Part shown: piece by piece, positions 1 to 64,000 of the stretch
Numbering within the stretch: the stretch's first letter is position 1
Layout of the letters: each line of letters opens with the position of its first letter
Assembly (NCBI GenBank): GCA_947570695.1
Contig: CANOVB010000009.1
Coordinates: forward strand, 7,658-71,657
DNA: 64,000 nt
Source of the DNA: an uncultured Clostridium sp.
Lineage (GTDB): Bacteria > Bacillota > Clostridia > TANB77 > CAG-508
Direction: 5' to 3'
Translations under genes and position numbers: made by a program
Notes under the pieces: model-generated
The model's database searches: none
Told to the model about the DNA's origin: nothing
What the model saw: only the letters and a program-made list of their open reading frames with translations

Positions 1-1825
1 CAGATCCTGTTCCTGATGTAGTTGGAATTGACACCATTTTACATTTTGTTCCTAATTTTGGGAATTTATAAGTTCTTTTTCTTATATCCATAAATTTCAA
101 TTTTAAACCTTCTGGATCTGCATCTGGATATTCGTAGAAAAGCCACATTCCTTTTGCTGCATCCATTGCACTACCACCACCAAGAGCAATAATTACATCT
201 GGTTTAAAATTATTCATTGCCTCTACACCTTTTCTAATTGTTGTAAAAGATGGATCTGGTTCAACTTCTGAAAAAATTTCAGCATGTACATAACTTTCTC
301 TTTTTCTTAAATGATATAAAATTTTATCAACATAACCAAATTCAACCATTGAAGGATCTGTAACTATAAAAGCTCTTGTAATTTCTGGCATTTTTTCTAA
401 ATAAGCTATAGAACCAGCCTCAAAGAATATTTTTTCAGGGACCTTAAACCATTGCATATTAACCCTCCTTTTAGCAACTCTTTTTATATTTATTAAATTA
501 ACTGATGATACATTTGATGTAGTTGAATTTCCGCCAAAAGTACCACAACCTAATGTCAATGATGGCACATTTGTATTATATATATCACCTATTGCTCCAT
601 GTGTTGATGGAGAATTTACTATAATTCTTCCTGTTTTTACTGCTTTAGAAAATTTTAATACTGTTTCTTTATCTTCTGAATGAATAACAGCAGAATGTCC
701 CATTCCTCCAAATTTTATTAATCTATCTGCTAGTTCAACACCTTCTTCTGCATTATTAACAGTATAATATGCAAGTACTGGGCTAAGCTTTTCTTTTGAA
801 AATGGGTGTTCATCCCCTACGCCATATTCTCTTACTACTAAAACTTTTGTATTTTCAGGAACACTAAATCCAGCCCAATTAGCTATTGTTGCTGGGCTTT
901 GTCCTGCTATCGCACCATTTAATTTATTTCCATTTGCACTATCAAACATAGTAGCTTGTAATTTTGCTTTTTCTTCATCATTTACAAAATAACAATTTAA
1001 GTTTCTCATTTCTTGTTCAAATTGTTCTGTTATCTCATTATCTACTATAACTGCTTGCTCTGAAGCACATATCATTCCATTGTCAAATGATTTAGACATT
1101 ACTAAATCTGTTACTGCTCTTTTTAATTTAGCTGTTTTATCTATATAACAAGGTACGTTTCCTGGTCCAACACCTAATGCTGGTTTTCCACTTGAATATG
1201 CAGATTTAACCATACCTGAACCACCTGTTGCAAGAATTAAATCAACACCTGGGTGATTCATTAATAAACTTGTAGCAAGCACTGATGGTTTATCTATCCA
1301 TAATATACAATCTTCTGGAGCTCCTTCTGATACAGCTGCTTTTCTAAGAATTTCAGCAGCTTCCATACTACATTTTTGAGCACTTGGATGAAAACCAAAT
1401 ATTATAACATTTCTTGTTTTTGCTGAAATTAGAGATTTAAACATTACTGTTGAAGTCGGATTTGTAACTGGTGTTACTCCTGCTATTACACCTATTGGCT
1501 CAGCAATTAGCGAATATCCTTCTTCTTCATTTTTAGATATTACTCCAACTGTCTTGTCTTTTTTAATATTATGATAAACATATTCAGTGGCAAACATATT
1601 CTTAGTTATTTTATCTTCATAAATTCCTCTTCCAGTCTCTTCTATTGCCATTCTTGCTAATTTCATGTGATTATCAAGTCCCGCCATTGACATTTTTTTA
1701 ACAATTCTATCAATTTGTTCTTGATCTAATTTTTTATATTCTTCTGATGCTTTTTTCGCTCTTTCAACTAAACTGTTAATCATTTGTTCAATTTCAAGTC
1801 TTTCTTCTTCTGTTACTTCTGCCAT
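1..1825 (-). CDS. adhE: Bifunctional aldehyde/alcohol dehydrogenase AdhE, first ~608 codons (3' end runs off the window start)
   Basis: Absent from the ORF track because it has no stop in the window. My translation of the minus strand starts at the ATG at 1823-1825, preceded by AAGGAGG. It reads [26 protein letters not shown]...[20 protein letters not shown]...[13 protein letters not shown]...[11 protein letters not shown] (ALDH half), then ...[16 protein letters not shown]...[16 protein letters not shown] (Fe-ADH half). The frame stays open to nt 1. Confidence 0.9.
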
Positions 1826-2250
1826 CTTTTGCCTCCTTATTTTTATTTTTTCATAAATTAGTATATATATAATTTGTTACAAATTCAAGTTATTTATACA
1901 ATAAAATATTAATGTATTGTAGGTTTGTCAAACATTTTTAAAATTATATATTTAGCCTATATATTTATTGACGTTTCTTCTTAGTTTTTACAAGTTTTAT
2001 GAACTCATTATAATTCTGTTATTCTAACAACCAAAAATATATACTTTACTAATATTATACATATACAATTCAAAATTTTAGCGATCTTCAATTTTAATTA
2101 AATGGAATTATTATTAATGAAAATTATGAAATATAAAAATAAAATGATTTAAAAAATATTCATTTTATCTACTTTACTAGTTTAAAGTATAGTTTTTATT
2201 GATTTTTGATAATTTCTTTTGTATAATGCTTTCAACTAGGAGTACTAAAT

Positions 2251-3351
2251 ATGAAAAATTTTATGCATACAATGTTTTGGGTAATAATATTAATTACATT
2301 TAATTTCTATATGTTTATTTTTAACATAGTAAGTTTTATATTTCAGCTACTTATTTATATTATTTTATCTATAACAATAGAAATAATATTTAAAGTAGTC
2401 AATATATATTATTGTATTAAATATTTAAAATATAAAAGGAATCTTATTTATAAAAAAAACATTCTAGAAAGAGTATTTATATTTCTATTTATAGTACTAT
2501 TTATAATATTAATTATCGCCATTTTATTTACTGCTTTTCTGTTTGCAAAAGATTTTTCAGAAATTAAAATTCAAGATTGCACAAGTGTTATTTCTACATT
2601 AGGAATGATTAGTGGTGCAATTTGGGCTTATTATCAATTCTCTATTCAAAAAAGAAAATCACATCAAGAAAAAGCTGCATTATTTTTAGATGATTTTTCA
2701 AAAGAAATAGAAGAAAAACTAGATATTATTTTAAAAGTATTAGCAGATCCTCTATATAAAAATGAATTGGACAAATTGAAAGACAACTTTGATATTCCTA
2801 AATACTTTGATGAACTAGAAATAAAAGAAAGATTTTCTTACACTAATTTACAACTTGATTCTTATTTAAAGAGAATCAGAAATTTATTATCATCACCACA
2901 AATTGAAAAAAAGTACAAAAATGTAATTAATACTACGTATGGTAAAAACAATAATAAGAATTTTCCTAAAAATTTTGAAACTTTTATAGAAATAACATTA
3001 GATAGATTAGAATATGAATGTCTGTTCATTGTTAGTTCTGAAGACAAATATGATTTTGCTTATAATTCATTTCATCAAAAATTTTTAAATGCAATTAATT
3101 TCTTACAAATTTACATATCTGATGGAAATTATAATAGCTATGATAGACATTATATTAACATTATCGAAGTATTTAATTTTTGGACAAAAAAAAGATGGAA
3201 AACCGTTATAGAAAGTGCTAAAATAAATTATCAAATTGAAAGTTTGTATGTTTTGCCTAAAAAAAATAAACTGTTTAGAAACCTAATTAAATTTTATAGA
3301 AAAAAATTAAAAAGAAAACAATTAAATATAAAAAATAGAAATACTTTATAA
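2251..3351 (+). CDS. Hypothetical polytopic membrane protein
   Basis: 366-aa ORF. The first ~130 aa form about four hydrophobic helices; the C-terminal half is Lys/Asn-rich and soluble. I recognise no motif. Confidence 0.45.
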   Translation: MKNFMHTMFWVIILITFNFYMFIFNIVSFIFQLLIYIILSITIEIIFKVVNIYYCIKYLKYKRNLIYKKNILERVFIFLFIVLFIILIIAILFTAFLFAKDFSEIKIQDCTSVISTLGMISGAIWAYYQFSIQKRKSHQEKAALFLDDFSKEIEEKLDIILKVLADPLYKNELDKLKDNFDIPKYFDELEIKERFSYTNLQLDSYLKRIRNLLSSPQIEKKYKNVINTTYGKNNNKNFPKNFETFIEITLDRLEYECLFIVSSEDKYDFAYNSFHQKFLNAINFLQIYISDGNYNSYDRHYINIIEVFNFWTKKRWKTVIESAKINYQIESLYVLPKKNKLFRNLIKFYRKKLKRKQLNIKNRNTL

Positions 3352-3358
3352 AATATTT

Positions 3359-3550
3359 CTATTTTTTTGGTGAATTTAATTTTTTTATTTCGTTTATATT
3401 GTCTTTAAATTCTTTATTTATTCTTTTATTAATAATTTGAATCTTCCTAATTCCCTTAGCCATTTTATTAAAAGGAACAAGCAAATGATTAACCATAATA
3501 ATATCATTGTCGTCATAACTTTTCCATTGATCTATTAAATCTTTATACAC
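3359..3550 (-). CDS. Small hypothetical protein (63 aa)
   Basis: GTG start preceded by AGGAG at about 7-nt spacing. Convergent with the 366-aa gene. No recognisable motif. Confidence 0.3.
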   Translation of the reverse strand: MYKDLIDQWKSYDDNDIIMVNHLLVPFNKMAKGIRKIQIINKRINKEFKDNINEIKKLNSPKK

Positions 3551-3827
3551 TACTTATCTCCTATCTCTATACATAATATTTTAGTTGAAATTATTATAAC
3601 AGTACATTTTAAAAAAGTCAATTTATATTATATTATTCTAATTTAATAAAGATGCATTTAAAAAAAGAATTTTACAATTATACTTTTCATCGTCTTTTTT
3701 GTTTTACTATTTAAACCTTAATTATATATTAATTTTATTTTTTTAACTTATAAAAGTAACTCATTTTTATTAAAACTTGTATAGATCAATATTGTAGAAA
3801 TTGCAAAGAATTTTTTTACAATATAAA

Positions 3828-3858
3828 AGAATACTGACATTTATTTTGTCAGTATTCT
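3828..3858 (-). terminator. Rho-independent terminator downstream of the M23 peptidase gene
   Basis: Perfect 12-bp inverted repeat AGAATACTGACA / TGTCAGTATTCT with a 7-nt loop. On the minus strand it is followed by TTTTAT. It lies about 15 nt after the stop at 3874. Confidence 0.8.
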
Positions 3859-3873
3859 ATAAATCTTAACTTT

Positions 3874-4965
3874 TTATTTATATAAATAATTTTGAGGATT
3901 TACTGGGGCTCCATTTACTCTTAACTCTAAATGTAAATGTGGTCCTGTTGAATTTCCTGTTGAGCCAACTGCTCCTATTGTTGTATTTGTATCAACTGGA
4001 GCACCTTGTGCTACATATATTGCACTACAATGTGCATAATAAGATTGAACTCCATTTCCGTGATCTATTATAATTAGGTTACCATAAGAACCTTTATATC
4101 CTGCATAAACTACTGTTCCACTTGCTACTGATCTTATTCCATTTCCTGAAGATGATGCTATATCTAATCCTGTGTGTATAGTAGATCTTGATGATCCCCT
4201 AGATCCAAATCTTGATGATATTGAACCTGTAACAGGTATTGAAAGTGCTATTCCATTTATATCACCTGATGGTCCATCTGTTACTGTTGTAGCCAAGCTT
4301 CTTGCTCTTAAAGTTCTTGCTCTTGCTAAAGATGCTTTTCTCGCAGCAGCTTCTTCCTCTGCCTTTTTACTTTGATATTCAGTTACTTTAGCGACTTTTA
4401 ATTCGCTTAAAGTATTTTTAGCCGCATCGATTGAAACAACATTATGCTCTTTTGTATAATTATCAATTATACATAAATTAAATTCTATTTCTGCACTCAT
4501 GTCTGATTTTATTTCATTTATCATGTTTTCCGCTTCTTCTTTTGATTCAAGTAAAGCTTTTTGTTCTCCATTAAGCATTACTGCATAAAATCTATATGTT
4601 GTTGTTGTTAAGCTCTCAATAGATAACATTACATCTTTTTCATTAACTTGTGTATCTTTATTTACAAATTTAAATTCATACTCTGGTAATTCATCAATTT
4701 CTCTAAATGCTACATTTCCTGTAGTATTTTTGATGTATTTATCTATTTTTGCTTCCATTACTTTTCTGTTTTCTATAAAACCTATTGTTTCACCTGATAT
4801 CGTGACTTTATATACAGGTTTATATTTAATGTAAACTACAGTTATTACTATAGCTAAACTAATTGTGATAAGTTTTAGGGTTTTTGCGACTTCTTTTGTA
4901 TAATATTTAACCCAATTTATTAAAATAAACTTCACTCTCCTTTTTAGCTTTTTAAAATGCGTCAC
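3874..4965 (-). CDS. Membrane-anchored M23/LytM-family peptidoglycan endopeptidase
   Basis: C-terminal M23 signature HTGLDIA ... GNLIIIDHGNG ... GSTGNSTGPHLHLELR. N-terminal single TM helix (LKLITISLAIVITVVYI). The track start is GTG; the exact start is uncertain. Confidence 0.9.
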   Translation of the reverse strand: MTHFKKLKRRVKFILINWVKYYTKEVAKTLKLITISLAIVITVVYIKYKPVYKVTISGETIGFIENRKVMEAKIDKYIKNTTGNVAFREIDELPEYEFKFVNKDTQVNEKDVMLSIESLTTTTYRFYAVMLNGEQKALLESKEEAENMINEIKSDMSAEIEFNLCIIDNYTKEHNVVSIDAAKNTLSELKVAKVTEYQSKKAEEEAAARKASLARARTLRARSLATTVTDGPSGDINGIALSIPVTGSISSRFGSRGSSRSTIHTGLDIASSSGNGIRSVASGTVVYAGYKGSYGNLIIIDHGNGVQSYYAHCSAIYVAQGAPVDTNTTIGAVGSTGNSTGPHLHLELRVNGAPVNPQNYLYK

Positions 4966-5213
4966 TAAACACTATTATACTATAAATATGATGCAATTTC
5001 AAACATTTTTTTACGTTTTTAGTCAAATTTAGACAGATTTATTCTATTTTATTTAGTTTCAGCCTTTTATATATCAAAGATTACTCATTTATGCTCACTT
5101 TTTCTTTATTTTTCTTCTTTTATCTATTAATTAGATTTGTTGTCTTTTTGACTTGGGTGGTTTTTCTAGTATATTTTTATATATCTTTTTAAACATCATT
5201 CCCATTTTTCTTT

Positions 5214-5256
5214 CAAAAAAACAAGGAATTTAGAAAACAAATTTCTAAATTCCTTG
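5214..5256 (-). terminator. Rho-independent terminator downstream of smc
   Basis: 15-bp inverted repeat CAAGGAATTTAGAAA / TTTCTAAATTCCTTG. On the minus strand it is followed by a T-run (the complement of the A-run at 5214-5221). Confidence 0.8.
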
Positions 5257-5282
5257 CTATAAAAAACTAATTTTATATGTTT

Positions 5283-8200
5283 TTATTTTAACTTCATTGA
5301 TAAAAGTTTACTTATTCCTTTTTCTTCCATTGTAATTCCATAAACAGTATCTGCAGCTTCCATAGTTCCTTTTCTGTGAGTAATAACTAAAAATTGTGTA
5401 TCCTTGGAAAACTTTTTCAAATATTCCGCAAATCTATAAACATTAACATCATCAAGTGCTGCTTCTATTTCATCTAGCACACAAAATGGTGCTGGATTCA
5501 TTCTTAATATTGCAAATAATAATGCTATAGCAGTAAAAGCCTTTTCTCCTCCTGATAATAACATCATATTTTGAAGTTTCTTTCCTGGTGGTTGAACTGC
5601 TATTTCTATTCCACATTCTAAAATATTCGCTTCATCTGCAAGAATCAGCTCCGCTTTTCCTCCACCAAATAATTCTGTAAAAACTTCTCCAAAATTTTTA
5701 TTAATGATTTTAAATTGTTCCGTAAATTGCTTTTTCATTGTTTCTATCATTTCATTAATAACTTTTTTTAGCTTGTTACTTGAATCCTCTAAATCAAGTC
5801 TTTGTTCACTCATAAAATCATATCTTTCTTTTAATTCTTGATATTCTTTTATTGAATCAACATTTATACTTCCTAAATCTCTTATATCACTTCTTATAGA
5901 ATTTACATTTTTTTGAACTTCTGTAGGATTTTTAGCTTTTTCTATATCACCAACTGTATTTGGAGTTAATTCATATTCTTCCCACATCTTACTAATCACT
6001 TGATTTAGTTCAAGCTCAATTTTTGACTTTTTTAAATCTAATTTTGAAACATGATTTTTTATATCTTCAATCTTTAAATTCTGTTCTTCTATTTCTTTTT
6101 CAATATTAGTTAATTTTTCATTTTTTATAATTCTATCTTCTTTTAGTTTTTCTACTTTTTCTGTACTTCCAAGAATTTCTTTTTCCAAATCTATAATTTT
6201 TTGTTTTACTTCTTCTATTTTTACTTCGCTTTCTTGATTTTCTACTAATATTCTTTCTCTTAAATCTTTTTTATTATTAATACTTGCTGTGTTTTTTCTA
6301 ATATCAAAATCAATTCTTTCAATAATTTCATTAATAGAAACTTCGCTTTCATCAAATGAAGAAACTGATATTTTTAAATTTGTTATATCAAAATTTAAGT
6401 CATCTATGTATTTTTGATTATCTTTATTTAAATTTGTAAATTCTTCAATAATAATATTTAAAGCAGAATTTTTTTCTTCCATCTCTAATATTGTTTTATT
6501 AAATTCTTCTTGTTTTACTGTATTTTCTTCTTTTTCTTTTCCTATATTCTCTAAATCTGTTCTTAATTTTGCAAGTTTTGCATCTAATTTTAATATCTCT
6601 AAATCTAAATTATCATTTTTTTGTTTTTCTGTAGCATAAATAATCTCTAATTCTTGATATTCTTTTTGCTTTTGCTCATATTTTTCTAAAATCTCAGAAA
6701 TACTCTCTTCATAATCTGATTTTTCTTTTTGTGCTTTTTCTAATTTTTCTTTAATTTGTTCTAATTCTTTTTCTAATTCTGCAATTTCTTTGCCTCTACC
6801 TAAAATGCTAACTGTTTTACTCGCTACAGAACCACCACTAATTGCTCCTGATGGATTAATTACATCTCCTTTTAAAGTAACAATTTTAAACTTATATCCA
6901 TTTTGTTTAGCAAGTTTTACTGCTGAATCAATATCCTCAACAATAACTGTTCTTCCTAATAAATTAAGTATAATTCCTTCATATTTTCTATCAACTTTTA
7001 CCAAATCAGATGCAATTCCAATAACTCCATCTATTCCTCTATAATTAACCCCATTAATTCTTTGCCCTTTTACAGAAGTTATTGGTAAAAATGATGCTCT
7101 TCCAAGCTTATTATCTCTTAAATAGTTAACTAATCTTTTTGCTTCTTCTTCAGTATCTGTAACTATATTTTGTATACTTGCTCCTAGTGTCATCTCTATA
7201 GCTGTTTCATACTTTTTATCAACAGAAATAAGATTTGCTAAAACTCCATGAACACCCTTTGATAAGCCACTATTTCTTTCTGTTGCTTCAACTAAAAGTT
7301 TTACGCTTTTAGCATATCCTTCTTTTTCTTTCTCTGTTTCAACTAAAAATCTATATCTTGCTTCTTTTATCCTATATTCAGACTGATAACTATTAATCTT
7401 AGTATCAAACTCATTTAACTTATCTGCACTTTTCTCTTTCTCAGATTTCATTTCATCTAAAGTTTTACTTATAGAATTTTTATTTTTTTCAAGTTCATAA
7501 AAACTTTTAGATAAATCTTCTTTATTACTTCTAGTAGCATCTAATTCAGAAATTGTTTCTTGAATTTCTGTTTTTAATGAATTTTCTCTTTTAACTAAAT
7601 TATCAAAATTGGCCTTTTCAGCATTTATTTGTGCAACAATTTCATATTTTTCATCTATGTTTTTTTGAACAATCTCTTTTTTACCTTCAATTTCAATCTC
7701 TTTTTCACTCATCGTTTTTGTATATTTTTCTAGTTCCTCAAGCTTTTGTTTTAGTTCTGTTTCAAATTTCTCTTTATTATTAAATAAATTGTTCTTTTTT
7801 TCAGATTTTTGTTTTTTCTCTTCTTCTAATTCTTTGTTACGATTTTCTAACTCTTCTATTTCTATAGCATATCTTTCAAAATTTTCTTTATTATTAGATG
7901 TTCTTTCTTCAAGAATTCCTATTTCACTATTATATTGTTCTTTTTTCTGATTACCTTCAAAACCTAAATTTTGTGTTTTTTCTATTTCTTGTACTAATAA
8001 ATCTATTGCTTGTTTTAACTCTTCTTTAGTACTTTGAAGATTATTTTGTACTTCATCTTCTCTTACTTTTTGAGTTTCTAAAATATCTATATTTTTTGTT
8101 ATTTCCTCAATTTGTTTTTTAAAATCATCTATATTATATAAAAATAATCCAACTTCTATATTTTTTAGTTCTTCTCTTAAACTTAAAAATTTTCTAGCTT

Positions 8201-8831
8201 TTTCTGATTGTGATTTTAAAGGACCTAAGTTTGCTTCAATTTCTGTTATTATGTCATTTATTCTAAGTAAGTTAAGTTTTGTTTGTTCTAATTTCTTTTC
8301 TGAGTCTGATTTTCTTGTTCTATATTTTACAATTCCTGCTGCTTCTTCAAAAATATGTCTTCTATCTTCTGATTTATTACTTAAAATTTCCTCAATTTTC
8401 CCCTGCCCTATTATAGAATATCCATCTTTTCCAATTCCTGTATCCATAAATAGTTCTAGAATATCTTTTAATCTACATGGAGTTTTATTAATAAAATAGC
8501 CAGTTTCACCACTTCTATAAATTCTTCTTGTAACTACTACCTCATTATATTCTATCGGAAGTTTTGAATCAGAGTTATCTATAATTAAAGAGGCCTCAGC
8601 AAATCCCAAAGATTTTCTATTTTGAGTTCCTGCAAAAATTATATCTTCAGATTTAGCCCCTCTTAATGATTTTAAGCTTTGCTCTCCAAGTACCCATCTG
8701 ATACAATCTGAAATATTACTTTTTCCTGATCCATTTGGTCCAATTACTGTTGTTATTCCTGGCATAAATTCTAATATTGTTTTATCAGCAAAAGACTTAA
8801 ATCCATACATTTCTAATCTTTTTAAATACAT
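5283..8831 (-). CDS. smc: Chromosome segregation protein SMC
   Basis: 1182 aa. N-terminal Walker A GPNGSGKSN, long Lys/Glu coiled coils and a central hinge. C-terminal signature LSGGEKAFTAIALLFA and Walker B FCVLDEIEAALD. Confidence 0.97.
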   Translation of the reverse strand: MYLKRLEMYGFKSFADKTILEFMPGITTVIGPNGSGKSNISDCIRWVLGEQSLKSLRGAKSEDIIFAGTQNRKSLGFAEASLIIDNSDSKLPIEYNEVVVTRRIYRSGETGYFINKTPCRLKDILELFMDTGIGKDGYSIIGQGKIEEILSNKSEDRRHIFEEAAGIVKYRTRKSDSEKKLEQTKLNLLRINDIITEIEANLGPLKSQSEKARKFLSLREELKNIEVGLFLYNIDDFKKQIEEITKNIDILETQKVREDEVQNNLQSTKEELKQAIDLLVQEIEKTQNLGFEGNQKKEQYNSEIGILEERTSNNKENFERYAIEIEELENRNKELEEEKKQKSEKKNNLFNNKEKFETELKQKLEELEKYTKTMSEKEIEIEGKKEIVQKNIDEKYEIVAQINAEKANFDNLVKRENSLKTEIQETISELDATRSNKEDLSKSFYELEKNKNSISKTLDEMKSEKEKSADKLNEFDTKINSYQSEYRIKEARYRFLVETEKEKEGYAKSVKLLVEATERNSGLSKGVHGVLANLISVDKKYETAIEMTLGASIQNIVTDTEEEAKRLVNYLRDNKLGRASFLPITSVKGQRINGVNYRGIDGVIGIASDLVKVDRKYEGIILNLLGRTVIVEDIDSAVKLAKQNGYKFKIVTLKGDVINPSGAISGGSVASKTVSILGRGKEIAELEKELEQIKEKLEKAQKEKSDYEESISEILEKYEQKQKEYQELEIIYATEKQKNDNLDLEILKLDAKLAKLRTDLENIGKEKEENTVKQEEFNKTILEMEEKNSALNIIIEEFTNLNKDNQKYIDDLNFDITNLKISVSSFDESEVSINEIIERIDFDIRKNTASINNKKDLRERILVENQESEVKIEEVKQKIIDLEKEILGSTEKVEKLKEDRIIKNEKLTNIEKEIEEQNLKIEDIKNHVSKLDLKKSKIELELNQVISKMWEEYELTPNTVGDIEKAKNPTEVQKNVNSIRSDIRDLGSINVDSIKEYQELKERYDFMSEQRLDLEDSSNKLKKVINEMIETMKKQFTEQFKIINKNFGEVFTELFGGGKAELILADEANILECGIEIAVQPPGKKLQNMMLLSGGEKAFTAIALLFAILRMNPAPFCVLDEIEAALDDVNVYRFAEYLKKFSKDTQFLVITHRKGTMEAADTVYGITMEEKGISKLLSMKLK

Positions 8832-8892
8832 GTTTTACTTCCTTTTTTAAACTTCTTTTATATAATATTATAGTTTTTATTTTTTTTCAAGC

Positions 8893-9634
8893 TTATGGCA
8901 TTATAATAATCTTATCAGCTAATATGATTTCACTTGCTCTACTTCCCTCATCTGTTCTTGTCATACTTGATGGTCCCCAAGTAACTCCTAAGCTAGTATC
9001 TACAGTTGCTAAATAACCCATTATTCTTACAACTTGTCCTTGTTTTACTTTGTTTAAAATTTTTTTCACATTTTTATCTAATACAATTATATGATTATTT
9101 GAAACATTTGATATTATTTTTTCTTTAGTAAATTTCTTTCCAAGCCATGAATCCCATTTATATGTAGAATATCTTTCTGTAACCTCATATTTATCAAAAT
9201 CTATATGTCCTGAATTTTCTTCTAATGCTACTTCCCCCCAGGACAATATTAAAGCTCTTGGTGAAATTAAATCTATACCTTTTGTGCTAGAACTTTTAAA
9301 AGAAAATATAGATTCAGTTCTAGAAGAGCTATATTTTTTTATTCCCTCTACTTTTCCTGTAATATCATATTTTGCTATTTTTTTTATAGCAAATCTTACT
9401 CCGTAATGTCCGAACTATAACCTCTTCTTCATCTTCTATACTTTCTTGTATAGGTTCTGGAATTATATCTTTACTTAAATCATAATTAACTATTAAGCTC
9501 TCATCTATCTTATAAGGAAATATTATCTCATTTAAAATGATATAACCAACTATAGCAAAAATTATTGCAACAATAATTACGTACATGCCATCTTTTAATA
9601 TTCTATTTGATCTATCCTGTTCATGTACATTCAT
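8893..9634 (-). pseudogene. Membrane-anchored protein of unknown function, split by a +1 frameshift (or assembly error) in the 50-nt frame overlap 9365-9414, which contains an A8 run
   Basis: ORF 9365-9634 (N-terminal TM helix) and ORF 8893-9246 lie in different frames. The downstream frame stays open upstream to about 9414 with no start or SD near 9246. Removing one A from the A8 run (T8 on the plus strand, about 9378-9385) fuses them into one ORF of roughly 246 aa. Confidence 0.5.
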
Positions 9635-9931
9635 AAAACAATATTCTCCTTAAATTAATTTATATTCTATCAAAAAAGAGAGACCTAAACAAGTAAAATT
9701 TATAGCTAAACTTTAATTAATGTTTACATTCTATCAAATAAATATATTCAAAACAAGTTATTATTTTTTCTAAAAATCACAGTAATACCTTATATTTAAA
9801 ACTTTTATTTATTTAATAGACTTTTGTTTTAAATTACTGTATAATTAAATAAGAGTAATTTAAATATTATTGTTCTATTTATTTTAAACTTAAAAAATTT
9901 TAATTCTTAATTCAAAAGAGGAGAAATACAA

Positions 9932-10873
9932 ATGAAAGAAGTTTTTGATTTTTATAATAGTACTTCTATTAAATCTTATAACTTAAATGAAACTATTCGT
10001 TACCAATTAAAAATGTTAGATAGTTTAGATGGATTTACCAGACGTCATTCTGAAAATGTCGCTAATATAACTTGTAGACTTTGTGAGAAATTGCATCTTT
10101 CAGAAGGATTTACCATATATTGCACAACTTGTGCATATTTACATGATGTTGGAAAAATATTTATACCTCCATCAATTTTACAAAAACCAACTAAATTAAC
10201 TGATGAAGAATATGAAATAATGAAAACACATACTTCTATTGGATATAAAATTTGTATGAATGATCTAAAACTTAGGCCTTATGCTGCTGGAGCTCTATAT
10301 CATCATGAAGCACTAGATGGAACAGGATATCCTCATGGAATAATAGGAAATAAAATTCCTTATGAAGCCCAAATAATAAGAGTGGCAGATGAATTTGAAG
10401 CAATTACAGCTAAACGTCAATATAAATCACACGTTGGTGTTGTGGATGCATTAAACATTCTAATAGATCACGCAAGGCCTTCTGCCCCTACAAGTGTTGG
10501 AGATGCTATTAAAAAAATGCCACTTGGCGGTGTAGGAAAAATAGATAAAAAAGTTTTAAAAGCTCTATTTAAAGTAATCATAGATGACACTGAATATGAA
10601 ATATATGCAAGAACTGATTATTTAAATTTCTTAAAAAAAGAAATACAAAGAATAAGTGATGCACAAAAATATTATTATAGAATGCAAGCCGCACTTACAG
10701 AAGAAAAAAGAGAATATTATAAAGCAGAAATTAAATGTTATTTAAAACCTCAAGAAGATCCAGAAAAACTTCCTCAAATGCTACAAGAATTTGAAGAAGC
10801 ATATAAAGTTAGAAAAGCTCATATAGGAAAATTGCATGATGAAATAAGACAAATTAAGAGATTATCAATCTAA
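9932..10873 (+). CDS. HD-GYP domain protein (putative cyclic-di-GMP phosphodiesterase)
   Basis: HD motif (LHDVGKIFIP) and HHEALDGTGYPHG. SD GAGGAG upstream of the ATG. Confidence 0.85.
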   Translation: MKEVFDFYNSTSIKSYNLNETIRYQLKMLDSLDGFTRRHSENVANITCRLCEKLHLSEGFTIYCTTCAYLHDVGKIFIPPSILQKPTKLTDEEYEIMKTHTSIGYKICMNDLKLRPYAAGALYHHEALDGTGYPHGIIGNKIPYEAQIIRVADEFEAITAKRQYKSHVGVVDALNILIDHARPSAPTSVGDAIKKMPLGGVGKIDKKVLKALFKVIIDDTEYEIYARTDYLNFLKKEIQRISDAQKYYYRMQAALTEEKREYYKAEIKCYLKPQEDPEKLPQMLQEFEEAYKVRKAHIGKLHDEIRQIKRLSI

Positions 10874-10940
10874 ATTTAATATGAAATAAAACGAATTAAG
10901 AAATTATCAATTTAAATTTAATGTTAAATATAAAAGTAAA

Positions 10941-10978
10941 AAACGTAAGCAAATTAAAATTTGTTTACGTTTTTTATA
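10941..10978 (+). terminator. Terminator between the convergent HD-GYP gene and proS
   Basis: 13-bp stem AAACGTAAGCAAA / TTTGTTTACGTTT, with one G-U pair on the plus-strand RNA, followed by TTTTTAT. Confidence 0.7.
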
Positions 10979-11027
10979 ATCTTTTTAATTTATAAAATAC
11001 ATTTTTGCTTTTATACTTTTCTTGAAT

Positions 11028-12464
11028 TTAATATTGGCGTCCCCAAACTACCATTTTACTTGCCTTTTTCCCACAAACTGGGCATACATCTGATAAATGC
11101 TCTTGCTCAAATGGCATACATCTTGAATGTGCTCCTGTAACCTCTTTTATTTTATCTTCACAAGCTACATCTCCACACCACATTGTTTTTATAAATCCTT
11201 GATTTTTTTCCATTTGTTTAATCATTTCATCTAATGTATAAGCAACTGTTGTTTTTTCTTTTCTTCTTTCTAAGCAGGTGTTAAACATATTATTTTGTAT
11301 TTCTTCTAATAAACTTTCCAATCTTTCATTTAACTTTGGAAGTTCTACTATTTCTTTTTCTCCATTATCACGTCTTACTAAAACGGCTTGATTATTTTCT
11401 AAATCCCTTGGTCCTATCTCAATTCTAACTGGTACTCCTCTCATTTCCCAATCATTAAATTTGAAACCTGTTGAATAGTTGTCTCTATCATCTAATTTCA
11501 TTCTAAAATTTTTAGATAAATCCTTATAAATTTTTTCTACTTTTTCTAAAACGCCTTCTTTATGAGCAGCAATAGGAATTATAACTGCTTGAATTGGAGC
11601 AACCTTTGGTGGTAATTTAAGTCCTCTGTTATCTCCATGAGCCATAATTAAAGCACCAATTAATCTTGTGCTAATTCCCCAAGATGTTTGATATGCATAT
11701 TCTTCTTTTCCTTCTCTGTTTTGGAATTTTACTTCAAAAGGTTTTGTAAAGTTTTGTCCAAAATAATGTGAGGTTCCAGATTGAAGTGCTCTTCCATCAT
11801 GCATCATACATTCTATTGTATAAGTAGCTTCAGCTCCTGCAAATTGTTCTTTTGGTGTCTTTCTTCCCTTTAATACTGGTATCGCCAAAAGATTTTCAGC
11901 AACATCAGCATATATATTAAGCATTTTTAAAGTTAATTCTTCTGCTTCTTTTGCTGTTTCATGAACTGTATGTCCCTCTTGCCATAAAAACTCTCTTGAA
12001 CGTAAAAATGGTCTTGTTTCTTTTTCCCATCTTAAAACATTGCACCATTGATTTCCAAGTATAGGTAAATCTCTCCAAGAACTTACCCATTTAGAATACA
12101 TTGTAGACATCATAGTTTCTGATGTTGGTCTTATGCAAAGTCTTTCTTCAAGTTCTTCTCCTCCACCTATAGTAACCCATGCTACTTCTGGTGCAAATCC
12201 CTCAACATGATCTTTTTCTTTTTGCAACATACTTTCTGGAATAAGAACTGGCATATAAAGATTTGTTATACCTACTTCTTTAAATTTTTTATCTGCATAA
12301 TTCTGAATGTTTTCCCAAATTGCATAGCCATAAGGTCTTATAGCAATACAACCTTTTGTATCTGTATAATCTGCAAGTTCTGCTTTTCTTACAACATCTG
12401 TATACCATTTAGCAAAATCATCTTCTATATTTGTTATCTCTTTTACAAATTCTTCTTTTCCCAT
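11028..12464 (-). CDS. proS: Prolyl-tRNA synthetase, short archaeal/eukaryote-like type
   Basis: 478-aa class II aaRS with [21 protein letters not shown] and [15 protein letters not shown]-terminal Cys cluster (CGDVACEDK...CPVCGKKA) and terminal ...WGRQY. Confidence 0.9.
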
Positions 12465-12565
12465 AATTTAACCTCCAAATTTAAAATATAATATATAGTT
12501 ATTAACAAATCCGTTTATTACTTCTTAAAATGAATTTTTATCTAGATTATATTATATTTTTAATA

Positions 12566-13177
12566 TTAACTGTTTTCTTCATTTTCTTTAATATCTTCAT
12601 TTTCCCTTTCGGGCATTGGAGCCTCTATTATATCATCAATTACTATTTGCTCATTTTCATCTAATTTATATCTAGGAAGATCTGGCAATTCCTCTAAACT
12701 TGAAATTCCAAACATTTTCATAAATTTATTTGTAACTTTGTACATAGTTGGTCTTCCTGGAGCATCAAGTTTTCCACTATCTTCTATTAAATCAAATTCT
12801 AATAATTTATATACTGTTCCGTCTGCACTAACTCCACGTATTGCCTCAATTTCTGATCTAGTTATATTAGGATTATATGCAATTATAGCCAAAGTTTCTA
12901 AAGCTGCATTAGAAATATTAGGTTTAGCTCTATTATCAAATAATGGATAAATATATTCATAATAATCTTTTCTTGTGCATAATTGATAATTGTCATTTAC
13001 TTTTATAATCTCAATTCCACTATTTTTAGCATCATATTCAGTTTTCATGTTTAAAATAATTTTATCAATATCTTCTGCACCTAATTCCAAAACATTCATG
13101 AACTCTTTTACATTTACTTCTCTTCCAGCTGCAAAAAGCATTGCTTCAATTATTGCTTGTTCTTTGCTAAATTCCAT
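12566..13177 (-). CDS. scpB: Segregation and condensation protein B
   Basis: 203 aa with a typical ScpB N-terminus (IIEAMLFAAGREV), ...ALETLAIIAYNPNITRSEIEAIRGV and an acidic tail. Confidence 0.85.
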   Translation of the reverse strand: MEFSKEQAIIEAMLFAAGREVNVKEFMNVLELGAEDIDKIILNMKTEYDAKNSGIEIIKVNDNYQLCTRKDYYEYIYPLFDNRAKPNISNAALETLAIIAYNPNITRSEIEAIRGVSADGTVYKLLEFDLIEDSGKLDAPGRPTMYKVTNKFMKMFGISSLEELPDLPRYKLDENEQIVIDDIIEAPMPERENEDIKENEENS

Positions 13178-13423
13178 TTTTTACTCCTTATTTTTTTGCA
13201 ATATAACTATTTTTTATTCTTATATTATTACATGAAATTAACTTATTGTCAATATTTTCAAGGGTTTTGTATATGTCGCAAACCACTTTTATTATAAATT
13301 ATATTTATTAAATTAATTATTTAAAATTATTTTTAAATTTAAAAGTATTTTATTAAGATGAATTTATTTAGATTGACATAATATATATTGCTATGATATA
13401 ATAAAATAGAATTTATTTATGAG

Positions 13424-13648
13424 GTGAAAAAAATGTCAAAAAAAGATAAGAGCTCTTCTAATAATACAGAGGAAATCGAAGTTATAATCGGTGATGACTC
13501 TATGCTTAATATTTCTGAAGTTGGAGATTGTATGAATGATTTAAGACCAAAGGATTCTGTTAAAAATAGAAAAAACTTTATTATTCCTCTAGCCAAAAAG
13601 AAAAAAGAAGATAAAAAAGAAAATAATGACGAAAACAAAAAAAATTAG
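13424..13648 (+). CDS. Small Lys-rich hypothetical protein (74 aa)
   Basis: SD GAGGTG upstream of the ATG and a plus-strand terminator just downstream. Preferred over the mirror ORF 13417-13638. Confidence 0.4.
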   Translation: MKKMSKKDKSSSNNTEEIEVIIGDDSMLNISEVGDCMNDLRPKDSVKNRKNFIIPLAKKKKEDKKENNDENKKN

Positions 13649-13660
13649 CAAATATATTAA

Positions 13661-13690
13661 AAAGCTCTATTTAGAGCTTTTATTTTTTTA
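13661..13690 (+). terminator. Rho-independent terminator
   Basis: AAAGCTCT-ATTT-AGAGCTTT followed by TATTTTTTT. Confidence 0.7.
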
Positions 13691-13810
13691 TATATCTTCG
13701 CTTTTATTACAAAAATTACGTTATTATCAATGTTTTCTGCTACTGTATTTAAATATCTTTGTATTTTAATTTATTTCTTCTAAAATTCCCTTAAAACCTT
13801 GAATTTTTAC

Positions 13811-13839
13811 TTGACAAATGCTAATAATACTATTATAAT
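13811..13839 (+). promoter_or_regulatory. Consensus sigma-A promoter of the tRNA gene
   Basis: TTGACA (13811-13816), a 17-nt spacer, then TATAAT (13834-13839). It lies about 20 nt upstream of the tRNA 5' end. Confidence 0.8.
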
Positions 13840-13859
13840 GTTATTTGCTAATAAGAAAT

Positions 13860-13936
13860 GGCGACGTAGCTCAGTTGGCTAGAGCATCCGGTTCATACCC
13901 GGCAGGTCGTAGGTTCAAGTCCCACCGTCGCTACCA
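13860..13936 (+). tRNA. tRNA with anticodon CAT (elongator Met most likely; lysidine-Ile2 not excluded)
   Basis: Cloverleaf folded by hand: acceptor GGCGACG/CGTCGCT, D arm GCTC-AGTTGGCTA-GAGC, anticodon arm TCCGG-TTCATAC-CCGGC, variable loop AGGTC, T arm GTAGG-TTCAAGT-CCCAC, encoded CCA. G1 and the absence of a GGG/CCC anticodon stem argue against an initiator. Confidence 0.85.
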
Positions 13937-13945
13937 AAAGCCTTG

Positions 13946-13988
13946 ATACAGTAAGATTTTATAAAATAAAATTTTACTGTATTTTTTA
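13946..13988 (+). terminator. Terminator after the tRNA
   Basis: Long hairpin ATACAGTAAGATTTTA...TAAAATTTTACTGTAT followed by TTTTTT. Confidence 0.7.
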
Positions 13989-14080
13989 ATTTCCCGACTT
14001 TTTCCTGACTTAGTTCTTTAATAAACTTTCCTCATATTAGTCTAATTGTGTATAAGTAAGATTTATTTTATATTCATCTT

Positions 14081-14794
14081 CTATATATCTATTTCTTTAA
14101 CATCCATTTCTTCATACATTAAATTATATTTAAGAGAATTTGTATCATCATTTTCATAGCATTTTTTTATTTTTTCTATTGAATTAGGCTTTAATTTTAT
14201 AAGTGAAATTGTAGTATATTCACTTATGTGCGATTTTAATTTACTTGGTATATTATATTGATAATCATATATTTCTTGTTCTGTCCAATTATCTACTCCT
14301 TCTACATATATTAATATTGTAGCAGGAAAAAGTGGATAATCTACATCAAATAATGTCGCTGTTCTAGATTCACCATTAGAAAAGCTCATTGCTCTATTAT
14401 ATTTTGTAAAAACATACATATTATTTCCGATTTTATAATCTTGTTCTATTCTTCTTGAAGTATTATAACAAATAGTTGATTCCAAATAATAATCGGATAT
14501 AAGTTCAGTAAGATTGTATTGAAAGTATACTTCAAATTTTGTATCTTCACATCCTTTTCGGTGCACATTTAAAGTTCCTTTTCCAGTTCTTTTAAATGAA
14601 AAAATTACTGAATTTTCATATTCATGTCCATTATATTTATCTAAAAAAAATTCTTCTCCATATCTTTCATTTAACAAAATGATAATATTATTAATAATAT
14701 TACTATTTGAATTTTTAACTAAAACTATTATTATAAAAATTATGACTGTTGCTATTAAAAAAAAGAACAAGCCTTTTTTATTAATTTCTTTCAA
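14081..14794 (-). CDS. Hypothetical membrane-anchored protein
   Basis: 237 aa with an N-terminal TM helix (LFFFLIATVIIFIIIVLV). No recognisable motif. Confidence 0.5.
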   Translation of the reverse strand: MKEINKKGLFFFLIATVIIFIIIVLVKNSNSNIINNIIILLNERYGEEFFLDKYNGHEYENSVIFSFKRTGKGTLNVHRKGCEDTKFEVYFQYNLTELISDYYLESTICYNTSRRIEQDYKIGNNMYVFTKYNRAMSFSNGESRTATLFDVDYPLFPATILIYVEGVDNWTEQEIYDYQYNIPSKLKSHISEYTTISLIKLKPNSIEKIKKCYENDDTNSLKYNLMYEEMDVKEIDI

Positions 14795-15131
14795 CTTCTA
14801 TTTCTCCTTCTTAGCTTAATTATTTTTTATTTACAAATACATTTTAAATTAATTTATAATTTCAATAGCATTAATAAAAGTAATTTTCTAGTTTTCTAAA
14901 GCTTTTTTAGTCCATTTTATTTTATAGTATTAAAACTATATTGAAGTACTAATATTATTTCTATCATTGCGAAAAATTTAACTATAAAATTAATTTCTTG
15001 TACCTAGTATTTTACAATTTTATTTTTATCATATAAATTTGATATTTTATGTGAACTATGATATAATAGAAAGGTATTTCCAATATTTACCAATAACATT
15101 CAATAAATAATATAATATTAGGAGTTTTGAA

Positions 15132-17945
15132 ATGAACACTCTCAAAAAATCTTCTGAACAAGTATATATAATTGATTTATCCAGATTACTTTTAATGATG
15201 CCATTACACTGTAAATCAAATACATATTCAAAACAAAGAAGAACTATAATTTCACAAGAAAATTTACATATTGATGAACAAATATCTTATGAAAGATTTA
15301 CAGAATTATATAAAAAATATGGTAACGGTTTACCAGAAAACATTTTTGCTCAATCTTTATTAGATATGCCTTATTCAACTTTTAATGCTATAAAACGTGG
15401 AGCTCAAAAAGTTGCAACAATACTATCTAAGGAATACGTTTCTCCTAAAGAATTTGAAAAAATAAAGCAAAATATCATAGAAGCATATAATTTTACGTCA
15501 AAATCAAAAGCAGATTATACTACAATAATGGAAATGTATGAAAAATTTGGTGGAAAACTATCTGTTAGACTATTTGTCGAAAATGTTCTAGGGGTTACCT
15601 CATCTAATTTAAGAAGTTTAAAATCTTCTGGTGCACAAACTATAATTTTTAAAGAGAAAGAATTAAGTAGTCAAGAAGCTGAAAAAATTAGATTAGATGC
15701 ATTGCAAAAATCACATTTGCACATCGGAGATACTATCACATTGGAACAATTTCAAAACTTACATGAACAATTTGGAAAACAAATGACTGAAAAATCATTT
15801 GCTATGGACATTTTAGGTATTGCTCCTAATCAATACAATGATTTAGAAAGAGGTAAACATCAAACAGTTACTTTACTTTCTACTTATAAAGTTAATCCCA
15901 AACTTCTTGATAATCTACGTCAAAAAGTAATATTAAATGAAAATTTACATGTTAATGAAACTATATCTTATTCAAGATTTCAAGAATTATATCAAAAACA
16001 TGGTAGTATACTCCCAGAATATTTATTTGCTGAAGAAATATTAGATTTATCTCAAAACAATATAAAAGGAATGAGATTAAAAAATAGTGTTTCTCCTATA
16101 CTAACAAGTATTAAAATTTCTGAAGAATTTGTAAACATTTGTAGAGATTACATTATAAAAAAATATAGATTAGAACAAAACCAATTAATAACTTTTGATG
16201 AATTTCAATCATTACATAAGAAATATGCCTATATTCTATCAGAAGAAGATTTTGCGACTCTTGTACTAGATATTCCTAAAGATCATTACTATAGTCTACG
16301 AAGTGGTGAATATTCAAGTACTAGTATTTTAAAAAAATTTCAAACTACAAACTTTGAAAAACTTAAAAGGCAAGTAATTAATGAAAATAACTTACATTAT
16401 GGGGATCCAATAAATTATATCGAATTTCAAAAATTGCATAAAAGATATGCCCCTAATACTAGAGAAAGCGTTTTTGCTGAAAATATTTTAGATATCAAAA
16501 GAAGCAATCTTGAAGATATTAAACGAAACGGTTTTACTACTAAAATATTATTAGATGAGGCTTTACCCTCAAAAGAAAAATGTGAAAGATTAAAAAGAAA
16601 CATTGCAATAAATAGTAATTTTCATATTTCAGATCAAATAGATTATGCTACTTTTAAATCATTACATAAACGATACGGTGGCATTCTTTCTGAACATTTT
16701 TTTGCTTGTGAAGTTTTAGATTTAGATGTTCAAACTTTATATTTTATTAGAAAACATCCAGACAAGCTTGCTCATATATTTACAAAAACAAATCCTACTT
16801 CAGAAGAAATTGCAAAACTAAAATCTGAAGTAAAAGCTAAGCATAATTTAGACTCTAATGAACAAATAACATTTGAAAAATTAAAATTACTATATAATTC
16901 TCATAAAACTATTTTATCAATGCCCTTATTTGCAAATTTAATTTTGGGAATTTCTAGAAGTTCTTTTAATAAATTAAAATCTGGCACTATAAATAGTATT
17001 CCGATTTGCTTTAAACTTGGTTTTACTTCCCAGGAAATAGCCAGTCTTGCAGAATACTTAGCTCAAGATTTACCTATAAGAGTAATTGCAAAAAGAATGA
17101 AATTAACAGTTTCATTCCTTGAAAATAGCATAAACTATCTTTTAGAAAATTGTATATTATTAAATTCACAAATTTTATATAAAAAAATAGAATTTTTGAA
17201 AAGTACTCGTAGTAATGGAACTAATATTAATGAACTTTCTGATGAGCAATTTAATAAACAATTAAATGCTCTTGAAGCTCAGGCTATACAATATGAAAAA
17301 TTAGAAGCAGCAAAACTGCTTAGCATCAAAAATAAGTCTACTATTTCTAGTAAATTACCAAAATCAGCTACACAAAAAAGTGCATCAAATAAATTTACTT
17401 CTTCAGTTAGTTCAAAACCGAAAAGTGCTTCTGAAAAAATTTTACTTTCTATGCCAAGCTTAAATAGAAGAGTAGCTAAAATATTTGAATATGATATATT
17501 TACAGAAAAACATAGACTATTTTTAAAAAAATACATATCTAGCTGTGAAACATTATTTAGAAATGGAGCTTTTCCGGAATCTTCTCTAAAATTTCTAAAT
17601 CAAGCTATGGAATTAATAGAATGTAGTTTTAGTGATATAAAACTTTTTTCTGAAATTTGTATATCTTTTTCTAAATATACTTTAGCAAATGGTTTTATTT
17701 CTACCAATATTTCAAGTGATAAAATATCATCTGAAGAAGCTGAAAAACTAATAGAACTACAGGTTAATATAAGATATGCAATAAGAAAAGAAAATGCTGT
17801 AAGATTAATAAAAACTGGGCAAGAAAGTTCTAAATATATTGCTGAAGCTACTGGTATTTTAGAAATAGATGCTATAAAATTATTACGAAATTTAAGTAAT
17901 GAAAAATCTTCTTTGCAACCTAGTATTAGTGAGGAAGTTAAATAA
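15132..17945 (+). CDS. Large cytoplasmic protein built of about eight tandem HTH-like repeats
   Basis: 937 aa with no signal peptide. It has a ~75-aa periodicity, a Ser/Lys-rich linker and a C-terminal helical domain. Confidence 0.7.
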   Translation: MNTLKKSSEQVYIIDLSRLLLMMPLHCKSNTYSKQRRTIISQENLHIDEQISYERFTELYKKYGNGLPENIFAQSLLDMPYSTFNAIKRGAQKVATILSKEYVSPKEFEKIKQNIIEAYNFTSKSKADYTTIMEMYEKFGGKLSVRLFVENVLGVTSSNLRSLKSSGAQTIIFKEKELSSQEAEKIRLDALQKSHLHIGDTITLEQFQNLHEQFGKQMTEKSFAMDILGIAPNQYNDLERGKHQTVTLLSTYKVNPKLLDNLRQKVILNENLHVNETISYSRFQELYQKHGSILPEYLFAEEILDLSQNNIKGMRLKNSVSPILTSIKISEEFVNICRDYIIKKYRLEQNQLITFDEFQSLHKKYAYILSEEDFATLVLDIPKDHYYSLRSGEYSSTSILKKFQTTNFEKLKRQVINENNLHYGDPINYIEFQKLHKRYAPNTRESVFAENILDIKRSNLEDIKRNGFTTKILLDEALPSKEKCERLKRNIAINSNFHISDQIDYATFKSLHKRYGGILSEHFFACEVLDLDVQTLYFIRKHPDKLAHIFTKTNPTSEEIAKLKSEVKAKHNLDSNEQITFEKLKLLYNSHKTILSMPLFANLILGISRSSFNKLKSGTINSIPICFKLGFTSQEIASLAEYLAQDLPIRVIAKRMKLTVSFLENSINYLLENCILLNSQILYKKIEFLKSTRSNGTNINELSDEQFNKQLNALEAQAIQYEKLEAAKLLSIKNKSTISSKLPKSATQKSASNKFTSSVSSKPKSASEKILLSMPSLNRRVAKIFEYDIFTEKHRLFLKKYISSCETLFRNGAFPESSLKFLNQAMELIECSFSDIKLFSEICISFSKYTLANGFISTNISSDKISSEEAEKLIELQVNIRYAIRKENAVRLIKTGQESSKYIAEATGILEIDAIKLLRNLSNEKSSLQPSISEEVK
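15250..16990 (+). repeat. Eight divergent ~225-nt (75-aa) tandem coding repeats inside the 937-aa gene
   Basis: Recurring pattern NLH(I/V)x(D/E)xI(S/T)(Y/F)xxFxxL(Y/H)xx(Y/H)G...(F/L)Axx(I/V)L(D/G)(I/L)....(L/I)(K/R)xG. It starts near aa 40, 113, 190, 266, 342, 416, 492 and 566. The repeats are visible at protein level and are diverged at nucleotide level. Confidence 0.75.
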
Positions 17946-18044
17946 ATATGTACTCATTTAATTATTTTAAAAAGATAGAAATATTTAGAGTTATACAATA
18001 AGAAATTATACAGTAGTACAACTCTAAACATCTCTATTTTAATT

Positions 18045-18782
18045 TTATAAATTAGTAAATCTTTCTAAAAACTTTTTAGTTTCTTCCTTTTTAGGGTTAT
18101 TAAATATCTCTTCTGATGTTCCTTCTTCACAAATAACACCATCTTTCATATATATAACATGATTTGAAACATCTCTTGCAAAAGCCATTTCATGTGTAAC
18201 AATTATCATTGTAAAACCTTCTTTTGCTAAATCTTTAATTACATTTAAAACCTCTCCTACCATTTGAGGATCTAATGCAGAGGTTGGTTCATCAAATAGT
18301 AATACATCTGGCTTCATTGCTAATGCTCTCGCTATTGCAACACGTTGTTTTTGACCTCCTGATAGTTGTCGTGGTTTAGCATTAATATATGGTAACATTC
18401 CTACTTTTTCTAAATAATATAAACTTTCTTTTTCTGCTTGATCTCTATCTTCTTTTAATACTTTTTTTAAACCAATCATACAATTTTGTAATACATTCAT
18501 ATTATCAAATAAATTGAAATTCTGAAATACCATTCCAACTTTTGACCTATATTTTGGTATATCTTTCGAATCTAATACATTTTGGTTTTTATACAATATT
18601 TCTCCACTAGTCGGCTCTTCTAATAAATTTACACATCTTAAAAGTGTTGACTTTCCTGACCCAGAAGACCCTATTATACAAGTTACATCTCCTTTTTTTA
18701 CTGAAAAATTAATATCTTTTAAAACTTCATTTTCTCCAAATTGCTTCCTCAAATGATTTATTTCAATTATTTTTTCACCCAT
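18045..18782 (-). CDS. Polar amino-acid ABC transporter, ATP-binding protein (GlnQ/HisP type)
   Basis: Walker [10 protein letters not shown], signature [15 protein letters not shown], Walker [12 protein letters not shown]. Confidence 0.95.
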
Positions 18783-19576
18783 TTGATTTCCTCCTTTTCA
18801 GGATATTTTAACATTCCGCTTGTATATGCCAAAGTATCTGTTGTTGAAAGTGAATAATCTTCTGGTCCATTTAATTTTCTTTCAAAAATTCTAAGCAATT
18901 TTGAGAAAAATACTGTCATAGTTAGATACATTATCATTGTAATTGTATATGCTTCAAATACTGTGTAATACGCTCCTGATACAGTTTTTGTAACAAAGAA
19001 TAACTCAACAACTCCTATTGATGAAAGTACACAAGTATCTTTTATATTAATAATTAAATTATTACCAATCTGTGGCATTATATTTCTTAGCGCTTGTGGT
19101 ATTATAACGTATAACATTGTTTGAAAATGTGTCATTCCAATAGCTTGAGCCCCTTCTGTTTGGCCTTCTGAAATTGATAATATTCCACCTCTTACAGTTT
19201 CAGCCATATATGCTCCTGTATTTATTGATACTATGAAATATGCAGCAGTCCACATATCTAAATGTAAATTAAATAATATTGCAGAGCCATAAAATATGAA
19301 CATTGCTTGTACCATCATTGGTGTACCACGAAAAACTTCTACATAAATATTTAAAATTATTTTTATAAGTTTTAACAATATCTTTTTAAAAATATTATCT
19401 TTTTTATTTATAGGTATAGTTTGAACAATCCCAACAATAAATCCAATTAAACATCCTATAATAGTTCCTACTGTAGCAATTATTAAAGTTGTTTTAGCTC
19501 CATTTAACATTGTAGGTCCATATTTATTTAATATAAAAATAATTCTTCCTAAAAAATCCTCTGGTAGTGTGTTCAT
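18767..19576 (-). CDS. Polar amino-acid ABC transporter permease
   Basis: 269-aa polytopic protein. EAA-type loop [25 protein letters not shown]. Overlaps the ATPase gene by 16 nt. Confidence 0.9.
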
Positions 19577-19600
19577 TAAAATTCCTCCTTTATCTTTCTA

Positions 19601-20449
19601 CTATTCTGATAATGGTTGAACTTTTATTGCTTCATTCATCATATTTTCAAAATCTGTAGCTGTATAATCTTTTAAAAAGTTATTTATTTTTTCTACTAAT
19701 TCAGTATTTCCTTTTCTTACAGAAATTCCTATATTGATTTCTTCTTCTGATACATTAAAATTGTCATCTGTATCTGTAAAATTTAAAAGTTTCATATTTG
19801 GATATACTGCTAGTGCTGCCATTGCTGTTGGCATATCTGTTACCACCAAATCTACTGTTCTTGAATTTAATGCAACAAGCATATTAGGAGCTGTATCCAT
19901 TGCTGGTAATATATTGGCATTATTTATTTGTGGCAGGCATGTATCATACCAACAGGTGTTAATTTGTGATGTACAAGTCGCTCCTTCTAAATCTGATATT
20001 CCTTTTGCTTCTGCATAGTTGCTATCTGAATTTGTTAGTGCTACTATTGATGCGTAATAATATGGTACTGAAAAATCTACAGTTTGTAATCTTTCTGAAG
20101 TAATAGATTGACCTGCTATAACACAATCTATTGTATTAGATTGAAGAGCTAAGGGTAAACTATCCCAATCAATTTGATAAATTTCTAAATCTAAATTAAG
20201 TGTTTCTGCTAATTTTTTAGCCATCATTACATCATACCCATATGCATAACTATTACTTCCTTTAATAGGAACTGCTCCATTAGATTCGTCTGTTTGTGAC
20301 CAATTATATGGGGCATAAGCACATTCCATTCCTACACGTAAAACTCCTCTTTCGTTATTTTCTTCTTCATTTGAATTGTTTAAAAAAGCTACTCCTATTA
20401 TTACAACTACTATTATTGCAATAATTCCAATAATTACTTTCTTATTCAT
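19601..20449 (-). CDS. Amino-acid ABC transporter substrate-binding protein (family 3), membrane-anchored
   Basis: 282 aa. N-terminal TM helix without a lipobox Cys, then a typical family-3 SBP core (LRVGMECAYAPYNW..., IDCVIAGQSITSERL). Confidence 0.85.
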   Translation of the reverse strand: MNKKVIIGIIAIIVVVIIGVAFLNNSNEEENNERGVLRVGMECAYAPYNWSQTDESNGAVPIKGSNSYAYGYDVMMAKKLAETLNLDLEIYQIDWDSLPLALQSNTIDCVIAGQSITSERLQTVDFSVPYYYASIVALTNSDSNYAEAKGISDLEGATCTSQINTCWYDTCLPQINNANILPAMDTAPNMLVALNSRTVDLVVTDMPTAMAALAVYPNMKLLNFTDTDDNFNVSEEEINIGISVRKGNTELVEKINNFLKDYTATDFENMMNEAIKVQPLSE

Positions 20450-20542
20450 ATAAATACCTCCTTTTTTTATACTTTGTCATTCTTTAAAGCGCTTAAATAA
20501 TAAAACAAAAAAGATATTTATTCTATATGTTTTTATATAATC

Positions 20543-20566
20543 AAAAAGACTATGTACGTCTTTTCT
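20543..20566 (-). terminator. Candidate riboswitch expression-platform terminator
   Basis: Minus strand AAAAGAC-GTACATA-GTCTTTTT. It lies about 80 nt 3' of the aptamer and about 95 nt 5' of the SBP start codon. Confidence 0.5.
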
Positions 20567-20639
20567 TATATAGAACATACATAGTCAAATATTCAATAAA
20601 ATTAATATAATAATAAAATTATTATTATATATTCATCGT

Positions 20640-20812
20640 ATATTAGATAGCGCTCCACATAAGTGACAGTCCATTACATATTTTGCAATGTCCCAGCAGT
20701 ATTTATTTAGGCTTTAAATACCACTTCGGCGATATTTCCTTTCAAATATTTATAAGAGCCTAATTCTAATATATATTCTACTCTTAAATATCGCGACCTC
20801 TATCATCATTTT
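20640..20812 (-). promoter_or_regulatory. Lysine riboswitch (L-box) aptamer
   Basis: The minus strand reads GATAGAGGTCGCG...AAGAGTAG...TTGAAAGGAAATATCGCCGAAGTGG...GCTGGGAC...GGACTGTCAC...GTGGAGCGCTATC. All the conserved L-box blocks are present in order (AGAGGnGC, GAGTA, GAAAGG, CGCCGAAG, CTGG, TGTCA, TGGAGnGCT). Confidence 0.85.
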
Positions 20813-20837
20813 CATGACAAAATATTAAATTATTAAT

Positions 20838-20866
20838 ATGGTAACATAATTTTTTAAAAATGTCAA
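20838..20866 (-). promoter_or_regulatory. Candidate promoter of the L-box leader
   Basis: Minus strand TTGACA, a 17-nt spacer, then TACCAT preceded by TGt (extended -10). Confidence 0.5.
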
Positions 20867-20965
20867 CCATTTTTTTACATGTATTCAATTTTTTATTAGA
20901 ATAAATTCTACAAATCTTTATATGCTTTATTTTATCCACTTTTTATATACTTTTTGTGGATTATT

Positions 20966-21667
20966 TTACCATTCTATCTCTTCAACTGGTTTTGGACTTT
21001 CATTTATTTTTATATTTTCTGCAGTTCCATTTTTAAAATATATTACTTTATCAGCCATTGGAGCTATTGCTGTATTATGAGTAATTATAATTACAGTTAT
21101 TTTTTCTTTTCTACAAGTATCCTGTAGCAATTTTAAAATTTGTTTTCCTGTATTATAATCTAATGCTCCTGTTGGTTCATCACATAATAATAGCTTAGGA
21201 TTTTTTGCTATTGCCCTTGCTATCGCTACTCTTTGTTGTTCTCCACCAGAAAGTTGTGATGGAAAATTTTTCATTCTATCTTTTAATCCAACTTTTTCTA
21301 AAACCTCTTTTGGATCTAGAGAATCTTTACAAATTTGAGTTGCAAGTTCAACATTTTCTACTGATGTTAAGTTTTGAACTAAATTATAAAACTGAAATAC
21401 AAATCCTATATCTTCTCTTCTATATTTTATAAGCTCTTTATTTTTAAGTTCATCTATTCTTTTTCCATCAACTATTACTTTTCCATTTGTTACAGTGTCC
21501 ATTCCACCTAAAATATTAAGTGACGTTGTTTTTCCAGCGCCACTTGGACCTACTATAACTACTAATTCCCCTTTTTCAATCTTGAAGTTAGTATTATTCA
21601 AAGCTTTAATACTAACTTCACCCATTTTGTATTCTTTTTCAACATTTTCGAATTCTATATAAGACAT
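20966..21667 (-). CDS. ABC-type ATPase (MacB/LolD/FtsE-like) with no permease gene nearby
   Basis: Walker [10 protein letters not shown], signature [15 protein letters not shown], Walker [12 protein letters not shown]. Its ATG overlaps the upstream stop (TAATG). Confidence 0.9.
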
Positions 21668-22641
21668 TATTCTGTTACATTTACCTCCATACTAAATTTT
21701 GAAATACTATTATCTATTTCTGCTTTTCTTGTTGCTTCATCAACATTTTCTACTCCAGAATATTTCTCCATAACTCTTATTGATGAAAATACTATACTTC
21801 TTGAATTATCTCCGTCATCAATAAATTTTTTAAATGTAAAGTTTTCAGTTGTACTTTCTCCTGGCGCTAATACTATTGGATAAAGTTCAGAACGACTTCT
21901 AGTTTCGTTCGGTAATGCTAATACAATTTCATCTATTTCACTTTTATCAGATATTACAACTGTATAATTTGATCTATTTGTAAATTTTACTTTATATTTT
22001 TCAGTACTATAATTTACAACCTTATCTATTACATCTATCTTTAAATATTCATTTTCTGAAATACTTTTTACATCTGTATGATATACATAATCTCCTACAT
22101 TCATCTGCATATCACCATTTTTATTCTCATAAAAAGCAATTTTTTCTGAAGTAAAAGAATATGTTGAATTCGTTAGTCCTGTTGATAATAAATCATCTGT
22201 ATACTTTATTTCATAAATATATATTTTCGTATTTCCATATTTAACATTAGAATAGTCTTGAATAGAATACTTTTTAGGACTTGGCATTTTTACTAGTACA
22301 TGTTCCATAAACTCCTCAACTCTATTATTAAAAGCATAACTTCTGCAATCTTCTGAAAGCATATTAAATGCTTTTTGATAATTACCTTCATTACAATATC
22401 CTATATATTCTTTTATTACATCTTCAATAGAATCTTGCATATATCTAGGTGTAGAAGAACTTGAATCTATAACAGAAGCATGTGGCTCATATGTTGTTGT
22501 TGGCTTTGGAACTACTACTCTATTTCTTAAGTATATATTAATAAAAAATATTATTGCCCATACTACAAAGATTACAAATATTATTTTTCTATACTTTCTA
22601 ATAAAATGTATAAATTTTAGTCTTAATGTTGTAAAATCCAT
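21667..22641 (-). CDS. Membrane-anchored extracytoplasmic protein, unknown function (VirB8/TcpC-like role is a hypothesis only)
   Basis: 324 aa with an N-terminal TM helix (IIFVIFVVWAIIFFINIYL). The segment IKEYIGYCNEGNYQKAFNMLSEDC parallels a segment of the neighbouring 174-aa protein. Confidence 0.6.
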   Translation of the reverse strand: MDFTTLRLKFIHFIRKYRKIIFVIFVVWAIIFFINIYLRNRVVVPKPTTTYEPHASVIDSSSSTPRYMQDSIEDVIKEYIGYCNEGNYQKAFNMLSEDCRSYAFNNRVEEFMEHVLVKMPSPKKYSIQDYSNVKYGNTKIYIYEIKYTDDLLSTGLTNSTYSFTSEKIAFYENKNGDMQMNVGDYVYHTDVKSISENEYLKIDVIDKVVNYSTEKYKVKFTNRSNYTVVISDKSEIDEIVLALPNETRSRSELYPIVLAPGESTTENFTFKKFIDDGDNSRSIVFSSIRVMEKYSGVENVDEATRKAEIDNSISKFSMEVNVTE

Positions 22642-22665
22642 ATCCTTTTTCCTTTCAAATTATAT

Positions 22666-23190
22666 TTATATAACTGAGAATGACATTACATAATCATTCA
22701 AATCATTTTCTTGTACTACAAAATTCATTTCTTTTCCAGAATTTTTACTTGCAAGTGGATTTGATAAAGTTACCCATAATACATAAACTTCGCCATTTCT
22801 TTCAAAGTTTGTAAATTCCGCAGAAATAGTAGTTGGGAATTTAGATTTCGCATATTCTTCAAAACTGCTTAAAGTTGGAAAATAGTTTTCTTTAAAATTA
22901 TCATAAAGTAATTCGTAAGCTTTTTCATAATCTTTCTTTTCTAAATTTTTAATAAAATTTCCAACATAACGTTCCATTCTATCTCTTTCACTTAAAGTTG
23001 ATAAATCATTTACTTCCATCTTATCTACTTTTTCTTGAACTATACTAGAAATTTCTTCATCTGTCATATTAGAAATATTAACTTCTCCTTCTTTTTTACT
23101 ATTTAAAACAAGAGCTATTATGATTATAATAACTACTACAGTAGCAAACCCTATTAAAACTTTTTTATTACTTTTTCTGTAATTTTGCAT
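22666..23190 (-). CDS. Membrane-anchored extracytoplasmic protein, unknown function (single-domain relative of the 324-aa neighbour)
   Basis: 174 aa with an N-terminal TM helix. Segment FIKNLEKKDYEKAYELLYDNFKENYF. Confidence 0.6.
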   Translation of the reverse strand: MQNYRKSNKKVLIGFATVVVIIIIIALVLNSKKEGEVNISNMTDEEISSIVQEKVDKMEVNDLSTLSERDRMERYVGNFIKNLEKKDYEKAYELLYDNFKENYFPTLSSFEEYAKSKFPTTISAEFTNFERNGEVYVLWVTLSNPLASKNSGKEMNFVVQENDLNDYVMSFSVI

Positions 23191-23217
23191 AATACCTTCT
23201 CCTTAAATATGTATTTC

Positions 23218-25869
23218 TTACTTTTGCTTTTTCTTTTGATTTCCTAATGATTCTACTACTTTTGCTGTTCTAGATGTTAACAGGTCAGCATCTCCATTAT
23301 ACTTACCATGTTCTTCAAATATACTTGACATTGCAAGATTTAATTGTAAAGATTTATAATCAGATGCAGCTTCTTCTAATCCTTTAAATTCATCACCTTT
23401 AGGTGTTTCATGAATTCCTATAGAATGTTTTATTTGTCTTTGAACTGTCTGACTGCTTAAATCAAAGCCTCTACCATTTTGAACTTCATCTGTTATGTTT
23501 TCTGTAATCCATTCTGCTGTAGTTTCTATTTGAGTTCTTTCAGCTTCAGTTAGTCCTTCACCATCTTTGCTCTTAGCTTTCATTTGTGAAAGTAGAGACA
23601 TTATTTCCATTTTCTTTGATTGTAATTCTGCTGAACTTGCTCCTCTGCTTCTATCTCTTATTCTTTGTTTTACATTTCTTTGTGCGTAAAATTCTGATAA
23701 TTCTTTCTTTTTACTAGCTACAGATTCTTCATATTTTTCTCTACTAGAATAAATGCTTTTTAATCTTCCATCATATTCTTCGTCTAATGCTTTAGCTAAT
23801 TGTTTTCCGCCTTCTGATTCTTCTCGTTTTGCTACTGCTTGTGTTCTTAAAGCTTCTGCTCTAGCTTTTTTAGCATCTGCTTCATCTTGTAATTTCTTAG
23901 CTTTTGCCATTGATTCTAATGCTTGCTCTTCTGCTTCTTCTCCTACTAATCCTCCCGCTGCTTGTGAAGTTGCAAACATGCTATCAGCATTTTGTCTTTC
24001 TTTAGATGCTTCTGCTTCTAATTCTTCCGCGTCTTTTTCTAATTTATCAGCATCACTATCTAGTGTATCAGCTTCTGTATCTAAAACTTTTGACTCATCC
24101 ATCAATTTTCCAAATTCTGTTTGTTTTTCTGTATCTGCTAATGCTTTTTCATCTTTAGCAATATCTTCTGCCAATTCTTTTTCTTCTTTTTTATCTTGTT
24201 CATAATTTAAATCTGACAAATTCTTAGTTGATTTTCCTGTACTAGAGTTAAGTAATTCAGCACTACCTTTTGCAACACCTTTTCCTAAACCAAAAGCCTC
24301 TAATGCACCCATTCCTCCAGCCATATATGCCATTGATCCTGCCATAAGTCCAACTGCACTCGAAGTACTAAATCTACGGTTTGCCATTGCTTTTCCAAAC
24401 CCTGAGTTTCTATATTTATGTGATAATGTTCTAGCACCATTAATTCCTCGTTTTAATCCTCTTGCTGGCATAGAATTTCCTAACTTATCGCCTAAAGCTT
24501 TAGTTCCTTTTTCAAGTTTCTGCTCTAAATTTCCTGCACCTTTTCCTAAATTACCAAGTCCTCTTTTTAGTGCATTATTGCTATTTACCCAATTATTATT
24601 TGCCCACATCTTTCCATCATGTGAAAATGCTTTTGAAACACTTCCAGCCTTATTTTTAGCAAAATTTATTCCTTTTCTTGTTGTTGTACCTATTTTTTGA
24701 GCATTCTTTATTGCCATCATACCAACTGCCATACCACCTACAAATGATGTTGAGCTATTATCATCTTGGAATCCAAATATTTGTCTAATAATTTTTTCTC
24801 CGTCACTTACAAACTTTATACATAATATTGCTAAAACTCCGTTTACAAGCTGATTATATTCAGGAGTGCTAAGTATAGCTGGTAATCCTGCTGAAACAAT
24901 CGTATTTTTAACTATTAATGAAAATGCTGTTCTTATAAATGCTATATATAATATACAATGAAATGGTTGTATTAAAATCGTATATACAAATTCTTTTAGC
25001 CATGTTCCCAAAGCTTGAGCTTTTCCATCTCCCATTTTGTCTATTGAATATGTTAATGATATAAGTGGCGAAATTATTATTAAAAATCCAACTTTTATCA
25101 TACGACTTATGTATGCTACTAAAAATGCTAAAGATTGGAAAACAATAGCACAAAAAACAAGGACTGAAATAATACTTGGAATACCAACTCCAATTACTGC
25201 ATTTACACCTATTCCTGTTATTAAACTTCCTATACTATCTTCTACTGATTTATCAGTAAGTACTGATGCTAATGCATTTACTATTGCATTATTACAATAT
25301 ATTGTAAAAATCGCTATATACTGTAATACAAATATTAATAATAAACTACAGCACCAATCTACTAACATTTTTTTATATTTTGCTTTTTCTTCTGCAACAG
25401 AAGATATTGCCATTCTAATTCCTACATATACTAGTATAACCAGCAATATAGCACTAGCTACTAATCTCATAACATAAAACCATTGTGCTACAGCAGTTCT
25501 AATTGTATATGCTATTGATGTGGTTGGAACTCCTGTTATATCGAAAAAATTTACATCTAATAATTTATATTTATTAAAGAAAATATCAAATGGTGTTATT
25601 ATTGAGAATGGTCCAGAATATCCATAATTTACTCCATCTGCTTCAGCTAAATTTGCTACTATATTGTCCAAAACAAATGCAAGTCCAGTTGCAAGTAATC
25701 TCTTATCCCAATATACTATAGATACCACTCCTCCTGCTAAACTACTTACTGTATTTAAAGATTCTTCTGATATTATATTGGCATTACTAATATTGCTTGA
25801 ACATACAAATTCAAACACTGTTATAATTAATATGAAAATTATTAAAATCTTACATATAATTTTTTTCAT
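23218..25869 (-). CDS. VirB6-like polytopic membrane protein paralog (883 aa) with a ~510-aa Ala/Lys/Glu-rich tail
   Basis: Signal peptide, then a shared core: PFDIFFNKYKLLDVNFFDI, WFYVMRLVASAILLVILVYVGIRMAISSVAEEKAKYKKMLVDW, ISPLISLTYSIDKMGDGKAQALGTWLKEFVYTILIQPFHC. The core ends near IIRQIFGFQDD (about aa 370). Confidence 0.7.
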   Translation of the reverse strand: MKKIICKILIIFILIITVFEFVCSSNISNANIISEESLNTVSSLAGGVVSIVYWDKRLLATGLAFVLDNIVANLAEADGVNYGYSGPFSIITPFDIFFNKYKLLDVNFFDITGVPTTSIAYTIRTAVAQWFYVMRLVASAILLVILVYVGIRMAISSVAEEKAKYKKMLVDWCCSLLLIFVLQYIAIFTIYCNNAIVNALASVLTDKSVEDSIGSLITGIGVNAVIGVGIPSIISVLVFCAIVFQSLAFLVAYISRMIKVGFLIIISPLISLTYSIDKMGDGKAQALGTWLKEFVYTILIQPFHCILYIAFIRTAFSLIVKNTIVSAGLPAILSTPEYNQLVNGVLAILCIKFVSDGEKIIRQIFGFQDDNSSTSFVGGMAVGMMAIKNAQKIGTTTRKGINFAKNKAGSVSKAFSHDGKMWANNNWVNSNNALKRGLGNLGKGAGNLEQKLEKGTKALGDKLGNSMPARGLKRGINGARTLSHKYRNSGFGKAMANRRFSTSSAVGLMAGSMAYMAGGMGALEAFGLGKGVAKGSAELLNSSTGKSTKNLSDLNYEQDKKEEKELAEDIAKDEKALADTEKQTEFGKLMDESKVLDTEADTLDSDADKLEKDAEELEAEASKERQNADSMFATSQAAGGLVGEEAEEQALESMAKAKKLQDEADAKKARAEALRTQAVAKREESEGGKQLAKALDEEYDGRLKSIYSSREKYEESVASKKKELSEFYAQRNVKQRIRDRSRGASSAELQSKKMEIMSLLSQMKAKSKDGEGLTEAERTQIETTAEWITENITDEVQNGRGFDLSSQTVQRQIKHSIGIHETPKGDEFKGLEEAASDYKSLQLNLAMSSIFEEHGKYNGDADLLTSRTAKVVESLGNQKKKQK

Positions 25870-25905
25870 TTTCTTTCTCCCAACATAATATATTTATATC
25901 ATCTT

Positions 25906-28857
25906 TTAAGGTGTTGTTCCACCATTTTGTGAATTATTTCCTTTACTTTTTAAAGGTTCTAATATTTCCATTTTGCTTTTTAATACATCTACTTTTGCTT
26001 CTTGTTTTATTCTAGCTGATTTTGCTTGCGTATATAATTCTACAGCAGATTTTTTATGTTCCATATCTGCTACTGTAGCTGCATAACTTTGAGAAGTTTC
26101 CGCAGTTCTTGCTTGTGATAATGTTGATACTTGAATATCAAGTTCTTCTTGCAGGCTTTCAGCTGCTTCGTCTAATTTTCTTTGGTATTTTCCATGAACT
26201 AAATTACTATTAAAGTCTAATTCCCTACTAGCATCTTTCATAGCTTTTGCTATTATTATTCCTTGCTCTACTTTCAATCTTCTAATTGTTTCTTCTATTT
26301 TTTGTCTTGCTTCAACCTCAGTTTGTGAATTAATTCTGTCACTTTCTTGTTTTATTCTTTCATCAAATGTATCTATTAAAACTCTTACTTGTTCATCTGT
26401 TAATCTACGCATTTCAGCATTTATTGTTGTATCTTTATCATCATAGCTTTCTATAGTATCATCTGCTTTTGCATCTACACTAGTATTGATTATCTCTTCA
26501 TATTTTTTATCTCTAGCAGGAGTAAATTCTTCTACTATGTTATTTATAATAGTATTTGTATCCATTTCTGCATTTTCTGCCTGTTTTAATTGATATTGTA
26601 TACTAACTTTATTTGAAAATCCTTGTATTGCATCTTGTACAGTTCTTTCTCTTCCTTGATGATCTTTATCTTCTATACTAAAAGCACCTAGTCCTTCATA
26701 ATTGCCTTGTCCAGAATATAAATCTTTAAGTTCTTCTGCAATTTTATCTGGAGCATTTATAGGGCTTGTTCTTAATATATCCATAGCATTAGTTCTAAAG
26801 GATTGAAATTCTTTTCCTCTTCCCATTTTATCCATTGCTGCTTTTAATTCTTTTAGCACTTTATCTAATTCTTGTGTTGCTTTCCCATCTGTTTCACCAA
26901 TCTTTAAATAATCATATTTATCTGCATTTTGTGATACTTCTGTTAATATAGCTCTTGCATCAGCTGAACTTTCTAATCCCATATCTTTTAAATTATTGCT
27001 AATTCCACTTGAAATAGTTTTTCCACTACTTCTTAAAAATTCTTGTGTACCTTTAAAAGTTGCTGCTCCAACACCTATAGCTGTTGCTATATTTCCACCT
27101 GTACCATAAATTCCTGAACCAACCATAAGACCAATTCCAGCTGTTACAGAATGTTTTGCAAAATCACTTGCTTCTCTATAAATATGAGATTGTCTTAAGG
27201 TAGATTTCAATTTATCTACTTTTCCTTTTGCTCCCTTAATAGCCTTTCCTCTAACTGTATGGTCTTTTGCAACTTTTAATCTTGCCATTGATTCTGCTTC
27301 TTTTTCAGAAATTGTACCATTACTTGATTGTAATATTCTTTCTTTTTCTGCATTAACTTCTGATGAGAATGTTTCTTTTTTAGCTTGCTCTACTGCTTTT
27401 TCTCTTGAAATTTTATTTCCTGTTAGTCTACCTGAATATACTAAACTATCAGCTCTTCTTTGAATTTCAGCCTCTGATGCTACTCTAAAATCATTACGTT
27501 GATTAAAAATTGATTGAAATGCTCCACTTCTTTGCGCAATTTGGTCTGCTCTTTTATTATTTAAATCAATTCTTACTTCTTCTTTTCTTTCTGCAAATGA
27601 TTTGCTCAAGCCATCTTTATTTGTAAGCATTGAACCTATAGCTAAAGCCTCAACTTTCGCATTTTTTCCAAGTGAAGCTACACTTTTACCTAAATTTTTA
27701 GCTCCACTTACAGCTTTTCTTGTATTTTTTCCTATATTTTTTGCTTGATTTAATGCTACTGCTGAAGCCGCCATACCTGCTGCAACAGAAGTTTTACTAT
27801 TATCATCTCTAAATGCAAATATTTTTCTAATAATTTTTTCAGCTTCTTTTACAAATCTAATCATTAATATTGCAATTATTGATCTAGCTAATTTTTGAGT
27901 TGCATCTGATGGTTGTGTTAATAACCCAAATGCCATATCAACTAAACACATATATATAACACAATGAAATGGCTGGATAAGTACTGTAAATACAAATTCT
28001 TTTAACCAAGCATTTAAAGCTTGTGCTTTTCCATCTCCCATTTTATCTATCGAATATGTTAATGTAATTAATGGTGAAATTATTATTAAAAATGCAATTT
28101 TTAACATACGGCTAAAATATGCAAATACTAATCCCAATGTTTGCCATACAAGCATACAATATATTATTGTTGCTGCTATTGCATTTAAATCTATTAAAGA
28201 AGTTCCTTTCATAAATAATTCTTTATATACTTCTTCTATGTCTTTTGTATTTACTGATGCTTTTAATGCTTCAATTATTCCATTATTACAATTTATTGTA
28301 AATATTACTATGTACTGCATAAGAAATATTAATAATATGCTTACAAGCCAATTTACTAACATTTTTTTATACTCTGCTTTTTCTTCGGCAAGTGTTGAAA
28401 TTGCCATTCTTATACCAACATATATAAATATAACTAATAGTATTGCTGCAGCTAATGTTCTCATTACATAATACCAACCCGCAACACTTGATCTCATAGT
28501 ATTAATAAAATTTGTTTCTGTTCCTATATCAAAAAAGTTTATATCGAATAATTTTATATTATTGAAAAATATATCTAAAGGCGTAACTGCAGAAGTATCA
28601 ATAACTGCACTAGTTGTTCCTTCAGTATATGCTATTAATGAAGTAAATAATTTCATTACATATCCTGCAAATAATGCTGATATTCTTAAAGGCCATGTTA
28701 AAAGCCCTATAACTCCACCCAAGATATTAGTAAATATATCTGTAATATCATCTAAACTATAACTTCCAAAAGCAAAAGCAGAATTTGAAATTAAAAAATT
28801 GTTTAATATTAAAATTATTAAAATTGCTATTACTAATTTCTTAAGTACTCTTCTCAC
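25906..28857 (-). CDS. VirB6-like polytopic membrane protein paralog (983 aa) with a long tail
   Basis: Same core: PLDIFFNNIKLFDINFFDI, WYYVMRTLAAAILLVIFIYVGIRMAISTLAEEKAEYKKMLVNW, ISPLITLTYSIDKMGDGKAQALNAWLKEFVFTVLIQPFHC. The tail contains GSGIYGTGGNIAT and coiled-coil-like segments. Confidence 0.7.
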   Translation of the reverse strand: MRRVLKKLVIAILIILILNNFLISNSAFAFGSYSLDDITDIFTNILGGVIGLLTWPLRISALFAGYVMKLFTSLIAYTEGTTSAVIDTSAVTPLDIFFNNIKLFDINFFDIGTETNFINTMRSSVAGWYYVMRTLAAAILLVIFIYVGIRMAISTLAEEKAEYKKMLVNWLVSILLIFLMQYIVIFTINCNNGIIEALKASVNTKDIEEVYKELFMKGTSLIDLNAIAATIIYCMLVWQTLGLVFAYFSRMLKIAFLIIISPLITLTYSIDKMGDGKAQALNAWLKEFVFTVLIQPFHCVIYMCLVDMAFGLLTQPSDATQKLARSIIAILMIRFVKEAEKIIRKIFAFRDDNSKTSVAAGMAASAVALNQAKNIGKNTRKAVSGAKNLGKSVASLGKNAKVEALAIGSMLTNKDGLSKSFAERKEEVRIDLNNKRADQIAQRSGAFQSIFNQRNDFRVASEAEIQRRADSLVYSGRLTGNKISREKAVEQAKKETFSSEVNAEKERILQSSNGTISEKEAESMARLKVAKDHTVRGKAIKGAKGKVDKLKSTLRQSHIYREASDFAKHSVTAGIGLMVGSGIYGTGGNIATAIGVGAATFKGTQEFLRSSGKTISSGISNNLKDMGLESSADARAILTEVSQNADKYDYLKIGETDGKATQELDKVLKELKAAMDKMGRGKEFQSFRTNAMDILRTSPINAPDKIAEELKDLYSGQGNYEGLGAFSIEDKDHQGRERTVQDAIQGFSNKVSIQYQLKQAENAEMDTNTIINNIVEEFTPARDKKYEEIINTSVDAKADDTIESYDDKDTTINAEMRRLTDEQVRVLIDTFDERIKQESDRINSQTEVEARQKIEETIRRLKVEQGIIIAKAMKDASRELDFNSNLVHGKYQRKLDEAAESLQEELDIQVSTLSQARTAETSQSYAATVADMEHKKSAVELYTQAKSARIKQEAKVDVLKSKMEILEPLKSKGNNSQNGGTTP

Positions 28858-28888
28858 AGTTTCACCTTCTTTCTTTTAAATCTAATTT

Positions 28889-31630
28889 TTACTCTGATTC
28901 TGAATCATCACTAGAATTCATTTTAGTCTCTGCAACTCTAGTAAAATTACTTAAATTTGTTTGTAATTCTGTCATTAATTTAATTCTTGCTTCCAAATTT
29001 TCTTTTTCTGCATCATCTTTTAATTTATCTTTCTCTTGTTTTAATACATCGACTTGATTCTTTAATTGTTTTTCATATTCTCTAACTATATTTAAATCTA
29101 ATTCTGTTTTTTGTCCTTTTATACTTAATAATACTGATCTTAAAGCATCTGCTTGCCTTTCTCTTAAAAACCTCTCATTTGCTTCTAAATCATCAGTATC
29201 TAATCCAAAAGCTTCATCTAAAATGCTATCATAAACTCTATCAAATTCTTTTTCTAATTCTTGCTGAGTTTGTCTTGCTAATTCAATTTTTTCTGCTTCA
29301 TCATCTGATTGAATATTAGCTTGATCATTATTATCTCCCACAGGCGGAACTCCTAAAGGAACATTCCTTTCTTCTGCTATTATATCTTCATTGTCCCTAT
29401 CTTTAAAGTTTTTCATTACACTTTCTACAAAAGTATCATTGTCTACATTAAAGTCACCTGCTGTTTGAATAGCTTGATAAATTTGACTTTCATTAGTATA
29501 ATCAGCTAATTTTTGAGTTGCATTTCTTACAGCATCATTTTCATATAATGATTTGCCATCTGCACCTGTTATTTGTTTATCTTTATTTTTAAGTCCTTCT
29601 AACGCAAATCTTATAACACTTTGCGTCTTACTTGGGTCAGCTTTTATACCTTTTTGTATTGAATTTTTAATTTGTGTTTTATATTTTCCTTCTACGCCTG
29701 CTTCTATTAAGGCTTTCTCAATTTCATCCATTATTTCTGCAAGTTCTCTTTTTGAACCGTCTTGATCAGAAAATTTTTCCATTATTTGACTTGTTAATAT
29801 ATGAACATCATGCTTACCAGTGGCACCTAATGCACTATAATTATACGCTACATCTGTAGTCAAAGTTTTTACTGAATGTTCAAAAAATCCTTGACTACCT
29901 TGGAACATAGCTATTCCAGACATAACAGAAGTTGCCATATTTCCACCTGTTCCATATATTCCTGAACCGACTGTAACTCCTAGTCCAGCTGATATTGTTC
30001 CTTTTGCTAAACTTCCAACAGTCTTTAAAGTATCGCTTTCTCTTAAAACTTCTGCTGCTTTTCTCTTAAACCCTGTAATTTTTCCTCTAATAGGTCTACC
30101 TAATTTTTTCTGCTCTTTTCTTGCAGCTTTCCCCTTCTTAGCTATACTTAATCTTGCAAGTGATCTAGCTTCTTTTTTTGTAATTCCTGGAGTTGCCTCC
30201 ATTATTTGTGCTGTTATGTCTTCTATTTTTTTAGAATTTTTAGTCATATCTACTTTATATTTCTTAGCTATTTTGTCTGCTTTTTTGTCATTTGTTTCTA
30301 CTCTAATTTCTTCTTTTCTTTCAGAAAAACTTTTATCTTCGTCATCACTATTTGCTATCGTAGCACCTAAAGCTTTTGCATTTAAGATGGCTCCGGCAGC
30401 AAGAGTTTTTGTTCCAGCTATTGTAGCTTTTGCCATTCCTGTAAGATTCTTTGCTCCATTTACAGCAGATCTTGTTGCTGTACCAACACTTTTAGCTCTA
30501 TTTACAGCAAGTGATGCCATTGCAAGTCCAGCACCAATAGATGTTGAGCTATCTTCATTTTTGAAAGAAAAAATTTTTCTAACAATTCCTTCTGCTTCTT
30601 TTACGAATTTAATACATAATATTGCTATAACAGCTATTGCTAAATTCTCTCTTGATACTGCATTGGAAGTATTATCTATTAATAATTTAAATCCTACATT
30701 TATAAAGCACATATATATAATGCAATGAAATGGCTGTATTAAAACTGTATAAACAAATTCTTTTAACCAAGCACTTAGTGCTTGTGCTTTGCTATCTCCC
30801 ATTTTATCCATTGAATATGTTAATGTAATAAGTGGTGAAATTATAAGTAAAAACGCAAGTTTTAACATACGGTTAAAATATGATATTACTAATCCGAATG
30901 TTTGCCATACAAGCATTGCAAATATTACTGTTGCCGGAATAGAATCTATTGATGTTATTTTAAATGCTAAATTACTTATTACTTCATAAGTATTTGAAAT
31001 TACTTCTGAATTTACACTTAAAGAAATTGTATTAACTATTGCATTACTTACTGTTAAAGTAAAAATTACTATATATTGTAAAAAGAATATGAGACCTAAA
31101 CTTACTACCCAGTTTACTAGCATTTTACTATACATAGCTTTTTCTGAAGCAACTGTTGAAATTGCCATTCTTATACCAACATATATAAGCACTACTAATA
31201 ATATAGCAGCAGCTAATGTTCTTAAAACATAATACCATGCTGAAATTGTTGTTCTTATTGTGTTTACAATAGATTTTTCTTCAGTTATATCAAAAAAGTT
31301 TACATCTAATATTTTTACTTTATTAAAAAATATATCGAATGGAGTAATAATATTTGTATTTACTTCTCCTGCGGTTTCTGTTGTTCCCTCGATATATGCA
31401 ATTTGAGCTGTAAGGAAATTAATTGCCCAACTAGCAGCTAAAGCAACAACTCTTACTGGATATGTTAATAATCCAACAACAGAACCAACCATGCTAGTTA
31501 ACCAGCTCTCTTCAGAAGAAGTTGTTTCTGAAGGGTCTGGTGGATTCATCGCTCTAACACTGCTAACAAGAAAATTATTCAATATTAAAATTATTAATAA
31601 AACTACTAAAATTTTCTTTAATACTTTCAC
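28889..31630 (-). CDS. VirB6-like polytopic membrane protein paralog (913 aa) with a long tail
   Basis: Same core: PFDIFFNKVKILDVNFFDI, WYYVLRTLAAAILLVVLIYVGIRMAISTVASEKAMYSKMLVNW, ISPLITLTYSMDKMGDSKAQALSAWLKEFVYTVLIQPFHC. The tail contains GSGIYGTGGNMAT. Confidence 0.7.
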   Translation of the reverse strand: MKVLKKILVVLLIILILNNFLVSSVRAMNPPDPSETTSSEESWLTSMVGSVVGLLTYPVRVVALAASWAINFLTAQIAYIEGTTETAGEVNTNIITPFDIFFNKVKILDVNFFDITEEKSIVNTIRTTISAWYYVLRTLAAAILLVVLIYVGIRMAISTVASEKAMYSKMLVNWVVSLGLIFFLQYIVIFTLTVSNAIVNTISLSVNSEVISNTYEVISNLAFKITSIDSIPATVIFAMLVWQTFGLVISYFNRMLKLAFLLIISPLITLTYSMDKMGDSKAQALSAWLKEFVYTVLIQPFHCIIYMCFINVGFKLLIDNTSNAVSRENLAIAVIAILCIKFVKEAEGIVRKIFSFKNEDSSTSIGAGLAMASLAVNRAKSVGTATRSAVNGAKNLTGMAKATIAGTKTLAAGAILNAKALGATIANSDDEDKSFSERKEEIRVETNDKKADKIAKKYKVDMTKNSKKIEDITAQIMEATPGITKKEARSLARLSIAKKGKAARKEQKKLGRPIRGKITGFKRKAAEVLRESDTLKTVGSLAKGTISAGLGVTVGSGIYGTGGNMATSVMSGIAMFQGSQGFFEHSVKTLTTDVAYNYSALGATGKHDVHILTSQIMEKFSDQDGSKRELAEIMDEIEKALIEAGVEGKYKTQIKNSIQKGIKADPSKTQSVIRFALEGLKNKDKQITGADGKSLYENDAVRNATQKLADYTNESQIYQAIQTAGDFNVDNDTFVESVMKNFKDRDNEDIIAEERNVPLGVPPVGDNNDQANIQSDDEAEKIELARQTQQELEKEFDRVYDSILDEAFGLDTDDLEANERFLRERQADALRSVLLSIKGQKTELDLNIVREYEKQLKNQVDVLKQEKDKLKDDAEKENLEARIKLMTELQTNLSNFTRVAETKMNSSDDSESE

Positions 31631-31647
31631 AGCTCTCTCTCTTTCTT

Positions 31648-34600
31648 TTAATTTCTTAGTCCTTGTATAAATCTATCTACATCATCTATTGGACCTTTTA
31701 CATCTAAAACTCTTTCAGCTTTTTTCATTGCTTTTTCTTTTTTATCTAAACTCATTTCTTTATCTTGTGCACTTATTAATTGTGATAATCTATCTTGTAC
31801 TTCTTCTCTTCTTAATTCAGGTTGTGTTACTTTTAAATGCTCTTCATAGGCATCAACATTTAGTCTTGCTCTATCTGAAAGTAAAGCTTCGATTTCTTGT
31901 GATGATTTTCCACTTGCTTGTAATCTTCTTCTCTCACTTTCTAAGCTAGTAATAAGCTCTTCTTGTTTTTTGCCTGAATTTTTGAAAGTTTCAACTGCTA
32001 TTTTATCACCATAATAAGCTACTGCTGCTGAACTTTTAGCTTTTACTTTTCCTGTATATCCTATATTTCCTGATTTTAATTCAAGTTCAACTCTAGCAAA
32101 ATTATTAATATCTTCTAATTCTTTTCTCATTAATAATAACTCTAAAACATCAGAAGATTCCTGCTCTGTTAAAGTTTCATTTTCTACTGTTGCAGTACCA
32201 CTTTGTACAGCATCTATTGCTTCTTCTACAGTTCCATCTGTTAATCCATCTATATTAAGTTCTAATACTTGTTGAAGTTTTTTCTTTCTCTTTGCTATTC
32301 TCGCTGCTGCTATTTTTTTATCTTTACTTGTTACTGCTTCTATAGATGGTCTTTTTATATCATTATTTTTTAAAGATAATAAATATGTTTGTATTGATTG
32401 TTCAAATTGTGATTTATCTAAATCAGCAAGCTTAATAGCTCCATCTCTACTAGAATTTGCTGATTGTGATCCATCTTTAGAAGTATTTGGTCTTCTTGTT
32501 CCATCTGGCAATATATCTGCTCTTCTTGTTCCGTCCTGATTTGGATTTAATGAACCAGTTCTTAGTCCTTCTAACTTTGATAAAACATCTTCTGTTTTTA
32601 CTTGTGAATAATCTGGTTTTTGTCCTGCAACAGATTCCACTGCTTGTTGAATTGCAACTTTATCTGAATTTTCTAAAAACTCTAATATACTTGTATTTCT
32701 TGCTTTGCTTTGAGATTCTATACTACTTGTTTTTCTTTTTAATATATCAACAATTCCAGCTTTGCCTTTATCGAAAATTTCTTCGACTTTTTCATCCTTT
32801 TGTATAATTCCTGCTGCTTCTAATTTGGCTGATAATCTTTTTATAACTTCACTTTGTACTGCTTGACTTTCTGTATCAAGACCTTTAGATGAATCTAGCA
32901 TTTCTTTTATGATTGCATCTAATTCTCTATTTACTAATTCTTGATTCTTACGATCTGAAAGCTTACTATCTGTTCCATCTGCTAATGTTAATACATATTC
33001 TCCTTCTGCAATATCTGTTTTTGATGATTCATCATCTTCTTCTATCTTCGTAGTAGTTCCAGTTTTTGGATCATATATTAAACCTTGTTCTGCATATAAT
33101 GCTATCATTACTTTATTATATTCTTCCAAAGAATCTGCTTTCTTTACCCACTCTCTTCTAATCTCGTCATACTCATATCCCATTTCGGCATATACTTGTT
33201 TTTCATATTCAGCTTGTTTTCTTTCTTGTGCAGCTATAGTTTCTCCTTGAGCGACTCCCATTTGAAGATTTGCAGAATCTTTTAAGAATGTTTGTTGCAT
33301 AGTTCTTGCTTGCCTTACAAAATGTTCATTTAATTTTTTTTCATTTACAGATATACCAGAATGTTTTTTGAAAAATCTTGCTGCAGCTCCTGCTGTTCCT
33401 GCTATTGCAACTGGAGCAAAAGCTACTCCTGCGCCAGATACTACTCCTAGAGTTCCAGCTGTAACAGCTGCTATTCCACCATTTCTTAAATCTTCTAATC
33501 TATCAGTTGTCCAACCAAGTTTTGCATCCTTTTTAAAATCTGCTTTTAAACCTTGATATAGTTTTGGATGATTTTGCCTTACATTATCTACAACAGCACT
33601 ATCAAGCTCTTTTTGACTTCTTTTAAATGCTTCTTTTTGAAGATTTTTAATAGCTGGAGTTGAAAATCTTGAAAAATGATATCTTCCTTTATATCCTTTA
33701 CTATTTGCTGATTTTTTAAAAGTTTTACTTGTTAATGCTGTTCCCGCTCCTAAAAGAGCCATACCCATTTGTGGATGTGCAACTAATGTACCCATTCCAA
33801 CAAACATTGATGCTATTCCTCCAAATCCATTTCTTATTGGATTTAATACTTGTTCTTTAAATACTTTTTTATCTGCATCTGTAAATCCTAATAAATTTGA
33901 TGAACTAAGTCTATTATACATTCCATTTTTATCAGATATTCTCTGACCAGTTTTAGAATCTTTATGAGTTGTTCCTAAAACTCCTATTCTTAATTTATTA
34001 AGATTTGCTAAACTAATTTGAACTCTTCCACTGTCTGTTCTATTAAATCTAAATTGATTATCTATATCTAATAAATTATCTATATGTCCTGCAACAATAT
34101 CTTTTGTTTCAGGAATTCCTATACTTTCTTTATAAGCACCATAATCAGCCATTGCTGTTTCATATCTTTTTTTAGCTTCAGCATATTCCTCAGATCCTGC
34201 TGTTGCTGATTTCATATCACTTAAAGCAAAGGCAACTTTTGCTTTTAAAGATTCTTCACCTTTTGTTAATAATTCAACTGCACTTTTTTCACTTACCATT
34301 GGAGAAGATGTAACTTGTGAATATTTAGGTTTTCTTCTTAACACTGCTTGTTCTGCTAAGCTTCTTCTTGCTTCATATTGTTCATCAGATTCATTATCTT
34401 TACGTGCATATCCTTGTCCGTTTTTATCCATTTCTTTTTCAACATCTTTTTCAAATGCCTCTTCTGGAGTATTTTTCATATCATTAAGTACTGATTGAAC
34501 ACTTTTTATTCCAGCACTCGCTCCTGCAATTCCCCCTGCTGCTGCAATTTTTCCTATACCTTTTACAGCTCCTGCAAATGGTGTGTTCATCATTGTTTTA

Positions 34601-36081
34601 GCTAAAGGTTTAGCACCCATATACATACCTCTTGCAGTCTGTAATGTTTGACGCATTTTTTCTGCACTTCCTGCTTCTGCTGTATGACCTAATAAACTAT
34701 CTCCATCTCCAAATTTAAATATCTTTCTAAATAAAGCCTCAGCTTTTAAACTATAATTCATAAATATTAATGCAACTATCATTCCTGCAACTGAATGTAA
34801 TGACAATACTAGAGCTGTAGAAATAAATATAGCATAAATTAATGCATGTACTATTTGAATAATTACGTTCATAATATATTCTGAAAGCCATGTTTTCATT
34901 GTTGCAGATTTACCACTTAATACTTTTTGAAGAGCATAAGTAAGTCCAACTGCCGGTCCCATAAGTGTTAAAACTATTAATGTTAAATATCTTTTTAAAT
35001 AAACTAATGTATATCTAATTGCAAAATATACTAAAGTCATATACATTATCATACCTGATAATCCATTTGATAATTTTGCATCATAAGCTCTTGTTCTAAT
35101 AGCTTCATAAACATCTATTTCTAGTTCACTATCAGTTTTCTCTATTGGTGTATCTTTATCAGATATTTGTTTTAAAGTAACTGTATTTACAGTATCAGCA
35201 GATTCACTTATTATATCTACCATTTTTTCATTTGTATATATTACAAAAATCATTATGTAATGTATAAAAAACAAAATAATTACACCAACAAGCCAATCTA
35301 CTAACATTCTTTTATAGACTGCCTTTTCTGAGGCGATTGTTGATATAGCCATTTTTATACCAATTATAATAAGAGCAACTAGCATTGCAGCTATTGCAAT
35401 TAATCTTATTATGTAATACCACATAGAAACTAATTTTTTAATTTGTAAAACTATCGGTGGATTATTTTCTTCATCTATACTTAATGCTGTTATATATGCT
35501 CTGCAGCCACTACAATTTCCATTACAATCACAACTACACCCTGTTTCTGATGCACATTCTTCAGCATTTTTTCCACATTTTTCACATTTATATTTTTGCC
35601 CTGTTCCACTAACAGTTTTATCATACTCTAAATCGAAAAAATTTATATTAAAAGCTGGCACTCTATTATAAACAATAGCTTGAACAGTTAAATTATTTGA
35701 AGAATCTGTAATTGAAGTTAAATCAGTTGAATTGATACCTTTATCGATTTCTTCACCTGCCATACTAACACCTGAAGTTGTTTCTAATGCCCAAGTTAAT
35801 AGTTTTTCAATAAGAGCTGTCCAACCTACAAATACCATTCTTATACCCATGGTTATAATACCTAATAACCAATCTGCAATATCACCTATACTATTTAAAA
35901 GCCAAGCAAAAATACCATCTTTTATAGTATATGTACCTTTTGTTGTTCCTGAATAGTAATAATCACCATCTTTTAAATCAAGTTTTGCATAAGAAGCAGG
36001 CGTAGCACAAAATGTTATTAAGATAGATATTGTTATTATTATTAAAATAATTTTTTCACAAATCTCTTTTAATAGTGCCAT
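31648..36081 (-). CDS. Divergent giant VirB6-like paralog (1477 aa) with a Cys-rich loop insertion and a ~1000-aa tail
   Basis: Recognisable but diverged core: PAFNINFFDL, WYYIIRLIAIAAMLVALIIIGIKMAISTIASEKAVYKRMLVDW, GPAVGLTYALQKVLSGKSATMKTWLSEYIMNVIIQIVHA. Unique insertion CEKCGKNAEECASETGCSCDCNGNCSGC. Confidence 0.65.
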   Translation of the reverse strand: MALLKEICEKIILIIITISILITFCATPASYAKLDLKDGDYYYSGTTKGTYTIKDGIFAWLLNSIGDIADWLLGIITMGIRMVFVGWTALIEKLLTWALETTSGVSMAGEEIDKGINSTDLTSITDSSNNLTVQAIVYNRVPAFNINFFDLEYDKTVSGTGQKYKCEKCGKNAEECASETGCSCDCNGNCSGCRAYITALSIDEENNPPIVLQIKKLVSMWYYIIRLIAIAAMLVALIIIGIKMAISTIASEKAVYKRMLVDWLVGVIILFFIHYIMIFVIYTNEKMVDIISESADTVNTVTLKQISDKDTPIEKTDSELEIDVYEAIRTRAYDAKLSNGLSGMIMYMTLVYFAIRYTLVYLKRYLTLIVLTLMGPAVGLTYALQKVLSGKSATMKTWLSEYIMNVIIQIVHALIYAIFISTALVLSLHSVAGMIVALIFMNYSLKAEALFRKIFKFGDGDSLLGHTAEAGSAEKMRQTLQTARGMYMGAKPLAKTMMNTPFAGAVKGIGKIAAAGGIAGASAGIKSVQSVLNDMKNTPEEAFEKDVEKEMDKNGQGYARKDNESDEQYEARRSLAEQAVLRRKPKYSQVTSSPMVSEKSAVELLTKGEESLKAKVAFALSDMKSATAGSEEYAEAKKRYETAMADYGAYKESIGIPETKDIVAGHIDNLLDIDNQFRFNRTDSGRVQISLANLNKLRIGVLGTTHKDSKTGQRISDKNGMYNRLSSSNLLGFTDADKKVFKEQVLNPIRNGFGGIASMFVGMGTLVAHPQMGMALLGAGTALTSKTFKKSANSKGYKGRYHFSRFSTPAIKNLQKEAFKRSQKELDSAVVDNVRQNHPKLYQGLKADFKKDAKLGWTTDRLEDLRNGGIAAVTAGTLGVVSGAGVAFAPVAIAGTAGAAARFFKKHSGISVNEKKLNEHFVRQARTMQQTFLKDSANLQMGVAQGETIAAQERKQAEYEKQVYAEMGYEYDEIRREWVKKADSLEEYNKVMIALYAEQGLIYDPKTGTTTKIEEDDESSKTDIAEGEYVLTLADGTDSKLSDRKNQELVNRELDAIIKEMLDSSKGLDTESQAVQSEVIKRLSAKLEAAGIIQKDEKVEEIFDKGKAGIVDILKRKTSSIESQSKARNTSILEFLENSDKVAIQQAVESVAGQKPDYSQVKTEDVLSKLEGLRTGSLNPNQDGTRRADILPDGTRRPNTSKDGSQSANSSRDGAIKLADLDKSQFEQSIQTYLLSLKNNDIKRPSIEAVTSKDKKIAAARIAKRKKKLQQVLELNIDGLTDGTVEEAIDAVQSGTATVENETLTEQESSDVLELLLMRKELEDINNFARVELELKSGNIGYTGKVKAKSSAAVAYYGDKIAVETFKNSGKKQEELITSLESERRRLQASGKSSQEIEALLSDRARLNVDAYEEHLKVTQPELRREEVQDRLSQLISAQDKEMSLDKKEKAMKKAERVLDVKGPIDDVDRFIQGLRN

Positions 36082-36093
36082 CTTTTTTCCTTT

Positions 36094-37629
36094 CTAATAT
36101 TGAAGCATTATTTGTTTATCATCATATTTCAATATTCCATTTTTAAAACTCTTAAAATCATAATCTTCTGTACCTTCTTCAAATCTAGTTACTACTCCAT
36201 TTTCTAAATCATAACTATATATTCCTTTTCCTTTTTTAGAATAAAGGAATGTATCATTATTTATCCATAAATATGAATCTATACTATCATTTAATTCTCT
36301 ATTAGGATTTCCATTGACTGTAGATATGAACTTCATACTGTATATATTTCCTGCATTGTCTAAATCTGGATATATATCATATCTTATACTTTCGCCTATA
36401 AGTTCCAAAGTATCACTATCCAAAGTTTCTCTATATTCTTTACATTTTGCTTTTAAAGATATAGTATTTTTTATTCTTCTTTTTTCTGTTTCAAAAATAG
36501 AATCTAATTGAAGTCTTGCAACAAAGTTTGTATTCTCTAGATAACGGCTAACTTTAGACAAATTACTCTTAATATTATTATACACCAAAATTCCGTTTGT
36601 GTCATCATAATTTATCTTAATTTCTATGCCTTTTAGCGGATATGATATAAAAACAGAACTTGATGTATAATCATATTCACTATAGTCAGGCCAGATATAT
36701 GTAAGTTCATTCATAAAGTCTAATAAATCTTTTTTTTCATTTATGAAATCATCTGCTAATTTGAAAAAATCATCTGCATCTGTATCTGTATTTCTGTATA
36801 CTGATATTTCATTTTCAGAAAAGAAAACATATATTTCTTCTCCTTTATACCCTAGTATTTTTAGCTCTTCATCTTCAAAACTTGGTTTACCTAAAACATC
36901 TTCTACAGTTTTTAAATCAACTCCAGGAAATAAACTCTCAATAACATTTCCAACATATTTGTTATCGAAAACTATATTATAAATTTTATTATTAATTGTT
37001 CTTACTTTAATTCCTTCATCAAAATATATATAATATTCATCAAAAATGCTTTCTCTAGTTCCAAAATTTGCCGAATTCCAGTTATTATTGATACTTTCCC
37101 ATAAAACTCCTGATGTTATTAAAAAATCTTTTTTTGGAATTTCGACATATTGCTTCATACTAATTTGAGAATCCATATAAATAAAATAATCTTCAATATC
37201 ATTTATTATTATAGAAGCTATTTTTCCATTCTGGCAAATAACTTTTATAGTAATATCATTTTTCTTATCAATCATTTTAAAATTGCTATATCGTATAACT
37301 TTTGCAACATCACCTAATAAATCATTATAATATTTCTCATTACTATTGTCTTTTTCATCATAAGGAAGAACTGAAAATTCTACAGAGATATCTAATGAGT
37401 AATTTTCATCTAAACTCTGTTTTTCAGAAATGTATTTTGATTTGTAATATTCTACAACATCTTTTACTGTTTTTAAATTGTCATAACTAAGTTCTGGAAT
37501 CTCAACATTTTTTTGTACCTTACTTAAAAGTAAGCAAAGACATAACAATATAAAGATCATAACAAATAAAACTATTAAAATTATATTATAGTTTTTTTTG
37601 CTTTGATCTTTATATTGTATATTTTTCAT
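36094..37629 (-). CDS. Membrane-anchored extracytoplasmic protein, paralog A (511 aa)
   Basis: N-terminal TM helix. Shares blocks with the 392-aa neighbour: LGYKGEEIYVFFSENEISVY and ISYPLKGIEIKINYDDTNGILVYNN. Has an extra ~110-aa C-terminal extension. Confidence 0.65.
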   Translation of the reverse strand: MKNIQYKDQSKKNYNIILIVLFVMIFILLCLCLLLSKVQKNVEIPELSYDNLKTVKDVVEYYKSKYISEKQSLDENYSLDISVEFSVLPYDEKDNSNEKYYNDLLGDVAKVIRYSNFKMIDKKNDITIKVICQNGKIASIIINDIEDYFIYMDSQISMKQYVEIPKKDFLITSGVLWESINNNWNSANFGTRESIFDEYYIYFDEGIKVRTINNKIYNIVFDNKYVGNVIESLFPGVDLKTVEDVLGKPSFEDEELKILGYKGEEIYVFFSENEISVYRNTDTDADDFFKLADDFINEKKDLLDFMNELTYIWPDYSEYDYTSSSVFISYPLKGIEIKINYDDTNGILVYNNIKSNLSKVSRYLENTNFVARLQLDSIFETEKRRIKNTISLKAKCKEYRETLDSDTLELIGESIRYDIYPDLDNAGNIYSMKFISTVNGNPNRELNDSIDSYLWINNDTFLYSKKGKGIYSYDLENGVVTRFEEGTEDYDFKSFKNGILKYDDKQIMLQY

Positions 37630-37659
37630 TTATGTTTTCTTCCTTTCCTTAGTACGAAT

Positions 37660-38838
37660 CTATCTAGCTTCTCTTCTCTCTATTTCATATTTTTCTATCA
37701 AATCCTTATCACTTTCAAAGTTTATTAATCCATTTTTTACAAACTCTTTTGTTTTATCTGTAAAGTAGTAATTATTATATAATGTTATTCCATTTGGATT
37801 ATTATCTAATATATCAATCTCAATTCCCCTAGTTGGGAACACTATATGTGCTTTTTTTATATCTGCATCATATTCAAAAGACTCTAAATCATAAGATAGC
37901 ATTTGTTTTGAAAGTTCTGTTATAAAACTATCTAAGTCTTTATCTTTTAAATATTTATCTAATAAATTTTCAAACTTAGTATTTTTTCTATAAGAATATC
38001 CATATACAGAAACTTCATCACTATAGAAAAAATAATATAAATCATTACTTCTATAGCCTAGATATTTATCATTTAAACTCCCAAAAGTGTTATCATTATG
38101 TAGTTCATATATTTTTGATAAAGAAGTATCCATATTTACATCTGTAAGAATATCATATTCATAATCTTCTGAAAAAATTATATTCATAACAGACTTATTT
38201 GGAGCAAGTTTTATTCTTATTATTCCATCATAGTAACTTGTATAACCATCATCTAACTCTTTTCCCTCATCTAAGTATTCTTTGATTGATGAAATAAACA
38301 TTTGGTTTGACACTAATCTTTCTAAATATCCATTTGAAACATGTAAACCTGATGGTTGTACAATCTCTGATTTTTCAACTGTTATATAGCTTTTTCCATC
38401 AGTTTCATCATAAAAGTTTTTTATATTATTTATTACTATTTCATGTTCTTTAGCTTCTTGATTATAAACAGCATGTATCTCAATATTTTTTTCTTCATCA
38501 ATAACATAAAAGCTTAAATTCTCAAAAAAAGAAGTCAAGTCTTCTATTAATGCGTATAAAAATTTTTTATTGCTTTTTCCATTTTCATCATATAAATCTT
38601 TATCTAATTTAGCATATATTTTTGTTCCATCTTGTTTTAAAAATTCAGAATTATGTTTTTTTATCACATCTGCTACAGTTTGTGGTATAGTTGTTTGAAT
38701 TACTATATTATTAGAATTTTGATTTTTTTCCTCTGCTCTAATTATTTTTTGCATAAAAATAATTAAACATAACAAACAGAAGAATAATAATATTAGAGAA
38801 ATTAAAACTATTTTTGATACAGCTTTCTTTTCTTTCAT
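37660..38838 (-). CDS. Membrane-anchored extracytoplasmic protein, paralog B (392 aa)
   Basis: N-terminal TM helix. Blocks LGYRSNDLYYFFYSDEVSVY and IVFPTRGIEIDILDNNPNGITLYNN match the 511-aa neighbour. Confidence 0.65.
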   Translation of the reverse strand: MKEKKAVSKIVLISLILLFFCLLCLIIFMQKIIRAEEKNQNSNNIVIQTTIPQTVADVIKKHNSEFLKQDGTKIYAKLDKDLYDENGKSNKKFLYALIEDLTSFFENLSFYVIDEEKNIEIHAVYNQEAKEHEIVINNIKNFYDETDGKSYITVEKSEIVQPSGLHVSNGYLERLVSNQMFISSIKEYLDEGKELDDGYTSYYDGIIRIKLAPNKSVMNIIFSEDYEYDILTDVNMDTSLSKIYELHNDNTFGSLNDKYLGYRSNDLYYFFYSDEVSVYGYSYRKNTKFENLLDKYLKDKDLDSFITELSKQMLSYDLESFEYDADIKKAHIVFPTRGIEIDILDNNPNGITLYNNYYFTDKTKEFVKNGLINFESDKDLIEKYEIERREAR

Positions 38839-38841
38839 TTA

Positions 38842-40083
38842 TTATCCTTCTTTCTTCATAAATTTATTTACACCTCTTAATGTTAATACACCTTTCATAT
38901 CAAATACTACTTTAACCATTCTCTCAACTGTACCCATTGCCATTAACATTGCTAGGGCCACTAATGGTGAACTTGCTGCAATAGAATTTGCTGTTAACAC
39001 AAATATTAAATAAATAAGTGCATGAAGTGGTTGAATTAACACATTTACTATAATCTCTTTTAGCCATATTGAAAAAGCTTGTGCTTTACCATCTCCTACT
39101 TTATCTATAGAATATGTTATTGTAATCAATGGTGATATTATAATTAAAAATCCTACCATTAAAAGTCTTTTCATGTATGTCCATAAAAATTTCATTTCCA
39201 TAAATAATAAACACCAATAAATAATAGACCACATTGTTAAATCTAAACCAGATTTTGAAAGTATTGAACACCATGCCTCATTACGTATAACTTCTTCAAA
39301 TATTTCATAAGTAGATCCTGTCCCTGAAACAGTCTCTCCTAATAGTTGACATCTAAGATCATAAAAAATTCCTGTAATGCGTTCACCAAAAATTGTAATT
39401 GCACTTATGATATAAACCATAAGGAACATTATTACTATACTTTCTATCCAGCTAACAAGCATTTTCTTATATTTTGCTTGTTCAGATGCTACGGTAGAAA
39501 TTGCCATTCTAATTCCTATATATATTAAAACTAATAATCCAATAGCCAAAGCAATAATTCTACAAATATAGTAAACACCGGTTATACCCTTTTTTATCTC
39601 GATATTACTTGCATTTTTTTCAATTTCTGTATCTCCAACTTGATATGTACCTTCTTCAATATCAAAATAATTTATATTAAACAATGGTACTCTATTAAAT
39701 ACACATCTATCTATAGTAAACCAATATTGTAATTCTCCATTTTCTGTTCCATACGTAAGTTGGGACATTATAATATCTACCTGAGCAGCAAAGAAAATAT
39801 TAAATAATCTTGCTAAAAGTCCTATAACTGTACCAACTATTGATGCACCAAAACTCAAAGCGGTAGTTGCTACTTTGGTAGCACTATCTTGAGTTTGGGA
39901 TACAGTTCCTTCTTGAGTAATTTCCGCTGCAACTCCATCGCTTACAGCAGCTGGTTGATTTAAAACGCCAGAACTTTCTGAATCATCTGGTGAGGTTCCA
40001 GATGGTTCTGCATAAACTACACTAGCACTTATGAAATTAAGAATTATTGAAACCACTAATAAGCAGCTTATAATTTTTTTCAT
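38842..40083 (-). CDS. VirB6-like polytopic membrane protein, tail-less core paralog (413 aa)
   Basis: Signal peptide (ASVVYAEP), then VPLFNINYFDI, VYYICRIIALAIGLLVLIYIGIRMAISTVASEQAKYKKMLVSW, ISPLITITYSIDKVGDGKAQAFSIWLKEIIVNVLIQPLHA. It ends where the other paralogs start their tails. It lies directly downstream of the VirB4 gene. Confidence 0.7.
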   Translation of the reverse strand: MKKIISCLLVVSIILNFISASVVYAEPSGTSPDDSESSGVLNQPAAVSDGVAAEITQEGTVSQTQDSATKVATTALSFGASIVGTVIGLLARLFNIFFAAQVDIIMSQLTYGTENGELQYWFTIDRCVFNRVPLFNINYFDIEEGTYQVGDTEIEKNASNIEIKKGITGVYYICRIIALAIGLLVLIYIGIRMAISTVASEQAKYKKMLVSWIESIVIMFLMVYIISAITIFGERITGIFYDLRCQLLGETVSGTGSTYEIFEEVIRNEAWCSILSKSGLDLTMWSIIYWCLLFMEMKFLWTYMKRLLMVGFLIIISPLITITYSIDKVGDGKAQAFSIWLKEIIVNVLIQPLHALIYLIFVLTANSIAASSPLVALAMLMAMGTVERMVKVVFDMKGVLTLRGVNKFMKKEG

Positions 40084-40095
40084 ATATTATCCTCT

Positions 40096-47921: not shown

Positions 47922-48284
47922 TTATAATTTATTATATTTTGTACTTACTCCTTTTGCTTTTTCTATAGGGTATTTTCTTTTTGTTTTTTCTAATTTTTTT
48001 AGTATTATTTCTTCTGGGCTAACATCTAGTTTAATTGCCATTTGAATACAATATGTAAAAACATCAGCTAGTTCCTCACATACCTCTTCTTTATTATATT
48101 TTTCATCATTCCATTGAAAACATTCTAATAATTCTCCTGATTCAATCGCTATTGATTTAGCTAAATTTTCTGGAGAATGAAATTGATCCCAATCTCTTTC
48201 TTCATTAAATTCTTTTAGCTTTTTTATTAATTCTTCCATATAATACTCAGCTTTCTTAAAAAGTATTTTTATATCATATATCAT
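47922..48284 (-). CDS. MazG-like nucleoside triphosphate pyrophosphohydrolase (small all-alpha type)
   Basis: FNEERDWDQFHSPENLAKSIAIESGELLECFQW ... EELADVFTYCIQMA. The real start may be the internal Met (MEELIKKL). It lies 44 nt downstream of the STAND gene. Confidence 0.8.
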   Translation of the reverse strand: MIYDIKILFKKAEYYMEELIKKLKEFNEERDWDQFHSPENLAKSIAIESGELLECFQWNDEKYNKEEVCEELADVFTYCIQMAIKLDVSPEEIILKKLEKTKRKYPIEKAKGVSTKYNKL

Positions 48285-48328
48285 AAATTTGGCATTTAAT
48301 CAATACTACATATAAATTCTTTCTTTAT

Positions 48329-51300
48329 TTAAATCTTTTCTATTTCATTAATTTTTTTACATATTAAATTATAAAATTCACAAATATAATCATATATTCC
48401 CTGCTTGACTATAAAGTCTTGTAACTTCTCACAGTCTTTTGATAAATCAATTTCATAAGTATCTTCATTATTTGGAAAATATTTCTCAAAAATTTCTACC
48501 ATTTCTTTATCAGATTTGTTATTATAAATTAAATTATAAGGGTCAAATCCTAAATAGTCTAAAGTAATTGTTTCAATTCCTCCATTTATTGTACTACTAT
48601 CTATTTCAACATATTTCTCACCTGATTCATCTTTTTCGATATTAAAGCCATAAGAAAACCCAAAAAATTTAATAAATTTATTTACAATGCACAACATATC
48701 ATCGCTTTTTATATTTTTTATAATCTTTTTTAAAACTGGTAATAAAAATTCATTATGAAATTTATTTTCATCTATTTCTGAATATATCCAGCAAATATCA
48801 TCAAAATAATTATAAAATTTAAAATTATCTGTTAATTCAATACTTTCAAATATATCCATTAATGATTTATTTATATCAAAGCTTCCGTAAATTCCCCAAA
48901 TTATATGTATTTTCTCTGTTATGAAATAATATCTTTTTCCTTTATTATAAATAATTTTACTATTTTTCAACTCTTCTAATTCTTCAATATTTATATGTTT
49001 TAAAATCTGGCTTTCATATATAAAAATTTTTCCATCCTTTAAAGTATCATAAGCCATCTTTTTTATTGCATTTATTGTATTATCATTTATGTAATCAAAT
49101 TTAGATTTTAAATATGTGCTAACTCCAGAAAAAAATTCTTTAATATTTTCATCAAGTTTATTTCTAAAATCCAAATAAAGTTTAAGAAATTCTAATCTTT
49201 TGTAATTATATAATAATGGGATTATACAATAATCATTTGAATTATTATATAAATCTATAATTTCCTTTATAAGGCTTTCATTTTCTAAATTATTATTTAA
49301 ATACTCTTCAATCTCTTTATCTTCTAAAAATCTTTCATAATAATTATTTAGTAATTCTTTTTTCTCATTTTTTATAGTTTTTATCTCTTCTTCATGACTC
49401 ATTCTTCTTTTTACATAATAATCATCCTCATTATCATCATCATTTTCTTCTATTTCTCTATATGCTTCTAATTCATTTAGCCATTCTTTTTTGGCATTAA
49501 ATAATTTACGATTTGTAAGGTCATATATTTCTTGAACATACCACTTTTTATATTTAATTTTAAATGACTCAAACAATTCTGGAATTGTCATTTCTGTTAA
49601 TTCGTCTACCATTGCATAAACTTTTTCTTTATTATCAGTAAAAAATAGCTCATCTAAAAAATATTCTGCATCATCTAGTGTTAATCTTATAATAAAGTCT
49701 TCTATGCTTTTATTTCTTAAAAACTTTTTATGCTCATCTGGAAATTTTCTCTCTGATCTTTTCCAAAATATTAATTGTCTACTAAATCTAACATTTTTCA
49801 AATATGTTTCTAAAATACTTTCTATATTAAATTTATTTCCTATATCTAAATCAATATTATCCTCAATCATATAAAATAATAATAATGAATCAGTATAGTT
49901 AAATATTGGATTCTCATAGAAATCTCTCATTATTTCTTCAGTTTTTTTATAAATAAAAGATTTTAATTTTTGTTTTTTTATTCTATTATATAGATTCATT
50001 ATCTCCATTAATTGTGGTATTTGACTCCTATTTTCTGTATATGCTTCAGGTATCTCTTCTTCATCTATATAATATAATTTATCAAATTCATTTATTATTT
50101 TATCAATTATTTTGTTTTGAAGTTTCTCATTTATATTAAATTTTTCTTCTATTATATTATAATCTATGTCATATTCATAACTCATACTGTTATTATAGTT
50201 AGCTAATCGTGTTAAATTATTTAAACATTTTGTTGATTTTACAATATACTCACCATATTCATCAATAACTTCATAAAAACGAGAATGCACATATAATTCC
50301 ATAGAAGAGTTTTTAAATCTAAAATATATATTATCATTTGAATATTCATCTGTATATGTAGTAATTATAGTATTTTCTAATTGAGAAACATAATTTGAAA
50401 AATCTTTTTTTCTCGCATTAATTCTATAATTATCGTCTAAGCACTTATAGAATAATTCTTTTATATCATCTAATTTCACAGGATTATTAAAAAGCAATAT
50501 TAAAAATGCAAGCAATTGTGCACCTTCACTTTGTTTAGAAAAAATTTCCTTCCATAATTCATGAGGCTTGTTTAAAAATTTTATAATATCATCCGTATAA
50601 TTATCAATTTCCTCTTCAATATCATTAAGATAATTTATATATTCATTTATTACCCTAGGACTATAATTTGAATTCTTTATTATTAATCTATACGAATTTG
50701 CCAATTGATATATAGCTGAATATTCTAAATCTGAATTTTCTAAATTTCTGAATAAAATTCTAGCTTTGAATAAATCACTAAGATCTTCTACATTTAATTT
50801 TAATTTATATTTATCAAAAAAACTTTCTAATTCAGGATATTCTAGATATCCCTTTCTTAAAACATATTCTCTAGCTGTTAAAACTAAATATTTATTATTT
50901 TTCTTAGAAATAATTTCTATAACGCTTTTTAAATCAGTGGATTTTTGATCTGGTGAAAATTTTATTCCAAAAAAATCATCAAATAAAAATAATTGTTCTT
51001 TACTTTCATCATATGCTTTATAAAAATCATTTATATCCCTTATGCTTACAAATTCAGTCCCTTTATGCTTTGTTAGGAACTTAGCAATTAAGTTATATGC
51101 TAATGTAGTTTTTCCTATTCCAGCTTCTCCACATATTAACAAACACTTTCTTTTTTCAAGATTTCTAAAGCATTCTTCAAAGCAATCATTTTTTATATAT
51201 GTAATAGTCGATTTTTTTATTTCATCAAATGTTATTACCGTATAATTATGTATGTCTGAATGGACTTCTTTTCTTATAATATTTTTCAATACATTACTAC

Positions 51301-51733
51301 TATTAATCCATAATTGCGGATAAGCTTCTTCAACTGATTTGTATTTCTCATTTCCTAAATAAGTATTTAATTCTGCTTCTCCAATTATATCGCTACTAGA
51401 TTTTATATATTCTGAAAACAGTTCTTTGATTTTTGCTTTTCTGGAAGGACTTAATGCTACAGAAGTAACTATAATATATCTATCTGGATTTAATTTTTTT
51501 ACTTTTTTAAATTCATTATTTTTTAAATCATTATATAAACTACTAAATTCTTTATATCTTTTAACTTGTCCAATAATTAACTTATCTTTATTTTCATATC
51601 TTATATCAATTCCTTGATCTGTGCCTTCTGAAAATACTTCAAAATTCAAATTCTCTCTTATTTCTAATATATCTTTTCCTAATAATTCAAAAGATTTAGA
51701 ATCTAATAATTTATTAAAATTGTAGTTTGTCAT
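48329..51733 (-). CDS. Avs-like defence NTPase: N-terminal Mrr-type PD-(D/E)xK nuclease + STAND/AAA P-loop + long helical C-terminus
   Basis: 1134 aa. Mrr-cat-like block SFELLGKDIL...GTDQGIDIRY...IIGQVKRY. Walker A LICGEAGIGKTTLAYNL, Walker B LFLFDDFFG. About 750 aa of Asn/Lys/Tyr-rich helical sequence follows. Confidence 0.7.
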   Translation of the reverse strand: MTNYNFNKLLDSKSFELLGKDILEIRENLNFEVFSEGTDQGIDIRYENKDKLIIGQVKRYKEFSSLYNDLKNNEFKKVKKLNPDRYIIVTSVALSPSRKAKIKELFSEYIKSSSDIIGEAELNTYLGNEKYKSVEEAYPQLWINSSNVLKNIIRKEVHSDIHNYTVITFDEIKKSTITYIKNDCFEECFRNLEKRKCLLICGEAGIGKTTLAYNLIAKFLTKHKGTEFVSIRDINDFYKAYDESKEQLFLFDDFFGIKFSPDQKSTDLKSVIEIISKKNNKYLVLTAREYVLRKGYLEYPELESFFDKYKLKLNVEDLSDLFKARILFRNLENSDLEYSAIYQLANSYRLIIKNSNYSPRVINEYINYLNDIEEEIDNYTDDIIKFLNKPHELWKEIFSKQSEGAQLLAFLILLFNNPVKLDDIKELFYKCLDDNYRINARKKDFSNYVSQLENTIITTYTDEYSNDNIYFRFKNSSMELYVHSRFYEVIDEYGEYIVKSTKCLNNLTRLANYNNSMSYEYDIDYNIIEEKFNINEKLQNKIIDKIINEFDKLYYIDEEEIPEAYTENRSQIPQLMEIMNLYNRIKKQKLKSFIYKKTEEIMRDFYENPIFNYTDSLLLFYMIEDNIDLDIGNKFNIESILETYLKNVRFSRQLIFWKRSERKFPDEHKKFLRNKSIEDFIIRLTLDDAEYFLDELFFTDNKEKVYAMVDELTEMTIPELFESFKIKYKKWYVQEIYDLTNRKLFNAKKEWLNELEAYREIEENDDDNEDDYYVKRRMSHEEEIKTIKNEKKELLNNYYERFLEDKEIEEYLNNNLENESLIKEIIDLYNNSNDYCIIPLLYNYKRLEFLKLYLDFRNKLDENIKEFFSGVSTYLKSKFDYINDNTINAIKKMAYDTLKDGKIFIYESQILKHINIEELEELKNSKIIYNKGKRYYFITEKIHIIWGIYGSFDINKSLMDIFESIELTDNFKFYNYFDDICWIYSEIDENKFHNEFLLPVLKKIIKNIKSDDMLCIVNKFIKFFGFSYGFNIEKDESGEKYVEIDSSTINGGIETITLDYLGFDPYNLIYNNKSDKEMVEIFEKYFPNNEDTYEIDLSKDCEKLQDFIVKQGIYDYICEFYNLICKKINEIEKI

Positions 51734-51766
51734 GTTATTCTCCTAAAACTATATTTAATAATTGTG

Positions 51767-52759
51767 CTATTTTTCTTCTCTTAAATGAAATATTGGATTA
51801 ATTGTAAATACATATTCTTGCATTTTAGGTTTACCATTTTCTTTACAAAAATTATCTGCTTGATTTCTTACGAACTCAACTACACCTTTTCTATCTGCTC
51901 CTAAGTTAATATTGTAATCTTTTACTTGTATATTATTAGGATTATCTTCATTAGTAAAACAACACAAATATTCATTATTACTTAATTTAATTGATATTTT
52001 TAAAAAACACTCTCTTCTTATAAATCCACTTAAAACTATAGAAAATGGATTTCGAGTTCTTCCTTCCCAAATATTAAAATTATATTCTTTCGCTACATCA
52101 CATAAATCCCATACAAGTTTCTCAAAATTCTTTTCTTTTTCTCTGTATAGTTTACTTTTTTTCGGTCTATTTTTATACTTAACATCAAATGCATCTATTC
52201 TCATTTTTAATATTCCTGCTTCTGTAGCGTCATTTTTCCATGGATGTGCAAAGTGATTTGTGCTTCTGCCTATTTTCAAATTTAAAAAAATATCATAATC
52301 TCTTTGGCTTAAAATATCTCTTTCTATTAATTCATCTTGAAATTTCTTATTATATATAAATTCATATTCTTTTAGGGCCTTTTTAGTAAAATATGTATCA
52401 TAAAAAGGTGTTTTATTTGCAATAATCCAATCCCACATAAAATCTTTGTCTTCTATATTAGGTGCATCAATATGACATCTTTCACACAATAAAACTAAAT
52501 TTGATGGTGTATCTTTGCCTCCGAGGCTATCTGGTATTATATGACATCTTTGTAATCTTTTTTGATAACCACATCTCCAACATCTTGTTTCTGCTTCTGA
52601 CCAGTCAACACTCAATAAGCATTCATCTTTTATTTTACTCCAATAATCAACAATATCTCTCTTTTTTGTTTTTATACTTATCCTTTTATTATTTTTTCTT
52701 TTTCTTAATCTCATAATCTCTTGTATTAATTCTTGTTTTGATAGGTCTTCTAATTTCAT
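51767..52759 (-). CDS. HNH endonuclease-domain protein
   Basis: CWRCGYQKRLQRCHIIPDSLGGKDTPSNLVLLCERCH (HNH with CxxC pairs). It lies 33 nt upstream of the STAND gene on the same strand. Confidence 0.8.
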   Translation of the reverse strand: MKLEDLSKQELIQEIMRLRKRKNNKRISIKTKKRDIVDYWSKIKDECLLSVDWSEAETRCWRCGYQKRLQRCHIIPDSLGGKDTPSNLVLLCERCHIDAPNIEDKDFMWDWIIANKTPFYDTYFTKKALKEYEFIYNKKFQDELIERDILSQRDYDIFLNLKIGRSTNHFAHPWKNDATEAGILKMRIDAFDVKYKNRPKKSKLYREKEKNFEKLVWDLCDVAKEYNFNIWEGRTRNPFSIVLSGFIRRECFLKISIKLSNNEYLCCFTNEDNPNNIQVKDYNINLGADRKGVVEFVRNQADNFCKENGKPKMQEYVFTINPIFHLREEK

Positions 52760-53277
52760 TAAATATTTTCCTTTGCTATTGTTTAATATAATTTGAATAT
52801 TTTTATAGGTTCGTAAAATTTCTTAATATTTCCCCATTTTCATTTATGCTCTTCTCGTCGCAAGTATAGCATGATTTCTCAGTATTGTAAAGGATATTTA
52901 CAGACTTTGCTCAATATTTATTTAATTAAATTTTATATTATATAATATTATTTTTCAATTAATCTTGAATTGAATTTTCTTGAATATGCATTATTTCTTT
53001 CACTTATTAAAAATTATTTGAAGTGATATTAGCCTTCGGGTTATGAGAATTTAAGCAGCATTTTTTGTAATTTAATGAGAAGTTAAGTTTTTATCTAAAT
53101 ATCAACGTTTGTAGTTATTTTTATTCAAAGAACTTTTGTGCGTTTTTAGGTCAATTTTGGGTGTTTTTGTCCCCATCGTGTCCCCAAGGTTTGAAAAGCC
53201 TTGTCTCACAAGAGGTTCAAAATAGCATTTGCAAATTGGGGACATTTTTAATTTTTTATAATTTGGAGGTTTTAAAA

Positions 53278-53631
53278 ATGAATAAAATTACTTATCACAG
53301 AGAAGGAAACTATTTAATTCCTAGCTTATATTTACCTAAGCAACCTGAAAAATCTATTGGGAAATATGGTCGCTTAAGATTAAATTTTATTAAAGAACAT
53401 AAAAGAGGTTTATATACTGAATTACTTATAAGTGGTACTTTAAAGCAACATTTAATTGATATGGATGAAAGTATTAATGCTAAAGTAAATGAACTTATAA
53501 AGCAATTTGCTGAAGCTGAACATATTGATGAAAATTTGAAAGCACATCATCAAATGGAGTGGGTTCAGTCTATGAATAATATCAAAAATAGGGCTGAAGA
53601 AATTGTTTTTAATGAAATTTTATATGTGTAG
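53278..53631 (+). CDS. tnpV: TnpV-family protein (transposon-associated, as in Tn4451-type elements)
   Basis: MNKITYHREGNYLIPSLYLPKQPEKSIGKYGRLRLNFIKEHKRGLYTELL...MEWVQSMNNIKNRAEEIV matches my recollection of the TnpV family. GGAGG lies 8 nt upstream of this ATG. I reject the GTG-initiated extension in the track (53161). Confidence 0.75.
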   Translation: MNKITYHREGNYLIPSLYLPKQPEKSIGKYGRLRLNFIKEHKRGLYTELLISGTLKQHLIDMDESINAKVNELIKQFAEAEHIDENLKAHHQMEWVQSMNNIKNRAEEIVFNEILYV

Positions 53632-53643
53632 GAGGAATTAGAT

Positions 53644-53940
53644 ATGGTTAATTTTAGAGATGTTAATGAAAATGATATTTTGAAAGAGTGGTTTGATTTT
53701 AGAGAAGAAACTTATTTGTGTTATGCAGATAAACAGGATAGAGAAAATGAATTTAAATTTGATCTTTTTAGAGAGAATATTTTGAAGAATATTCCTAAAC
53801 AGAATAGAACTTATATAGAAAAACAACTTGATCTTCTTTATGATGATTTTATGAGATATTTGACTTATATTACTGAAAAGTATTATAGAAATGGATTTGT
53901 GGATGGCTCTCAGTTAGTTATGGGATGTTTTGAAGAATAG
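53644..53940 (+). CDS. Hypothetical 98-aa protein co-transcribed with tnpV
   Basis: AGGAGG precedes the ATG, 12 nt after the tnpV stop. No motif recognised. Confidence 0.5.
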   Translation: MVNFRDVNENDILKEWFDFREETYLCYADKQDRENEFKFDLFRENILKNIPKQNRTYIEKQLDLLYDDFMRYLTYITEKYYRNGFVDGSQLVMGCFEE

Positions 53941-53945
53941 GTAAA

Positions 53946-53964
53946 GGCGAGATCAATTCTCGCC
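53946..53964. terminator. Hairpin between convergent genes
   Basis: GGCGAGA-TCAAT-TCTCGCC, a perfect 7-bp GC-rich stem. Weak T tracts on either side. Confidence 0.5.
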
Positions 53965-53984
53965 TTCCCTATTATATTATAAAA

Positions 53985-55043
53985 TTATTCATTTACTTGC
54001 CATTCGCCATTTTTCTTGCCATTTTTTCTTTCAATTAAACCTTTTTCTTGCATTTCTGCCATATAAGTTTTTACAGTTCTTACAGATTTATTAATCTGTT
54101 TTGATATTTCTTCTTGAGTAGTTGCTGGATTATTTTTTAATATGTTTATAATTGCCTGTTCTTCTAAAGTGTAATTATTGCACTTTAAATTATTTTCATT
54201 TGCACTTTGAATATTATCTATATGTGTATACCTATTTTTCAATTCATTATTAGCATTTGTAAGTAGGTTATAAAAGAACTTTTCTAAAAATGAAGTGTCT
54301 TCAAATACATTTTTTTCAAAATTTTTGTAATTAGCTCTTACTAATGAGTTTCTAAAATACCATGAATTATCAGCAAATACTTCATCATTAATATTAAATC
54401 CAAAAGTTCTTAAATATTTAATTATAAATACGGCTGTTGTTCTTGTGTTTCCTTCACAAAATGGATGTACTTGCCAAATATTTGATGTAAATTTGCATAG
54501 ATGTTTTATAGATTCATCTAAGCTTAACCCTTTATATGAAAAGTTTTTTTCTTGCTCAAAGTCATATTCTAATGTTTCTTTTATAGTATCAAATGGTGCA
54601 TATATTACTGTATCTCCATTTAATACCCATTCTTTCTTAGTAAAATTATAATCTCTATATATTCCTGCCACGTCAAATATATCTTTGAATAATCTTTTAT
54701 GAATATTTAATAGTTCCGTTGGTGAAAAATTAAATGCTTTTTCACTTAGTATTTCTGTTATTCTTACTGCAACTTTATCTGCTTCTTCATTTTCTTTTTC
54801 AAATTTTTTTCTACTACCTTGAACTTCATAATATTCATCTATTCTTATTTTTGCTTCTTCAATATCTATTGTTCCTTCAATATGTTCTTTAGCAGTTTTT
54901 ATTAAGTATTCTGAAGGTTTTAATCCATCCACATCCTGCAAACCTATTGCTGTTTCCCATGTTTTAGTCTTTTCTACTCTGTTTGGTTCGCCTTGTTTTA
55001 TATATTCAGATAATTCTAAATTCCAATCCTTTTTCTTATCCAT
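53985..55043 (-). CDS. Fic-domain protein with a C-terminal winged-helix HTH
   Basis: Fic core HPFCEGNTRTTAVF. C-terminal LEEQAIINILKNNPATTQEEISKQINKSVRTVKTYMAEMQEKGLIERKNGKKNGEW is a typical wHTH. Confidence 0.85.
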   Translation of the reverse strand: MDKKKDWNLELSEYIKQGEPNRVEKTKTWETAIGLQDVDGLKPSEYLIKTAKEHIEGTIDIEEAKIRIDEYYEVQGSRKKFEKENEEADKVAVRITEILSEKAFNFSPTELLNIHKRLFKDIFDVAGIYRDYNFTKKEWVLNGDTVIYAPFDTIKETLEYDFEQEKNFSYKGLSLDESIKHLCKFTSNIWQVHPFCEGNTRTTAVFIIKYLRTFGFNINDEVFADNSWYFRNSLVRANYKNFEKNVFEDTSFLEKFFYNLLTNANNELKNRYTHIDNIQSANENNLKCNNYTLEEQAIINILKNNPATTQEEISKQINKSVRTVKTYMAEMQEKGLIERKNGKKNGEWQVNE

Positions 55044-55063
55044 TAGAAATACCTCCTACATAT

Positions 55064-55092
55064 ATTGTATCAAATATAATATATAATATCAA
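55064..55092 (-). promoter_or_regulatory. Candidate promoter of the Fic gene
   Basis: Minus strand TTGATA, a 17-nt spacer, then TACAAT. AGGAGG SD downstream. Confidence 0.55.
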
Positions 55093-55095
55093 GAT

Positions 55096-55139
55096 TTAAA
55101 GTGCAATTTTTGCACTTTAAGATGTGAGAATTGCACTTT
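55096..55139. promoter_or_regulatory. Palindromic operator-like site plus a third half-site
   Basis: TTAAAGTGCAA-TTT-TTGCACTTTAA (11-bp arms, 55096-55120), then a further TTGCACTTT at 55131-55139. It lies immediately upstream of the -35. Confidence 0.6.
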
Positions 55140-55282
55140 GTATATTGATATTTTATATCTTAATTTCTTAAAAAATCATCTGTTCTTTTATACCATCTTC
55201 ATGTTTAGAGATTTTAAAAATTAATAATTCTAGAGAAAATATTTTGAAGAATAATAGAAAATGAGATAATTTCTCGCTTTTT

Positions 55283-56002
55283 CTAAGTTATTAGTATTTC
55301 CTTAAAATTGTTATATACCAATTGTTCAAGATTTTCTATTTGCAAGAACTTAGATATTAAATCATATTGCTCTTTTAAGAAAACAGGATGATATTTCTTT
55401 CCATTTATTCTTGTAAATGGTCCATCACTCTCTATAAGGATTCTACTTTGCGGTATCAATTTGATTTTATCCTTATTAATCATATTTGCATTAATGGAAA
55501 AATAACAACCTAATTCAATTAATTTTTTTAGTTGAACTATGCTACCCGAAAACCAATGAATTATACATTTTTTCGGCATATATTTTTTTATAATCTCAAT
55601 TGCAGTATCTTCAGAAAATCTTAAATGTACAGATAATAACTTATTTTCATTAGCACACATTTCAACTATTTGACTAAATATCTCTATTTGCTCTATTCTA
55701 GTATCACTATAAGTTCTTGAAAAATCCAAACCTACTTCTCCTATATAATCTGCTCCTTTAAACTTATTTTTAAATAATCCAAAACTTTCTTTAGAATGAT
55801 TCTCTTTAGGATTAAATCCCAAGGCAAATTTAATATATTTTGTATTAAAATATATTCTTTGGCATTCTTGATATACTTCTGGAGAATTCGTCACACATAT
55901 TGTATATTGTTTTAATTCATTTATCTTTTTATAAATTTCCTTATGATCCTTGTAAAAATCTAAATGAAAATGAGTGTCTATTAAATTTATCATATCAATC
56001 AA
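55283..56002 (-). CDS. qatD: QatD, TatD-family metal-dependent hydrolase/DNase
   Basis: LIDTHFHLDF at the N-terminus, ...GEVGLDF..., ...IESDGPF. The track start is TTG; the ATG at about 55993 is more likely. Confidence 0.8.
   Translation of the reverse strand: MIDMINLIDTHFHLDFYKDHKEIYKKINELKQYTICVTNSPEVYQECQRIYFNTKYIKFALGFNPKENHSKESFGLFKNKFKGADYIGEVGLDFSRTYSDTRIEQIEIFSQIVEMCANENKLLSVHLRFSEDTAIEIIKKYMPKKCIIHWFSGSIVQLKKLIELGCYFSINANMINKDKIKLIPQSRILIESDGPFTRINGKKYHPVFLKEQYDLISKFLQIENLEQLVYNNFKEILIT

Positions 56003-64000: not shown

Follow-up and report, generated by a model that had tools for sequence, protein, structure and literature searches.

In the rvh system of the Rickettsiales, three to five enlarged RvhB6 paralogs are encoded in tandem and VirB2 is duplicated (PMC7648143 and general knowledge of the field). 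The Patescibacteria carry a chromosomal T4SS with a FATA-type VirB4, a TrsD-like protein, PrgI and 2-11 divergent PF18895 pilins, without a linked relaxase, and most of their VirB6 homologues were matched by the profile of VirB6 (MPF-T), not by that of PrgH (PMC12102498). Chromosomal T4SSs of this group are also described by Wang et al. 2023, as far as that work is reported in PMC12857230. In monoderm conjugation, extended VirB6 analogues are already known as well, namely pLS20 gene 49 and TcpH (PMC8557374, PMC12857230), and the same two papers give the families of pLS20 gene 49 and ICE CDS16 their VirB6-like label. Long tails are thus not confined to rvh, with which a preliminary description of the present DNA had compared the paralogs.

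The cluster described here is chromosomal in TANB77/CAG-508 gut Clostridia and was studied in a window of 64 kb, meaning the whole stretch of DNA that was analysed. With rvh it shares the tandem multiplication of VirB6-role and pilin genes, the large hydrophilic extensions, and a chromosomal location, probably without a role in conjugation, in a host-associated lineage with a small genome. However, rvh belongs to the diderm P-type systems and has a TrbL-domain VirB6, VirB7-11 and VirD4, whereas this one is monoderm and FATA-type with none of these seen. The two are alike by analogy and not by common descent. Read in this way, the proliferation of VirB6-like and VirB2-like genes proposed earlier for a monoderm is real and old, with seven pilins, five paralogs and orthologs across loci. 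The architecture of FATA-type VirB4, TrsD-like protein, PrgI and VirB2 array, chromosomal and with no linked relaxase, is the same as in the Patescibacteria, but these are another phylum than the Clostridia, and a multi-paralog or extended VirB6 set has not been reported there. The paralogs also resemble pLS20 gene 49 and Mycoplasma ICE CDS16, which are polytopic and encoded beside VirB4/VirB3-like genes; gene 49 is moreover long (974 aa), with N-terminal TMs, a hydrophilic tail like that of the extended paralogs, and an NFFD-like motif before the first TM pair. Those proteins are single copies on mobile elements with a T4CP and a relaxase, whereas here there are five, on a chromosome, with neither nearby. 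What is new is the pilin hairpin in every VirB6-like core.

The gene cluster and its five paralogs

The operon runs from the seven pilin genes through PrgI, the TrsD-like gene, VirB4, p413, two anchored proteins, p1477, p913 and p983 to p883 (Table 1). Between the pilin array and the ABC ATPase gene, intergenic spacing is 0-36 nt (12 nt in the case of VirB4 and p413, which follows downstream), while gaps between pilin genes reach about 180 nt, and no minus-strand terminator-like site was found between 20.4 and 48.4 kb of the window. A defence island lies upstream of the cluster.

Table 1. Features of the cluster, with positions counted from the first letter of the window
Feature	Position	Strand	Basis or description
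Two small anchored proteins (174, 324 aa) directly 3' of p883, then ABC ATPase	21667..23190	-	ORFs
p883, extended paralog, 9xx type	23218..25869	-	tail from about aa 372
VirB2-like hairpin in p883	25288-25491	-	equivalent of p413 hairpin
p983, extended paralog, 9xx type	25906..28857	-	tail from about aa 362
VirB2-like hairpin in p983	28282-28485	-	equivalent of p413 hairpin
p913, extended paralog, 9xx type	28889..31630	-	tail from about aa 366
VirB2-like hairpin in p913	31043-31246	-	equivalent of p413 hairpin
p1477, giant paralog	31648..36081	-	core to about aa 465; 1012-aa Ala/Lys/Glu-rich tail
VirB2-like hairpin in p1477	35227-35430	-	equivalent of p413 hairpin
Two paralogous N-terminally anchored proteins (392, 511 aa), p413-p1477 interval	36094..38838	-	26% identity to each other
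p413, bare VirB6-like core	38842..40083	-	signal peptide, predicted external N-domain with NFFD motif, pilin-like hairpin, C-module, no tail
VirB2-like hairpin in p413	39382..39585	-	hhalign, PF18895
VirB4-like ATPase, 664 aa, monoderm (MPF-FATA) kind	40096..42090	-	Pfam P-loop_TraG, AAA_10, DUF87
TrsD-like protein, 420 aa, N-terminal TM, resembles N-terminal part of VirB4	42112..43374	-	NCBIfam
PrgI/VirB3-like small membrane protein, 111 aa	43375..43710	-	PF12666
Seven VirB2-like pilin genes (133, 125, 124, 132, 129, 141, 128 aa)	43725..46923	-	PF18895, alignment

The VirB4-like ATPase matches NCBIfam conju_CD1110 (3.8e-61) and VirB4_plasma (1.2e-58). The TrsD-like protein matches positions 64-244 of VirB4_plasma (E 2e-5) and TrsD (E 2e-3), and its orthologs carry PF26593 (TraC-like). 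The PrgI/VirB3-like protein stays just under the PF12666 cutoff of 27 with 25.2 bits (E 2.4e-5); the 133-aa pilin exceeds that of PF18895 with 31.6 bits, and the seven-pilin array has a counterpart in related genomes. The 392- and 511-aa anchored proteins, which share 26% identity (E 3e-21) and keep their position in relatives, have no family matches in Pfam or NCBIfam.

The five ORFs of 413, 1477, 913, 983 and 883 aa lie where they had first been placed, all on the minus strand. That they have a core in common (370-470 aa) is borne out by BLASTP, in which 10 of 10 pairs are significant (26-48% identity, E 9e-39 to 3e-180), and the motifs quoted earlier were recovered: the NFFD block, the GIRMAIS hairpin, TYSIDKxGDGKAQA...LIQPxH and RKIFxF, with p413 ending about 20 residues past the position equivalent to the last. 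The four stretches of about 80 nt singled out before as conserved have a mean column identity of 91%, and the remaining core DNA 60-82%. All five paralogs have pilin-style signal peptides, a predicted external N-domain of 100-190 aa (in p1477 with a Cys-rich insert, aa 163-196) and 5-6 hydrophobic helices, and are therefore polytopic. The most conserved is p413, which has 931 homologs, the best 120 of them 395-458 aa long and without Pfam matches. On the sequence evidence, the five genes are old paralogs.

Relationship of the core to VirB6 and to the VirB2 pilin

The VirB6-like identity first proposed for the core stands in part. It is favoured by the slot in the gene cluster, polytopic proteins being encoded here alongside VirB3 and VirB4, and by monoderm families that bear a VirB6 label. 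Of 93 diverse family cores, 72 are matched by NF045848 (MMCAP2_0566; best 7e-13), 63 by NF045889 (Mbov_0396, the ICE CDS16 family; best 5e-11) and 12 by NF045890 ("pLS20_p028 family", that of pLS20 gene 49; best 4e-7). These matches are significant, a sign of remote homology, and extend over the hairpin and the C-module, but all are sub-cutoff, the window proteins scoring 12-27 bits where the curated cutoffs are 70-90 bits. None of the pLS20 gene-49 and ICE CDS16 families is itself a Pfam TrbL member. The TrbL/VirB6 and PrgH profiles count against the identity: PF04610 matched 0 of 5 window proteins at E<=1 and, among the matches listed, 0 of the 93 family cores, and the positive control, PrgH, does match TrbL (E 1e-6, 29.2 bits). 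An hhalign comparison of the core with the PrgH family gave a probability of 1.5% (E 0.033), single-sequence comparisons were likewise negative, and there was no hhalign match to TcpH.

Each paralog has a C-module of long helices, which in the AF2 model of p413 (pLDDT 89, pTM 0.84) measure 21-53 residues and make up an elongated helical fold. In Foldseek the top match of two independent models is TrwI/VirB6 with weak scores (E 0.22-0.41, prob 0.44-0.66, TM 0.35-0.43), and five TrwI chains are among the top 9 of the second model, a statistically non-significant fold match. The outcome of these structural and profile comparisons, which the preliminary description had named as the check on its proposal, is thus mixed, with TrwI/VirB6 first but non-significant and TrbL, PrgH and TcpH negative. 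The likeness to TrwI of R388 (PDB 7O3V, 8RT9, 8RTD), weak as its scores are, runs over 260-279 aligned columns, almost the whole of TrwI, and lies in the long helices and an anchoring N-proximal helix pair; the operon role, that of a VirB2 assembly platform, would be equivalent (PMC12857230; bioRxiv 10.64898/2025.12.18.695078). Unlike TrwI and TrbL (PF04610) proteins, including PrgH of pCF10, with which they have no sequence or profile similarity, the paralogs add a signal peptide, a predicted external N-domain and a VirB2-type hairpin.

In every core, the first pair of membrane helices is homologous to the hairpin of the co-encoded VirB2-like pilins (hhalign of core and pilin profile, probability 95%, E 2e-8), and PF18895 (T4SS_pilin) matches 67 of the 93 family cores (best 3.9e-8). 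The hairpin consists of two TM helices and a short charged KYKK loop (aa 167-234 in p413). This VirB2-like hairpin, which was missed in the earlier reading, is in profile comparisons the sole robust domain signal in the core. It makes up about 68 aa of proteins of 413-1477 aa, which are not small hairpin-only pilins (about 50-150 aa).

The five paralogs are fairly likely to be inner-membrane subunits in the VirB6 role of a chromosomal monoderm (MPF-FATA) T4SS that is fixed in TANB77/CAG-508 and would serve a VirB2-type pilus or conduit, not conjugation. In such a system p413, short, most conserved and adjoining VirB4, would be the platform subunit at the base, with pilin-like hairpins as a first layer for the stacking of the seven pilins, and the four extended paralogs would enter the oligomer beside it or in its place. 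A bolder version, rather unlikely as it stands, is that the VirB6-role subunit is literally built on the VirB2 pilin hairpin, that the five paralogs form a mixed platform for seven alternative pilins, and that the TANB77 clade, uncultured and associated with immunotherapy, has in this non-conjugative T4SS a core organelle of its lifestyle. If true, a hairpin-based VirB6 role would mean common ancestry of platform and fibre subunit, or pilus growth templated by pilin mimicry, and the cluster would be the third independent proliferation of T4SS subunits in reduced-genome symbionts, after the Rickettsiales and the Patescibacteria.

One could also take the paralogs for oversized pilin-family subunits, either minor or tip pilins or VirB5-like pilus-base adaptors, that enter the fibre via the hairpin and display the N-domain or tail. 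T4SS_pilin is the only Pfam signal above noise, the signal peptides of all five are of the pilin style, a VirB5 analogue is not recognisable in the cluster, and the tails evolve rapidly. However, the hairpin covers only a small part of the core; the remainder is a conserved multi-helix module, and the ICE CDS16 and pLS20 gene-49 matches span both. Excluding the paralogs would also leave the cluster without a polytopic candidate for the VirB6 role, and the start of the tails follows the positive-inside rule, which favours a cytoplasmic location, so that this explanation is improbable.

The tails

The tails measure 512, 548, 622 and 1012 aa, in agreement with the earlier estimates, but they are not mutually dissimilar, as had been thought: those of p913, p983 and p883 form one family and that of p1477 a separate one. 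Homology between p913 and p983 runs from end to end (37% across about 900 aa, E 3e-180), and the two tails compared by themselves give E 1e-27. The p883 tail has a segment in common with p983 (E 2e-6) and clusters with both. Of the 53 representative homologs of the p983 tail, nearly every one is joined to a core. The suggestion that the tails are interchangeable modules has to be given up, because each of the two conserved families goes with its own type of core and hardly ever occurs detached.

Tail evolution is about twice as fast as that of the cores (42-48% identity where cores have 70-88%), which would fit surface exposure as well. The tails are probably cytoplasmic, however, because their first 60 residues are net-positive, as seen in 94% of 112 extended members. 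If the paralogs act in the VirB6 role, the tails would extend into the cytoplasm, contact the membrane again via Gly/Ala-rich segments and, with no coupling protein encoded nearby, act as scaffolds or as docking sites for substrates. Such segments, uncharged, lie at aa 751-785 and 867-901 of p1477 and aa 544-583 of p913; others are at aa 569-601 of p983 and aa 500-523 of p883.

For some extended VirB6 proteins a role as cargo has already been proposed. Applied here, the extended paralogs would be cis-encoded cargo, with tails or cleaved fragments that are exported or enter a target membrane via their Gly/Ala-rich stretches. One or two such stretches (uncharged, 24-40 aa) occur per tail, long enough for a membrane hairpin. 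The fast divergence of the tails would agree with this, and separate effector or T4CP genes are not visible nearby. Against it, nothing in the tails resembles known toxins or effectors in Pfam or NCBIfam, an immunity-like gene is not evident, and the tail families keep their length and order across the lineage, almost never detached, which makes a cargo role very unlikely.

Conservation and genome setting

The series of 413, about 1450 and about 900 aa is found again in 68 other genomes, as syntenic loci in TANB77-type MAGs, one of them a closed 1.8-Mb chromosome. Nearly all of these loci allow the three paralog types to be told apart, and most have the 1477-type orthologous group. Gene order is kept across relatives whose identity ranges from 81% to about 30%. 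The enlarged tandem paralogs, five here, number two to five in relatives as visible within the 10-kb flank.

The window contains SMC, ScpB and ProRS, and the downstream flank is housekeeping. Flanks vary between distant genomes, and no conserved flanking family was found across the 68 loci. The window holds no relaxase, T4CP or integrase, and neither it nor the 68 loci gave VirB8-11 or VirD4-like matches. Within 10 kb of the 68 loci, phmmer found no T4CP, relaxase, VirB1 or VirB8, a screen of limited sensitivity because single query sequences were used and VirB4 was recovered in only 32 loci; an integrase-like ORF appeared in 1 of 68. A T4CP or relaxase could be encoded elsewhere in the genome. 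A tblastn search of 72,556 plasmids and 50,697 phages with p413 gave no match.

It is hardly likely, then, that the genes form an ordinary conjugative element (ICE), or what is left of one, with paralogs serving conjugation. Every recognisable part is conjugation-type machinery, the nearest named families stem from ICEs and plasmids, and the variable flanks and the upstream defence island would suit a mobile element; the lack of transfer genes in the window and around the loci, the housekeeping flank, the stable gene order and the empty plasmid and phage searches all count against it. That the five copies are an artefact of assembly or collapse, for which no supporting point was found, can be dismissed, since the copies are 60-82% identical in DNA outside the short conserved blocks, four independent assemblies have an identical array in the order 1477-913-983-883, p883 recurs letter for letter in many independent assemblies and in 114 indexed blocks of the sequence collection, and an orthologous series exists in 68 genomes.

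The small anchored-protein family downstream of p883 is seen again in 19 loci, also downstream, and the 174- and 324-aa proteins may be members of the operon.

Organization of the locus

The window has a G+C content of ~27%, and its minus strand holds nearly all of the genes. From 46923 down to ~21667, minus-strand genes are tightly packed, with gaps of at most ~180 nt between the pilin genes and of 0-36 nt downstream from the last of them. Counts from the promoter and terminator scans did not exceed those from shuffled sequence, and the scans served solely to show that no minus-strand terminator-like site lies between 20.4 and 48.4 kb. In the same scans, promoter-like sites (11/12 matches) precede three pilin genes (46984, 46392, and 44197), again at counts no higher than in shuffled sequence.

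[quoted passage not shown]
Feature	Position	Strand	Remarks
Defence island	47922-63937	-	Directly upstream of the T4SS cluster; nSTAND3/PDC-S73 protein (1134 aa), Fic-type PDC-S72/SoFic-like protein
AbiLi/AbiLii	60052-61904		In defence island
QatABCD set	55283-59913		Complete; in defence island
DnaQ/RNase T-type 3'-5' exonuclease, 199 aa	47112-47711	-	Immediately 5' of pilin array; pyrophosphatase in this position in 72%-identity relatives
Seven VirB2-like pilin genes, 124-141 aa	43725-46923	-	One exceeds PF18895 cutoff; same array in a related genome
PrgI/VirB3-like protein, 111 aa		-	PF12666, 25.2 bits vs cutoff 27
TrsD-like protein, 420 aa	42112-43374	-	Matches mycoplasma VirB4 N-terminal part and, weakly, TrsD; orthologs with PF26593
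VirB4 ATPase, 664 aa	40096-42090	-	Monoderm type
p413, 413 aa		-	VirB6-like core paralog, after VirB4
Two paralogous anchored proteins, 392 and 511 aa	36094-38838	-	Between p413 and p1477
p1477, p913, p983, p883, in that order		-	VirB6-like paralogs, downstream of anchored pair
Cys-rich insert, p1477 aa 163-196	35494-35595	-	8 Cys in 34 aa
Two small anchored proteins and ABC ATPase (174, 324, 233 aa)		-	Downstream of p883
937-aa ORF	15132-17945	+	No Pfam or NCBIfam match; position kept in near-identical assemblies

Farther downstream the genes are housekeeping ones (amino-acid ABC transporter, tRNA-Met, ScpB, ProRS, SMC), and with the defence island upstream the locus is therefore chromosomal. 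The seven tandem pilins of this Clostridia chromosome are 17-26% identical to the first member of their array. VirB4 is apparently split: of the mycoplasma VirB4 model, positions 64-244 are covered by the 420-aa protein and 281-889 by the 664-aa protein, and the pair is the TrsD plus VirB4 arrangement. The two larger anchored proteins are 26% identical (E 3e-21) and match no family; they could be VirB8-like or wall-spanning parts.

The shared core and its relation to VirB6

The five VirB6-like paralogs, named by their length in amino acids, share a core, as the preliminary description had it: all 10 pairs are significant, with 26-48% identity (E 9e-39 to 3e-180). The motifs it quoted, the end point of p413 (the paralog lacking a tail), and its tail lengths also agree, and its four conserved stretches of ~80 nt have a mean column identity of 91% when aligned. 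The remaining core DNA is only 60-82% identical between copies, and the paralogs are therefore old. That they could be an assembly duplication is excluded by their repeated occurrence in independent assemblies; p883 is indexed with its exact sequence in 114 collection blocks, and the order 1477-913-983-883-174-324-ABC is identical in four independent assemblies.

The Pfam family TrbL/VirB6 was matched by none of the five paralogs and by none of 93 diverse family cores, while the positive control PrgH does match TrbL. The consistent Pfam signal is T4SS_pilin (67/93 cores, best 3.9e-8), which profile-profile comparison maps to core residues 167-234, two TM helices with a KYKK loop. This hairpin is homologous to the co-encoded pilins (probability 95%, E 2e-8), and the core HMM also recovers small pilins in many loci. 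Three NCBIfam models match below cutoff, NF045848 in 72 of the 93 cores (best 7e-13), NF045889 in 63 (best 5e-11), and NF045890 in 12 (best 4e-7), and these consistent though sub-cutoff matches cover the hairpin plus the C-module of long helices. NF045889 is CDS16, a mycoplasma integrative and conjugative element (ICE) protein encoded beside VirB4 and "likely the VirB6-like component" in a 2025 review (PMC12857230). NF045890 is a 974-aa protein following VirD4 in pLS20, a "putative extended-VirB6" according to Val-Calvo et al. (PMC8557374). The latter has no TrbL match either; non-membership of PF04610 is therefore compatible with a VirB6 role.

With hhalign, nothing significant was found between the core profiles and TcpH (pCW3), PrgH alone, or a 24-sequence PrgH family profile, and the alignment with pLS20 gene 49, which pairs the NFFD motif and the hairpin, was non-significant (E 0.006, probability 6%). 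The core profile found no match among PDB sequences, nor did p413 by tblastn in plasmids and phages, and blastn with the VirB4/p413 region matched only short VirB4 stretches of clostridial plasmids. PF19590, a precomputed label on one protein-search match, was discarded when a rescan at E<=1 failed to reproduce it.

With 38 close orthologs, AF2 gave a poor first model (pLDDT 64); a second, from a 114-sequence alignment including paralogs, reached pLDDT 89 and pTM 0.84. Its fold is helical and elongated, with helices of 38, 49, 53, 35, and 21 residues that far exceed what a bilayer needs. The best PDB match of both models in Foldseek is TrwI/VirB6 of R388, with weak statistics (E 0.2-0.4, TM 0.35-0.43); TrwI chains make up five of the top nine matches of the second model, and the gain in pLDDT brought no better significance. 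Role and remote family point to the core as a VirB6 analogue. It is not shown to belong to TrbL/VirB6.

In p1477, the Cys-rich insert occupies part of the presumed external N-domain, after the NFFD motif and before the hairpin; a motif scan found the same stretch with 8-10 Cys in five orthologs. Its cysteines could bind a metal or pair as disulfides, which would be odd for an external segment in an anaerobe.

Tails and paralog types

The tails, the C-terminal extensions of the other four paralogs, are Ala/Lys/Glu-rich and overall nearly neutral, each with one or two Gly/Ala-rich segments, uncharged and 24-40 aa long. They had been described as mutually dissimilar, which does not hold, for p913 and p983 are homologous over their full length, and part of the p883 tail is common to them as well. 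Clustering across 68 genomes gives two tail families of 34 members each, a 9xx-type that includes p913, p983, and p883, and a 1477-type. Against the closest genome, core identity is 70-88% and tail identity 42-48%, and the gap is also present at greater distance. Searched against the full library, the p983 tail matched only 53 representative proteins, nearly all of them 870-990 aa long and aligned from about residue 360-390 onward; the tail therefore stays with its core. Together with the tail clustering and the paralog types, this rules out the idea of the tails as interchangeable modules.

Among 112 extended members, the 60 residues that follow the core contain on average 8.4 Lys+Arg and 3.2 Asp+Glu, and they are net-positive in 94% of these members. 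On the classical VirB6 topology of an external N-terminus and five spans, and by the positive-inside rule, the tail probably starts in the cytoplasm, a placement qualified by the R388 structure, in which hydropathy reportedly misjudges VirB6 topology.

There are 931 homologs of p413; the best 120 have 395-458 aa and no Pfam domain, and among the homologs listed, two carry a source's name, "hypothetical" in both cases. Scanning one genome per species gave 68 loci. All belong to MAGs of uncultured Clostridia from the guts of humans, chickens, rabbits, sheep, and deer; several bear the name Candidatus Scatovivens or Ca. Merdicola, two genera of GTDB order TANB77, family CAG-508 (PMC13106387). The conserved gene order has VirB4 in 64 of the 68 loci, the TrsD-like protein in 60, and PrgI in 56, with no other flanking family common to more than 25. 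Single-linkage clustering of all ORFs fused pilins, cores, and one anchored protein and was not used to define families. By best-hit classification, nearly every locus has a 413-type, a 1477-type, and a 9xx-type paralog, down to ~30% identity, and the bare/giant/medium split is therefore older than the radiation. The three 9xx-type copies p913, p983, and p883 are later duplicates. The window genome has five paralogs, and 2-5 are visible in related loci, where a 10-kb flank limits the count; the match of five copies to a pentameric VirB6 is for this reason only suggestive.

Comparison with known systems and proposed role

No coupling protein, relaxase, or integrase is present within the 64-kb window. 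In the 68 loci, phmmer with PcfC, TcpA, PcfG, TcpM, PrgK, PrgL, and TcpC found no T4CP, relaxase, VirB1, or VirB8, at a limited sensitivity, as the screen recovered VirB4 in just 32 loci. As in Patescibacteria, such genes could be located in another part of the genome. The Patescibacteria share the FATA-type VirB4, TrsD-like protein, PrgI, and divergent PF18895 pilin array, in a chromosomal cluster likewise lacking a linked relaxase. A December 2025 review holds VirB2 arrays to be unique to them among monoderms, and reviews up to late 2025 give monoderm T4SSs one VirB6 analogue each (PMC12857230). The likeness to the Rickettsiales vir homolog (rvh) system drawn earlier survives as an analogy, but rvh has a TrbL-domain VirB6 and is a diderm P-type system. 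The five paralogs have their closest relatives in pLS20 and mycoplasma ICEs, whose extended-VirB6-like proteins are single-copy. No published description of the cluster was found; the paper on a "TANB77 conserved pilin" was set aside, as it concerns a Tad pilus locus.

In the locus, a VirB2 array and a five-fold expansion of VirB6-like genes occur together, both fixed in a Clostridia order. For most Gram-positive conjugative plasmids, a preprint argues that one VirB2-like protein assembles on a VirB6 pentamer, and pilin docking on and growth from such a platform is the model now proposed for Gram-positive systems (bioRxiv 10.64898/2025.12.18.695078). Here, p413 would be the basal platform, its hairpins mimicking pilins and seeding the fibre; the extended paralogs would join or replace it, with their cytoplasmic tails as scaffolds or substrate docks. 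A VirB2 hairpin in a protein with a VirB6 role offers a testable handle on this docking and growth. The order TANB77, for which about 120-130 species are reported (PMC13106387, PMC11680825), is uncultured, with small genomes (one of the 68 loci lies on a closed 1.8-Mb chromosome). Among gut biomarkers it is reportedly the one most consistently tied to checkpoint-blockade response, in a study where a Tad pilus cluster is the only one described for it (PMC11680825). The presence in TANB77 of a second large apparatus, of the surface or secretion kind, therefore bears on host interaction.

Some related loci carry further genes. A 749-aa family with a weak Hydrolase_2 (cell-wall hydrolase) match occurs within the cluster in locus L064 (4700-6946) and 24 others, ~5.7 kb downstream of the core gene in more distant TANB77-type genomes; it is absent from the window and may be a VirB1-like component of those genomes. 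In one locus, L062, a surface adhesin of the thioester-domain/DUF11 kind (1624 aa) is encoded close to the cluster (14691-19562).
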